DNA of 64,000 nucleotides from Leucoraja ocellata (lineage: Eukaryota). Below are positions 1 through 64,000 of the stretch, one piece after another. The first letter of the stretch is position 1, and every line of letters begins with the position of its first letter. The translations under genes were made by a program, and so were the position numbers. Location: assembly GCA_036785375.1 (NCBI GenBank), contig JAWMAR010000244.1:1426001-1490000 (forward strand), written 5' to 3'. The notes under the pieces are model-generated. The model did not search any database. It was not told the DNA's origin and saw only the letters and a list, made by a program, of their open reading frames with translations.

Positions 1-39
1 AGACATAACAAGTAAAAACTTAATAAGTCTCATCTTTAA

Positions 40-774
40 AATTTAAATTGTTCTTATATTTTAAGAGTCATTCACATTTTAAACTTTAATAAAACCTTTT
101 TACACTTTTAATGCTGTGTGTTCTTCATCGCAATAGGACCTAATAGGCAGGAACGGCTGCTCTGTGGGAGAGCCACTAAGAGTGCATGGGGGGAGGTTGT
201 TTGGAGATGCACTGAATGTGTGGGTGTGAGGGGAATGGCAAGGAGCAGAGTGGGGGGGGGGGGGGGGGTGAAGGTAGGTGGGGTGACTGAGTGAACTGCC
301 AGCGTACCAGGCGTGAGTGTCTGCACTGCCAGCTCACGAGCCGTGAGTTAGTGAACTGCCAGCCCACCAGCTGTAAGTGACTGAACCTCCAGCCCAATAA
401 TCCATTCAGTCCACCCTCTTCCCCCTTCTCTCTTACAGTCTGTCACCTGTTTTGGGCAGAATTTCTGGCAGTTTCTCAGCCGCCAGCCTGCCAGGTCCGA
501 GTGATTGTACTGCCAGGCCTCAGTGACTGAGCTGCCAGGCCTCAATGACTGTGCTGCCAGCCCAAAAATCCATTTGGCCCACAAACCCCATACTAGCCCT
601 CTGGAAATCAGTACCTTTGGCCCACAACACTCATACTAGCGCAACGGAAAGCCCCCCCTTCCCCCCCCCCACCACTGGCCAGCAATATTGGAATTGGTGG
701 AGAGGTGGAATATTGTGTTGGGTGTCCAGCCCTCCCTTGTGATGCTGGGACCCAACGAGTCCCACTTAGTCTAG
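40..774 (+). mobile_element. Non-autonomous Helitron-like element, 3' part (5' end not resolved)
   Basis: Ends TGGGACCC-AAC-GAGTCCCA-CTTAGT-CTAG|T (hairpin 746-764, CTAG 771-774). Bases 620-730 match the reverse complement of the 53833-54565 copy; 50-95 resembles 55124-55170. Degenerate ~30-bp GTGACTGAGTGAACTGCCAGC repeats at 283-560. Confidence 0.75.
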
Positions 775-1358
775 TATTGTATATATATAAAAGTACAGTG
801 TATAGGGAACGTTAAAAAAATATGGGCACCATTTCAACTTTAACTTGCAATTTTCAAGAAACGATATGATAACCAAAATCGCTCCGTGGCAGTCAGATCT
901 GGGAATTAAATGAATCTGCTTATAAAATAAATGTATCTGTTTATAAAAGAGAAAGGGGGGAAATGACAGAAAGGAAGGAAAAGCCTGTGACTAAGGATGA
1001 AATCACTTCAAAAATAAAGGATCTTATGAGAGGCAAGCAGGCAGTGAAGACTTTATGGTATAATTATGAATATTTTAGGGTGTGTTAGGGGTTATATATC
1101 AGCAGCTAAGAAGCGGTAGGTTGCCAAAATGTAGAAATAGCAAATTAGTTAGCAATGGTACAATGACTTTAATGACAGATTTTAAATTTCATATCAATAG
1201 AAATGATCAGAGAAGCCCATGTTTGAATTTCTCAAATGTATTCTGGGTGGTGTATTGTGATAATATGTGCCATAATCTACGAGGGAACAGACCATTATTG
1301 GATTTAGGAATGAGTAATAAGGCAAATTTAGTTAACAGTCAAACAGTGTATGAATCTT

Positions 1359-1452
1359 AGGTACAGAAAAAATCTGGAGAAACTCAGCGGGTGCAGCAGC
1401 ATGTATGGAGCAAAGGAAATAGGCAACGTTTCAGGCCGAAACCCTTCTTCAG
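1359..1452 (-). mobile_element. Penelope-derived short repeat with minimal hammerhead ribozyme core; 15-bp TSD
   Basis: Minus strand reads CTGAAGA-AGGGTTTCGGCCT-GAAACGTT. Flanked by direct repeat CAGTGTATGAATCTT at 1344-1358 and 1450-1464. Confidence 0.75.
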
Positions 1453-2271
1453 TGTATGAATCTTGTCTAATACAAATTATTTCCATGTAGATTTCAAGAG
1501 GGAGAAGCACAAAACAGGTACAATGATTCAAGATTAGATGTGGCTAGCTTTCACAAGATGAGATAGAAAATGGCTATGGATTATTTGTGAATCTGTTAAT
1601 GTGTAAAATGTCAGAAGATCAGTGGGATTTGTTCAGAAAACGTTGATGAAATGCAATTCATAACCCAATAGCTCTAATTGACTTTAAAAGCATAGCTGAC
1701 TAAACTGATAGCATTAAAACTAGAAATGGAACATATCTTGGTGACTTTGAGTGACACAAAGAAAAACAAATAGTGAAAAGGGAGCTACAAAAAAGCAATC
1801 TGAAAAGTAGAATCTATACAAAAACTTACAAATCTATTGATCAAGTGAGATGTGCCTTCTGTAGTATTATTTCAAATGGAAATTAAGAAGTAATTGACGT
1901 TGCAAAACAACTTTAAATCAGTATTTATCATAAAGGAGAGTAAGCTGAAAACCTATTAAAATTAATATTGAATCAAGAACAGGGTGTCATCAGATTAACC
2001 AAAGTGAACTATATAATGATGCTATCTGGATATTTTGATTCTATCTGCATGAATTTCCCCTGGGTGTTCTGTTTCCTTCCATATCCCACAGATGTCCTGG
2101 TTGGTACCTTAATTGGCTACTGTAAATTGCCCTTAATATAAGTGGGTGGGTAGAAGAATCAGTTTTGTTAATGCGCATGTGTGGAGGAATAGGTAAGGAA
2201 GAAATCGATAGGAGAATGAAAATGGTGTTGCTCTGAGAGCAGGCATGTCGATGGATAAATGGCCTATTTCT

Positions 2272-2355
2272 TCATCTGCATTTCGTTGTACTGCATATCG
2301 CTGTCTCTGTACTGTACACTGACAATGACAATTAAAGTTGAATCTGAATCTGAAT
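2272..2355 (+). mobile_element. Rex1/Babar-type LINE 3' tail fragment
   Basis: CTGTACTGTACACTGACAATGACAATTAAAGTT followed by (GAATCT)n, the same tail as the Rex1 copy at 43668-44827. Confidence 0.65.
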
Positions 2356-2583
2356 TATGAATATTAATATACAAATATTTAAAATGACCAAAAAAATCAG
2401 AACCAAATGATTTCAATTGAAGAGAAACAAGTAAGAACATTGCAGAAACTTAGCTATAATGTTCCAAGTTTATTTGGTCTATTTGTATAGATTGGAAAAT
2501 TGGGAGATTTTCTCTATTATTTAAGGTTTTGGAGAGAAGGAAACAAAGATATTATAGATCAGTTCCTCTGACAACTGTCATCT

Positions 2584-3007
2584 AGTCAAGTCAAGTCAAG
2601 TTTATTTGTCACATACACATACGAGATGTGCAGTGAAATGAAAGTGGCAATGCTCACGGACTTTTGTGCAAAAGACAAACAACAAAACAACCAAACAAAT
2701 TATAAACACAATCATAACACACATATTCTTTTACATAATAAGTAATGGAAGGAAAAACGTTCTGTAGAGTTAGTCCCTGGTGAGATAGGCGTTTACAGTC
2801 CGAATTGCCTCTGGGAAGAAACTCCTTCTCAACCTCTCCGTTCTCACCGCATGGCAACAGAGGCGTTTGCCTGACCGTAGCAGCTGGAACAGTCCGTTGC
2901 AGGGGTGGAAGGGGTCTCCCATGATTTTATTTGCTCTGGAGTTGCACCTCCTGTTGTATAGTTCCTGCAGGGGGGTGAGTGAAGTTCCCATAGTGCGTTC
3001 GGCCGAA
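2584..3007 (-). mobile_element. 5'-truncated Rex1/Babar LINE (RT C-terminus + 3'UTR)
   Basis: ORF 2770-2991 (LQELYNRRC...HPCNGLFQLLRSGKRL...SFFPEAIR) is homologous to the C-terminus of the RT at 15992-16807; (CTTGA)n tail at 2584-2600. Confidence 0.8.
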
Positions 3008-3164
3008 CTAGAATCTAGAAATTACTAGTGAATATTTAGGCTAAAAGTGGTTCAACATGAGGCAAATTTTCAGCAGATGAGAGAGTGCTGCGATTGTAGC
3101 AGATAGCACGTGAAAGTAAAAGCTTGAGAGAGTTCACAAAGGGCTCCTCATACAGGTACTCGCC

Positions 3165-3716
3165 TCATCACATTCTTTGATTTGGTCTCATAATTTGAGA
3201 AAGGACATTCTTGCTATTGAGGGATTGCAACATAGGTTCACCACGTTAATTCTCGGAATGGCGGGACTGACATATGATGAAAGAATGGGACGACAGGGCT
3301 TGTATTCACTGGAATTTAGGATGGGAGGGGATCTTATAGAAACACATAAAATTCTTAAAGGATTGGACAGGCTAGATGCAGGAAAAATGTTCCCGATGTT
3401 GGGGGAGTCCAGAACTAGGGGTCACAGTTTATGAATAAGGGGTAGGCCATTTAAGACTGAGATGAGGAAAAACATTTTCACCCAAAGAATTGTGAATCTG
3501 TGGAATTCTCTGCTAGAGAAGGCAGTGGAGGCCAATTCACTGGATGTTTTCAAGAGCCAGTTAGATTTAGCTCTTCAGGCTAAAGGAATCAAGGATATGA
3601 GGAAAAAGCAGAAACCGGGTACTGATTTTGAATGATCAGCCATGATCATGTTGAATGACAGCGCTGGCTCGAAGGGCTGAATGGTTTACTTCTGCACCTA
3701 TTTTCTATGTTTCTAT
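3165..3716 (+). mobile_element. 5'-truncated CR1 LINE
   Basis: Encodes [14 protein letters not shown]...[20 protein letters not shown]; 3'UTR ends in TTTCTATG repeats. Confidence 0.9.
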
Positions 3717-4234
3717 AAGCTCCACAATTTTATTGATTCTTAGCAGGGTAAGTCTTCGGGTAACTTTGGATCATTGATGTTTTTAATGGTGCTTAAGAAT
3801 CCACACATGCCCTGATTATAGACTTGTTTAGTGGCAACTTGCATGAGAGTCTCAAGTGGACATGCACGCTCTGAGCCGTTCAAATTATAGGTAAAGTATA
3901 ATTCAAAGTAAATGTGACACAGAAATACAACAGGCCACAACAATAGTTTTATTTGAATGAAGCCATTAAGTGGACCATTCTTATCCCTGTCCCTCACCTT
4001 TCAATTTGGTGACTGAGGGCAGTGTGATCTTTGTTCTGCATCAAGAGTAATTCCTCATCATGTAGATTAAACAACAGTCCAAGATAAGGTGAAGTTAGCA
4101 TCGAAAGATAAGAAGTTTGCCACTGATAACACCGCTATGGCTTACTTCTGCACCTATGTTACAGTGACCTTGTGTTCACTGTAACCTGCCCATCTTCATC
4201 ATGGGAATTAGCTTATATTGCAGTAAATTATGAT

Positions 4235-4440
4235 GAATGACTGAATTAATATTTTATTGTCACATGTGACATACCCACATGCTTTGGGTATGTGACACAT
4301 ACCCAAAGCATGCAAATAGTTGCAACATTGAGGGCGCTTACAAAGTTACAGAGTACTCCCAGGTTGGGTCCTCCATTGTTCATTGTTCTTTCCCCTCCTT
4401 CATGGCAGTCCCATCAAGCCGGGGCACCCCGCTGTGTAAC
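4235..4440 (-). mobile_element. Short non-coding retroposon fragment, (ATTC)n-tailed family
   Basis: Reverse complement resembles 39875-40186 (ACTTTGTAAGCGCCC...TTGCAT...TGTCACATGTGACAATAA). Confidence 0.5.
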
Positions 4441-4562
4441 ATGCATTGCCAGGATCCTCTCAAACTCCTCCGGCTTGCAGCTGAAGAGATCTCTTAAGAG
4501 TGTATGTGCAATATGTCCATTAGGAGGCACAAGGATGCCATTTTCACTTTACAACCAGTCCA

Positions 4563-4790
4563 TAGAAATATAGAAATTAGGTGCAGAAGTAGGCCATTCA
4601 GCCCTTCGAGCCTGCGCCGCCATTCAATATGATCATGGCTGATCATCCAACTCAGTATCCCGTACCTGCCTTCTCTCCACACCCCCTGATCCCTTTAGCC
4701 ACAAGGGCCACATCTAACTCTTAAATATAGCTAATGAACTGGCCTCAACTACCTCCTGTGGCAGAGAATTCCAGAGATTCACCACTCTCC
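4563..4790 (-). mobile_element. CR1 3' end fragment
   Basis: TAGAAA-type tail and GGCCATTCAGCCCTTCGAGCC 3'UTR, matching other CR1 copies. Confidence 0.85.
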
Positions 4791-4982
4791 ACTGCATCTC
4801 TCTTTGAAGACCATTGTTTAGAATGGTCCATGTAGAGTTTCAAAAGGCAGAGGATAAAATGATGAAAAACTCCTGAAATTTGTGCCGAATGCTTCCCAAT
4901 TTGCATGCCATAATGGAATACTTTCCTGAAATAAGGTACAGAGTAGAAGGTTATGATGCTTATGATGCAGTTTTATAGGTTA

Positions 4983-6196
4983 CTAGACCAAGTGCAGACC
5001 CGTTGGGTCTGTTCCCCCAACGTGCGGTTGTGGAGGGGGAAGCGGCATGCAGCGTCACACACACTAACTATCTCCCCCCCCCCCCCGCACTCACGCTAAT
5101 TATTGATATTATATTAATATTATTACTTTGCTCCTTTTACCCCATAACCACCCTATCTACTGACGCATAGCCCCCAACTTGCAGTCACATCTAGAGAGGG
5201 GGGGAGGGGAGCGGGTAGAGAGTGAGAGCAGAGAGAGATGGGGCAGAGACACGGAGAGAGGGGCAAAAGGGCGAGGGGGGTGGTGAGGAGGAGAAGAGGG
5301 AGGGTGGGTGAGAGGGAAAAGGTGGGGGTGGAGGGGAGGAGAGAGAGAAGGTGAGAGTGAGGGGGAGAGGGGGGGAGGTGAGGGGAGGGGGGAGGGGGGG
5401 AGGTGAGGGGAGGGGGAGAGGTGGGGAGCAGGGAGGGTGGAGGGAAGGGTGTAGGGGTATGTGGAGGGGATGGAGGTTTAGGCGAGGGATGGTGGGGGAG
5501 AGGATGGAGGGGAGCAGTGGGAGGAAAAGAGGGNNNNNNNNNNNNNNNNNNNNNNNNNNNNNNNNNNNNNNNNNNNNNNNNNNNNNNNNNNNNNNNNNNN
5601 NNNNNNNNNNNNNNNNNNNNNNNNNNNNNNNNNNNNNNNNNNNNNNNNNNNNNNNNNNNNNNNNNNNNNNNNNNNNNNNNNNNNNNNNNNNNNNNNNNNN
5701 NNNNNNNNNNNNNNNNNNTTTATTTCAACCCAAACCCCCCATACAACCATGTATGGGGGGTTTATTTCAACCCAAACCCCCCATACAACCATTTGCAGGC
5801 AGTGCTTTTTTACTTTAACCAAATTTTCATTTTCAAACCACATTAAGGGTACTTACTCACAGTTGTGTGCACATGTGTTCAGTATTATTCACAGCTCAGA
5901 GAAACGTGACCCTCTGCCTTCCTCCAGCTTGCAGACTAATTGAGGCACACCACTTCCTGGTTTTATAGTCCATCCCCCCTGCCGCCAGCGGGGGCAGCAG
6001 AGAGAATGGGGAATTTTGTAAAATCATTAACATCTCTGTCATTTTTCATCGACTGGTAAAATCCTCAGCACACATGTGGCAGAGGGGGGCTCTGAGTGTG
6101 GTGGCCAAAAATAACGGCCGTAGGTGGCGGCGTTCTCTCGGAAATCGCAGCACAGATCGCCAAAACGGGTCAAGAACAGACTTTTAGTAATATAGA
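4983..6196 (-). mobile_element. Non-autonomous Helitron-like element, both termini present
   Basis: Minus strand: A|TCTATATTACTAAAAG ... CAGACCC-AAC-GGGTCTG-CACTTGGT-CTAG|T. Inserted between A and T with no TSD, inside an old CR1 fragment. Contains a G/A-rich tract, an N gap and a 42-bp tandem duplication. Confidence 0.85.
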
Positions 6197-6725
6197 TGAT
6201 GCATTTGAATTAGTGTGTGCAATTCTGGTCACCCCAATACAGGAATGTTTTGGGAAATTTGGATAGGGTGCAAAAGAGATTTACCTGAATGATGCCTGAA
6301 TTAGCGAGTATTAGTTATAAGGAGAGATTAGGTAAACTTGAATTGTTTTCCCAAGAATGATGGAGGATGGGGAGAGGCTTGATAAAAGTATATCAAATTT
6401 TGAGAGTAGTAGATATGGTAGACAGTCACATGGAAATATCACATACTAGAGAGCATAGATTTAAGACGAGGGAGGTAACGTTTAAAAGAGACATTTGGGG
6501 CACGTTATTTTACACATGAGGTGGTTGGTGTTTGGCACGTTCTGCCATGAGTATGGAAGCAGATATGATAGTGGTGTTTAAAAGGTTTTTAGATAGGCAC
6601 ATGGATATGCAAGGTATGGGGGATATGGGTCATGTGCAGGCAGATGAGATCAGGTTTGCTGGCATCATGTTCGGCACAGACATTATGGGCCAAAGGGCCT
6701 GTTCCTGTGCTATGCTGTGTTCTGT
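6197..6725 (+). mobile_element. Old CR1 fragment, continuing from ~4925-4982 and split by the Helitron
   Basis: Degenerate CR1 C-terminal coding (GTGTGCAATTCTGGTCACCC) and GGGCCAAAGGGCCTGTT 3' end. Confidence 0.7.
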
Positions 6726-7569
6726 GCTCCGCAAGTGATTTTGTAGGTGCAACAAACAGAATAGCACCTTTCTCTTCTACATCACCTCATGATTTTCAAA
6801 TGCTGAAGATAAACTCAGTGGCATGATTGTAATGATCATTTTTGCAAATGGCCTCACTGGCATTCAAACCCAATATCAACTATAAAAAAGAACAGAAACA
6901 TATTGCTGATACGAAGGAAAATGCATCAGATCAATTAAACTGATGATGAAGGGCTATACTTACACTTATGTAATTCTCCAGCAATGCCAACATTTTGGAA
7001 TCATAGAAATCAATCTCTCTGATTAACACTAAATTAGTGGATGATGTGAGACCCAATGCAACTCAAGAGCAAATCTTGCTTCTGTCCTCACTTATTAATT
7101 TAATCAGAAGGGGATCTGGCTGGATTCCATCCTGCCATCTGAACTCAGTTACTCACAAGCTGCTTTCTGAGATATGAGGTTTGGAGCAATGTAAATGCAG
7201 ACTTTACCATCTAATGTGACATTGGTTAGAAAACCACCTGCTTTATATTCCATCCCAACATCTGACATCATTTTAATTCTCTGGAAGTCCATATAATTGG
7301 ATATAACTTCAAATTTTAACATTTACAATATTAATATTTCAAATTGATGATTGAGTTTTAACAATCTCAAATGGGGTCAAGTGAAACAGAGAAGCAACTC
7401 AGAAATTAGCGTTGTCAGTTTTTTGTTGCTTTTCAGTAGGACAAATAACCAGAATGGAGCTGCACTTAACATATCTTTTTATTGAAACCAATCAACACTT
7501 AACTAACATCAATGGCTAATACAACAGTCATATCACATTGTACAAATAGTTCCCTACAGCTTATTATCT

Positions 7570-7765
7570 TTAGTTTAGTTTTGAGTCGCAACATGGAAAC
7601 AGTCCCTTTGGCTCACCGAGTCCACTCAGGTTTTTGATCACCCATATTAGTTCTATGTTATCCTACTGTTCCTACATATTAGGGGCAATTTGCGGAGGGT
7701 AATTACCCTACAGACCCCCACGTCTTTGAGATATAGGAGGATACCGGAGCACCCAGATGAAGCTC
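7570..7765 (-). mobile_element. HE1-like (V-SINE) tRNA-derived SINE, partial
   Basis: Reverse complement matches the body and (TAAAC)n tail of the full copies at 27263, 49728 and 53272. Confidence 0.7.
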
Positions 7766-8032
7766 CCATTATAATAAAAAGATTGTGCATCAAATCATCA
7801 CTATTTGTACATGCCCCACAATTTCCAGAATGGTGTGGTTTATTTTGCATGGTACTGAGTTCTGTCAGTTTCAAAAGAACATACTTTATTAACCTATTGC
7901 AGGCTCTTGCAGCTGCAAGTAAAATCTCTTCAGTCAGCTGTGGAAGGGATTTTTGCCAAGAACCTATTCATGTGCAGGACAGTCTTAAAGGGACATACCA
8001 CAAACAGCCCCTTTACAAGGAAGTATTTCAGA

Positions 8033-8381
8033 TTAATCATAATCATAATCGTAATCATAATGGTACTTTATTAGACGCATGTTTTGCAACATACGTGGAA
8101 TTTAATTTGCCATACAGTCATACCAATAAAGAGCAACAAGAAACCCAAATAAATGGTTACCATGAGCATCCACCACAGCAACTCCCCCACATCCTCACTG
8201 TGATGGAAGGCAAAAAAAGTTAAATCATCTTCCCTTCTTTGTTCTCGCGGTCAGACCACTCGAACTTTCCATTGTCGGGGCGATCTTGGCTCCCGCAGCC
8301 GGCGGTCGAGCCCTCCGCATCGGGGTGATCAAGCTCCCGCATCGGGGGGGATCTCAGTTCCCCGTGCCGGGCGATCAAACC
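8033..8381 (-). mobile_element. GC-rich non-coding retroposon, 3' portion
   Basis: Same family as 11607-12151: GCCTTCCATCACAGTGAGG hairpin, TGTTGCAAAACAT block and (ATTATG)n tail. Confidence 0.7.
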
Positions 8382-8491
8382 CATCAATGATATTGTGTGA
8401 ATACCTGAATAATATTGTGTGAATACCTGATCTTTTGGAAAGTCTGCAATTGCAACAAATATTCACATCCACTGTGTCTGCTCCTGCAATG

Positions 8492-9465
8492 CCATATAAC
8501 CAGATAACAATTACAGCACGGAAACAGGCCATCTCGGCCCTACAAGTCCGTGCCAAACACGTATTCTCCCCTAGTCCCATCTACCTGCACTCAGACCATA
8601 ACCCTCCATTCCTTTCCCGTCCATATAACTATCCAATTTATTTTTAAATGATAAAATCGAACCTGCCTCCACCACCTTCACTGGAAGCTCATTCCACACA
8701 GCTACCACTCTCTGAGTAAAGAGGTTCCCCCTCATGTTACCCCTAAACTTCTGTCCCTTAATTCTCAAGCCATGTCCTCTTGTTTGAATCTTCCTTACTC
8801 TCAGTGGGAAAAGCTTATCCACGGGGACATTATCCTCTATTGTCCCCCCTTAACCTTCTGCACTCCAAAGAATAAAGACCTAACTTGTTCAACCTTTCTC
8901 TGTAACGTAGTTGCTGAAACCCAGGCAACATTCTTGTAAATCTCCTCTGTATTCTCTCTATTTTGTTGACATCCTTCCTATAATTAGGCGACCAAAATTG
9001 TACACCATACTCCAGAATTGGCCTCACCAATGCCTTGTACAATTTTAACATTACATCCCAAATTCTATACTCAATGCTCTGATTTATAAAGGCCAGCACA
9101 CCAAAAGCTTTCTTTACCACCCTATCTACATGAGATTCCACCTTCAGGGAACTGTGCACAGTTATTCCTAGATCCCTCTGTTCAACTGCATTCCTCAATT
9201 CACTACCATTTACCATGTACGTCCTATTTAGATTTGTCCTGCCAAGATGTAGCACCTCACACTTATCAGCATTAAACTCCATCTGCCATCTTTCAGCCCA
9301 CTCTTCCAAATGGCCTAAATCTCTCTGTAGACTTTGAAAATCTACTTCATTATCCACAACACCACCTATCTTAGTATCATCTGCATACTTACTAATCCAA
9401 TTTACCACACCATCATCCAGATCATTGATGTACATGACAAACAACAGTGGACCCAACACAGATCC
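8492..9465 (-). mobile_element. CR1 LINE, 5'-truncated, with RT core
   Basis: ORF 8830-9510: GSVLGPLLF.MYINDLD...KYADDTK...LVRPILEYGVQFWSP; (ATGGTTAT)-type tail. Confidence 0.92.
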
Positions 9466-10190
9466 ATGTCCTTTTGCATGGAGCTTGGATGACCTCCCTA
9501 TTGCAGCCACAGTGAGATGAGATGGAGACTTTCATGAGCAACTGCATCCTGGAATGGTTCGTAGTCTGGGAAGAGAAATGTGACTGATCTTGATCTCCAT
9601 AGGGAAAGGTTTGAAAACACCTGTGTCAGTCCTGTGTTTCAGGTCACAGTAAGTTATAAATTGAGGAGAAAGTTCTTCATAAAACCTGGTTTCCATGGCA
9701 ATAGGCTAAAAGCTGGTTGTTCTGTGAGTATGTAAATAAATTAATTTTCCAATATGTGAAGGTTGAAAACTGTGCTGCAAGTGAAACTGCCATGATTTGG
9801 AGAGGGGCCTGGAAGAGTGGAAATTCTGCTGACCAATAAGGAAGTAAATAAGACAGGCACCAAGGCACGCTGAAAATGAGGCAATATTGCTCTGCCTCAA
9901 GTTAAATACACGTTCAAGCACACCCAAGGCTGTTTATTGGAGTTATGCTAAGGTATTCCCAAAGAGGTTCCAAAGGCATGCGGATTGTTGGGTAATTGAC
10001 CTCTATAAATTGCCCCTAGTGTGTAGGGAGTGGACGTGAAAATAGGACAACATAGAACTACTATGAACAATGGTCGGCATGGACTCAGTTGGCCCAAGGG
10101 CCTGTTTCTATGCTGGATCTTTCAATTAATTCTTAGAATCTTAAAAAAAATTATCTTATTTCGTGATTCTGGGATCTATTACATAACTAA

Positions 10191-10758
10191 CATAACCATA
10201 TAACCATATAACAATTACAGCACGGAAACAGGCCATCTCGGCCCTACAAGTCCGTGCCGAACACTCATTTTCCCCTAGTCCCATCTACCTGCACTCAGAT
10301 CATAACCCTCCATTCCTTTCCCATCCATATACCTATCCAATTTATTTTTAAATGATAAAATCAAACCTGCCTCCACCACTTCCACTGGAAGCTCATTCCG
10401 CACAGCTACCACTCTCATGTTACCCCTAAACTTTTGTCCCTTAATTCTGAAATCATGTCCTCTTGTTTGAATCTTCCCTACTCTCAATGGGAAAAGCTTA
10501 TCCACGTCAACTCTGTCTATCCCTCTCATCATTTTAAAGACCTCTATCAAGTCCCCCCTTAACCTTCTGCGCTCCAAAGAATAAAGACCTAACGTGTTCA
10601 ACCTTTCTCTGTAACTAAGTTGCTGAAACCCAAGCAACATTCTAGTAAATCTCCTCTGTATTCTCTCTATTTTGTTGACATCCTTCCTATAATTGGGTGA
10701 CCAAAATTGTACACCATACTCCAGAATTGGCCTCACCAATGCCTTGTACAATTTTAAT
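10191..10758 (-). mobile_element. CR1 LINE, same subfamily as 8492-9465
   Basis: Near-identical 3' 560 bp and ORF LYKALVRPILEYGVQFWSPNYRKD. Confidence 0.92.
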
Positions 10759-10919
10759 GTACAATCTATGCCTGTAATAGGTTGTACAAAATATGAAGAG
10801 ATCACTCAAAGAGAAATAAAATACTGCAAATTATTAAACTCTGGGACTCTTTGTCGAGCCCAACCAATTTAGTGGCATACCACAAGGTCTCAGATGAATC
10901 AAATGAAAATGTACACTTC

Positions 10920-11085
10920 CTTATTTCTGTATCTCCCCCTCCCCTGACTCTCAGTCGGACGAATTGTCTCGACCCAAAATGTCACTCATTCCTTCTCTCC
11001 AGAAATGCTACCTGTCCTGCTGAGTTACTCCAGCATTTTGTGTCTATATTCGGTTTAAACCAGCATGTGCAGTTCCTTCCTTCGG
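10920..11085 (+). mobile_element. Penelope-derived short repeat (degenerate hammerhead)
   Basis: CAGTCGGACGAATTGTCTCGACCCAAAATGTCAC followed by the family body GCTGAGTTACTCCAGCATTTTGTGTC. Confidence 0.65.
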
Positions 11086-11606
11086 AAAATGTTTCAAGTT
11101 GGGTCTTCATGGACGGACACAGATCAAATCAACATCCTGATGAATATTGTATATTACATAAGATTTAACTCGGAGCCAGATTATATGCTAAATTTCAACA
11201 GTGAGTGTTGTAGTGTATAAATTCTGAATTTTATGATAATATTTTTATGGTTTGTATTTAAAATTGCATCAGGATTTTTTTTTGTTATCAATCTAAAAAA
11301 GACACTGTATAGAAGGAAAGCAAGTTAACCTCCAGGGAACAGTACCTAGCAAATTAATTATTTACACCATCTCAGTAGGCAAAGTACTGAAATAATCATT
11401 GGATCGGATTAAATAAATGAGTAAATTAGAATGTATGACAAACAAAAATTAGCCATGCACTGGTAGGACATTATCCAGGATACAAAGAAAATCAAATTAA
11501 TTTCAAATAATTTTACAATTCAGCTTGTTATAAAATGCAATTGGATACTTGGTAAAGTGCCGATGGCATTGCCTCAAGCCAGATGACAAACAATACAATA
11601 TATAAG

Positions 11607-12151
11607 CATTGACCACCAGCGGAGCCGAACGATTGGCAACCCTGCCAACGGTCTGTTTGTTTTTTCGTCTTCTTTTCATTCTTAGTGCATGAGACGGGGA
11701 ACGTTTCTGGTCGCTCTGCAGCCGACCATCGATGGAGCTGCGGATTTACCATCAAGAGCTCGTATTCGGGAGAGGCTAGTCGAACGCAAAGGCTCGACCA
11801 GCCCCGACGCGGGGTTTGATCGCCCGGCACAAGGGAGCTGACATCCCCCCGATGCAGGAGCTGGATCGCCCCGACGCAGAGGGCCCAAAACGCCGCCGGC
11901 TACGGGAATCAAGATCATCCCGTCAACGGAGGGCTCGAGGCCCATGACCACGGGAGAGCAAAGGGAAGAGATTGAACTTTTTATCGCCTTCCACCACAGT
12001 GAGGAATGTGGAGGAGTCACTATGCTGGATGTTTATGTTAAAATGTGTTTTGTGTATTCTGTTGCTTTTTATTTGTATGACTGACTTGGCAAATGAAATT
12101 TGTCATATGTTGCAAAACATACTTAGCTAATAAATTATTATTGTGATTTTG
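11607..12151 (+). mobile_element. GC-rich non-coding retroposon with 3' hairpin and microsatellite tail
   Basis: CpG-rich body, 3' stem CCACCACAGTGA...TCACTATGCTGG (11991-12028), ATTGTG-like tail, candidate TSD ATATAAG (11600-11606 / 12152-12158). Confidence 0.7.
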
Positions 12152-12507
12152 ATATAAGATCTAGACATGCTATAATGGGCATTAGGTGAGGTGGATAAGT
12201 TGAATCCAGCATGCAACAGGAAAAGCATTTATCACCTGTCCTTGCATTCTTTTAGTGGCTGAGTTTCCCAGGGAGTAAATAATCAAGCAACTCAGGGTTA
12301 AAAGATAAGATGGTGGTTAATTCTGAGGCGCACACACTTGTTGAAGGATCTAGCATGCTCTGAAAACAGTCTTTATTAAAAAGGAAATAAGCCAATTAAC
12401 ATCAAATTTCAGACTTTTTACAGTTCTAACATCTCTATAGTCCGTCTATTATTTTCTAACGCTAAGAATTCTACCCTGTACCTCTGTACCTTCTCTGTCA
12501 TATCTTA

Positions 12508-13050
12508 TCTGAAACATCAATAATGAGAAGGGTCCCACTCCGAAACGTCATCCACGTTCTCCACAGATGCTGCCTGACCCACTGAGTTACTCCCGCATGT
12601 TGTGTGAACCAAAATCTGCAGTTCCTTGTTTCTGCAGATTTACCAGAATTAGGGGATATGGGTGACAGAGAAAGGTTAGACAGACTTGGATTGTTTTCTC
12701 TGGAATGCTGGAGATTAAAGGGAAAGCTGATAGAAATATATAAAATTATGAGAGACACAGATAATATAGACAGTCAGAATTGTTTTTCCCAGAATGGACA
12801 CATCAAATACTAGAGGGCATAGCTTTAAGGTGAGAGGGGCAAAGTTGTGCAGTGAACCTTTTTTATACAGAGGGTGGTGAGAGCCTGGAACACGCTTCCA
12901 GGGTTGGTCATTACAGCAGACACAATAGTAGCGTTTACAGTAAGAGGCTTTTGGATAGGCATAGGGATATGCGCAGTTATAGAAGAGATTGTCTTGGCAT
13001 CTTATTTGACATTGTGGCCCAAAGGACCTGTTCTTGTGCTGTACTGTTCA
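12508..13050 (+). mobile_element. Penelope short repeat (12508-12635) abutting an old CR1 3' fragment
   Basis: GAAGGGTCCCACTCCGAAACGTC core, then [20 protein letters not shown]1 coding. Confidence 0.65.
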
Positions 13051-13522
13051 TCAATTTTCGTCCTTTCTCATTTCCAATATTGCAATTAATTAACTCAATA
13101 TCTCACCTCACAGGCTCTGTGTGGACTGTTGAGCATTTCCAAATTGTTCAAATTTATTTCAGATTTCCAGCATCTGCAATATGACAGATCAGTTGTACTA
13201 TCCTTTGGACCAGCAACATGATACTGTTATTTTTGTTGTTAGCATTGGGCATGCACCCAGTTACATGGCAGGGATTGCAAAACAATTTTCAGGAAGTTTA
13301 AGTTGTAACATGTGGTATGGTGAGAGGTAAAAGGAACCTAGACATTAAGATGTAGGTGGTCAGATTTTGTAGTTGAATGTTATCATGAAAGAAAGCCAAA
13401 AATGATTAAACATGGAAAATACTAGGACGTGCAGTTCCTCTTTTTTAGGGGTCTTTTTATATTTAGGAGTTTGTCTGCGATAGAAGTTGAACTTTCTTTA
13501 ACTGTTACTCCGTATCTTCATA

Positions 13523-14696
13523 CAGGTGCACAACCTTTTATCCGAAAGCCTTGGGACCAGACACTTGTCGGATTTCGGACATTTTCGGATTTCAGAATGG
13601 AAGATTTTTAGCGTAGATTAGGTAGGTAGCACGGGCGGCTTGAAAAGTCTGGAGCAGCTGCCTCCTCCCCGGAGACCAGGAGAATCATTGCATAAATGTT
13701 AGTCAGTTAGTTTGGAGGGATTTTATGTGGTGGTGGTGGTGTAGGGGTGAAGGGGGAAACTTTAATTCTTAGTCCCCTACCTACCTGGTCGGCGACTCCC
13801 AACCTCGCGGAGCTGGGGGCTCCGTCCGGCCGCGGGCGGCGCCGGTTGTAGCTCCGACCCCGGCAACTCTACCCCTGGCTGCGAGGCGCTCCAAATCCAG
13901 CGCGGCCGCGGCCGGACATCCCAGTTCCGAGAATGTCGGGAGTCGGCGGCGTCGCAGCGCTGGGATACCAATGCCTTACCGGGTCGCCGTGCGGCAAGCT
14001 CCGGAGCGCTGTGGCCGCCTTCTTCCAACATTCGCGGAGCGTCGCTGGATTTGGAGCCGCGGAGCTGGGGGCACCACCGGCCGCGGGCGGCGCCGGTTGG
14101 AGCTCCGACCCCGGCAACTCTACCCCTGGCTGCGCGGCTCCAAATCCAGCGACGCTCCGCGATGTTGTGTGTCGGCGGCCACAGCGCTCCGGAGCTTGCC
14201 GCACGGCGACCCGGCGACGCCGCCGACTCCCGACATTCGCGGAGCTGGGGCGTCCGGCCGCGGGCCGCGCTGGATTTGGAGCGCCTCGCAGCCAGGGGTA
14301 GAGTTGCCGGGGTCGGAGCTACAACCGGCGCCGCCCGCGGCCACAGCGCTGCGGAGCTTACTGCACGGCGACCCGGTAAGGCATTGACCGCTCCCCGCCT
14401 CTCCGACCAGGTAGGGGACTAAGAATTAAAGTTTACCCCTTCACCCCCCTTCACATAAAAGCCCTCCAAACTAACTGACTAACATTTAAGCAATGATTTA
14501 CCGATGTTTAAGTGTCTCCCGGTCTCCAGGGAGGAGGCAGCCGCTACAGTAGTACAGACCTGGGTTGACCGTGGGTCGTTTTGGGTCAGGTTTGGCGCCA
14601 AACGCGAGCTTTGGTGCGCAGACGACATCTGGAAAAAATGGCCGGTTTTCGGAGCTTTTCGGTTTCTGGAACACCGGATAAAAGGTTGTGCACCTG
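13523..14696. mobile_element. Non-autonomous Tc1/mariner-superfamily (pogo/Tigger-like) DNA transposon / MITE
   Basis: Perfect 22-bp TIR CAGGTGCACAACCTTTTATCCG ... CGGATAAAAGGTTGTGCACCTG, TA on both sides (13521-22, 14697-98), no transposase, GC-rich fold-back interior. Confidence 0.9.
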
Positions 14697-15307
14697 TACT
14701 ATCTATAAATTATATATGCCGTTTCATTATAGTATTCTTTGTTCGCGCCTTGTAAATTGAAGGGGCATTTGCTAAAGACTTGATAGATATGTTTTCTTGG
14801 GGGGGTCACTCCACTTCATTGGCAGATGCCCCATTTGCCTATAGAAGATTTTTTTAAGCTAACACTAATACAAGTGAAGGGGAGGTAAATTCCAAACAAC
14901 CAGCTCTATATAAAATATTATACATCACAAACATTGGATCAACAACATATCTGGGGGTTTCTATTAAATTATTCTTACTGTAAATAAAGAAATATAACAC
15001 AGCTTTATAGAACTTTTTTGTTTAATTATCATAATTCCAATAGTTATTCAGTGAAGTGGATTTCGTCACCAATCTCATTGGTTTTCCTCACTTCTCTGGA
15101 CCATCTGGACACCAGGAACGCAGGTCAGATTGTTGTTCATTGACTACAGCTCAGTTTCATTGGTGGGTCAGCAATGGAAACAGCTAGCAGGTCTAAATTT
15201 CAGGACAGTAACATCTCATATGACCTGTACTGAACCCAGCACTTAGAGTATGCACAAAAAGGTTGAACCAGCAGCTCTACTTTTTTAGAAATTCAAACAG
15301 TTTGGGT

Positions 15308-17007
15308 ACTTCACTCCCTGACGAGCTCAATGCATTTTACGCACGCTTTGACAGGGAGAATACCGATGTGCCTTCCCGATCCCCCATTTGCTGTGATGGC
15401 ATTTCAGTCTCAGTCACAGAGGCCGATGTCAGGAAATCCTTCAGAGGGGTGAACCCCCGAAAAGCACCTGGTCCTGAATGTATACTCGGTCGTGTTCTAA
15501 AAACCTGTGCGGACTAACTGGCGGGAGTTTTTACAGACATTTTCAACCTCTCACTTCTGAGGTCTGAGGTTCCCACCTGCTTTAAAAGGGCATCAATTAT
15601 ACGAGTGCCCAAGAAAAGTAAGGTGACGTGCCTCAATGACTATCGACCAGTGGCACTAACGCCGGTGGTGATGAAGTGCTTTGAGAGGTTGATCATGGAG
15701 CAAATCAACTCCTACCTCGACAAAAACCTGGACCCACTGCAGTTCGCGTACCGCCACAACAGATCAACGGTGGATGCGATCTCGCTGGCTCTCCACTCCG
15801 CACTGGTCCACTTGGACAACAAAAACTCATATGTCAGGCTGTTATTCATTAATTACAGCTCGGCATTTAACACAATCATCCCCTCCAAACTGGTCACCAA
15901 ACTCGCAGAACTGGGTCTCTGGGCATCCCTCTGCAACTGGATCCTCAACTTCCTCATCCACAGACCATAGTCTGTTCGTATTGGTGGAAATATGTCAGCC
16001 TCGATAACAATCAGCACGGGAGCACCTCAAGGCTGCATGCTCAGCCCGCTGCTGTACTCACTCTATACCCATGACTGCATAGCAAACCACAGTGCGAATT
16101 CCATCATCAAGTTCGCTGACGACACCACTATTGTGGGGCGTATCACTGATGGGGATGAGTCAGAGTACAGAAGAGAGATCGGACAACTGTCCATATGGTG
16201 CCAGCGCAATAACCTGGCCCTCAACACCAGCAAAACCAAGGAACTGATTGTGGACTTTGGAAGGAGTAGGAGGGGGACCCACAGCCCCATCTATATCAAT
16301 GGGTCGATGGTTGAAAGGGTCAAGAACTTGAAATTCCTGGGCGTGCACATCTCTGAAGATCTTTCCTGGTCCGAGAACACTAACGCAATTATCAAAAAAG
16401 CTCATCAGCGCCTCTACTTCCTGAGAAGATTACGGAGAGTTGGATTGTCAAGGAAGACTCTCTCTAACTTCTACAGGTGCACAGTCGAAAGCATACTGAC
16501 TGGTTGCATCGTGGCTTGGTTTGGCAATTTGAGCGCCCTGGAGAGGAAAAGACTACAAAAAGTAGTAAACATTGCCCAGTCCATCATCGGCTCTGACCTT
16601 CCTTCCATCGAGGGGATTTATCGCAGTCGCTGCCTCAAAAAGGCTGGCAGTATCATCAAAGACCCACACCATCCTGGCCACACACTCATCTCCCTGCTAC
16701 CTTCAGGTAGAAGGTACAGGAGCCTGAAGACTGCAACAACCAGGTTCAGGAATAGCTACTTCCCCACAGCCATTAGGCTATTAAACCTGCCTCGGACAAA
16801 ACTCTGATTATTAATAACCACTTTCTGTTATTTTCACTTTACCAGTTTATTTATTCATGTATATATTTATATCATGGTATATGGACACATTTATCTGTTT
16901 TGTAGTGAATGCCTACTATTTTCTGTGTGCTTAAGCAAAGCAAGAATTGCATTGTCCTATACAGGGACACATGACAATAAACTCACTTGAACTTGAACTT
17001 GAACTTC
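15308..17007 (+). mobile_element. Rex1/Babar LINE, 5'-truncated, RT with in-frame stops
   Basis: [38 protein letters not shown] and KFLGVHI motifs; stops at 15515 and 15968; (ACTTGA)n tail; short ACTTCA repeat at both ends. Confidence 0.93.
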
Positions 17008-17212
17008 AGTGAATACTCTAACAAGCCTTTACAGATGCGGTGTAAAAAATATCTATTCAGGAAATGCATTGTGACATGGTATGGCAATTCCAATGAGCAG
17101 GAATGCAAGAGGCTGCAGAGAGTGGTGCAATCATCCCAGTATATCACAGGCACAGTTCTCTATACAATCAAAAACATCTGCATGGGGTGCTGCCTCAAGA
17201 AGGCAGCATCCA

Positions 17213-18757
17213 TCACTTTCTCCACAATTTGTTACGTGACAGCCTTACTTTAAAATTGATTAAATCCTTTTTTTTCATCAATCTACACACAATACCCCAG
17301 AATAAAGAAGTGAAAACAGGTGTTTAGAAATTTTTGCAAAGTAATTAAAAGGAAATATCACATTTACATAAGTTTTCAGACCCTTTGCTATGACACTCAG
17401 AATTGAGCTTAGGTTCATCCTGTTTCCATTGATTATCCTTGAGATGTTTCTACAACTTGATTGGAGTCTACCAGTGGTAAATTAAATTGATTGGACATTG
17501 AAGGCACACACCTGTTTATATAAGGTCCCACAGTTGACGGAGCAAAAACCAAGCCATGATGGAATTTGTCTTAGACCTCCGAGACAGGATTGTGTTGAGA
17601 CACAGATCTGCGGAAGGGTATGAAATAATTTCTGCAGCGTTACAGGTCCCATGGCCTCCGTCCTTCTTAAATGGAAGAACTTTGGAACCACCAGGACTCT
17701 TCATAGAACTGGCCGCCCAGCCAAACTGACCAATCGGTGAGAAGGGTCTTTGTCAGGGAGATGACCTTGAGCCCAATGGTCACTCTTACAGAGCTCCAGA
17801 GTTCCTCTGTGGAGATGGGAGAACCTTCCAGAAGGACAACTATATCTGCAGCACTCCATCAATCAGGCCATTATGGTAGAGTGGCCAGACGAAAGCCACT
17901 CCTCAGTAAAAGGCACATGACAGCCCACTTGGAGTTGCCCAAAAGGCATGAGAAACAACATTCTCTGATCTGATGAAACCAAGATTGAACTCTTCGGCAT
18001 GAATGCCATGCATCACGTCTGGAGGAAACCAGGCACCGCTCATCACCTGGCCAATAGCATACCTACGGTGAAGCATGGTGGTGGCAGCATCATGCTGTGA
18101 CGATGTTTTTCAGCGGCAGGAACTGGGATCGTTCCGGATCGAGATCAGGATCGAGGGAAAGATGAACAGAGCAAAGTAGCGAGAGATCCTTGATGAAAAC
18201 CTGCTCCAGAGCGTTCAGACAAGGGTGGAAGTTCATCTTCCAACCGGACAATGACCCTAAGCACACAGCCAGGATAATGCAGGAGTGGCTTCATGACAAG
18301 TCTGCGACTGGCCTTGTGTGGCCCAGCCAGAGCCCGGAATTGAACCCGATCGAACATCTTTGGAGGGACCTGAAAATAACTGTGCATCAACGCTCCCCAT
18401 CCAACCTGGCAAAGCTTGAGAGGATCTGCAGACTAGAATGGGAGAAATTACCCAAATACAGGGTGTGCCAAGCTTGTAATGTCATACCCAAGAAGACTTG
18501 AGGCTGTAATTGCTGCCAAAGGTGCCTCATCAAAGTACTGAGTAAAGGGTCTGAATACTTATGTAAATGTGATAATTCAGTTATTTCTCTTTAATTACTT
18601 TGCAAATGTTTCTAAACACCTGTTTTCACTTTCATATTATGGGTTATTGTGTGTAGATTGATGATAAAAAAATGAATTTAATCCATTTTAGAATAAGGCT
18701 ATAACATAACAAAATGGGGAAAAAGTGAAGGGGTCTGAATACTTTCTGAATGCACTG
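17213..18757 (+). mobile_element. Tc1 (DD34E, IR/DR-type) transposon with decayed transposase; outer left end missing
   Basis: About 200-bp inverted repeats (17213-17385 vs 18545-18757) with internal GGGTCTGAATACTT direct repeats. Right end ...TGCACTG|TA. Motifs GRVARRKPLL, SDETKIEL, QPDNDPKH and WPSQSPELNPIEHLW lie in broken frames. Confidence 0.93.
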
Positions 18758-18947
18758 TAAATCATCCCCTCTATCCAGAACATCCCCTCTTCTTGATATT
18801 ACCCATGGAGAGGAGGTATAGAAGCCTGAAATCCCACCCCATCGGGTTCAGGAACAGCTGTTCAGGAAAAACTAGGATGGAAGTGTTTAGGAAAGTATTG
18901 CATGGCAAAACTAATCACAATTCCGTTAGCCATTTTATTTGAGCATA

Positions 18948-19360
18948 ATAGAAACATAGAAACATAGAAAATAGGTGCAGGAGTAGGCCATTCAGCCCTT
19001 CGAGCCTGCACCACCATTCAATATGATCATGGCTGATCATCCAACTCAGTATCCCGTACCTGCCTTATCTCCATACCCCCTGATCCCTCTAGCCACAAGG
19101 GCCACATCTAACTCCCTCTTAAGTATTGCACTCCCTCTTAATGTTGTTGAGACAGAAATTTCTTAATTGAAAAATGCAATGATGAATTGGATGAATATAA
19201 AAGAGAGTTAGATAGAGCTCTTGGGGCTAGCAGAATCAAGGGATATGGGGAGAAGGCAGGCACGGGTTACTGATTGTGGATGATCACAATGAATGGCGGT
19301 ACTGGCTTGAAGGGACCAAACGGCCTCCTCCTGCACCTATTTTCTATACTTCTATGTTTT
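18948..19360. mobile_element. Two short CR1 3' ends in divergent orientation (18948-19130 minus; 19195-19360 plus)
   Basis: (TAGAAACA)n tail at left, GGGATATGGGGAGAAGGCAGG...CTATGTTT at right. Confidence 0.75.
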
Positions 19361-20974
19361 CAGCATTTTTTTTGCCATGCAAAAATAATGCATTGTGGAA
19401 TCACAGGGCACTTAGTTAAGGTCCACCCATTCATGTCACTTCAAATATGTCATTCCCTGTGCAGCGTTACATATGGTCCAACAGTCCAGAATAGCCTAAA
19501 GGAATTTCCATTAAAACCTTACAGCACAGTCTCGAGCACTATGCTATTTCTAAAGTGATATAAAATGTACTTACCAGATATTTTCCACAATGTCACCTGT
19601 GTCTTTGAGGGGAATATCAGTTGGGTGATAGATTATTCTTGGAAATACTATGACTATCGCTTTTTCTTTTCAAAGCTGCACTGATCCCGATATTTTGATG
19701 TGTTCTGTCATTCCACCAGAAACGGTAATCCTCTTTGCATTAGCCATTCTTCACTGGACTGAATAGATTGTTACATTGCTTGTGGTGCTGCCTCCAGGAG
19801 ATTATTGAAAATGGAGTTCCTACCCTTTCAGAACTATTCTATAGCTAGCGTTCAGATAATACGTGTTTTAGTTTGCAAATAGTATCAATTCCAGACATCA
19901 GTGAATACGCTCATCGTAGTTCAAATGCTATCCAAGAAATGCAAACCGCCATAAAATATTGCTACGAATTGAAAGTTGACACGGTGTGTTTTGCATGATG
20001 TTATACATTTTCATCTGATAAAATTGATCCATGTAGATCTGAATGGAAGAGTCTTCTTATTACTGAAGAATAAATTGACTTCAGTGTTTATTATCCATTT
20101 AAGAAGTCCCAGGTCAAATAATTTTACTAGAACCACTTTATAAATCATGGCACTCTGATCTTACATCAGATAGCTCCTCCCTCTTCATTTCATCACATAC
20201 TGACAAGCAAAAAATCTAGTCAGCTCTTGGCAGAGACTGTGATTTATGATCATTTCATTGTTGAGAACAATTAAATCATCAATCAATGATAACACAAACT
20301 TGCACCTTACAGGAAATATTAGTTCAATAGGAGGAGAGGTAAAGGAACATTCTCCATTGTACACTCGGTTAGATCCTTGTGATCTATAGTTCAGGCCCAC
20401 TTACCTGCCTTAGTTCCATATTTCTTGATGGCCCTTCTTAACATAAATCTATTTATTTCAAAGCTTTGATTATATTAGCAATGATTGTTCTACGGGCAAA
20501 GAATTTGAAATTTGTACAACCTTTTGTGTACAAGAAATCTTATTCTTAAATTCTTACTCATGGAAATTTTATGATTGTCACTTTTTTTGTAAAGCTGCAT
20601 TGATCTTGATTTTCTGATGTGTTCTGTCATTTCAGCAGAAATTGTAACCCAGTTTCTTAAGATTAGAATAACATTCTTGATTAGTACGGGCGTCAGGGGT
20701 TATAGGGAGAAGCCAGGAGAATGGGGTTGAGAGGGAAAGATAAATCAGCCTTGATTGAATGGCAGAGTAGACTTGATGGACCGAAAGTCCTAATTCTGCT
20801 CCTGTCACTTATGACCTTATGAACTCCTGTCCTTTCCCTTCTCCAGCTGCTAGTTTTTGTCTCAGTCCCTCGGCTTTTGGCTAACTAGATCCATTATTAG
20901 AATGTAACGGTGCAGGCAGAAAATGACTAAGATGTGCACCATAACTTCAGGAAATTGCAAATAATTTATGTTTT

Positions 20975-21290
20975 CCCTTTGCTGTTGTCATTGCTGCATC
21001 GAGGCAAAATGCAGCTGCTAATTTCTGCACAGCATTTTCTCCCCAAAACACAATGGAATTGCATCCTGATAATTTGTTTACATTGACATTCGAGGGAAAA
21101 TCAATGGTCAGAACGCCAGACATAATTCTTCTGCTCCTGTTTAAAGCAATGTCATAAGATAATTTAAGCCTACTTGAGAAGACAAACATCTCATCCAAAA
21201 GAACGCACTTTGAACAACACAGTACACGGAGTCTGGCGCAGGACTTGGTGCCAGACTGGATTAATGTGCTCACAGCTCTTGAGTGCGCCT
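20975..21290 (-). mobile_element. Ancient Deu-domain SINE (SacSINE1/AmnSINE-like)
   Basis: Reverse complement has collinear blocks resembling the Deu domain as I recall it: TTTGGATGAGATGTT, GAGCAG...GTTCTGACCA.T..TTTCCCTC, AAACAAATTATC, TGCTGTGCAGAAATT.GC.GCTGCATTT. Not aligned computationally. Confidence 0.55.
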
Positions 21291-22588
21291 TGAACTAATG
21301 ATAATGATTAAGCAATAGTTTCTTGGAAAATGATTCAAATTTACAGCCCATTTTGCCTTAATTTAAAAATAGATACAGGAAATTTCAAGGTGATTTAGGC
21401 ACTAAGATTTTAAGTATTTCTGCATTGAATTCAACTATAATCCATTTATTCTTTTGGCATAAAATTCCCCTTATTCCATCTATCCTCGAGAACACAATTG
21501 TCAGAAATTATATTTTCCCTAATATTGTCACTTCACTCAAATCCACTCTATCCCGACAGAAAATAAACCATGGAAGACTGGACAGTTGGCAGTGCTGTTA
21601 TAAGCGAAGCCTATTAATTGAACAGAATGTATTAGTGGAAGATTAGTGGAGTATAGAAGCTACAAGTCTTAGTCATGCATGCTGCCTCCGTTCTTCTCAA
21701 ATAAATGTAGTATTTTATGGGGAAAAAAAGATGTTAAAAGGATAAAGAAGATAACAAATCCCCGAAAAGTCCTTCTCTCAACATCATAAAGATTGGTCAA
21801 TCATGCATGAAGTCACTAATTAATTTCCCTCTAATTATGTCATAGGGAAGCTACCGATTAGCACAATGCCCCATGCTATGTCCAGGGCTAGACCAGTGTC
21901 TGTTATTATTTTGTACAACAACAGATCTTGTCTCTTTCACTGCACTAATCAGTGTGGTGCTGAGTCTTTCCCAACCCGCACCAGCTTGCAGAGGAATTAA
22001 CGACTGTCATTCTCTAAAGCCATGAAAATAGGCTGCATGGAGGTTGATGGACAGGCCTCCAAAACACTGGTTTCCTTTGTCTGCTGTTCTAAGAATGATA
22101 TTAGTTTATTATTTTAATTAAAGATCGAGGTTCCAGATATTTATTAATCATGTTTACTATTAATTATATGATTTGTACATTAGGTTTGCCCCTTCCCTTG
22201 GTACTGGTAAGAAAACACCTGCGCCTTTCTCCTTTGTCGTCGTAATTTCTGCTCTCTAATACTTTCTGAGAACCCTTCTTTTTAACTGTGATTTAATCAC
22301 TGCCTTTCTTTCTTCCCCCATCAAGATTCTCCTTGGGTTTCAGTTTGGTCAGTTCTCCCAACCATATAAAATTGTGCAATGCATTTTTGTATGTGAGAAG
22401 AGCTTCAGAAATGATGTTGTAAATCCCGCTGACAAGATGCTGATATTGTGGTTATTTTCTGGTTGATTCCCGCAGTAAAAATCGTGCAACCAACTCATTG
22501 GGATACAGGAATATGATGAAGTGTTAAGATATTAGGTTAGACAGGCACCAGCTATTAAAATCTACATAAGAAAATCATGTCTACATTG

Positions 22589-23351
22589 GTAGATTACTAT
22601 CTAAATGGCATCAAGTTGGGTAAAGGGGAAGTACAACGGGATCTGGGGGTCCTTGTACATCAGTCTATGAAAGTAAGCATGCAGGTTCAGCGGCAGTGAA
22701 GAAAGCGAATGGCATGTTGGCCTTTATAACAAAAGGAATCGAATATAGGAGCAAAGAGGTCCTTGTGCAGTTGTACAGAGCCATAGTGAGACCACACCTG
22801 GAGTATTGTGTGCAGTTTTGGTCCCCTAATTTGAGGAAGGTCATTCTTGCTATTGAGGGAGTGCAGCGTAGGTTTACAAGGTTAATTCCCAGGATGGCAG
22901 GACTGTCATATGCTGAGAGAATGGAGCAGCTGGGCTTGGACACTCTGGAGTTTAGAAGGATGAGAGGGGATCTCATTAAAACATATAAGACTGTTAAGGG
23001 CTTGGTCACGCTAGAGGCAGGAAACATGTTCCCGATATTGGGGGAGTCCAGAACCAGGGGCCACATTTTAAGAATAAGGGGTAAGCCATTTAGAATGGAG
23101 ACGAGGAAACACTTTTTCTCACAGAGAGTGGTGAGTCTGTGGAATTCTCTGCCTCAGGTGGAGGCAGGTTCTCTGGATGCTTTCAAGAGAGAGCTAGATA
23201 GGGCTCTTAAAAACAGCGGAGTTGGGGGATATGGGGAGAAGGCAGAAACGGGGTACTGATTGGGGATGATCAGCCATGACCACATTGAATGGCGGTGCTG
23301 GCTCGAAGGGCCAAATGGACTACTCCTGCACCTATTGTCTATTGTCTATTG
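22589..23351 (+). mobile_element. CR1 LINE, 5'-truncated
   Basis: ORF 22696-23259 KKANGMLAFI...[14 protein letters not shown]...GYGEKAETGY; (CTATTGT)n tail. Confidence 0.92.
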
Positions 23352-23499
23352 GCACTAAGTTATTTTGTACTAGATTCAAAAGGAGAATATTGGTATTACT
23401 TAAATTAAAAGTTACAATCAGAGTTGAGACAGATTAATTGGGATCATGAGCATTCATGATTGAGAACTGGAAATGTGTATTAGATCTTCAAACTTTAGG

Positions 23500-23786
23500 C
23501 ATCAGAGTTGCAGCATGGAAACAGGCCCTTCGGTCCATCGCGTCCACCCTGACGGGCAATCATCCCGTACACTAGTACTATACTACACAATAGGGGCAAT
23601 TTACAGGCCAATTAATCTGCAAACCAGTACATCTTTGGAGTGTGGGGGGAAAGCGGAGCATCCTAGTAAAATACACATGATCACAAGGAGAACGTACAAA
23701 CTCCACACAGACAGCTCCCATAACCAGGATTAAAAACCCGGGTTTCTGGCACTGTAGAGCAGCAACTACCACGCCATTGTGCCACC
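23500..23786 (-). mobile_element. HE1-like SINE
   Basis: Reverse complement starts GGTGGCACAATGGCGTGGTAGTTGCTG...ACCCGGGTT (tRNA-like A/B boxes) and ends with the CR1-like GAAGGGCCTGTTTCC. Confidence 0.8.
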
Positions 23787-23922
23787 AAATGTCATTGTTG
23801 CACTAAAGATTGGGCACACTGGAGGCAAATGTAGGATTGAAGTGATCAAAAGATTCAATGGGAAGCCACAGTTGAATTACATTATGTATGTGATTTAACC
23901 AAGACAGGCTGAAACCCGTGCA

Positions 23923-23985
23923 AGGAAGGTTTCTCCTGCACAATTAGCCATTGCCAACTCTGATTTGTGCAGGAGAAACCTTCCT
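23923..23985. other. Isolated perfect 21-bp stem hairpin (pre-miRNA-like or mini-MITE)
   Basis: AGGAAGGTTTCTCCTGCACAA (23923-43) is the exact reverse complement of TTGTGCAGGAGAAACCTTCCT (23965-85); 21-nt spacer. The structure is certain, the function unknown. Confidence 0.6.
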
Positions 23986-24114
23986 CCTTGTGCATTTGTG
24001 ACAATCATGGCAGTGAGATGCTGGCATTAATCCTCATGCCTCTGGTGTTATCATGGCAAATGCAAATAGAATCCAAATGAACTATCATGGACTTCATGAC
24101 ATATTAGGCAAGTC

Positions 24115-24525
24115 CCCAGTTTTCTGTGGTTTTATATATAAAAATAAATTCAATTGCTTAGTGCACAAGTTTTTCCTATGAAATAGAATCTCTAGGCCAT
24201 GAAATGTCAGTTAGCCCTCTGTGGTTGTCCCTGCTCTTTCAAAACAACTTCTAATTGCTCTCACTCCCCGACTCTTTCCTCATGGCATGTAATTTGTTCT
24301 TGGTCCTGAGGCAATTGTATCTATTATTAGCGATTGTCCAAAGATAGACACAAAATGCTAGAGTAACTCAGCGGGTTAGGCAGCATCTCTGGAGAAAATA
24401 GATATGTGATGTTTTGATTTGGGACATTTTGAAGGGTCCCAACCCTTCAAACCAATCTTTTTTCTCTAGAGATGCTGCCTGACCTGCTGAGTTACTCCAG
24501 CATTTTAGTTTCTATCTTTGGTGTA
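24115..24525. repeat. Arm 1 of an inverted local duplication (partner: 27635-27836 joined to 29912-30118)
   Basis: AATTCAATTGCTTAGTGCACAAGTTTTTCCTA (from 24147) is the reverse complement of 30051-30082. Homology continues through to the inverted Penelope pair. Confidence 0.8.
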
Positions 24526-24545
24526 AATCAACATCAGCAGCTCCT
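24340..24545. mobile_element. Inverted pair of Penelope-derived short repeats
   Basis: GACACAAAATGCTAGAGTAACTCAGCGG...AGCATCTCT, then the inverse AGAGATGCTGCCTGACCTGCTGAGTTACTCCAGCATTTT. Confidence 0.75.
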
Positions 24546-25864
24546 TGTTGTCCAGCTTTGCCAGCAAACTCACTGAAGAACAATTAGTATCCTTGCAAAA
24601 GAGAACCAATGAAAGTGAAGGTTCCCACCTCCAAACTGTCTCTCACTTCAGCCTGCCACTTCCTACTAAACTGATACATTTGTTAAAGTTTGATCAGGTC
24701 ACTAAGGGTGATTTTGAAAGATTTCTCTCGCTGTGAGCGGGGCTCAGAAAATCAAAACTATTGTGCTATAGTCTAATTTCCAATTTGCACCTCCACTGAC
24801 TCCAGCACTGCTCTGCAGCACGAGGCTTCACAGTAAGAGCCTGCTGTGAGAGGTCAGTCCACTTCAGGAGGAATACGTTACGTTCACATTTTGTGGATTA
24901 ATTTCCACAACACCATCTGTCCACAACTAAGAGAAATCCTAGGATGTGCACGGCCAGAAAGAAAAACAGCAGTGAATTCTGAATAAAACAGTCGCTAATA
25001 AATTGAATATTTATTTTTAAAGTCATTATAATCTGATTCTGAATAATTTCCGAAGGAGAGCTGGTGATACCCTTCAGATACATCAACCACTTGAATCCTA
25101 ATATCGACTCCTTTAAACATAAAAGTGTCTGACTTTCATTTTATATCCATTCATTTGAGCTTCAAACATTTCCACGCACTTTCTGTCAGTTGACATTAAA
25201 AATGAAAAGAAAAGAAAATGGGTTGGTAACATATACAGTCGATTTCCTCAAATTAATTTTCTCAAAGGCATTTTTTCCACACTGGAGTGAATATGATGAT
25301 ACCCAGAGGGCAATATTGTTTTAATTAAAATGTAACAACAGAGTTTTGATCATTAGAAAACCAGGGTTAATACAGGGCCACAGCATTTTATGCAATTCAA
25401 TAAATGAATCTTTTGAACTGTGAAGTGAGTAGTAAAACAATGTTTAGTTACAAAGAATGATCTGACATTTAATCTGCTTGTACTGGCCCTTGTTAATTAA
25501 AATCTTGAGATATTTGGCAGCTCATGTTATCTGGTAGCGACTGGAACAAATGCAATAATTATGTCGTTTGGCTAGAGGTGAAGGAGGAATCGACAAAGAT
25601 TTTGTGCTCTGAGAAATTATGATGAATCTGGGAAACTGTAAAACATATGTTGGCACTCGTATGCAGGGATTTGGTTCTGCAGGAATGTAACACTTGTCCT
25701 AGCATCCTAGGACTTCCTAACTGCCTAGCTAATTTAAAATTAGTAGTGTATTATAAGCTGAACTTTTTTCACATATGAATTACTCATTTGAAAATTATTA
25801 TCTTATTAAATGCAGTGCATGTTAAAAAAGGTTCCTGGATTTAGGATTTGTTTTGTTAGCTTTA

Positions 25865-26420
25865 TACTCCCTCTTCTCCCCTCTTCGGTCAGACATGAGG
25901 CATAGAAGTGTGAAAAAACACACCTCCGGTTTCAGGGATGTTTTCTTTCCAGTTGTTATCAGGCAAATAAACTATCCTATCACCAACTAGAGAGCAGTCC
26001 TGACCTCATTGGAGACCATTGGACTATCTTTAATCAGACTTTACTGGACGTTATCTTGCACTAAACATAATTTAGATTCAGATTCAAAGATTCAGATTCA
26101 GTTTTAATTATCATTGTCAGTGTACAGTACAGGGACAACGAAATGCATTTAGCATCTCCCTTGAAGAGCGACATAGCAAACGATTTGAATAAAAAATAAT
26201 AAGTGTCCGGGGGGGGGGGGGGTGGTGATTGGCAGTCACCGAGATACGTTGTTGAGTAGAGTGACAGCCGCCGGAAAGAAGCTGTTCCTTACTTCATCCT
26301 CTACACCATGAATGGCTTTATTTTAATCATTTATAGTCTTTTCTCTGACTGGATAGCACACAACAAAACTCTTTCCATTGTACATCGGTACATATGATAA
26401 AAAACTAAACTAACTAACTA
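25865..26420. mobile_element. Old Rex1-like 3' fragment (+) interrupted by a younger Rex1 tail (26074-26290, minus)
   Basis: TCTCCCCTCTTCGGTCAGACATGAGGCATAGAAG matches the Rex C-terminus; the inner (AGATTC)n tail matches 43668-43860. Confidence 0.6.
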
Positions 26421-27262
26421 AAATGTAGAAGATATTCCCCAGAGTAAAACTGGTGCTTCTCTACTATCTAGAGAGAGCTTTTAGTTGATTTCTCTGTAAC
26501 CCATCATGCTACAACACGTCTTGCTTTCTCCTTCTCTGATTCTTATTCTGAGTGATTCTAGAACGTTTCTTTATTGAATAATACACATGGGGACCTCATT
26601 GCTTTTGCACCGTGTTGGATGTTAATATCCAGAATCCTAATGTCCTATCCATGTGCTCCAGAGATGCCGCCTGACTCGCTGCGTTACTCCAGCACTATCT
26701 CTTTAGATGTTAATATTCGTCGATCAGACATATGGAAGAGCAGCTTATATTTATGCAACCAGGATTTCAATCAATTCCAAGAGATTAAAAATCCATCCCT
26801 GTGTGCTTCACATTATCCTTTATACGGGGAGTGGGTTAATAGTGTATGCCTCCTGGTCATACAATGAAGGAATATGCCTGTACAAACCTAGCAGTGCCCT
26901 TTTCAGATCCATCAGCAGTGCAAGCCAACCAACTAATGAGCACTCATCAATAATAATGGAATGCTCACACATGTTAAGTTGACAAAGTGTCACTAAAATG
27001 ACTTCTGATATTAAAGATTTTCAGAGTTCAGCTTGAGGATGAGGAAAAAAGGTACCAGATGGGAAAATAGAAAGTGTATTTTGAAGTCTAATACCCAGAG
27101 TTTCAATTTTCTACTTTTTAAGTGACTGATCGCTGTACTTGATGAAAGACTGCTGTCCTGTTATCTCACTGTGATGATATTGCCAAACTGCCCTTCCCTT
27201 TAGGCAGATTCTTCACCCAACCAACTGTGAGCAAAAATGCCTAACCTGTTTTGCCAGCGTAT

Positions 27263-27570
27263 GGGGTGGCACTGTTGCGCAGCAGTAGAGTTGCTCTCTT
27301 ACAGTGCCAGAGACCCGGGTTCAATCCTGACAATGGGTATTGTCAAGGTACATAGTTGATACATTCTCCCCATGACCAAGCGGGTTTTCCCTGGGTGTTC
27401 CAGTTTCCTCCCACACTTAAAAGACATAGGTTAATTGGCTTTGGTAAAAATTGCAAATTGGCCTTAGTAAGTAGGATAGTGCTGGTGGGCGGGGATCGCA
27501 GGTCAATGCAAACTTGGTGGGTTGAAGAGCCTCTTTCACGCTGTATCTCTAAAATAAACTAAACTGAATT
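27263..27570 (+). mobile_element. HE1-like SINE, near full length
   Basis: GGGGTGGCAC...GCAGCAGTAGAG...GACCCGGGTTCAATCC head; CTGTATCTCTAAAATAAACTAAAC tail. Confidence 0.85.
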
Positions 27571-27639
27571 GCTGAACCAAAGTTCCATCTCTGGGATCAG
27601 GAATCAGGTCTCATGAGATCTTCATGCTCAGGTAAATAC

Positions 27640-27815
27640 TAAAGATAGATATAACATGCTGAAGTAACTCAATGGGTCAGGCAGCATCTCTGAGAAAATG
27701 GATAGGTGACATTTCAACCCTTCAAAAGGTACAGACTCGAAACTTCCTCTATCTATTTTCTCCAGAGATGCTGCCTGATCCATTGAGATATTCAAGCATT
27801 TTGTGTCGATCTTTG
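27640..27815. mobile_element. Inverted pair of Penelope-derived short repeats (paralog of 24340-24545)
   Basis: Same inverted architecture and the same flanks. Confidence 0.7.
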
Positions 27816-27836
27816 GATAACCACGTATAATGGAAA

Positions 27837-29911
27837 CTAGACTAACTGGGACCCGTTGGGTCTCAGCTTCACACGGGAGGACTGGTCCCCCAATGCAATA
27901 TTCNNNNNNNNNNNNNNNNNNNNNNNNNNNNNNNNNNNNNNNNNNNNNNNNNNNNNNNNNNNNNNNNNNNNNNNNNNNNNNNNNNNNNNNNNNNNNNNNN
28001 NNNNNNNNNNNNNNNNNNNNNNNNNNNNNNNNNNNNNNNNNNNNNNNNNNNNNNNNNNNNNNNNNNNNNNNNNNNNNNNNNNNNNNNNNNNNNNNNNNNN
28101 NNNNNNNNNNNNNNNNNNNNNNNNNNNNNNNNNNNNNNNNNNNNNNNNNNNNNNNNNNNNNNNNNNNNNNNNNNNNNNNNNNNNNNNNNNNNNNNNNNNN
28201 NNNNNNNNNNNNNNNNNNNNNNNNNNNNNNNNNNNNNNNNNNNNNNNNNNNNNNNNNNNNNNNNNNNNNGCACACACTCACACANNNNNNNNNNNNNNNN
28301 NNNNNNNNNNNNNNNNNNNNNNNNNNNNNNNNNNNNNNNNNNNNNNNNNNNNNNNNNNNNNNNNNNNNNNNNNNNNNNNNNNNNNNNNNNNNNNNNNNNN
28401 NNNNNNNNNNNNNNNNNNNNNNNNNNNNNNNNNNNNNNNNNNNNNNNNNNNNNNNNNNNNNNNNNNNNNNNNNNNNNNNNNNNNNNNNNNNNNNNNNNNN
28501 NNNNNNNNNNNNNNNNNNNNNNNNNNNNNNNNNNNNNNNNNNNNNNNNNNNNNNNNNNNNNNNNNNNNNNNNNNNNNNNNNNNNNNNNNNNNNNNNNNNN
28601 NNNNNNNNNNNNNNNNNNNNNNNNNNNNNNNNNNNNNNNNNNNNNNNNNNNNNNNNNNNNNNNNNNNNNNNNNNNNNNNNNNNNNNNNNNNNNNNNNNNN
28701 NNNNNNNNNNNNNNNNNNNNNNNNNNNNNNNTCAAACAAACACACAAACACTTACACACACAAACACACATGCACTCACACACACACTCACACACACTCA
28801 CACTCACACTCACATACATTGACTCACAAACCATATATTTGACAGTGAACTTTCTTGAATCAACTCACGGTTGAGCGCGGGGCTTCCGCAGTCAGCGGCA
28901 CTTCCGCAATCAGCATGACCTCTGCACTCACCGGAAATTACGCAATCACGCGACCTGTCCACTAAGCGGAAGTCAGAAAATGGGCGGGACTTTTGGACTA
29001 AACATAGTCGGACCTAATAAAGTATTTATTCCTTCCAAACACAGTCAGACCTCATAAAGCATTTATTCCTTCCAAACACAGTTGGACGTAATAAAGCATT
29101 TATTCCTTCCAAACACAGTCAGACCTAATAAAGCATTTATTCTTTCCAAACACAGTCAGACCTAATAAAGCATTTATTCCTTCCAAACATAGTTGGACCT
29201 ATTAAAGCATTTATTCCTTCCAAACACAATTGGACGTAATAAAGCACTTATTCCTTCCCAACGCAGTCGGACCTAATAAAACAGTTAATCCTTCCAAACA
29301 CAGTCGGACCACATAAAGCATTTATTCCTTGCAAACACAGTCGGACCTAATAAAGCATTGCCGTTTCAAGCACAGGCAAGGCAGCAGGCCAAATAACTCA
29401 TGGCATTGTCATTTCATTTCATTTCATTTCCAATTAAGCATTGCACTTTCAAGCACAGGCAGGACAACAGGCCAAACAACTCATGGCATTGTCATCAAGG
29501 GCTAACAACTCATTTATTGTAAGTATATTGGAGACTCACAGTTCAGTTGATTCACAGCTTAGAATGACAGTCATGGCCCCTCCCTTGTGACCTTGCAGAG
29601 TGACTGACTCACGTCCAGGCATCCGGGGTTTTATAGTCCTCCTCTCCCCCCCCCCCCCCCCCCAGAAGGGGCGTTACCTTCACCACGGTGATTGACAGGC
29701 GAGAGGACCAATCAGCTGATCTCAAGGTTTTTTAAACACTCATAACTTTTTTTATTTTTCATCAATGGGAAAAATCCGCAGGGCTGGCTCAGCGGAGGAG
29801 GACTGTGAGTAAGATGGCCAACAATCACAGTGATACAGGGTAGCATTTTTTCTAAAATCAATATACAGCGCAGACAGGAAGTGGTCAAGATGAGACTTTT
29901 AATTATATAGA
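27837..29911 (-). mobile_element. Non-autonomous Helitron-like element with cargo (CA-rich microsatellite, GC-rich module, 37-bp array)
   Basis: Minus strand: TCTATATAATTAAAAGTCTC ... CTGAGACCC-AAC-GGGTCCCAG-TTAGT-CTAG|T. Its 5' 380 bp is homologous to 5855-6196. Absent without TSD from the paralogous site at ~24317. Two N gaps inside. Confidence 0.82.
29000..29358. repeat. 37-bp minisatellite, about 9.7 head-to-tail copies
   Basis: Unit AAACACAGTC(A/G)GACCTAATAAAGCATTTATTCCTTCC; no spacers. Confidence 0.95.
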
Positions 29912-31374
29912 CATTTGCCTATAGACCAGCTACAAATTACATGCCAAGAGGAAAGAGTAGTGGAGTGAGAGCAAGTAGAAGTTGTTTTGAAAGAACAGGG
30001 ACAGGTACGGAGGACTAACTGGCATTTCACAGCCTGGAAATTCTATTTTGTAGGAAAAACTTGTGCACTAAGCAATTGAATTTCTTTTTATATTTAAAAA
30101 AAACATAGCATTTCTGGCGAAAATGATTAGATGACATTTCGGATGAGCACCCTTCTTCAGATTCAAAGAAGTCAAGTTAAGTTAACTCAAAGAAGTTAAA
30201 TCACCTCTAGTTAGAAATTGTATTAGCTAGTGCTGTCTTTATCAATGATAGTCGAGTCGAGTTGATTGTCATATGCACAATGTGAGGTACAGGTGCAATG
30301 ATAAATCTTTCTTCCAATAACATCATGGATACACAGACTCATGCAGACATACAAAAACAAACTATACATAAATGATGCATTACATTTCTAAATGAAAGAA
30401 CACTGCAAATGCAAAACATTAGTACAAAAACATAATTTGAAAAATAATCTACATAAATTAGATCAAAGATAAATCTAACCTGGAGTAAATTGTGTTAGCA
30501 ATCTGCACCTATCTATTATAAGCATCAGATTTTCAACAAATGACATTACAATGGAAGCCTTCCTCACATGAAATGGAACTTCCAGGTCCAGGAAACAAGT
30601 GTCGTGTGGCAGTCACAGAAAATAGCAGGCACATCCCTCCATTTGTACTTCACGATGTCATTTCAAGGGCTCATGACGCCACTTCATCTGGCAGCTGCAG
30701 AGCTCACTGGAGATTGCTCACACGCCTCCCAGATGAGCACAGAATGTTTATTGAACTCACTTAATGCAGGATAAGGACCCTCTCCTTCAGCCCTTGAGAG
30801 AGCCAATCTCCCGCCTATTCTTGGCAGTCTTTGCATTAATGCAGGCTATTCAACAATTATATTATACATTTATAGGCACTATGTTTGCAAGGGGTTGTAG
30901 GAAGTAACTATGTATGTGAATGTGCAGGAAATTGGGATGAGGAGTTGAAGTAAGATACGTGTGTATGTGTGTGTGTCTATTTGTGTGCACATCAGCAGTC
31001 ACTAAAATGGTGAAATGCAATTAGCAGGCATTTATAATTAAAAATCTTGCATTAATGTGTATAATTAAATTCAATTTTCAAAGGCATCAAATGTGTAAAT
31101 GTCACCTCAGGTGTTTCAGACTACGACACCCTAAAGCACTCCACACAGTAAGCATAAAAATGTCACAACTGGCTCATAAAATATACGGATTTATTCGGCT
31201 TGGCACAAGATAGTGACTAATGGCAAAGTATCAAATGGACAAAAAAGGCCATAAAAATCTATTTATAAAGGACACAGAGTGCTGGAGTATCTCAGCGTAT
31301 TAGGCAGCATCTCTGAAGAACATGGATACATGACATTTCAGGTCAGGACTCTTCTTTAGGCACTCTCCACCCTC

Positions 31375-31850
31375 TGTGGAAAAAAATCTTTCCTGCTCAT
31401 CTCCTTTAAACTTTGACCCTCTCACCTTAAAGCTATGCTATCTAATATTTGATATTCCTATCCTGAGCAACAGGTTCTGACTGATTACCATTTCTTCTCA
31501 TGCTTCTCATAATTTTATATACTTCTATCACGCCTTCCCTCAACCTCTGACATTCCAGAGAAAACAATCCAAGTCTGTCCAACCTCTCCCTGTAGTTATT
31601 ATCCCTTAATCCAGGCATCATTCGGGAAAACCTTCTCTGCATCCTTTCCAAAGCCTCCACATTCTTCCTGTAATGGGGTGACCAGAACTGCATGTAATAA
31701 TTCAAATGCCGCCTAACCAAAGTCCTATAAATCTGCAACATGACTTCCTGACTAAATGCCCTGACCAATGAATATCATACTCCTTCTTTACCACCCTTTC
31801 CACTAGTGTTGCCACTTTCAGGGCATTAAGTACTTAGAGTCCAAGACCCC
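31375..31850 (-). mobile_element. Old CR1 fragment
   Basis: ORF 31442-31768 EVMLQIYRTLVRRHLNYYMQFWSPHYRKNV. Confidence 0.85.
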
Positions 31851-31965
31851 AAGTATTAGAGGAAGAACTATAACTAAAAGAAAATTTTCAGACGAGAAGT
31901 ATAAATAAAACACTTTGTAATGTGTGTAAATAAGAACACTGCACCAAATTAAACAACATTGAAAA

Positions 31966-32290
31966 TTATTGCCCAATAACGAGTAAGAACTTTGAAAGAG
32001 TTATCGAATTGAACCTACTTTTCTTTCCCTGTTGCCCCTCCAAAAGAAAATTAATTTTCTTTTGCAAGATTATTAAATGGGTTTCCATCAGCCTATCCCA
32101 CACATACCAGACTACAACTTTTTGAAACAAATGGGACAAGGCAAATTGTTTCCATCTTAGTAAATGGTCAGAAAGTACAATCTTACTGGGACAGAAATTC
32201 ATCCCAATACATGTGTGCGCTGATTTGATTTGATAACGTGGGCTAATGGATACATCCCAAATTGGCATTGCAAATCTGGGTCAGGGAAAT
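31966..32290 (-). mobile_element. Possible ancient L1-clade ORF2 fragment
   Basis: KIVLSDHLLRWKQFALS...LQKKINFLLEGQQGKKSR loosely resembles the L1 post-RT region. Weak. Confidence 0.3.
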
Positions 32291-32309
32291 AATCAAGTTT
32301 AGTTACAGA

Positions 32310-33085
32310 GTCATAAAGTGATACAGTGTAGAAACAGGCCCGGCTTGCCCATGCCCATCAACATGTCCCAGCTGCTCCAGTCCCAACAGCCCACGTTTAG
32401 TCCATATCCCTCCAAACCGGTCATAGAAACATAGAAACATAGAAAATTGGTGCAGGAGGAGGCCATTCGGCCCTTCGAGCCAGCGCCGCCATTCATTGTG
32501 ATCATGGCTGATCGTCCCCTATCAATAACCCGTGCCTGTCTTCTCCCTATATCCCTTGACTCCACTAGCCCCTAGAGCTCTACCTAACTCTCTTAAATCC
32601 ATCCTTGGCCTTCACTGCCCTCTGTGGCAGGGAATTCCATAAATTCACAACTCTCTGGGTGAAAATTTTTTTTCTCACCGCAGTCTTAAATGACCTCCCC
32701 TTTATTCTAAGTCTGTGGCCCCTAGTTCTGGACTCGCCCAACATTGGGAACATTTTTCCTGCATCTAGCTTGTCCAGTCCTTTTATAAGTTTATATGTTT
32801 CTCTAAGATATCCCCTCATCCTTCTAAACCCCAGTGAATACAACCTAGTCTTTTTCTCACCTCATATGACAGTCCCACCATTCCAGGGATACCATGTACT
32901 ATCCATGTACCTGTCTAACTGTTTCATGAACCTTGGGATAGTCCCTGCCTCAACTACCTTCTCAGACAGCATGTTCCATACTTCCCCCCACCCTTTGTGT
33001 GAAAAAGGTATGCCTCAGATTCCTATTAAATCTTTATCCTTCATTTTAAACCTATGTCCTCTGGTCCTCAATTCACCTACTCTGT
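32310..33085 (-). mobile_element. Old CR1 3' end with a younger CR1 (32423-32888) nested in it
   Basis: (TAGAAACA)n tail at 32423-32445 interrupts TCCATATCCCTCCAAACC...TACTATCCATGTACCTGTCTAA; ORF 32580-32843. Confidence 0.8.
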
Positions 33086-33179
33086 GCAATCATTCCTCAC
33101 ATGATGTTATACACAGTTCTGCGGTACTTAGTAACAGGTTACTAATGGAGAACAAAGTAATGGTGGAAATACAAATATT

Positions 33180-33730
33180 TTACTTCGGACTAAGTGAAGA
33201 CCCCGTCCAGCACGCATGCGCGACATATAGCGTCTCACGCAGTGCACAGCGACAGACGGGAGTACGAGCTCTCCCGCAACAATTTGAAAACGGACCTTCA
33301 GGTAAGCAAACTTACTTTGAGGGCATGGTGTTTTCAAAACCCTGTTCTGTGCTATTTTTCAATAGGAACATGAACAGGGAAAACACCAAGGAAGGTCGTT
33401 CCCGTCAGACTGCAATGGACCAGGAGGGTTCCAGCAGTGGGGGGCGACCGGCGGCACCTGGACCACACACGTTGCGGTCCACAGTCACCGACAGCATTCT
33501 GAGCCGAGCCCAGCGACGCTAGCACAGCTCAAACAACCGCAGCGGGCTGGATGTAAGACACATCGGAAGTTAGAACGGCCGGTTCACTCAGACGAGCCCG
33601 ACACGGTAGACTCACCGCCCGAGAGCGGAAAAAGGTGACCGTTTCAAGCCTTATGGAAAGGCTCATGGACCTAAAGCTCCAGCGAGACTTGCTCCAGGAG
33701 ATGGGGCAAGCTCGCCAAGGGAGCACAAAC
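33180..33730 (+). mobile_element. CpG-rich 5' fragment of a retroelement (DIRS-like, tentative) with splice donor and decayed gag-like start
   Basis: Abrupt CpG-rich segment, CACGCATGCGCG, CAG|GTAAGC at 33298-33307, ATG at 33370 with a low-complexity frame. No diagnostic RT or tyrosine-recombinase domain. Confidence 0.35.
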
Positions 33731-34454
33731 AATCCTGCTCCAGTGCACTAACAAGCACTAGCCATCGCATCTCCCTCAATTGTTCTTGTTTAATCTTACT
33801 ATTGTAATGTAGAAATGGGAAGCTTGTCCCAACCAGACTGTGCAAGTGTTTACCCTCCATGTGACTAAAAACTAGAATCATATGTACCCACCCCTTTAAA
33901 GGTCTTAATTCTTACCTTATTTTTCCTTCAGCCGCAGAAGACACCTTTTTTCATACATCTACATGAACAATCTTACAATTTTCTGCATGAAATGGTTTCT
34001 TCGAACATCTGCTATGAATTTCCTGCTTTCAACTGTATTTTCTCCCTTGTTTCTTGAACTTCATCTTCTTCTCTGACCATAAACTGTTAATGAATAATGT
34101 TTACAACTTATTTTACACCACTGTCAAGCTTCGAATTATTTGCAAGAGAGTCAACTTTCCATTTTTCCTTTTATTTACATTTTCCCTCATATCCTCCATT
34201 ATACCTTGAATGTAGTCTCAATATCCTTACTGGAGAATGGAGCCCACTATTGCACACATTGTACTAACTGATGTTTTCATGAGAATGTATCTTCTTATGA
34301 TATTCTATATTCTAGAACAGTACAGTCCAGGAATAGCCCTTCAGCCCACCATGTCCATGCTGAACAGAATTGCCAAATCAAACAAATCTCTGCTTGCATG
34401 CAATTCATATTCCTCCATTCCCGGGATATCCTTGTGTCAACCTAAAAGCCTCTT

Positions 34455-35560
34455 TTAGAGGTGAGGAGAAGGGGGAGTACTTTGTAAGTAAGTTAGCTAA
34501 AATTGGAGAAATCAATTTTCATACCATTTAGTTGCAATCTACCCAAATGGAATATGAGGTTTTATTCTTCTCGTTTGCATGTGGCCTCACTCTGTCAATG
34601 GAGGAGACACAGAACAGAAATGTCGGTGTGGAAATGGGGAGGGGAGTTAAAATGGTTAACAACGGGGAGATCCACCAGGCCTTGGCAGACCGAGAGAAAA
34701 TGCTTGGTGAAAGTCTTGCCTACGCTTGTTCCTGCCGATATAAAGGAGGCCACATCAGGAACACAGAAATCAATAGATGAGCTTAGAGGAGGTGCATGTG
34801 AACCCCTGTCTCACATGGAATAAACTGTTGGCATCCCTGAATGGATGTGAGGGAGGAGGTATAGGGACAGATGTTACAGCTCGTGCGATTACAGGGGAAA
34901 GTACCTGACGAGAGGATGGTTTGGGTGGTAAGGGATCAGTGAACCAAGGAATTGTATGTCCTAGAACAGAAATTCTCAACACAGGAGCAGATGCGATGGA
35001 GACAGAGAAAGTAAGTTGGGGATAACGTCTTTGCAAGAGGCAGGGTGGGAGGAATTGTAGTCCAGATTACCATGGAGTCAGTGGATTTGTAGTAGATGTC
35101 AGTTGATAGTTTGTCTATTGTGATGGAGACAGAGAGATCAAGGAAAGAAAGAGAGGTGTCAGAGATAGTCCAAGTGAAGTTGAAGGCAGAGTGGAAACTA
35201 GTGATAAATTTAGTGAGATGAACAAGTTCTTCGCGGATGCAGGAAGAAGCCCCATTTCAGCCATGGTGGAAAAAGAGTTGGGGGATGGTGCCAGTATACG
35301 TTTGAACTATTCAACATAACCAATAAAAAGGCAGGCACAGCCGGACACCATGCCCCAGAATGTGAGAGGAGTCAAAAGTAAAGTTGTTGAAGATTAGGAC
35401 AATGTCTGCCTGGCGGAGGAGGGTTTTAGTACAGGGAAACAGTTTGGATCTCTGTTCAAGGAAAGAGACTTTGAGACTTTACTGGTGGGAGATGGAGGTG
35501 TAAAGGGACTGGACATCCATGGTAAAGACAAGGAAATGAGAGCCAAGACATTGAAATTTA
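34455..35560 (-). mobile_element. Penelope-like element fragment (RT + GIY-YIG region)
   Basis: FTMDVQSLYTSISHQ (RT motif A) and FHVRQGFTCTSSKLIY; homologous to 50410-51155. Confidence 0.8.
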
Positions 35561-36099
35561 TTGAAGAGTTGAAGGATGTGTGAGGTCTCAAATGTAGGTC
35601 GAAAAGGACTGTGGGAAAGGTCCTTGATTATGTTGGCTGCTTTCCCAAGGTAGCATGAAGTTAAGATGAAGTCAGTGATAGGGAGTCGGGTCTGTGAGGG
35701 GAACTGAGCTACACCTGGATACATGTAGAGTTTAATGAGGCACTTGGCAGTAACTGGCATTTGAAGATATTCACAAATCTTGTTCATGGGTATAAAGTAT
35801 TTAGTCTTCTTGTTGCCTTGGATCTCAATTCTTGAGACTCAATTCCTGGCTGAAATAGCTATCACCTGCCTTCACAATGTGTTTGGACAGCATCATTGCT
35901 CTCTGCATCAATTTCTGCATACTTGCTGTATACCTCCTAATCAAGTCTGTAACGGCTATTGCATGTTAGCCAATCAGAATGCTTAGTAATTATAACTCCG
36001 CCTAATTATATGATTTATAGTGTAAGAACTCGATGACCTAAAGGAATCGCTACTGTTAAATCTAGCAGGTCCAGAAGCAATGATCCACACAGACACCTT

Positions 36100-36345
36100 T
36101 GAATTCGCACCAGCACACCTCGACGTGAATGGTCTGGTACTGGTGCCAGCTGAAAGAGCCGTGGGACATTCCAGCGCCCGCCGAGGGCTCCTACTTGTGC
36201 CTTCTGGGCCTGGAGCGGGGCCGTACATCGCCCAGCGTGGCCTTAAATGGCCGTGGGACTTATCATCGCCCGCCTGGGGCTTTGACATCGGGAGAGAAAT
36301 GGTGCAGGGAAGAGAAAAGACTTTGCCTTCCATCAGTGAGGAGGA
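36100..36345 (+). mobile_element. GC-rich non-coding retroposon, 3' fragment
   Basis: ACATCGCCC...GAAGAGAAAAGACTTTGCCTTCCATCAGTGAGGAG, matching 39190-39295. Confidence 0.55.
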
Positions 36346-36358
36346 GCTGAAACTGAGC

Positions 36359-37023
36359 TATGCTATGCTCAGATAGAGAAGGGACTGCTTGCCGTGGTTT
36401 TTGCCTGCTCAAAATTTAAAGACTTTATCTTTGGCAAAACCTTCATGGTCAAGACCGACCACCAGCCATTTGTTATCATCCTGAGCAAGCCTATCCATGC
36501 TGCTCCAGCTTGACTACAGCAAATGATGATGCAGCTGCAACGGTTTGACTTCCGCATTGTCTACAAAAAAGGTTAAGACATGCACATCGCAGCTACACTA
36601 TCCAGAGCCCCACGCACCACCAGCGAACGACACCTGTTTGAACAGGACGAATTCTCGGTCCTGAAAGTCTCGTTTGTGCCCACTGATCGCCTGCACTGCG
36701 AACACACAGCTGCAGACAAAACCTCACAGCTGCTGACCTCCATCATAAGAGGCGGGTGGCCAAACAAGCAGTCCAGCACCCTGGTTGAAATACAACCCTA
36801 CTTCCTGGTCCGTGACGAACTGGTGTTACAGGACGTAATAATCGTCAAGGGTCACAAGGCGGCCATTCCCCCAACCTTGCGAAATGAGTACTATGAGGAA
36901 ATCCACGGAGGCCACCCTAAAATGCCACGAGCTAAGGAAATGATCTACTGGCCCGGGATGACCAAGTACATACGTGAAAAAACGGAATCGTGCGCGATCT
37001 GCAACAGTCAATCACCGCACTAA
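36359..37023 (+). pseudogene. Gypsy/Ty3 LTR retrotransposon pol fragment (RNase H to integrase Zn finger)
   Basis: YAQIEKGLLAVVFACSKF...TDHQP...YKKG*DMHIAATLSR and HGGH...YWPGM...CAIC (HHCC); in-frame stops; no LTRs seen. Confidence 0.88.
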
Positions 37024-38274
37024 GGCAGTAAACCAATTAAAAGCATGGTTAGCTCTGCTTGGGTTGAGTACTCCTGCAATTAATGTTTACTATGGAGTTG
37101 GCACACATACCTGCATCAAGGCAATGAATGCAATTTCATCACCACCACCACCACCACCAGGCACCATTAAACATCAAAGCACAGAGAGGGGGTTCCTAAC
37201 CTCTGAACCTGCTTTGTTTAGTGCATTTATACAAAATTGGTCCAATGTTACCTGGAAGCAGACATTATCTCAGTTGGTTTAAATTACCACAGTGCAAAGG
37301 AATTTTTCAACATAAGTGTTAAATATTGCATCACAACCTGTGGCTTTGTTGATCACTTAATGCATCCAGAGACATTGGCTATCTTTATTGTTATAGTGTG
37401 TCTCTGTAAATACTTCTCATCAAATGAAACACTGGACTAATTATTGGACTGACTGGTCTGATAGTATTATTTTCTCATGGGGATATAGTAGTCTCCACAG
37501 AACAATTACCCATACTGAAATTCAAGAGCTCACTCATCAGAAAATCATGGCAAATGTTGTTATACGTTTTAGCATGCTGCTGCATTCTTAAGAAGGTTCC
37601 CTTCCAAATTTGACAATTGCTTTTGTCATTTCCTTCATTCTATGTTCTCCTCAAATTATTAACAAACCTGAGCCCTTTTCTCCTCCCATTTATAGCTTGT
37701 GACATACCAGTCCAAGGAAAGTTGTGCTTTGAATTAATTACAAGATCACAATAAATTGAGAAATCCTCTCACATTTCTTCAAAGTTTCAACTGTTTATTT
37801 ATAATATTTAGCCTAAAGAGAACGTGTGAACCTTTAGTCCCAGTTTGAAAATATTTGTCCATGCAATTAATTTTTGTAGTTGTTGCAATTTCAGTCCTGT
37901 ACTCTGTGTAAGCTTAAATCACATTAATATGTTGTATTTTGCAGTGAATGGCAAATGAACAAGTGGAACAAAAAAAAAGTTTTTTTTGTACCTCCTCACA
38001 GACAAGTTTCCAGGGCACTTACCAAGGGGATTCCGATCATTCAAATATCAAATGAATATAGACCATCAGGGACTAACTAAAACAGGATGAGCAACTAATA
38101 GAAAATGTCAGAATATTGAATTCTGAGATAAAAGTCAAAACGATAGAGGGGAAAAATACGATTAATGGTTAGAGATTAAAAGATAAAAAAGTAGGTAAAA
38201 TATGGCGGTTAAATCCCTGTGCCTGATATTGCCATTTCTCAGCAAAACAGCATGTAACAAAGCTCAATTGATCA

Positions 38275-39399
38275 AAATGATCGGAGTGGCGGCGCGGATC
38301 TGGCTGCAGCGGCTTACCGGCAGTCCCGTTGTTTTGTGTTTTTTATGTTAAACTAAGTCTAGTTTTTTGGTTTTAGCTTGTGTTTTTTGGGGGGGGGGGG
38401 GTGGTTGAAACGGGGTTTGCAGTCTCTCCCTGCGGGGGAATACGACCTTTTTGTCGTATTCCCCTTCTCTGCCTCCGTCTACGCTGAGGCCTAATGGAGC
38501 TGGCGACCTCGAGGCTCCGGAGGCAGAGCACCGTCAGGACTCGCCCTGAGCTCGCTCCCGTGAGGGTGGTCCAGCTCAGGGCTGGAAGAGGTTGGGACGC
38601 TCCCGTGAGGGTGGCCAGCCCGAGGGTGGAACGAGGCTCCCGTCGGAGCGGCCGAGCTCGGGAAGGTGCGGCGCTGGCAGCCCGAGGGAAGTTCGGCGCC
38701 CAAGTCGGGGCAGCCCAGCCCGGGGAAGAAGCTACGCCCAAGTCGGGGCGGCCCGGTCTGGGGGAGGTTCAGCGCCCAAGTCGGGGCGGCCCAGTCCGGG
38801 GGAGGTTCGGCGCCCAAGTCGGGGCGGCCCGGTCCGGGGGAGGTTCGGCGTCCAAGTCGGGGCGGCCCAGCCCGAGGGAGAGCGACGCCCAAGTCGGGGC
38901 GGCCCAGCCCGAGGGAGGTTCGGCGCCCATGTCGTGCGGCCCGGTCCGGGGGAGAAGCGACGCCCATGTCGGGGCTGCCCGGTCCGGGGAAGAAGCGACG
39001 CCCATGTCCGGGGCGGCCCAGCCCGAGGCTGAAGACGGCGCAGTACTCACGTGAGGGTGGCTGGGACGGTGTCCTGGCGGTGGTGGCCTGAGTCCGGGGT
39101 TTGGCCGCGGGCCAGCGGCTGCGTCTGCAGGACTGCTGGGCGGCAGCTTCAACCACCCCGGGCTGTGGTGTTTGAGCCGCGGGACTGTTCTTAACATCGC
39201 CCGGGTGGGGGGGGGGGGGTATGGCCCCAGCCAGAGGGATAAGATGAGGGAAGAGACTGCAGACCTAAGACTTTTGCCTCCATCACAGTGAGGAGATGCT
39301 GGGTGGACTCACTGTGGTGGATGTTAAGATGTGTTTATTGTTGTTTTATTGTATTGTATTATATGTATGACTGCTGCAATTTCGTTCAGACTTCGGCCT
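38275..39399 (+). mobile_element. GC-rich non-coding retroposon with central VNTR
   Basis: GC-rich 5' leader, T-rich/poly-G block, about 9 copies of a ~38-40 bp unit, 3' stem CCATCACAGTGAG...CTCACTGTGGTGG (39280-39320); tail runs into an N gap. Confidence 0.7.
38690..39030. repeat. GC-rich ~38-40 bp minisatellite
   Basis: Unit CGCCCAAGTCGGGGCGGCCC(A/G)G(T/C)CCG(G/A)GGGAGGTTCGG and variants. Confidence 0.9.
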
Positions 39400-39874
39400 N
39401 NNNNNNNNNNNNNNNNNNNNNNNNNNNNNNNNNNNNNNNNNNNNNNNNNNNNNNNNNNNNNNNNNNNNNNNNNNNNNNNNNNNNNNNNNNNNNNNNNNNN
39501 NNNNNNNNNNNNNNNNNNNNNNNNNNNNNNNNNNNNNNNNNNNNNNNNNNNNNNNNNNNNNNNNNNNNNNNNNNNTGGACTGTGACACAGAACTGTGACA
39601 CAAAACAACACTGGATTGTCCAGCAGTGCAGCCTCCGTATCTCACTGTCAGCATCCTGAGCCAACATCATCTCCATCCATAGTCCTTTACAAACAGCCAT
39701 CCATCTGGTGCCTGACTTGTTCCATATGAGACTCAAAAGCAACTGCATGCAACAGGGTAGGAAATGAAATTTTGCTAGAAAATTACAATTTAAAAACGTG
39801 GACTGCATATTTAACGTTTGATTCAATTACAGGTAAAAATTGTTTAAATCCTGACTAGCGAAATAACGCTGATC

Positions 39875-40186
39875 TATGGACGAGGACGGACCACGTTGGA
39901 GTGAGGTCGCCGCTGCCAAAGGAAGGAACAAAGGAGGACCCGGCATGGGGGGACCACTGTGAGGGGAGTAGCAATAGACAATGGAGGATCCATGGGGACC
40001 GCCATGAGGAGGGCGGGGGGAGAACGAAGGGGGATGGCGCAGATACTGTGTATACTTTGCAACTTTGTCAGCCCCCTTATGTGGTGACTACTTGCATACC
40101 TTGAGTATGTAAGCAAACAATATCACTGTGACTTGTCACATGTGACAATAACGTATTCATTCATAAAGTATTAATTCATTCATTCA
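39875..40186 (+). mobile_element. Short non-coding retroposon with (ATTC)n tail
   Basis: G-rich body, TGTCACATGTGACA palindrome before the tail; second copy at 4235-4440. Confidence 0.55.
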
Positions 40187-41138
40187 TGATTTAACCAAAT
40201 CTAATAATATTTCAGTTTCAATATGATTCTGAGCCCTCAACCCCTCACCTGTGGGTACATAAGATGACCAAGGGTGCACTACGCAGTTTCATTGAACTAT
40301 TGTCCATGAGCCTCTCTGAGGATATTTCTGTTTTGAACAGAGCCACTGCTGATAGGTTTGCAGCTGCAAATTAACCCTGCAGGACCTTTGGAGATGTAGG
40401 GGCGTGAACGCGTCAAAAATTTGAGCTTATTTACTTTTGGTTGATTAATGAGGATGTTGTTGATTCCCAGCCAAGAAAAATATCATCCTTACGTCTAACC
40501 TATCAAGCAATGTAGGAATTTTGTTTATTTAATAGATATTACTGGTTGAAAAGGTTTACTTTTATCCACCCAACTAGTTATATCCTCAAGGATATATATT
40601 TGTCTGCGAACATTAAAGTACTGCCTGAGAAGTAGCTTCTCTCTGATATAGAATAAAAATAATTTTAATGCAGTCCTACTTGGTCAGTAAGACCTGCCCG
40701 ATAAAATGTTGTTGAGGTCAAGAACAGCTTCAAGGATAATCACTATCTTGAAATCAAAGGCTGAATACTTCCTCCACAGACTGCACTTAGAGAGAGCCAT
40801 AGAAGTTCCCTGGGAATGTTCATCATCCTGAAATGCATCTTCCTCTCCTCAGCCAGTGCTGTCTCCTTATGGCGTTTTGGGATGATGATACATGCAACAC
40901 TGATTGTTTCAATCCTCTGGCCGTGAATTGCCCTACATCTTTAGACCTCGCTGAGCACAGACATATATGATATTGTAATGGTCCCAATGCCAGCCTTAAA
41001 ATAGATCCGTTCTATCCCAACTTTTTGCTTTATTTCCTTTAATGACCTTTCTGATTTCAAGAAAGTGATTGTCCTTCAAGTTGTCTTAAACTTCAATGAC
41101 ATTATGTTGAACAAGTCTTACTCAAGTAGGAGTGCATT

Positions 41139-41240
41139 AAGATAGACACAAAATGCTGGAGTAACTCAGTGGGCCAGGCAGCATCGCTGGAGAGAAGGAA
41201 TGGGTGACCTTTTGGGTCGAGACCCTTCTTCAGACTGCAA
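41139..41240 (-). mobile_element. Penelope-derived short repeat with 12-bp TSD (hammerhead core mutated)
   Basis: TSD TAGGAGTGCATT at 41127-41138 and 41241-41252. Minus strand CTGAAGAAGGGTCTCGACCCAAAAGGTC has lost GAAA. Confidence 0.75.
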
Positions 41241-41529
41241 TAGGAGTGCATTGATATTCCTTCCATTCTATATCAGATGGATGCCACTTCTCAAATATTA
41301 ATTTAATGTTCACAAACAAATATAAATGGTTGAGGACATCTGCTCTTCAATAGTCTTAATAGTTATCTCCACAGGTGAGGTAGAGACGAACTGAATGATT
41401 CTAAATAATTGCTTTGAGGAAGCTGCAGTGTGTAACAATCACAAAGGATCAGTTAGGGAACATCTACAACGCATACAACATTCAGGGAAGGGGATTCCTT
41501 CATGTTTATGAGTCAGCAGATCTTTTTTA

Positions 41530-43402
41530 CAGAAAAAGCAGCCTACCAGAGGACTGGGAGAAATTCAGAGTCCATCAGAGGAGGACAAAGATCTTAATTA
41601 GGAAAGGGAAAATAGATTATGAAAGAAAACTGGCAGGGCACAGCAAAAGCTTTTAAAGATATGTGAAGAGAAAAAGATTAATTAAAACAAATGTAGGTCC
41701 CTTGCAGTCAGAAACAGGTGAATTGATGATGGGGAACATGGACATGGCAGACCAATTGAATAACTACTTTGGTTCTGTCTTCACTAAGGAAGACATAAAT
41801 AATTTGCTGGAAATAGCAGGGGACCGGGGGTCAAATAAGATGGAGGAACTGAGTGAAATCAAGGTTAGTCAGGAAGTGGTGTTAGGTAAATTGAATGGAT
41901 TAAAGGCCGATAAATCCCCAGGGCCAGATAGGCTGCATCCCAGAACGCTTAAGGAAGTAGGCCCAGAAATAGTGGATGCATTAGTGATAATTTTTGAAAA
42001 CTCTATAGATTCTGGAGTAGTTCCCAAGGATTAGAGTGTAGCTAATGTAACCCCACTTTTTAAAAAGGGAGGGAGAGAAAAAACGGGGAACTACAGACCA
42101 GTTAGTCTCACATCGGTAGTGGGGATACTGCTAGAGTCAGTTATTAAAGATGGGATAGCAGCACATTTGAAAAGTGGTGAAATCATTGGACAAGGTCAGC
42201 ATGGATTTATGAAAGGTAAATCTTGTCTGACGAATCTTATAGAATTTTTCGAGGATGTAACTAGTAGAGTGGATAAGGAGAACCAGTGGATGTGTTATAT
42301 CTGGACTTTCAGAAGGCTTTTGACAAGGTCCCACATAAGAGATTAGTATGCAAACGTAAAGCACACGGTATTGGGGGTTCTTTATTGATGTGGATAGAGA
42401 ACTGGCTGGCAGACAGGAAGCAAAGAGTAGGAGTAAACTGGTCCTTTTCACAATGGCAGGCAGTGACTAGTGGGGTACCGCAAGGCTCAGTGCTGGGACC
42501 CCAGCTATTTACAATATATATTAAAGGTTGTGGATGAGGGAATTGAATGCAACATCTCCAAGTTTGCGGATGACAGGAAGCTGGGGGGCAGTGTTCGCTG
42601 TGAGGAGGATGTTAGGAGGCTGTAAGGTGACTTGGATAGTTTGGGTGAGTGGGCAAATGCATGGCAGATGCAGTATAATGTGGATAAATGTGAGGTTATC
42701 CACTTTGGTGGCAAGAACAGGAAAGTAGATTATTATTTGAATGGTGGCCGATTGGGAAAGGGGGAGATGCAACGAGACCTGGATGTCATGGTACACCAGT
42801 CATTGAAAGTAGGCATACAGGTGCAGCAGGCAGTGAAGAAAGCGAATGGCATGTTAGCATTCATAGCAAAAGGATTTGAGTATAGGAGCGGGGAGGTTCT
42901 ACTGCAGTTGTACAGGGTCTTGGTGAGACCACACCTGGAGTATTGCGTACAGTTTTGGTCTCCAAATCTGAGGAAGGACATTATCGCCATAGATGTAGTG
43001 CAGAGAAGGTTCACCAGACTGATTCCTGGGATGTCAGGACTTTCATATGAAGAAAGACTGGATAGACTTGGTTTGTACTCGCTAGAATTTAGAAGATTCA
43101 GGGGCGATCTTATAGAAACTTACAAAATTCTTAAAGGCTTGGACAGGCTAGATGCAGGAAGATTGTTCCCGATGTTGGGGAAGTCCAGGACAAGGGATCA
43201 CAGTTTAAGGATAGAGGGGAAATCCTTTAGGACCGAAATGAGAAAAAAAAATTCCGCACAGGGAGTGGTGAATCTCTGGAACTCTCTGCCACAGAAGGTA
43301 GTTGAGGCCAGTTCATCGGCTATATTTAAGAGGGAGTTAGTTGTGGCCCTTGTGGCTAAAGGGATCAGGGGGTATGGAGAGAAGGCAGGTACGGGATACT
43401 GA
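41530..43402 (+). mobile_element. CR1 LINE ORF2 (long fragment with frameshifts, no 3'UTR)
   Basis: KSPGPD, NYRPVSLT, QHGFMKGKSCLTNL, YLDFQKAFDKVPH, GVPQGSVLGP and KFADD motifs. Confidence 0.95.
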
Positions 43403-45326
43403 GGTGGATGATTAGGAAAAGGGAAGATACAACACGACCTGGGTGTCATGGTACACCAGTCATTGAAAGTTGTCATTCAGGTGCAGAAGGCAGTGAAGAA
43501 AGCGAATGGTATGTTTGCATTCATAGCAAAAGGATTTGAGTATAGGAGCATTGAAGTTCTACTGCAGTTGAACAGAGCCTTGGTGAGACCACACCTGGAG
43601 TACTGCGTACAGTTTTGGTCTCCAAATCTGAGGAAAGACATTCTTGCCATAGAGGGAGTACAGAGAATCAGATTCAGATCCAGATTCAACTTTAATTGTC
43701 ATTGTCAGTGTACAGTACAGAGACAACAAAATGCAGTTAACATCTCCCTGGAAGAGCTACTTAGAATATGATTTCAATAAATAAATCTATTTACATGTAT
43801 ACAGATATAGTGTTTTTCCTGTGGGAGGAGCGTCCGGGGGGGGGGGGGGGGGGGGTTGATTGGCGACCTGCTGGTCCGGCAACGGAGAGACCTGTAGCGC
43901 CTCCCGGATGGTAGGAGGGTAAACAGTCCATGGTTGGGGTGAGAGCAGTCCTTGGCGATGCTGAGCACCCTCCGCAGACAACGCTTGCTTTGGACAGACT
44001 CAATGGAGGGGAGCGAGGAACCGGTGATGCGTTGGGCAATTTTCACCACCCTCTGCAGTGCTTTCTGGTTGGAGACAGAGCAGTTGCCATACAATACTGT
44101 GATACAGTTAGTAAGGATGCTCTCGATGGTGCAGCAGTAGCAGTTCACCAAGATCCGAGGAGACAGATGGACCTTCTTCAGTCTGCTCAGGAAGAAGAGA
44201 CGCTGGTGAGACTTCTTGACCAGAGTTGAGGTATTGTGGGTCCAAGAGAGGTCATCAGAGATGTTGACCCCCAGAAACCTGAAGCTGGAAACACGTTCCA
44301 CCTCCGTCCTGTTGATGTGGATGGGGTTGTGCGTGCCGCCCCTAGACTTCCTGAAGTCTACAATGAGCACCTTGGTCTTCTTCGAGTTAAGGGCCAGGTT
44401 GTTGTCAGCGCACCATGCTGCTAGGTGCTGGACCTCCTCCCTATAGGCCGACTCATCGTTGTTGCTGATGAGGCCAATCACCCTTGTATTCTCTGCATAT
44501 TTGATGATGGTGTTAGTACCATGTACAGGTGTGCAGTCGTAGGTGAAGAGGGAGTAGAGGAGGGGGCTCAGCACACAGCCCTGTGGAACGCCGGTGTTCA
44601 GGGTGAGGGTTGAAGAGGTGTGCTTGTCTAACCTAACAAACTGGGGCCTGTTGGTTAGAAAGTCCAGTATCCAGTTGCAGAGGGAGGGGTCGATGCCCAG
44701 GTTACAGAGTTTGGTGATCAGTTTAGATGGAATAATGGTGTTGAATGCTGAGCTGTAATCGATGAACAGCATTCTTACGTAAGTCTCTTTGTTGTCGAGG
44801 TGGGAAAGGGCGGAGTGAAGTGCCGTTGAGAAGGTTCCCCAGACTGATTCCTGGGATGGCAGGACTTTCATATGAAGAAAGATTGGATAGACTCGGCTTG
44901 TACTCGCTAGAATTTAGAAGATTGAGGGGGTATCTTATAGAAACTTACAAAATGTTTAAAGGGTTGGACAGGCTAGATGCAGGAAGATTGTTCCCAATGA
45001 TAAGGATGTCCAGAACAAGGGGTCACAGTTTAAAGATAAGGGGGAAGTCTTTTAGGACCGAGATGAGAATTTTTTTTTTCACACAGAGTGTGGTGAATCT
45101 GTGGAATTCTCTGCCACAGAAAGTGGTTGAGGCCAGTTCATTGGCTATATTTACAAGGGAGTTAGATGTGGCACTTGGAGCTAAAGGGATCAGGGGTTAT
45201 GGAGAGAAAGCAGGTACAGGATACTGAGTTGGATGATCAACCATGATCATATTGAACGGTGGTGCAGGCTCGAAGGGCCGAATGGCCTACTCCTGCACCT
45301 AATTTCTATGTTTCTATGTTTCTATG
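43403..45326 (+). mobile_element. Second CR1 3' segment in tandem, interrupted by Rex1
   Basis: 43403-43667 plus 44828-45227 repeats 42745-43402; complete 3'UTR and (TTTCTATG)n tail. Confidence 0.92.
43668..44827 (-). mobile_element. Rex1/Babar LINE, 5'-truncated, inserted in CR1
   Basis: [21 protein letters not shown], catalytic motif degenerate (KYAEN); (GAATCT)n tail; 5-bp TSD GAGAA (43663-67 / 44828-32). Confidence 0.93.
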
Positions 45327-45559
45327 TATTGAAACCCCATTCTCGAGAGAATCCCGCATTGCAGAAGAACTTGTCCATGTCCCTGACTAAGCAAACAAGC
45401 TGTCATGATTAGCCTGAGATAAGTTATATAACTCTCCTGTGGCTCTTTAAAACTATCTAGTGTACAATGGTTCTGGCACAATCTCACTTCCTAGGCTCTC
45501 TTGGACAACTCTTGAATACTGACCTACTCCTGGAGATCTCTGAAAGCAACATTGTATTT

Positions 45560-46060
45560 TGAGTCATAGAGTCATACAGCATAGAAACATGCCCTTTGGC
45601 CCAACTTGCCCATACCAACCAACATGTCCCATCTACACTAGAGCCACATGCCTGCATTTGGCCCACATCCCTCTAAACCTATCCTTTCCACATACCTGTC
45701 TAAATGTTTCTTAAACTTTGCAATAGTACCTGCCTCACCTATCTCCTCCGGCACCTCATTCCATACACCCACCACCCTTTGCGTAAAAAAGATACACCTC
45801 AGGTTCCTATTAAATCTTTCCCCCTCATCTTAAAGCTATGCCCTCTGGTTCTGGATTCCCCTACTATTGAAAATAAACTCTGTGCCTGTACCTGCTCTAT
45901 TCTTCTCATGATTTGTACACCTCTATAAGATCACCCTTCATCCTCTTGTAGGCTAAGGAATAGAGTCCGAGCCTGTTCAAACTCTCCCTGTAGCTTAGGC
46001 ACTCACGTCCTGGCAACATCCTCGTAAATCATCTCTGCAACCTTTCCAGCTTGAAAACAT
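45560..46060 (-). mobile_element. Old CR1 3' fragment
   Basis: (GAGTCATA)n tail and GCCCTTTGGCCCAACTTGCCCAT 3'UTR. Confidence 0.8.
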
Positions 46061-46679
46061 TTGACCACAAAGTTGAGAGTAAGATCTGGTGGAATGGTAT
46101 GTGCAATTGCAATCGTCCACAGATTCTTAGACCATCATTAATGGTCCAGTTTCAGTGCACATTTCTGTTTCAAAACCATTCTGAAACATCTAACTCCTCG
46201 GTAGTCCATGTGTTCAGTGACTGAACTCTGCCTGGCCTATAGGGTTTAAGTCCAACATGATATGCAGGGTGTTTAGCCAGAAAACTCTTGTGCAAGAACC
46301 TCTGACACTCAGTCAGAAATAAACATTGTGACACGTAGGATGGGTGGATTCACAAAAGTACCAACAATTGTGGAAAATTACATCTGATTCATTAATAACA
46401 CACTGGCAACATAATCTAATTGATCATAAATGTCTTTGATTCTATCAGCTCAATCATAGCATGCCATTTAAAAAAAATAAAGCCATGGGGTCAAATTGGA
46501 TCAGAATGCCAGCTGGCTGCCTAAGATGAGAAATCTTCTCTCAGAGTGAAACCTGTAAAGGCTGGACAAGGTTTGTGTGGCTTTTTATATAAAAAATGAA
46601 AAGGAATACATTTGCTGAACTAAATGATCTGTATTTGTCGGCTTTCTTTAAATTGTTCATTAAAATCTAGTTGTCAGCT

Positions 46680-46785
46680 CTGGCTCACTAGGTAGTATTC
46701 ACACCTCTGAGTCAGAAGGCTGTGTGTTTCAGTCCCAATTCAAAGACATGAAATGATAATGTAGATTATAGATAATATTGATGAA
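46680..46785 (+). mobile_element. SacSINE1-like tRNA-derived head
   Basis: TGGCTCACTAGGTAG...CCTCTGAGTCAGAAGGCTGTG.GTTTCAGTCCCA with A/B-box-like spacing. Confidence 0.45.
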
Positions 46786-47217
46786 AGTACTACGTTAACA
46801 ATACAGGGAATGTGAATTCAAATCGCTTCCCCATACATATAATTGAGAATATCCATTCAACCGTTAGACCAATAATAAATCACCCTTTTTATAGTATCAG
46901 TCTGCAAATAGAGAGGTGCACGGATCAGTGTTCAGACAACAGATATTTACAATCTATAAAGATGAATTAGGTGAGGAATTAGTTATAGTATATCAAAATA
47001 TGCTGATATAACAAAGTTCAATTATAAAATAGCCTTTACAGAGGCTAAAGAGAAAGGTTAAGTGAGTGAATGAGCAAGAATATGGTGGATGCCATAAAAA
47101 TTAAAGAGATGTAATAACAATGAGTGTCAATGAAAATGAATACTTTTATCTGGCAGAATGTAATTGCTGATATGTAGAGGGGTCACAGTAGCCTTGAGCA
47201 CAACTTAAGCATTAAAA

Positions 47218-48405
47218 GGATTGGTCCAAGTCAGCATGGATTTATGAAGGGGAAATCCTGCTTGACTAATCTTCTGGAATGTTTTGAGAATGTGACAAGT
47301 AAAATAGATGGAGAGCCAGTGGACGTAGTGTAGCTGGACTTTCAGAAAGCCTTTGATAAGGTCCCCCACTGGAGATTAAAGGGAAAAATCAGAGCACATG
47401 CTATTGGGGGTAAGGTATTGACATGGATAGAGAATTGGTTGGCTGACAGGAAACAAAGAGTAGGAATAAACAGATCCCTGTCAGAATGGAGAGTCGAGTG
47501 CTACAAGGCTCGGTGCTGGGGCCGCAACTATTTACAATATATTTTAATGATTTAGATGATGGAATTAAAAGGAACACGAGCAAATTTGCAGATGACACAA
47601 AGCTGTGTGGCAGTGTGAACTGTGAAGAGGATGCTAGGAGGTTGCAGGGTGACTTGGACAGGTTGAGTGAGTGGGCAGATGCATGGCAGATGCAGTATAA
47701 TGTACATAAATGTGAAGTTATCCACTTTGGCGGCAAGAACAAGGAGGCAGATTATTATCTCAATGGTGTCAGATTAAGAAATAGGATTTGAGTATAGGAG
47801 TAAAGAGGTCCTTCTGCAGTTGTACAGGGCCATGGTGAGACCACATCTGGAGTATTGTGTGCAGTTTTGTTCTCCTAATTTGAGGAAGGACATCCTTGCT
47901 ATTGAGGGAGTACAGCGTAGGTTCTCCCCGGGATGGCGGGACTGTCATATGAGGAAAGACTGGAAAGACTAGGCTTGTATTCATTGGCATTTAGAAGGAT
48001 GAGAGGATATCATATAGAAACATATAAAATTAAAAAAGGACTGGACAAGCTAGATGCAGGAAAAATGTTCCCAATGTTGGGGGAGTCCAGAACCAGAGGC
48101 CACAGTTTAAGAATAAGGGGTAGGCCGTTTAAAGCTGAAGAGAAAAAAACATTTTCACCCAGAAAGTTGTGAATTTGTGGAATTCACTGCCACAGAAGGC
48201 AGTGGAGGCCTATTCACTGGACTCATTCAAAAGAGAGGTAGATAGAGCTCTTAAGGCTAGCAGAATCAAGGGATATGGGGAGAAGGCAGGAATAGGGTAC
48301 TGATTGTGGATTATCAGCCATGATCATATTGAATGGTGGTGCTGGCTCGAAGGGCCGAATGGCCTCCTCCTGCACCTATTTTCTATGTGTCTATCTATGT
48401 TTCTA
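47218..48405 (+). mobile_element. CR1 LINE with internal deletions, nested in older CR1 remnants (46880-49320)
   Basis: QGSVLGPQLF, KFADDTK, GLYSL motifs; CTATGT tail. Confidence 0.9.
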
Positions 48406-49727
48406 AGATCAACATAAGTAAAAGCTTAGTTGAACAAACGAGTAAACCATCCTATCGTCATTACACAGAACATGGATGAGCTACTCCTTGTGATGTTAAT
48501 AGTCCTGTGCTATGAACTATTTTAGATACCATACCTAAGGAAGGATATATTTTCCTGGGAAGGAGTGTAGCATGATTCACCAGACTGATTTTCAGAATGG
48601 GAAATCATTTTTCACCGTGGAAAATTCAGGTAAACTAGACCAATACTCCCATGAAAACACACGGAACTGCAGATACTGACATACAAGAAAATGACACAAA
48701 GTGTTGAAGTAACTTAGTGGGTCAGGACTGACCCGCTTAGTCAATGCTCCTTTGAGTTATATTACGAAATAATGAGAGGTGATAGGTTTGAAACATGTAA
48801 AGTTTTTACTAAAGCATGACAGGGGAGACGCTGGGAAGAATTTTCTCATCACTAGGGATTGGAGAATGCAGGATCATAATTAGAGGTGGTTCATATAAAA
48901 CTGAATAAGAATTCATATTCATAAAAATAAATGAAAGATACTTTATTGTCACATGTACCGAGGTACAGTGACATGCTTTGTTTTGCCTGGGCTGTATGCA
49001 AAGCAAAGCATTTCACTGTACCTAATTACAGTACATGGGATAAGAAAGTTTCATTCATTCATTCAAAATTAAGGCAGGAGAAATTTCTACACTTATACTA
49101 CTTAAACCTTTGGAGTTCGCCCACCTAGTGGACTTTTGGGCTGGTGAGTAATGGAATACATTTGAGGCACTGACTGAAAGATTTTTGGTTCCCGAAGTAT
49201 CATGTGATACGGAGCTCATCGAGGATAATGTAGTTGAGACAGAATAACAGTCGAGAACTTATTGAAAGGTGCAGCAGACTCATGCGTTTCAATGTCCTGC
49301 TCCTTTTTCTTAGGTTTGTGTAATTGTATTTCACACTGCAGATGTAAAGGCTCGATCAGTGATTTATGAGTCTCAGGAACAATTACTGGAGATATATTTT
49401 CACTGTCATCTGTAGAAATTCCTTCTGACCTTTTTTTAACTCTGATCTATTTTACTGCTTCTTTTCTGTTGTGAATCCTTGCCCGTTTATTGCTTATTTC
49501 TTATCCGGGCTAATTGTTCCCAGTCTTTTTCATGTTTCTTTGGTCTGTTTATTTGTTAATCCAGAAATTGTCTGCTTTTCCTCAAGTGTATTTCCTTTTC
49601 CCCAGTGATTCTTCAGTCCCTGCAGGGTTAGTTCTCTGCTCCCAAGCATAATGTGTTTCTTTCCCATATACATTTCTTGGCTTTCCTCCATCTGCTCACC
49701 TATCGTGCTAATCATACAAGAGACACA

Positions 49728-50035
49728 GGGCGGCACAGTGGCGCAGCGGTAGAGTTGCTACTTTACAGAGCCTGAGTCCTGGGTTCGATTCTTTCTAGGG
49801 GTGCTGTCTATATGTAGTTTGCACATTCTCCCTGTGACCTCATAGATTTTCTCCTGGTGCTCCAGTTTCTTCCTATGTCTCAAAAATGTGCAGGTTTATA
49901 GGTTAATTGGCTTCTATAAGTTGTTCCTAGTGTATAGTCTAGAACTAGTGGTCGATGTGGACTTTGGACAGTAAAGGGTATGTTTCCACACTGTATCTGT
50001 AAATTAAACTGAGCTAAATAAAACTAAACTAAAAC
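49728..50035 (+). mobile_element. HE1-like SINE, full length
   Basis: GGGCGGCACAGTGGCGCAGCGGTAGAG (A box), GGGTTCGATTC (B box), (TAAAC)n tail. Confidence 0.88.
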
Positions 50036-50409
50036 ATAGTAATTATTATGGAGAATTGACACAAAATGCTAGAGTAACTCAGGGGGTATGGCAGCATCTC
50101 TTGAGGAAAGGTATAGGTGATATTTTGGGTCGAGTCCCTTCTTCAGACTGAGTTTGAGGAACTCATTCCAATAAACAGCAGCTGTGTGAACAGAATTGAC
50201 AACCTAGTAATCCATTAGCAGCAATTTGCCAGTCCTCCCATCAAAATCAGTTAACATGCGCACAATATTTGGAAGCCAAAGAAAACCTTTACTAATAAGC
50301 ATTAGACATGTTTGACTACACTTCATAGAAATAAAATTACCTTGACAATGAATTTATAAAGAATTTCATTATTATTCCTTAAATGTCTCAGGTTTTGTTG
50401 AAAGATTGA

Positions 50410-51155
50410 CATAAAGTAGACAAAAATGCTGGAGAAACTCAGCGGGTGAGGTAGCATCTATGGAGAAAAGGAGTAGGTGACGTTTCGAGTCAAGACCCTT
50501 CTTCAGTGATGTGGTGGGGGGGGGCGGGAAAAAGAAAGGACAGTAGGTTATGTGGGAGAGCTGGGAAGGGGAGGGGAAGGAGGGAGAAAGCATGGACTAC
50601 CTAACATTAGAGAAATCAATGTTTATACCGCTGGGGTGTAAACTACCCAAGTGAAATACGAAGTGTTGTTCCTCTAATTTGCGCTGGTCCTCCCTCTGGC
50701 AATGGAGGAGGCCCAGGACAGAAAGATTCAGAATGGGAGGGTTGAAGTGCTGGGCAACCAGGGGATCAGGTTGGATAGTATGGACTGAGCAGAGCCTACG
50801 CTTGGTCTCGCCGATGAAGAGAAGTTGACACAAACAACAGCAGATGCAGTAGATGAGGTTGGAGGAGGTGCAAGTGAACCTCTGCTTCACCTGGAAAGAC
50901 TGCTTGGGTCCTTGGATGGAGTCGAGGGGGGAGGTAAAGCGACAAGTGTAGCATTTCCTGCGGTTGCAGGGGAAAGGATCAGGGGAGGGGGTCTGGGTGG
51001 GAAGGGACAAAATGACCAGGGAGTTACAGAGGGAACGGTCTCTATGGAAAGCAGAAAGGGGAAGAGATGGGAAGATGTGGCCAGTGGTAGGATCTCGCTG
51101 GAGGTGGCGAAAATGTCGGAGGATAATATGTTGTATGCGCCCGCTGATGGGTCCC
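50410..51155 (-). mobile_element. Penelope-like element 3' region: GIY-YIG endonuclease remnant + pseudo-LTR
   Basis: ORF 50597-51166: PCNRRKCYTC...FTCTSSNLIYCI.C..C..LFIGETKR...VAQHF...RKLEEQH...GINIDF. Confidence 0.88.
50472..50510 (-). ncRNA. Minimal type I hammerhead ribozyme core (Penelope pseudo-LTR)
   Basis: CUGAAGA-A-GGGUC-UU-GACUC-GAAAC-GUC: conserved core intact, palindromic ACGU in place of stem III. Stem I pairing is poor. Confidence 0.6.
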
Positions 51156-51519
51156 ATTTTCACCACCTACTTTCGATTTTCCCAGCATCTGCAGTTCCTT
51201 CTTAGACATAAAGTGTTAGCTCTGTTTCTGTCTTCAGAGAGGCTACTTAGCCTGTTTCATCACTTCCTGTCTCTATCTCAGATATACATGATCTGCAGCA
51301 TTTTGCATCCGGTGAATTGTACGCACTTTCATATTATTTAGTGCCAATTTAAATTGTGAAATTCCATTTTACATGTGACAGCTTAGCTCAAGTAGCAAAG
51401 ATTTCAAACTGAACACATTTTAAGACAAATAATACATGGTCACACTGAGGGTGTACCAACACTGTTATGCACTGCTGAGCAATACCAGGATTCCAATAGG
51501 ATATGTTCTCAGTCGCTTA

Positions 51520-52310
51520 CTATACTACACACGGCTGTGAGGCCAAGTGCTGCTCTGACCCTATCATGTTGCAAGTTTGCAAATGACACCATTGTGTCGA
51601 CACACAAACGACCACAGACGATGATGAGATGGAGTACAGGAAGGAAATAGCTAAGTGACATGCACCACAAAAAACATATTGTTGGGTTTCATCACAGCTT
51701 TGTTTGGGAACAGCTCTGCCCAATGCCACAAGAAATTGCAGATAGTTGTGGCTGTACCCCAGTCCAATACATAGGGCAGATTCCCCACTATTGGTTTACT
51801 CTTCACATCATGCTGCCTCAGTAAAGCTGCAAACACAACCAAGATACATAGATGCTGTATAAGATGCTCCATAGATGCTGCCTCACCCGCTGAGTTTCTC
51901 CAGCATTTTAGTCTACCATCGATTTTCCAGCATCTGCAGTTCCTTCTTAAACATTCCGATCATTCCTTCTTTTTCCACTCCTGATGGCAGAAAATACAGC
52001 TTGAAAGCGGCACCACCAAACTCAGGGTTAGATCCTTCCCCTCTGTTATCAGACATTGGAATGGTCCTTCCATGAGCTGGGATACACTTCCAATTCTTTA
52101 ACCTACCTCATTGCAGACATTGGACTTTTTATCTGCAAATCTTGTGCTACAATGCTGAGTGTGTCTGCACTTTGGTTTCTTTCTCTTTGCTCTGCCTTTT
52201 GTACATGTGTTTGGCTTGATCATATTTATCTACAGTATTATCTGATTTGATTGAAAAATGCACAAACAAAAGATTTTCACTGTACCTCGGCACTGTATAT
52301 GTGGCAATTA
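51520..52310 (+). mobile_element. Old Rex1-like fragment interrupted by a Penelope short repeat (51868-51952)
   Basis: CAAGTTTGCAAATGACACC (KFAND), TGCTGCCTCAGTAAAGCTGC and Rex-type 3' tail. Confidence 0.6.
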
Positions 52311-53271
52311 AAAAACAAAGCTTAATCTAAACATGTGCAGGATTGGAAGCAGCAATATGCACGAGAGTCTAAGAAACTGTAACAGATTTAGGATATTCAG
52401 TTCCATGTACCTGCTCCAGCATGCCAGAAGACACCAATACTCCAGATGTTCCTGATGTTTTATATTGGCACCACTGTTTGGCATTGTAATATGGGAGTTT
52501 ATTTTTTCTCCTGCATCGACAGAGGACCAATAAGCTCCCACAATACACTCTATTAGAAGAGGGGGAAAAAATTGAATGCAATCTCTGAAGTCTATTGAGT
52601 GAGCGGATAACTTTGATGAGACGTTGGGGAGAAAAAGTGCATTTATGAAATGCTTTCACACCCACAGAGCATTTAAACATCTTATTACTAACAACGTTTT
52701 TTTTTAATGCAGTCACATATAGGAGAGACAATGTGAGGGGCATAGATGGTTGAAAACAAGGAGGCAGCCTTGGAGAATGAGAGCAGAAATTTTCTGCAAT
52801 ATAACCTCCCAATGCAGTCTCAACATATTTCATGATTGTTCAGACGTTTGCCATTCAGTCATGTTCCTGCAATGTTAGTTTTTCACTGGTGAGCTTAGCC
52901 AAAGAGAAGATATTCTGACAGTTCTCAATGATAGGCTGCAGCACCATGGCTGCTTACTGATAGATAGTATATGATCGATGAGAAAGTGATTAAAGAGTGG
53001 AAATTAATGATTTTGGAAACAGTTTATAAAGCACATGTGCATTAATAAACAGAGAAGGTTAATTTTAATATTTTTCATATAATGTCCCTACTAAAACACA
53101 ATGTTTATGATCTACACAATTTTGAGCGTGTTATGTAGAATTAAATTCAGTTAACTTAGAGGCTCCTGGGCTTTTTCATCAGATTAACTGGTGAAGCTTA
53201 CAAGCAGCAGTTAGTATGCCTTGTGAACATATCTTGGTACCAAGAGGGAAACAGCCAGTGTAGAACGAAAG

Positions 53272-53575
53272 TGGGCAGCACGGCCGCTTAGCGGTAAAGC
53301 TCCTGCCTTACAGTGCTAGAGGCCCAGGTTCGATCTTGACTACAGGTGCTGTCAGTATGGAGGTTGTATGTTCTCCCCGTGACTACATGGGTTTTCTCCG
53401 AGATCTCCCACACTCCAAAGACGTACAGGTTTGTAGGTTAATTGGCTTGGTATAAATATAAAATTCCCAAGTGTATGTGGGATAGTTTTAGTGTACGGGA
53501 TCGCTGGTCGGTGCAGACTTGGTGAGCTGAATGGCCTGGTTCTGCACTGTATCTCTAAACTAAAGCTAAACTAAA
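53272..53575 (+). mobile_element. HE1-like SINE, full length
   Basis: tRNA-like head with GGTTCGATC; CTGTATCTCTAAACTAAA tail. Confidence 0.88.
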
Positions 53576-53832
53576 GATGTAGGAACCTGACATGATTAAC
53601 CCAAACTATTCCAAATCAGAAGCAATCTGAAACTTTGTGGTTTAGTCAAGATTTGAGCATCTGTATTTCCCTGTGTGTTCATTTTGCAGCTCAACAGTGT
53701 CCCGACCCAAACTGTCACCTATCCATTCCCTCCAGAGATGCTGCATGACCTGCTAAATTAGTCCAGCACTTTGTCTTTTACTCAAAAAACATTGTTTTCT
53801 GGTGATTCATTCATTCACATTTTATAATAGTA

Positions 53833-54234
53833 CTAGACTAAGTGGGACCCGTTGGGACCTGAGGGCTGGTCCCCCAACGCAATATTCCACATCTCCACCA
53901 ATTCCAATATTGCTGGCCAGTGGGGGGGGGGGGGGGGGGGGGGGCCTCTGGAGTGCTAGTATGCGTGTATGGGTGTTGTGGGCTGAAGGGACTGGTTTCC
54001 AGAGGGCTAGCTGTGGGGGAGGGGGTGAAGGGGAGGAGGGGAAGAGAAAGAGAGGGGAGAGAGGGGAGAGAGAGAGAGGGGGAAAGAGAGAGAGAGAGCG
54101 GAGGAGATAGAGGGGGAGAGAGAGGGAGGGTGTGAGAGAGAGGTGGGGGAGAGAGCGAGAGAGGGGAGAGGGGGAAAGAGAGATATAGGGGAGGGAGAGA
54201 GGTGGGGAAGATAGCGAGAGGGGGGAGAGAGAGG

Positions 54235-54280
<46 letters not shown>

Positions 54281-54565
54281 TGGGAGGCAGGTGGGCCTCG
54301 ATTGGTGGGCATGTGGGCATTGTGATGTCAGCAGCTGGCAAGCGCCAATTTAAAGTGAGTTTTGTGAACAATTTTATTCAAAATCTGGAGAAATAATTGA
54401 CCAAATCTAGAGAGGATTTCTGGAATCATAAGTGAAATCCCTATCGAAATATGTAAAAATCACCGTGTCTTTGCGTCTGGTTTTCGAGGAGATACGTTTC
54501 AAAGGCAAAATGACATACACCCCCACACACACACACACACTCACAGTGTTCTAAAAGTATATAGA
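53833..54565 (-). mobile_element. Non-autonomous Helitron-like element, both termini present
   Basis: Minus strand: A|TCTATATACTTTTAG ... GGTCCC-AAC-GGGTCCC-ACTTAGT-CTAG|T; no TSD; internal (GA)n and poly-G tracts. Confidence 0.82.
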
Positions 54566-54589
54566 TATGATATGATAGATAACACATTG

Positions 54590-54755
54590 ATGCAGCGATA
54601 GAGTTACTGCCTTACAGCACCAGAGAACCAGATTCGGTCCTGACTACGGGTACTGTTTTTGTGGAGTTCGTACGTTCTCCCTGTGACCACATGGGTTTTC
54701 ACCAGGTGCTCTGGTTTCCTCCTACATTCCAAAGACATGTAGGTTTGTAGGTGAA
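54590..54755 (+). mobile_element. HE1-like SINE, 3'-truncated
   Basis: GCAGCGATAGAGTTACTGCCTTACAGCACCAGAGA...GTTCTCCCTGTGACC. Confidence 0.75.
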
Positions 54756-55361
54756 TGAGGTTAAAGCAAGTGATGTGGTGCACATAGACTTCCAGAAGGT
54801 CTTTGATAAGGTACTGCTCAACAGATTTATTAGTGAAATTGAGGCACATGGCCGAATGGACACTGTTGACATGGGTACACATCTGGCTAAGTAACAGGCA
54901 ACAGAGGGTTATGGTGAATGATTCTTTGTCAGATTGGAGAGAGATGAATAGGGGCCTTCACAGGAATTAATGTTAAGGCCATTAGATCTCTCTAATGACA
55001 TAGACTGGGGCATGCAAGCCACAATTTCTAAATTTGTGGTTGACAGAAAACTCAATAGTACTGTTACCTGTGCACAGGATAGTGATAGTTTACAGCAAGA
55101 TAATCAAGTTTCATTCAGATTGATCATATATTTTACAGGTTATTCACATTTTTAACTTTACAAAATCCAGTTTGAGAAAGAATCACTTGAACTTGTAGTG
55201 GCAGTTGCAGTGGCAGCTAGCTGTTATGCTGTCACAATGGGATTTAATTTGCATAAACTGCCCATGAGCAGTGCTCCCCACCCAACAATGACATCACAAT
55301 GGGATCTCATTTACACAAACTGCCCATCAACAGTGTCCCACCTAGTACAATGAGAGATTTG

Positions 55362-55665
55362 ATGCCCCCGGGAGTCTGCATCCCGGGGGCATGAACATCG
55401 AATTCTCCCAATTTTGTTAGTCCTTGCTGTCTCCTCCCCTTCCTCAGCCCCCCTGCTGTCTCCTCCCATCCCGCAGCCTTCGGGCTCCTCCTCCTTTTCC
55501 CTTTCTTGTCCCCGCCCACCCCCGCCCCCGATCAGTCTGAAGAAGGGTTTTGGCCCGAAACGTTGCCTATTTCCTTCGCTCCATAGATGCTGCTGCACCC
55601 GCTGAGTTTCTCCAGCTTTTTTGTGTAACCTTCGATTCTCCAGCATCTGCAGTTCCCTCTTAAAC
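55362..55665 (+). mobile_element. Penelope 3' end/pseudo-LTR insertion with 15-bp TSD
   Basis: TSD ACAATGAGAGATTTG at 55347-61 and 55666-80; GGCATGAACATCGAATTC (GMNIEF) end of the GIY-YIG ORF. Confidence 0.85.
55533..55570 (+). ncRNA. Minimal type I hammerhead ribozyme core
   Basis: CUGAAGA-A-GGGUU-UU-GGCCC-GAAAC-GUU. Confidence 0.6.
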
Positions 55666-56631
55666 ACAATGAGAGATTTGTTACCTTGTTGTAAGGAAGT
55701 GGGGGAGGGGAGAGGGTGAAATGTTATTTAAACATTGTGTTTAGTGGGGGAGTGCGATAGGGGAGATGTGAGGAGTGGAGGAGCAGGGAGATAGAGTGAG
55801 AGGAGTGGAGTAGGGAGGGGAGAGTGGTTATGGAGGGGGAGGGAGTGACAGGGTTGGGGAAGGAGAGGGAGGGATAGGTGAGGAAGGGAGTGGTGGAGGA
55901 GGAGCAGAGGAAGGGGTTGAGAAGAGGGAGGGTGAAGAGGAGGGAGAGGGTGTGTGAGCCACAATTGGGGGCTATGGGTGAATGGTGGAATATTGTGTTT
56001 GGGGAACGGGTTGCATTGGTGGAACAGATAAGTGGTGGAAACAGGTTGCGTTGTGGGAATGGGTGAGTGGTGGAATATTGCGTTAGGGGAATGGGGCACA
56101 ACGGGTCAGGGAGTAGGGAGGGGAGAGGGGTTATGGAGGGAGGGAGGGAGGAGGGAGGGAGGGAGTGACATGGTATGGAGTCACTGAGGGTAGGGCAAAG
56201 GAGAGGGAGGGAGAGGTGAGGGAGTGGAGGAGGAGAGGGGAGAGAAGAGGGAGGGTGAAGAGGAGGGGGTGGGAGTACTGGGGTATGAGGGGAAATGAGT
56301 CGCACCTGCGCAGTTGGGGGCTATGGTTGAGTGGTGGAATATTGCATTGGCAGAATGGGTTGCGTTTGGGGAACGGGTGAGTGGTGCAATATTGCATTGG
56401 GTGAATGGGGCCCAACGGGTGAAGAGGAGGGAGAGGAATTGCTGGGGATGAGGGGAACTGGAGGGGGATAGGGCAAGGCGCACTTGGGGAGGGTTGCCTT
56501 GACTCGCATCACAACAGGGATCTCTGGCGTCACAACGGGAACCCATCAACCACGTGGGGGAGCAGGGAGATAGAGGGAGAGGAGGGGATAGGGAGGGGTG
56601 ATGGGTTATGGAAGGGGGGAGGGAGTGACTC

Positions 56632-56795
56632 ATATATATATATGCCATTTATTGTCACTATACATGTACAATGAGATTAAAAGCAGCTCGTATTCAGTGC
56701 ATACATATAATTTAGTACAAAAAACAAGAAACAGAAAACAAAACAAAAGGGGGGTGGGATAGGTGCACAATTCTGCGGCGCTATATACATATCTA
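56632..56795 (-). mobile_element. LINE 3' tail fragment inside the Helitron-like element
   Basis: (TA)n followed by TTTATTGTCAC, the tail signature shared with Rex-type elements in this window. Confidence 0.45.
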
Positions 56796-59718
56796 TGAAG
56801 GCAAAATGGTGAAGGATGAATAGGTAGTATTCTTAGGCAGACTTACTGAGTGTAAGGGAACAGAGAGGGAGGGAGTGGTGAGGGAAGAAGTGGGGAAGAG
56901 GAGGAGGAGAGGTGAAAGAAAAGGGAGGGTCAAGAGGAGGGGAAGGGAGTGCTGAAGGATGAGGGGAATGGAGGAGTATAGGGGTAGGAAGAGGGATGGC
57001 GAGGCGCAGTTGTGGAGGGTTGCTGTGACCTGCGTCCCAACGGGGATCTCTGGCGTCATAATGCGAACCCATCAGCCACATCTGCGCAGTTGGGGCTAGG
57101 GATGATTGGTGGAATATTGTGTTCGGCAGGGACCCAACGGGTCCCACTTGGTTTAATCGAATATAAAAACAGTGAGGCTATAGTAAACTTTTTCAAAACA
57201 CTGGTCTGCCTCGAGTTGAGTATTGTCTTCAATTCTAGTCTTCTTGTCAGAGGAAGAATGCAAAGGCACTAAAGATGATCCAGAAAAAAGTTACAAGAAT
57301 GGTTCCTGCAATGATACTGCAGTTAGAAGGATGGGTTAAAGATGCTCGGACTGTTTCCAATGAGTGGAGATTTGATAGAAATAGATCAAATAATGGGTTG
57401 TAGATAGAGTGAATGGTGGGAGGCTGTAGGTCAGAATAATAAAATGGTCAGCAGAATAAGAAGAGAATTAAGAGTGACATGAAGAAACACTGTTTTTACA
57501 AAGTGTGTTTGAAGTCTGGAATACACTGCCTGCAGATGAGATATAGATGTGAGTTCCACAGTGGCCTACTGTGCAAAAGGGGAAAAGGTTAAACTTACAG
57601 TGAGGAAAAGTTTCCAAGACTGCTGAGAAGGGGCTGGGAGGTTGAATGGCACGGATACAAAGGCTAAATGGCCTCCTTTTGTGTTGTAATGATTCTATGA
57701 TACAGATGCAGAAAGAGAAGGTGGTGCTAACCCCTCAAGATTTGCAAAGAATAAAAGGTTGCCTCGAAATATCTTCATTTTGTTTCAACAAATGTTCGGG
57801 CACTCTTCACTGATTCTAAATCATGTAACTCGGTTATAATCGAAAGCACTCATGCTTGTGATGTCATTCAAGAATCAGAACGTGCTGTTGTTATCCGATA
57901 TCATTTGGTTAGTATTCCACTGGTTGCTTTCTCCCCAAGCATATAACATATGATGTAGAGATGTACCAACATTATAAACCCATGCTGGACACTAGTAACC
58001 TCCATCTTTAATGGACAAATATTTTCATGCATTCATTATTGTAGTTTCCGAACATACTGACTGAAATATTTTAATCATTACCAACACCATGGATATCTTT
58101 CACAAAACCAGCTGAGTAGCTCAAGATTCCACATAATCTACTTTTTTAAGCAGTAATCAAAATGTCATCTCCAGATGCACTGCACAAAGATAATGGTGGT
58201 CTCAAAGTTTAACTCAATGTTTCTGGTGAAATACCAATTACAAATTGTAAAGAAGTCTTTAAATGTCCCCATCATAACACATCATATTATCAACTACGAG
58301 CTTAGTCATGCTGTTCTGAATCTACCCTGTTCCGTTATTCATAAAGAATTGTAAAAGTACTGGTTAGAGTTACTTGCTCGAAAAAACTATTAATTTAGTT
58401 GATTAATTTATTGTCTTCATCCTCCACAGCTTTGAATAGCCAAGTTTAATTCACAGATTCATATGGATCTTTATTGATCAAATTTAAATTTCTTAGGAAT
58501 TCATAACCATGCATGAAGAGTTCCCTTTAAATGTTACATCAAACAATACTTTCGTAGTAACGAAGATCTCAGATCATAATTACTATTAAAATGATGAACA
58601 AAAATGCAGAAACGTATTGATTATGATGGTGAGAGAAATACTGACCTGTGGAAATCTTCATGATTCACAGATGACACTGCATGAAGGATTCAGCCAAACT
58701 CTTCTTTTTTTCTTTCCACTCATTAAACATTTTTGACATTATCATGTAACAGAAGATTCCTGTCAGCTTGCTGACTTATATTGTTCCAATCGTAAATGGT
58801 TTTAATCATATTGCAGTGTCTGAAGTTGTTCACTGCTGCGCAATTCTCAATAACACCTTGATCACACTTACTCAACGGCATCCAGTCTGCTTCGGAAAAC
58901 TGAAAAGTCTTGGTCCAGTCTGGCTTTCTAAAACTAGACAAGCAAGTCAGAACAGGTGCTGACTCAGATTAATAATCACGAGACTGCAACTTGGATAAAT
59001 CCTGTCGAGCTTTTGCTGAGAATATTTTAGAGGCTTTTCTGGAAGAGGAATCTTGCACTCAGTTTGAATCTGACAGATTTCTGGCCCATCAAAAAACATC
59101 CTCTGTACCACCAATCTTTATACCACCATCTCTTGGCAGCAGGGTGAAAACTGTGGATCTAAGATGTACAGCAATATTCCACCCAAAAAAACACAGGATT
59201 CCTTAGTGGTTAAAAAGCTTTGTCCAAAATTGCTGCAAAAATTACCATTCATTTTTCATCCATTATTTTGCATTTGGTTATAAATCTAGATTTTTCAATA
59301 AAAATGTATGATATTAAAGTGTGTCATTTAAGTATAATAACCAACATCTAATTGTAGAGAGCAGCTGCCTGAAGCGACTGTTGATGCCACCAGAAAAGGC
59401 GCGATATTTATTTTCATTCCCTTTCGAGTAATCGTGAGCTCATTTCTTGAAACTTTGTAAACTAATTAAAACAAAATCATAATAGTTCACAATTCCATTG
59501 TCATCCAATAGATGAAACGAATTGTGACAGTTAAGAAAAATACATATCAGGCATAATGTGGCTCAGAAAATTTCCAGAAAAAAAAAGTTTCACTGTCACG
59601 AAATACACATTATTGCAAAAGAAGTACTGAACAGCAAAAAAAGCAAAAAACATTCATCTGAGATGGATTGGTACGTGAGTGCAATTGTCTGTGGTCTTCA
59701 ATAACTGTGATCTTCATT

Positions 59719-59770
59719 GGGCCTGTCCCACTGAGGCAATTTTTCAGCGGACTGCCGGCGACAGTCCAGT
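59719..59770. mobile_element. Possible DNA transposon terminus (Harbinger-like GGGCCTGTCCCACT)
   Basis: Single end only; the partner is not seen and may lie in the N gap. Confidence 0.25.
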
Positions 59771-60549
59771 TGTGTTTCATTTAAATGGAGCAGTGCTGGA
59801 TTTGATAAAAATTTCCTTTCTCAGTGTAAGCCGTCCATTCTTTTAGGTCCTAATCTCACTGACGACTGTCAGAGTGGAACACACNNNNNNNNNNNNNNNN
59901 NNNNNNNNNNNNNNNNNNNNNNNNNNNNNNNNNNNNNNNNNNNNNNNNNNNNNNNNNNNNNNNNNNNNNNNNNNNNNNNNNNNNNNNNNNNNNNNNNNNN
60001 NNNNNNNNNNNNNNNNNNNNNNNNNNNNNNNNNNNNNNNNNNNNNNNNNNNNNNNNNNNNNNNNNNNNNNNNNNNNNNNNNNNNCTGGCCTGCAGAACAT
60101 TGTAAGGGTCAAGTTAGAGGCCATAAAATCTCAGTCATAGTACATTTAACATAGTACATAGTCCATCATGTATGTGAGAACAGAGAAGTCCTACCCAGCC
60201 TAGTCCCACTTTTCAAAGTTGGGTCCATAACCCTCGGCTCAAGTATAGGTCCAAGTTGGCGGATGTTTCTGCCTCTCCCACCAGGCCCCTACCACCCATT
60301 TGATTTTTAAAAATCTCCTCATACAGTTAACAGTTCGTACAGCCATGTTTATCACAAAACAGTGGAATTCAAGTTTTTAGCTGGTTCCCTAGTCTTATAC
60401 TTACAGAATGTAATGGGCACTTTTTCAAACACCTGCAAACCAGTTACTTATGCCATTTCTAATAATTTCCTCGCCGATATTGGAGATGCAATGCATTTAA
60501 CCAAATACTGACAGGGATATATCAAAGAATTAAAATGTGCATTAGTTTC

Positions 60550-60890
60550 TGTTTAAGAAGGAACTGCAGATGCTGGTAAATCAAAGGTAGACAAATGTGC
60601 TGGAGAAACTCAGCGGGTGCGACAACATCAATGGAGCGAAGGAAATAGGCAACGTTTCGGGCCGAAACCATTCTTCAGGCTGATGTAGGGTGGGAGGGTG
60701 GTGGGGGGGGGGGGGGGGGGGGAGTGGGTGGAAAGAAGAAAGGACCAGGGAGCCAGAGGGCTGAGGAAGAGCTGAGAAGGGGAGGAGACAATAAGCGATA
60801 CCTGAAATTGAAGAAGTCAATGTTCATGCCGATGGGGTAACTGCCAAAGCGAAATATGAGGTGCTGCTCCTCTAATCTTTTGTCTACCAT
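60550..60890 (-). mobile_element. Penelope 3' end/pseudo-LTR with hammerhead core
   Basis: RLEEQHLIFRFGS..GMNIDF; CTGAAGAATGGTTTCGGCCCGAAACGTT at 60651-60678; candidate TSD TGCATTAGTTTCT at 60538-60550 and 60890-60902. Confidence 0.82.
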
Positions 60891-61569
60891 GCATTAGTTT
60901 CTACTCATTTATCCCTTTATTCCTCCTACTGAATGCTATGAACATTTACATAGAACTGAACTCCAGTATTATCAGAAGCACCGATGAAAACATTGATGTA
61001 TAGACCAAAACAGTTAGTTACCAATAATACTGAGGATTTAAAAAAACAGAAGAGTTGCACTGAAAATGCAAAGATCTGACATTCAACCATCTGAATTAAT
61101 TAAAAAAATTGAAAATGATCTAATAATACCCATAGTATTTAAGATATTCATTTTCTGTCAGTGGAACTCCAGCCCTCTTGAAATTGTGGCAGTATTTAAT
61201 ATATGCACAAAATACCGCTTTATAGTAATTTATCACCCTTGTTATCTTTTCTGGCACATTTATACAATAAAGACATTTCTCCTGAGTTTGCTTTCAACAT
61301 AACGAGATCTCTGAAAATAGATGCTAATTACGAGTAATTATATGAAAGCAATGCAACTCAAAGGATACATTGACTGGGTTTACTGATTCCAAGAAACTCC
61401 TGGTATATCTGCATCTTGAGGTCTTGATCAAAGTTCTTCAATGGCCGATCACTGACTTTAGCTCTTCTCATATATATTATGATACAAAAATAACCTCCAC
61501 AGGCTGCCCTATTGAACCATGCACAAAAGCTAGAATAACCTCTTCAGGAGTATGGGAGGGGACATCAAA

Positions 61570-61855
61570 GCACACGGAGTTGCGGTAGAGTTGCTGCCTC
61601 TCAGCGCTAGAGACCCGAATTCAATCCGAAACCTCGGGACCTCTGCCGTGTGGAGTTTGGACGTTCTTCCTGTGACTGCGTGGGGTTCCCCCGGGTGCTC
61701 CAGTTTCCTCCAATATCCCGAAGACGTGTGGGTTTTGTAGGTTTATCGACTTTGTTAAATTGTCCTCGTATGTAGGACAGAACTAGTGTAAAGGTAATCG
61801 ATGGTAGGTGTGGACTCGGTGGGCTGAAGAGCCTGTTCTCACATTGTATCTTTAA
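61570..61855 (+). mobile_element. HE1-like SINE
   Basis: GCGGTAGAGTTGCTGCCTCTCAGCGCTAGAGACCCG head and GGACTCGGTGGGCTGAAGAGCCTGTT end. Confidence 0.85.
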
Positions 61856-62189
61856 AATAGTTTTAAGTATATAAATTGTCTTCCATTTTATAACACAAAT
61901 ATTACAACACAGACAATTCATATGGAAGAATTTTGTAATCCCTGGTGTCACTGGAAATTTGAAATAAAAACCTAGGCTAATTAAACAAATAACTAATTGC
62001 CATTGTCTATTGGGAATCAAAATATACTATAAATTAATTAACTTCCACCCTCTCTTCAAATTCACTTAGACTATCTCTGACACCAATCTCCCCTTTCTTG
62101 ATCTCTGTCTCCATCACAAGGGACAGACTATCAACTGATGTCTACTATAAACCCACTGACTCCCTCCAACTGCACCTACTTTTTTTTTT

Positions 62190-63082
62190 GTCTAAGATGG
62201 CGGACTGCAGGAATGGGGCGCCATTGTGTATGGCTGCTCTGCCTGCAGTCCGTCCTTTCACCTGTTTTATTTTTTTTTTGGTCCTGTTAAAACAAAATGT
62301 TTGTTGGAGGTCTTTTATGTGGTGGGTGGGGGGAGGGGAAGGGGGAAACTTTATTTCCTAGTCCCTACCTGGTCAGAGAGGCGGCTTCCCTCCGAGCTGC
62401 TTCTTCGCCCCTTCCTCACGCCTACCATTGGACTGGAGCGGCATTTCCTGACGGGATCGGCCGGGACTACAGATTCGGCGGCGACACAGCACTGGGACAC
62501 CATCACGGAGCGGGCGATGCCTTACCGGCTCGCCGTGCGGTAAGCTCCGGAGTGCTGTGACCGCCGACTCCAACATCCGAGGAGCTGTGGCTGCGGGCGT
62601 ACAGCCGCGGGCGGCGCTGGATTTAAAACACCGCGGAGCCTGGGATCCGAGATCGCCAGAGTCGGAGCTCCAACCAGCGCTGCCTGAGGACTTCGGGTGC
62701 ACAGTCTCCGGGAGGAAGCGGCCGCTCCAGACATTTCCAAGTCGCTGAGGAGCGTTCACCCGACGCCGGAGTTCCATCTTCCCGGCAAGAGGGCCTGAAA
62801 ACATCGGACTGGCTGCGGAGGCAACAAATAGGCCCCGACCTCGGGTGATCATAGAGGAAGAGGACTGAACTTTCTGATGCCTTTCCCCACAGTGGAAAAT
62901 TTTGATTCTGTTGTGGGGGACGTTCATGTTGAATTCTATAATGTGTTGTGTCATTTTTCTTTTTATTAATTTTTCTATGGATGCACGGAAACTTAATTAT
63001 TTCTTCTATGTAAAGCACTTTGGTTTCAATGCGAGTTGATTTAAACGTGCTATATAAATACAATTTACTTACTTACTTACTC
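62190..63082 (+). mobile_element. GC-rich non-coding retroposon, apparently full length
   Basis: Starts AAGATGGCGG; CpG-rich body; 3' stem CCCCACAG...TTGTGGGG; (TTAC)n tail at 63065-63082; no credible ORF. Confidence 0.72.
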
Positions 63083-63171
63083 ATACCTCTTGCAAAAACG
63101 CCATTCCTATTCTTAATTTCCCCGACTCAGCCGCATCTGCTCCCAAGATGAGGCTTTTCATTCCAGGACCG

Positions 63172-63468
63172 ACTGGCTGGAGATCTTGTAGACATCGTCA
63201 ACCTTCCATTATGGAGATGTATGCTTCCCACCTGTTTTAAAAGGGCATCAGTAATAGCGGTACCTTAGAATAAGGTGACATGTCTCAATGACTACTGACT
63301 AGTGGAACTAACATCCGTGCTGATTAACTACTTTGAGAGGTTGGTTGTGGCGCATATCAACTCCTACAATAGTAAGAATCTGGACCCACTACAATTTGCC
63401 AATTTGCTTACCGCCACGATAGATCAACGGGAATGTGATCTCATTGGCTCCCCACTATGGACTGGCCT
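63172..63468 (+). mobile_element. Rex1 RT fragment
   Basis: CLNDY..VELTSVLINYFERLV...NLDPLQFA; homologous to 15515-15800. Confidence 0.8.
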
Positions 63469-64000
63469 TCTTTGCAACGGCGAAAACAAGCATATTCGAG
63501 ATGACTGTTTTGTCGAACACTTGTGCTTGATCCACCGATGCCTACTGAACATCCCAAATGCTAACAATTTTAACTCCCCCTCCCCTTCCCATACTGACCT
63601 TTATATCCTGGGCCTCCTCCATTGCCAGAGTACCACGGATGTTATTGCCACTGGTCAGCAGTCACACGTAAACTGAATGAACACCACTTCATATTCCACT
63701 GGGGTAGCTTGCAACCCAGAGGTATGATCATTAAATTCAACAATTTTAGGTAAACAAAACAGTCCCCTCATTTTTCCTCAACTCGTTTATCCCCATTCCC
63801 CACCATTTTTAACTTTTCATCTCATGCTTTTGTCCAACCTTCTGCTAATCAAAAAAAACATCTTGCTTGTATCCACCTGTCACTTGCCAAGCTTTTTCCT
63901 GCCCTCACACTTTCCCCTGCTTTCACCCCATGACTACAGCCAGTCTGAAGTAGGGTCCCAACCAGAAATGTCACCTATCCATGTTTTCCAGAGAGGCTGC

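Follow-up and report, generated by a model that had tools for sequence, protein, structure and literature searches.

Five segments in a 64,000-nucleotide stretch of the genome of the skate Leucoraja ocellata (the window) share a terminal hairpin, which raises the question of what kind of mobile element they are, which enzyme moves them and how they choose their targets. An earlier note on this DNA had proposed a family of non-autonomous Helitron-like elements. All five 3' ends lie where that note had placed them, as CTAG|T at 774 (+), 4983 (-), 27837 (-) and 53833 (-) and as TTAA|T at 57153-57156 (+), and the TCTATA starts of three copies were located at 6196, 29911 and 54565 on the minus strand. 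A fourth head, belonging to the 774 copy, lies 3.9 kb to the left of the window and delimits an element of 4,680 bp, and the head of the 57156 copy was searched for and not found. TCTATA heads are therefore present in four of the five copies, with one of these heads outside the window. The features are collected in Table 1.

Table 1. Helitron copies and associated features in the window
Feature	Position	Strand	Remarks
3' part of 4,680-bp, internally deleted lineage-B Helitron	1..774	+	A|T site; head A|TCTATA at G000:C244:1422095
3' features of the 774 copy	746-764 (hairpin); 771-774 (CTAG)	+	One mismatch in hairpin; CTAG followed by T
TA at +8 of the 3' flank of the 774 copy	782..783	+	
1,214-bp non-autonomous Helitron	4983..6196	-	A|T site; hairpin 4995-5011; CT-rich interior
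2,075-bp non-autonomous Helitron	27837..29911	-	G|T site; 5-bp stem 27850-27862
733-bp non-autonomous Helitron	53833..54565	-	A|T site; decayed hairpin near 53844-53860; CT-rich interior
TCTA/TCATA stub tract	54566..54579	-	Directly before head of the 53833 copy
3' part of decayed non-autonomous copy	55670..57156	+	Perfect hairpin 57129-57145; TTAA replaces CTAG; left boundary approximate

Regarding the hairpins, perfect 7-bp stems are formed by CAGACCC/GGGTCTG in the 4983 copy and by GGGACCC/GGGTCCC in the 57156 copy; the stem of the 27837 copy is shorter, that of the 774 copy has one mismatch, and the decayed hairpin of the 53833 copy gives a fold z of -0.03, versus -1.05 to -2.13 in the other four. 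The compensatory stem swap that had been described is real in that two base pairs are exchanged, but it is one contrast separating two lineages and not repeated covariation. Genome-wide, about 20,000 exact terminal hairpins were counted, one per 172 kb. Among 19,968 hairpins of the SR..YS form, 9,299 are CA..TG and 9,687 are GG..CC, so that 95% are fully paired (controls 0, 0 and 3). There are 8,112 exact 3' ends (control 0) and, in one subfamily, at least 4,046 exact heads, counts that are inflated by near-identical locus pairs in the assembly. The density of one copy per 13 kb given by the earlier note holds within the window but not elsewhere: a relaxed search of 264 kb (the window and 100 kb on each side) returned eight ends, or one per 33 kb, and none in the reversed control.

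Regarding the transposase, a Rep/Helicase (RepHel) ORF with the same termini was sought in the genome and found. The intact ORF encodes 1,838 aa, and its 3' terminus is that of the 4983 copy. A Pfam scan of the protein revealed Helitron_like_N (E 1e-53) and PIF1 (E 9e-68) and no endonuclease family; the HUH, Y2 and Walker motifs are present. Two lineages can be distinguished. Lineage A has a CAG..CTG hairpin, copies that are 97-99% alike and one intact ORF, which occurs in one of ten fetched loci, within an array and without a TCTA of its own; the single copy with both ends, on C615, is frameshifted. The RepHel of lineage B is decayed and shares 70-75% amino-acid identity with that of lineage A, and its broken ORF on C21 is accompanied by the family head and 3' region and, of the hairpin, only the 5' arm. 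Three RNA runs placed 5, 50 and 38 reads on the ORF, few, scattered and on both strands, and no circle joints, start piles or end piles occur among these 93 reads. The lineage-A transposase is already in databases, though not named as a Helitron transposase: LOC129716088 of Leucoraja erinacea and LOC144591268 of Rhinoraja longicauda, 99% and 74% identical to it, respectively, are both entered in RefSeq as 'uncharacterized protein'. A literature search for 'helitron' with 'leucoraja' found no paper, and the word 'helitron' is absent from the main text of the little skate genome paper. Among the 120 listed of 751 matches from a word-limited search, and in a quick tree, the nearest named non-skate relative is a protein of the snail Physella (64%), and horizontal transfer from molluscs may be taken from this similarity as a lead only. 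Close relatives of lineage-A RepHel contain STPR domains, which passages of one study report to be HLE1-biased (PMC11417382).

The window copies belong to a family that numbers thousands; one is a deletion derivative and the others are non-autonomous, and all are likely mobilised by RepHel encoded elsewhere in the same genome. The 774 copy aligns at 83% over 767 nt with the 3' untranslated region of the autonomous, now decayed element of C21, its head and body are 80-95% identical to C21, and its helicase remnant spans 87 codons; judging from these alignments, it is an autonomous element with an internal deletion. By the same kind of comparison, the 4983 copy is a lineage-B head (86% over 310 nt to C21) joined to a lineage-A tail (81-91% to ends on C615 and C2153). 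The 27837 copy carries a 37-bp minisatellite (29000-29359) and TG-rich DNA, the last 190 nt of the 53833 copy are 78% identical to the 774 copy, and the 57156 copy shows patchy matches of 69-83% to family interiors in the fetched loci. The window is rich in retroelement-like repeats, and several Helitron copies lie inside them.

In Helitron transposition, RepHel nicks at the 5' TC and displaces one strand until it reaches the hairpin and CTAG; the circle that results then integrates at A|T. The Helitron reading of the earlier note is borne out by the TC start, the hairpin and CTAG end, the A|T site without duplication and the RepHel ORF with a common terminus. Tabulation of the flanking bases gave T after 7,869 of the 8,112 ends and A before 91 of the first 100 listed heads (hand count). 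Among 60 two-ended elements, 45 sit in A|T, 10 in T|T and 5 in other sites, and none has a target-site duplication of 5 or more bases. The 2-mer common to both flanks in 21 of the 60 was put down to TA-rich targets, and empty paralogues, among them L266 and L013, led to the rejection of a 2-bp TA duplication. These two and the paralogous empty sites of L070, L085, L260 and the 27837 copy (window 24200-24437, likewise G|T) are continuous across the junction with no duplication. Similarity between copies ends at CTAG, except where the head of another copy follows. By its termini, target and RepHel, the quick tree having contained no labelled HLE1 or HLE2 reference, the family belongs to canonical Helitron1 (HLE1). 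Helitron2/Helentron (HLE2), with short terminal inverted repeats, T|T sites and often an endonuclease, was rejected on the TC/CTAG ends, the A|T majority and the lack of an endonuclease domain.

That the common end is instead the tail of a SINE, LINE or TIR element would suit the retroelement-like surroundings of several copies, but such a reading is already refuted and has a negligible chance of being right, given the 5' TC and 3' CTAG, the A|T sites without long duplications, the lack of a poly-A tail and the RepHel ORF that shares the terminus. A less remote alternative concerns target choice. TA is found at +8 or +9 past the end in all five window copies, three of which have TAAAA. In 79 later-fetched non-nested flanks, TA occupies +8/+9 in 63, whereas 25.7 are expected from AT-matched sites and the shuffle maximum is 40; TAAA occurs in 31 of the same flanks versus 5.2 expected. 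The target may nevertheless not be read by sequence, easily melted AT-rich DNA being favoured and heads being hit because they are AT-rich and open. The flanks of the skate family are indeed AT-rich from +1 to +13, and de novo Helraiser sites are described, in the sections available, as AT-rich over a stretch of about 20 bp that lies mainly 3' of the insertion (PMC4778049). However, the motif exceeds both the AT-matched and the shuffled controls, the inner A|T of short heads, which are equally AT-rich, is spared, and the same asymmetric AAA is reported for barley Helitrons in passages of PMC5738225, all of which makes pure melting quite improbable. Strict target mimicry, in which the target equals the left end of the element, was rejected as well, because TAAAA, which in targets lies at +8/+9, is at +11 to +13 when counted from the TC of the element itself.

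The chains of copies offer another point of dispute. Exact junctions in which a family end abuts a family head number 1,748 (control 0), and the host's TAAAA stands at +8/+9 in 78 of the first 100 listed (hand count). On a rival reading, such chains would be rolling-circle concatemers of a canonical Helitron that inserted as a single unit, with TCTA tracts being unrelated microsatellites; concatemers are the usual account of Helitron tandems in passages of two papers (PMC5876387, PMC12001565). Some arrays do repeat units of 450-470 bp, and 7 of the 100 junctions keep CTAG|TC and could be concatemers. TC is absent from the other 93 (hand count), the cut lying mostly four bases inside the head; adjacent units often belong to different subfamilies or pair an autonomous with a non-autonomous element; and a TCTA repeat follows CTAG in none of 84 ends listed. 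Junction frequency, moreover, tracks the spacing of the host head. Intact short heads number at least 4,046, yet their inner A|T (+7) is cut in none of the first 100 of 131 junctions, 98 of which lie at +9 and 2 at +8. The variant with a two-base-longer head has only 263 intact copies, and in a mostly-long-head subfamily 41 of 100 heads directly follow CTAG (first 100 of 927, hand count). Heads with an inner A|T at the right distance are thus hit often, and the two-base-shorter head is not hit there. The concatemer account is already weakened by these observations, and we regard it as unlikely. Some of the +9 junctions among the 131 may be short heads that were cut at C|T; two of the +9 junctions were checked, and both have a TCTA stub.

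Regarding the stubs, an adjacent TCTA was found in 11 of 22 nested versus 5 of 55 other elements (p 2e-4), an association that is weaker when split by head type (9/13 vs 1/7, p 0.06; 2/9 vs 4/48, p 0.24; combined p 0.01-0.03). When heads were chosen by stub, only about 4 of 12 stub-bearing heads with a findable end were nested, versus 1 of about 15 without a stub (hand count). Two stubs in this set derive from a host repeat. The tract before the head of the 53833 copy was likely inherited from earlier rounds of self-insertion, in which case the mobile unit of this copy may start at 54579; comparable stubs precede the same head type at L165, L167 and L025. Many TCTA tracts, of up to 27 repeats, are longer than their arrays, and slippage or inheritance must therefore add repeats. 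Stub number as an exact insertion counter fails at C2974, C168 and C455, and insertion into pre-existing TCTA microsatellites was rejected as a general cause because the tracts occur exclusively 5' of the elements. In the C175 array, about 10 stubs and 11 ends were counted, and the lineage-B unit comes last; when the last 29 bases were used to test polarity, the result was suggestive in C175 only and uninformative in most arrays.

The reading that we prefer, at a probability of roughly 80%, is that these are canonical Helitron1 copies, likely mobilised by RepHel, which insert at A|T with TA(AA) 8-9 bases downstream and likely for this reason insert into older heads of their own family. RepHel would read the target at two points, the nick and a position roughly one helical turn further downstream, and a head built as TCTA|T-N6-7-TAAAA would itself be a good target. 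As some heads carry the TA(AA) motif, new copies likely enter older ones, producing head-to-tail chains. After each hit, TCTA would stand on the upstream side and a head stripped of TCTA on the downstream side; mixed arrays would therefore grow at the 5' side and accumulate TCTA tracts. If copying later began at the outermost TC and ran to any terminator, stubs, chimeras and composite units would spread. We incline, by a small measure, to a broader statement: Helitron1 transposases from barley to skate would read TA(AA) at a distance of one helical turn from the nick, in the skate family a difference of two bases in the head would decide whether an element is its own landing pad, and repeated self-insertion would build polar mixed arrays and seed (TCTA)n microsatellites, each stub marking one past insertion.

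The target of Helitrons is usually described as 'A|T'. The skate family provides genome-wide counts for a stricter rule and connects that rule with self-insertion, with chimeric ends and with the origin of TCTA repeats. Cartilaginous fishes are described, in the parts available, as LINE-dominated and poor in DNA transposons (PMC10115646, PMC6817897), and the family places Helitron ends by the tens of thousands in one of them. With its intact ORF and recent amplification, this vertebrate RepHel is a candidate for assays of transposition, alongside the reconstructed Helraiser; the 1,838-aa protein is possibly still active, which, if true, would make the self-landing-pad reading testable. The A|T site, the +8 motif and adjacent insertion are each in print; known facts are joined here, with no new class, and the addition made by the skate family is a well-counted self-insertion rule in a canonical Helitron1.

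A maize survey by Yang and Bennetzen reportedly found a same-orientation nesting bias, which may lower the novelty of self-insertion. Helibat1/Helraiser of Myotis bats, as far as the accessible sections go (PMC4778049, PMC5876387), shares with the skate family the 5' TC, the 3' hairpin and CTAG, A|T without duplication, a single RepHel ORF, many non-autonomous derivatives and the AT-rich 3' flank. Its activity is reported there to be cut by loop changes and not by a stem swap, which fits the constant AAC loop with swapped stem in skate. The skate hairpin differs in its 7-bp stem, AAC loop and distance of 7-8 nt from CTAG, and the same sections describe no fixed-distance target motif or own-head insertion for Helraiser; activity has been shown for Helraiser, whereas the skate family is known from sequence. 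Barley Helitrons (Wicker et al. 2017, PMC5738225) have a similarly asymmetric target, in which AAA begins 8 bp beyond A|T and is explained by a second contact at a distance of one helical turn; these are plant elements, the motif is not connected with self-insertion, arrays or stubs in the passages available, and in skate the T before the A-run belongs to the signal. Adjacent Helitrons at maize r1 (Du et al. 2008, PMC2267711) and Fusarium FoHeli (PMC5148889) are, according to the portions available, likewise made up of different Helitrons that successive insertions placed head to tail, with composites having several 5' ends. They are single or few cases, compared with 1,748 exact skate junctions; the maize junction keeps TC and FoHeli is non-canonical, whereas in the skate family the cut lies mostly four bases inside the head and depends on spacing.

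All five Helitron 3' ends proposed in the window by the earlier note lie at the noted positions, followed by T, with CTAG in four and TTAA in one, and the three starts with the head TCTATA are also present. The terminator stems differ among the copies: two are perfect 7-bp hairpins with an AAC loop, one is a 5-bp stem, one is mismatched and one is decayed. The head of the copy ending at 774 lies outside the window, and a search for the head of the copy ending at 57156 found none. The density of five ends in 64 kb is only a local excess because 264 kb holds 8 ends (reversed control, 0). The copies ending at 4983 and 27837 have in common an internal TATA-box-like motif, GGACTATAAAACC, approximately 230-270 bases past the head. 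The window also contains a GC-rich 38-bp minisatellite (8.7 copies) with no link to the Helitron ends, and open frames that we take to resemble LINE reverse-transcriptase fragments, together with one retroelement-like piece.

Coordinates of features in and near the window (window positions unless a contig is given)
Feature	Position	Strand	Remark
3' end	774	+	
3' end	4983	-	
3' end	27837	-	
3' end	53833	-	
3' end	57156	+	
TCTATA start	6196	-	
TCTATA start	29911	-	
TCTATA start	54565	-	
TCTATA head of 774 copy	G000:C244:1422095		outside window, same contig
GGACTATAAAACC motif	5972-5960 and 29639-29627	-	approximate; copies 4983, 27837
TCTA tract	54566-54579		
Minisatellite	38682-39025		
Retroelement-like frames	8830-9531, 15518-16807, 22624-23259, 42626-44913, 36577-37023		

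Regarding the autonomous partners, a search with Pfam PF14214 gave 120 matches among 150 scored candidates, of which ten RepHel loci were fetched; nine belong to one transposase lineage (A) and the tenth, on contig C21, to a second (B). Among the top 15 RepHel loci, 14 share 97-99% identity over 2.2-2.8 kb of ORF and one shows 80%. The Rep/Helicase ORF with a shared terminus, which the earlier note proposed to look for, was found on contig C2153 as an unbroken 1,838-aa frame with Rep and PIF1 domains as well as HUH, Y2, Walker and zinc-finger-like motifs, and the 3' terminus of its element is that of the 4983 copy. The C21 element is broken, and its core is 70-75% identical to lineage A. The 774 copy is an internally deleted relative of it, and the 4983 copy joins a lineage-B head to a lineage-A tail. 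The compensatory stem swap reported earlier is real; since it separates the two lineages, it counts as a single contrast. The N-terminal 450 residues of lineage-A RepHel (L126:1695-3100) consist of charged tandem repeats varying in number among copies. Lineage-A protein identity, among the matches listed, is 99% in Leucoraja erinacea, 74% in Rhinoraja longicauda and 64% in the freshwater snail Physella acuta (P0003, P0006), the closest named non-skate RepHel among 120 listed protein hits, where no shark protein is named; these values make a skate the likely host. A quick tree (27 rows, P0008 omitted) unites the skate RepHels with support 99 and nests them in a clade that also holds the snail protein and three unnamed ones. 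Old horizontal transfer is one possible source of this protein likeness.

Across the genome (3.44 Gb, 5,847 contigs), the exact 26-base end with a 7-base spacer occurs 8,112 times (control, 0), and T follows 7,869 of these ends. Two hairpin forms (9,299 and 9,687) make up 95% of the 19,968 SR..YS matches. Exact copies of one head subfamily number at least 4,046; among the first 100 listed, 91 have an A just before them (hand count). In 60 two-ended elements, junctions fall between A and T in 45, T and T in 10, and other bases in 5; duplications of 5 bases or more were found at none, in agreement with the earlier note. Six empty paralogues each run uninterrupted across the junction. Pairs of nearly identical loci separated by tens of kb (L002/L003, L075/L076, L081/L082, L098/L099 and others), with the 3.44-Gb size, suggest uncollapsed haplotypes or local duplications, and therefore Helitron counts may be inflated. 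In a composite subfamily (L006, L028, L084, L085, L088, L166), short GTTGCCTTGCC repeats are followed by a second head inside the element.

At some ends, the bases past CTAG look like the family head. The target-motif count excludes the five window ends and the 43 of 153 unique flanks that are head-like. TA stands at +8 or +9 in 63 of the 79 remaining later-fetched flanks, a set not fully blind because the offset was fixed after part of the flanks had been seen, against 25.7 expected from AT-matched sites (maximum 40 in 1,000 shuffles); TAAA occurs in 31 of these 79 against 5.2 expected. TA at +8/+9 is found in both lineages (13/15 and 37/47 flanks) and in all five window copies.

CTAG is followed by the family head core within 4-12 bases at 1,748 sites (control, 0); by hand count of the first 100 listed, 93 heads lack TC and 78 place host TAAAA at +8/+9. 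Where loci were chosen by 3' end alone, a liberal filter found head-like DNA after 5/16 lineage-A and 12/81 other ends. On the minus strand of G000:C244, approximately 12.7-13.3 kb left of the window, two ends with a clipped head after each form a nested chain. Head length provides a natural test, as the short head would put TAAAA at +7 from its inner A-T site. At least 4,046 copies of this short head are intact, yet none of the first 100 listed of 131 junctions is a +7 inner-site junction, whereas the variant two bases longer, with 263 intact copies, fits 98 listed junctions at +9; the computed hit rate is approximately 27-33% for long heads and below 0.8% at worst for short ones. A +9 junction would also result if short heads were cut between C and T, but both checkable cases (n=2) have TCTA upstream, as predicted if long heads were hit. 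In a second subfamily, the first 100 listed of 927 heads comprise 41 after CTAG, 12 intact long and 5 short (hand count).

TCTA stubs precede 22 of 100 listed heads against approximately 2% background, and stand directly before 11/22 nested but 5/55 other elements (of 98 rows, 77 are unique and a few are wrongly classed), an association that weakens once divided by head type (combined p 0.01-0.03). Among 40 heads chosen by stub, more than half without a findable end, approximately 4/12 stub-bearing and 1/15 stub-free heads are nested. An array on contig C175 has approximately 10 stubs and 11 ends, its lineage-B unit last. Other TCTA tracts are far longer than their own arrays; therefore slippage and inheritance add to them, and the tract in the window is likely inherited.

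Helitrons are nicked at TC, stop at the hairpin, and integrate between A and T through a circular intermediate (PMC4778049, PMC5876387). The anatomy, counts, target motif and junction register are observed here. In the proposed model, the target would be contacted a second time one turn downstream, which would turn long heads into targets; every hit would leave TCTA and a clipped head, and copying that begins at the outermost TC and stops at any of the terminators could spread composites and chimeras.

Termini, target site and autonomous partner all match Helitron1, bearing out the original Helitron reading; the features of Helitron2/Helentron (HLE2) do not fit. In the literature covered, searches found neither a paper on this skate family nor one that ties the +8/+9 rule to self-insertion; further related reports are PMC10115646, PMC4224331, PMC3789558, PMC13085455, PMC13286980, PMC11417382, PMC12001565, PMC6817897 and PMC10468316. 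The +8 rule itself is already known in plants, as AAA begins 8 bp downstream of the A-T site in barley Helitrons (PMC5738225), much like the skate motif. For Helraiser, the description of the 3' side goes no further than AT-rich (PMC4778049). Consecutive insertion side by side has been described for maize Helitrons (PMC2267711), and insertion into their own kind for those of Fusarium (PMC5148889).
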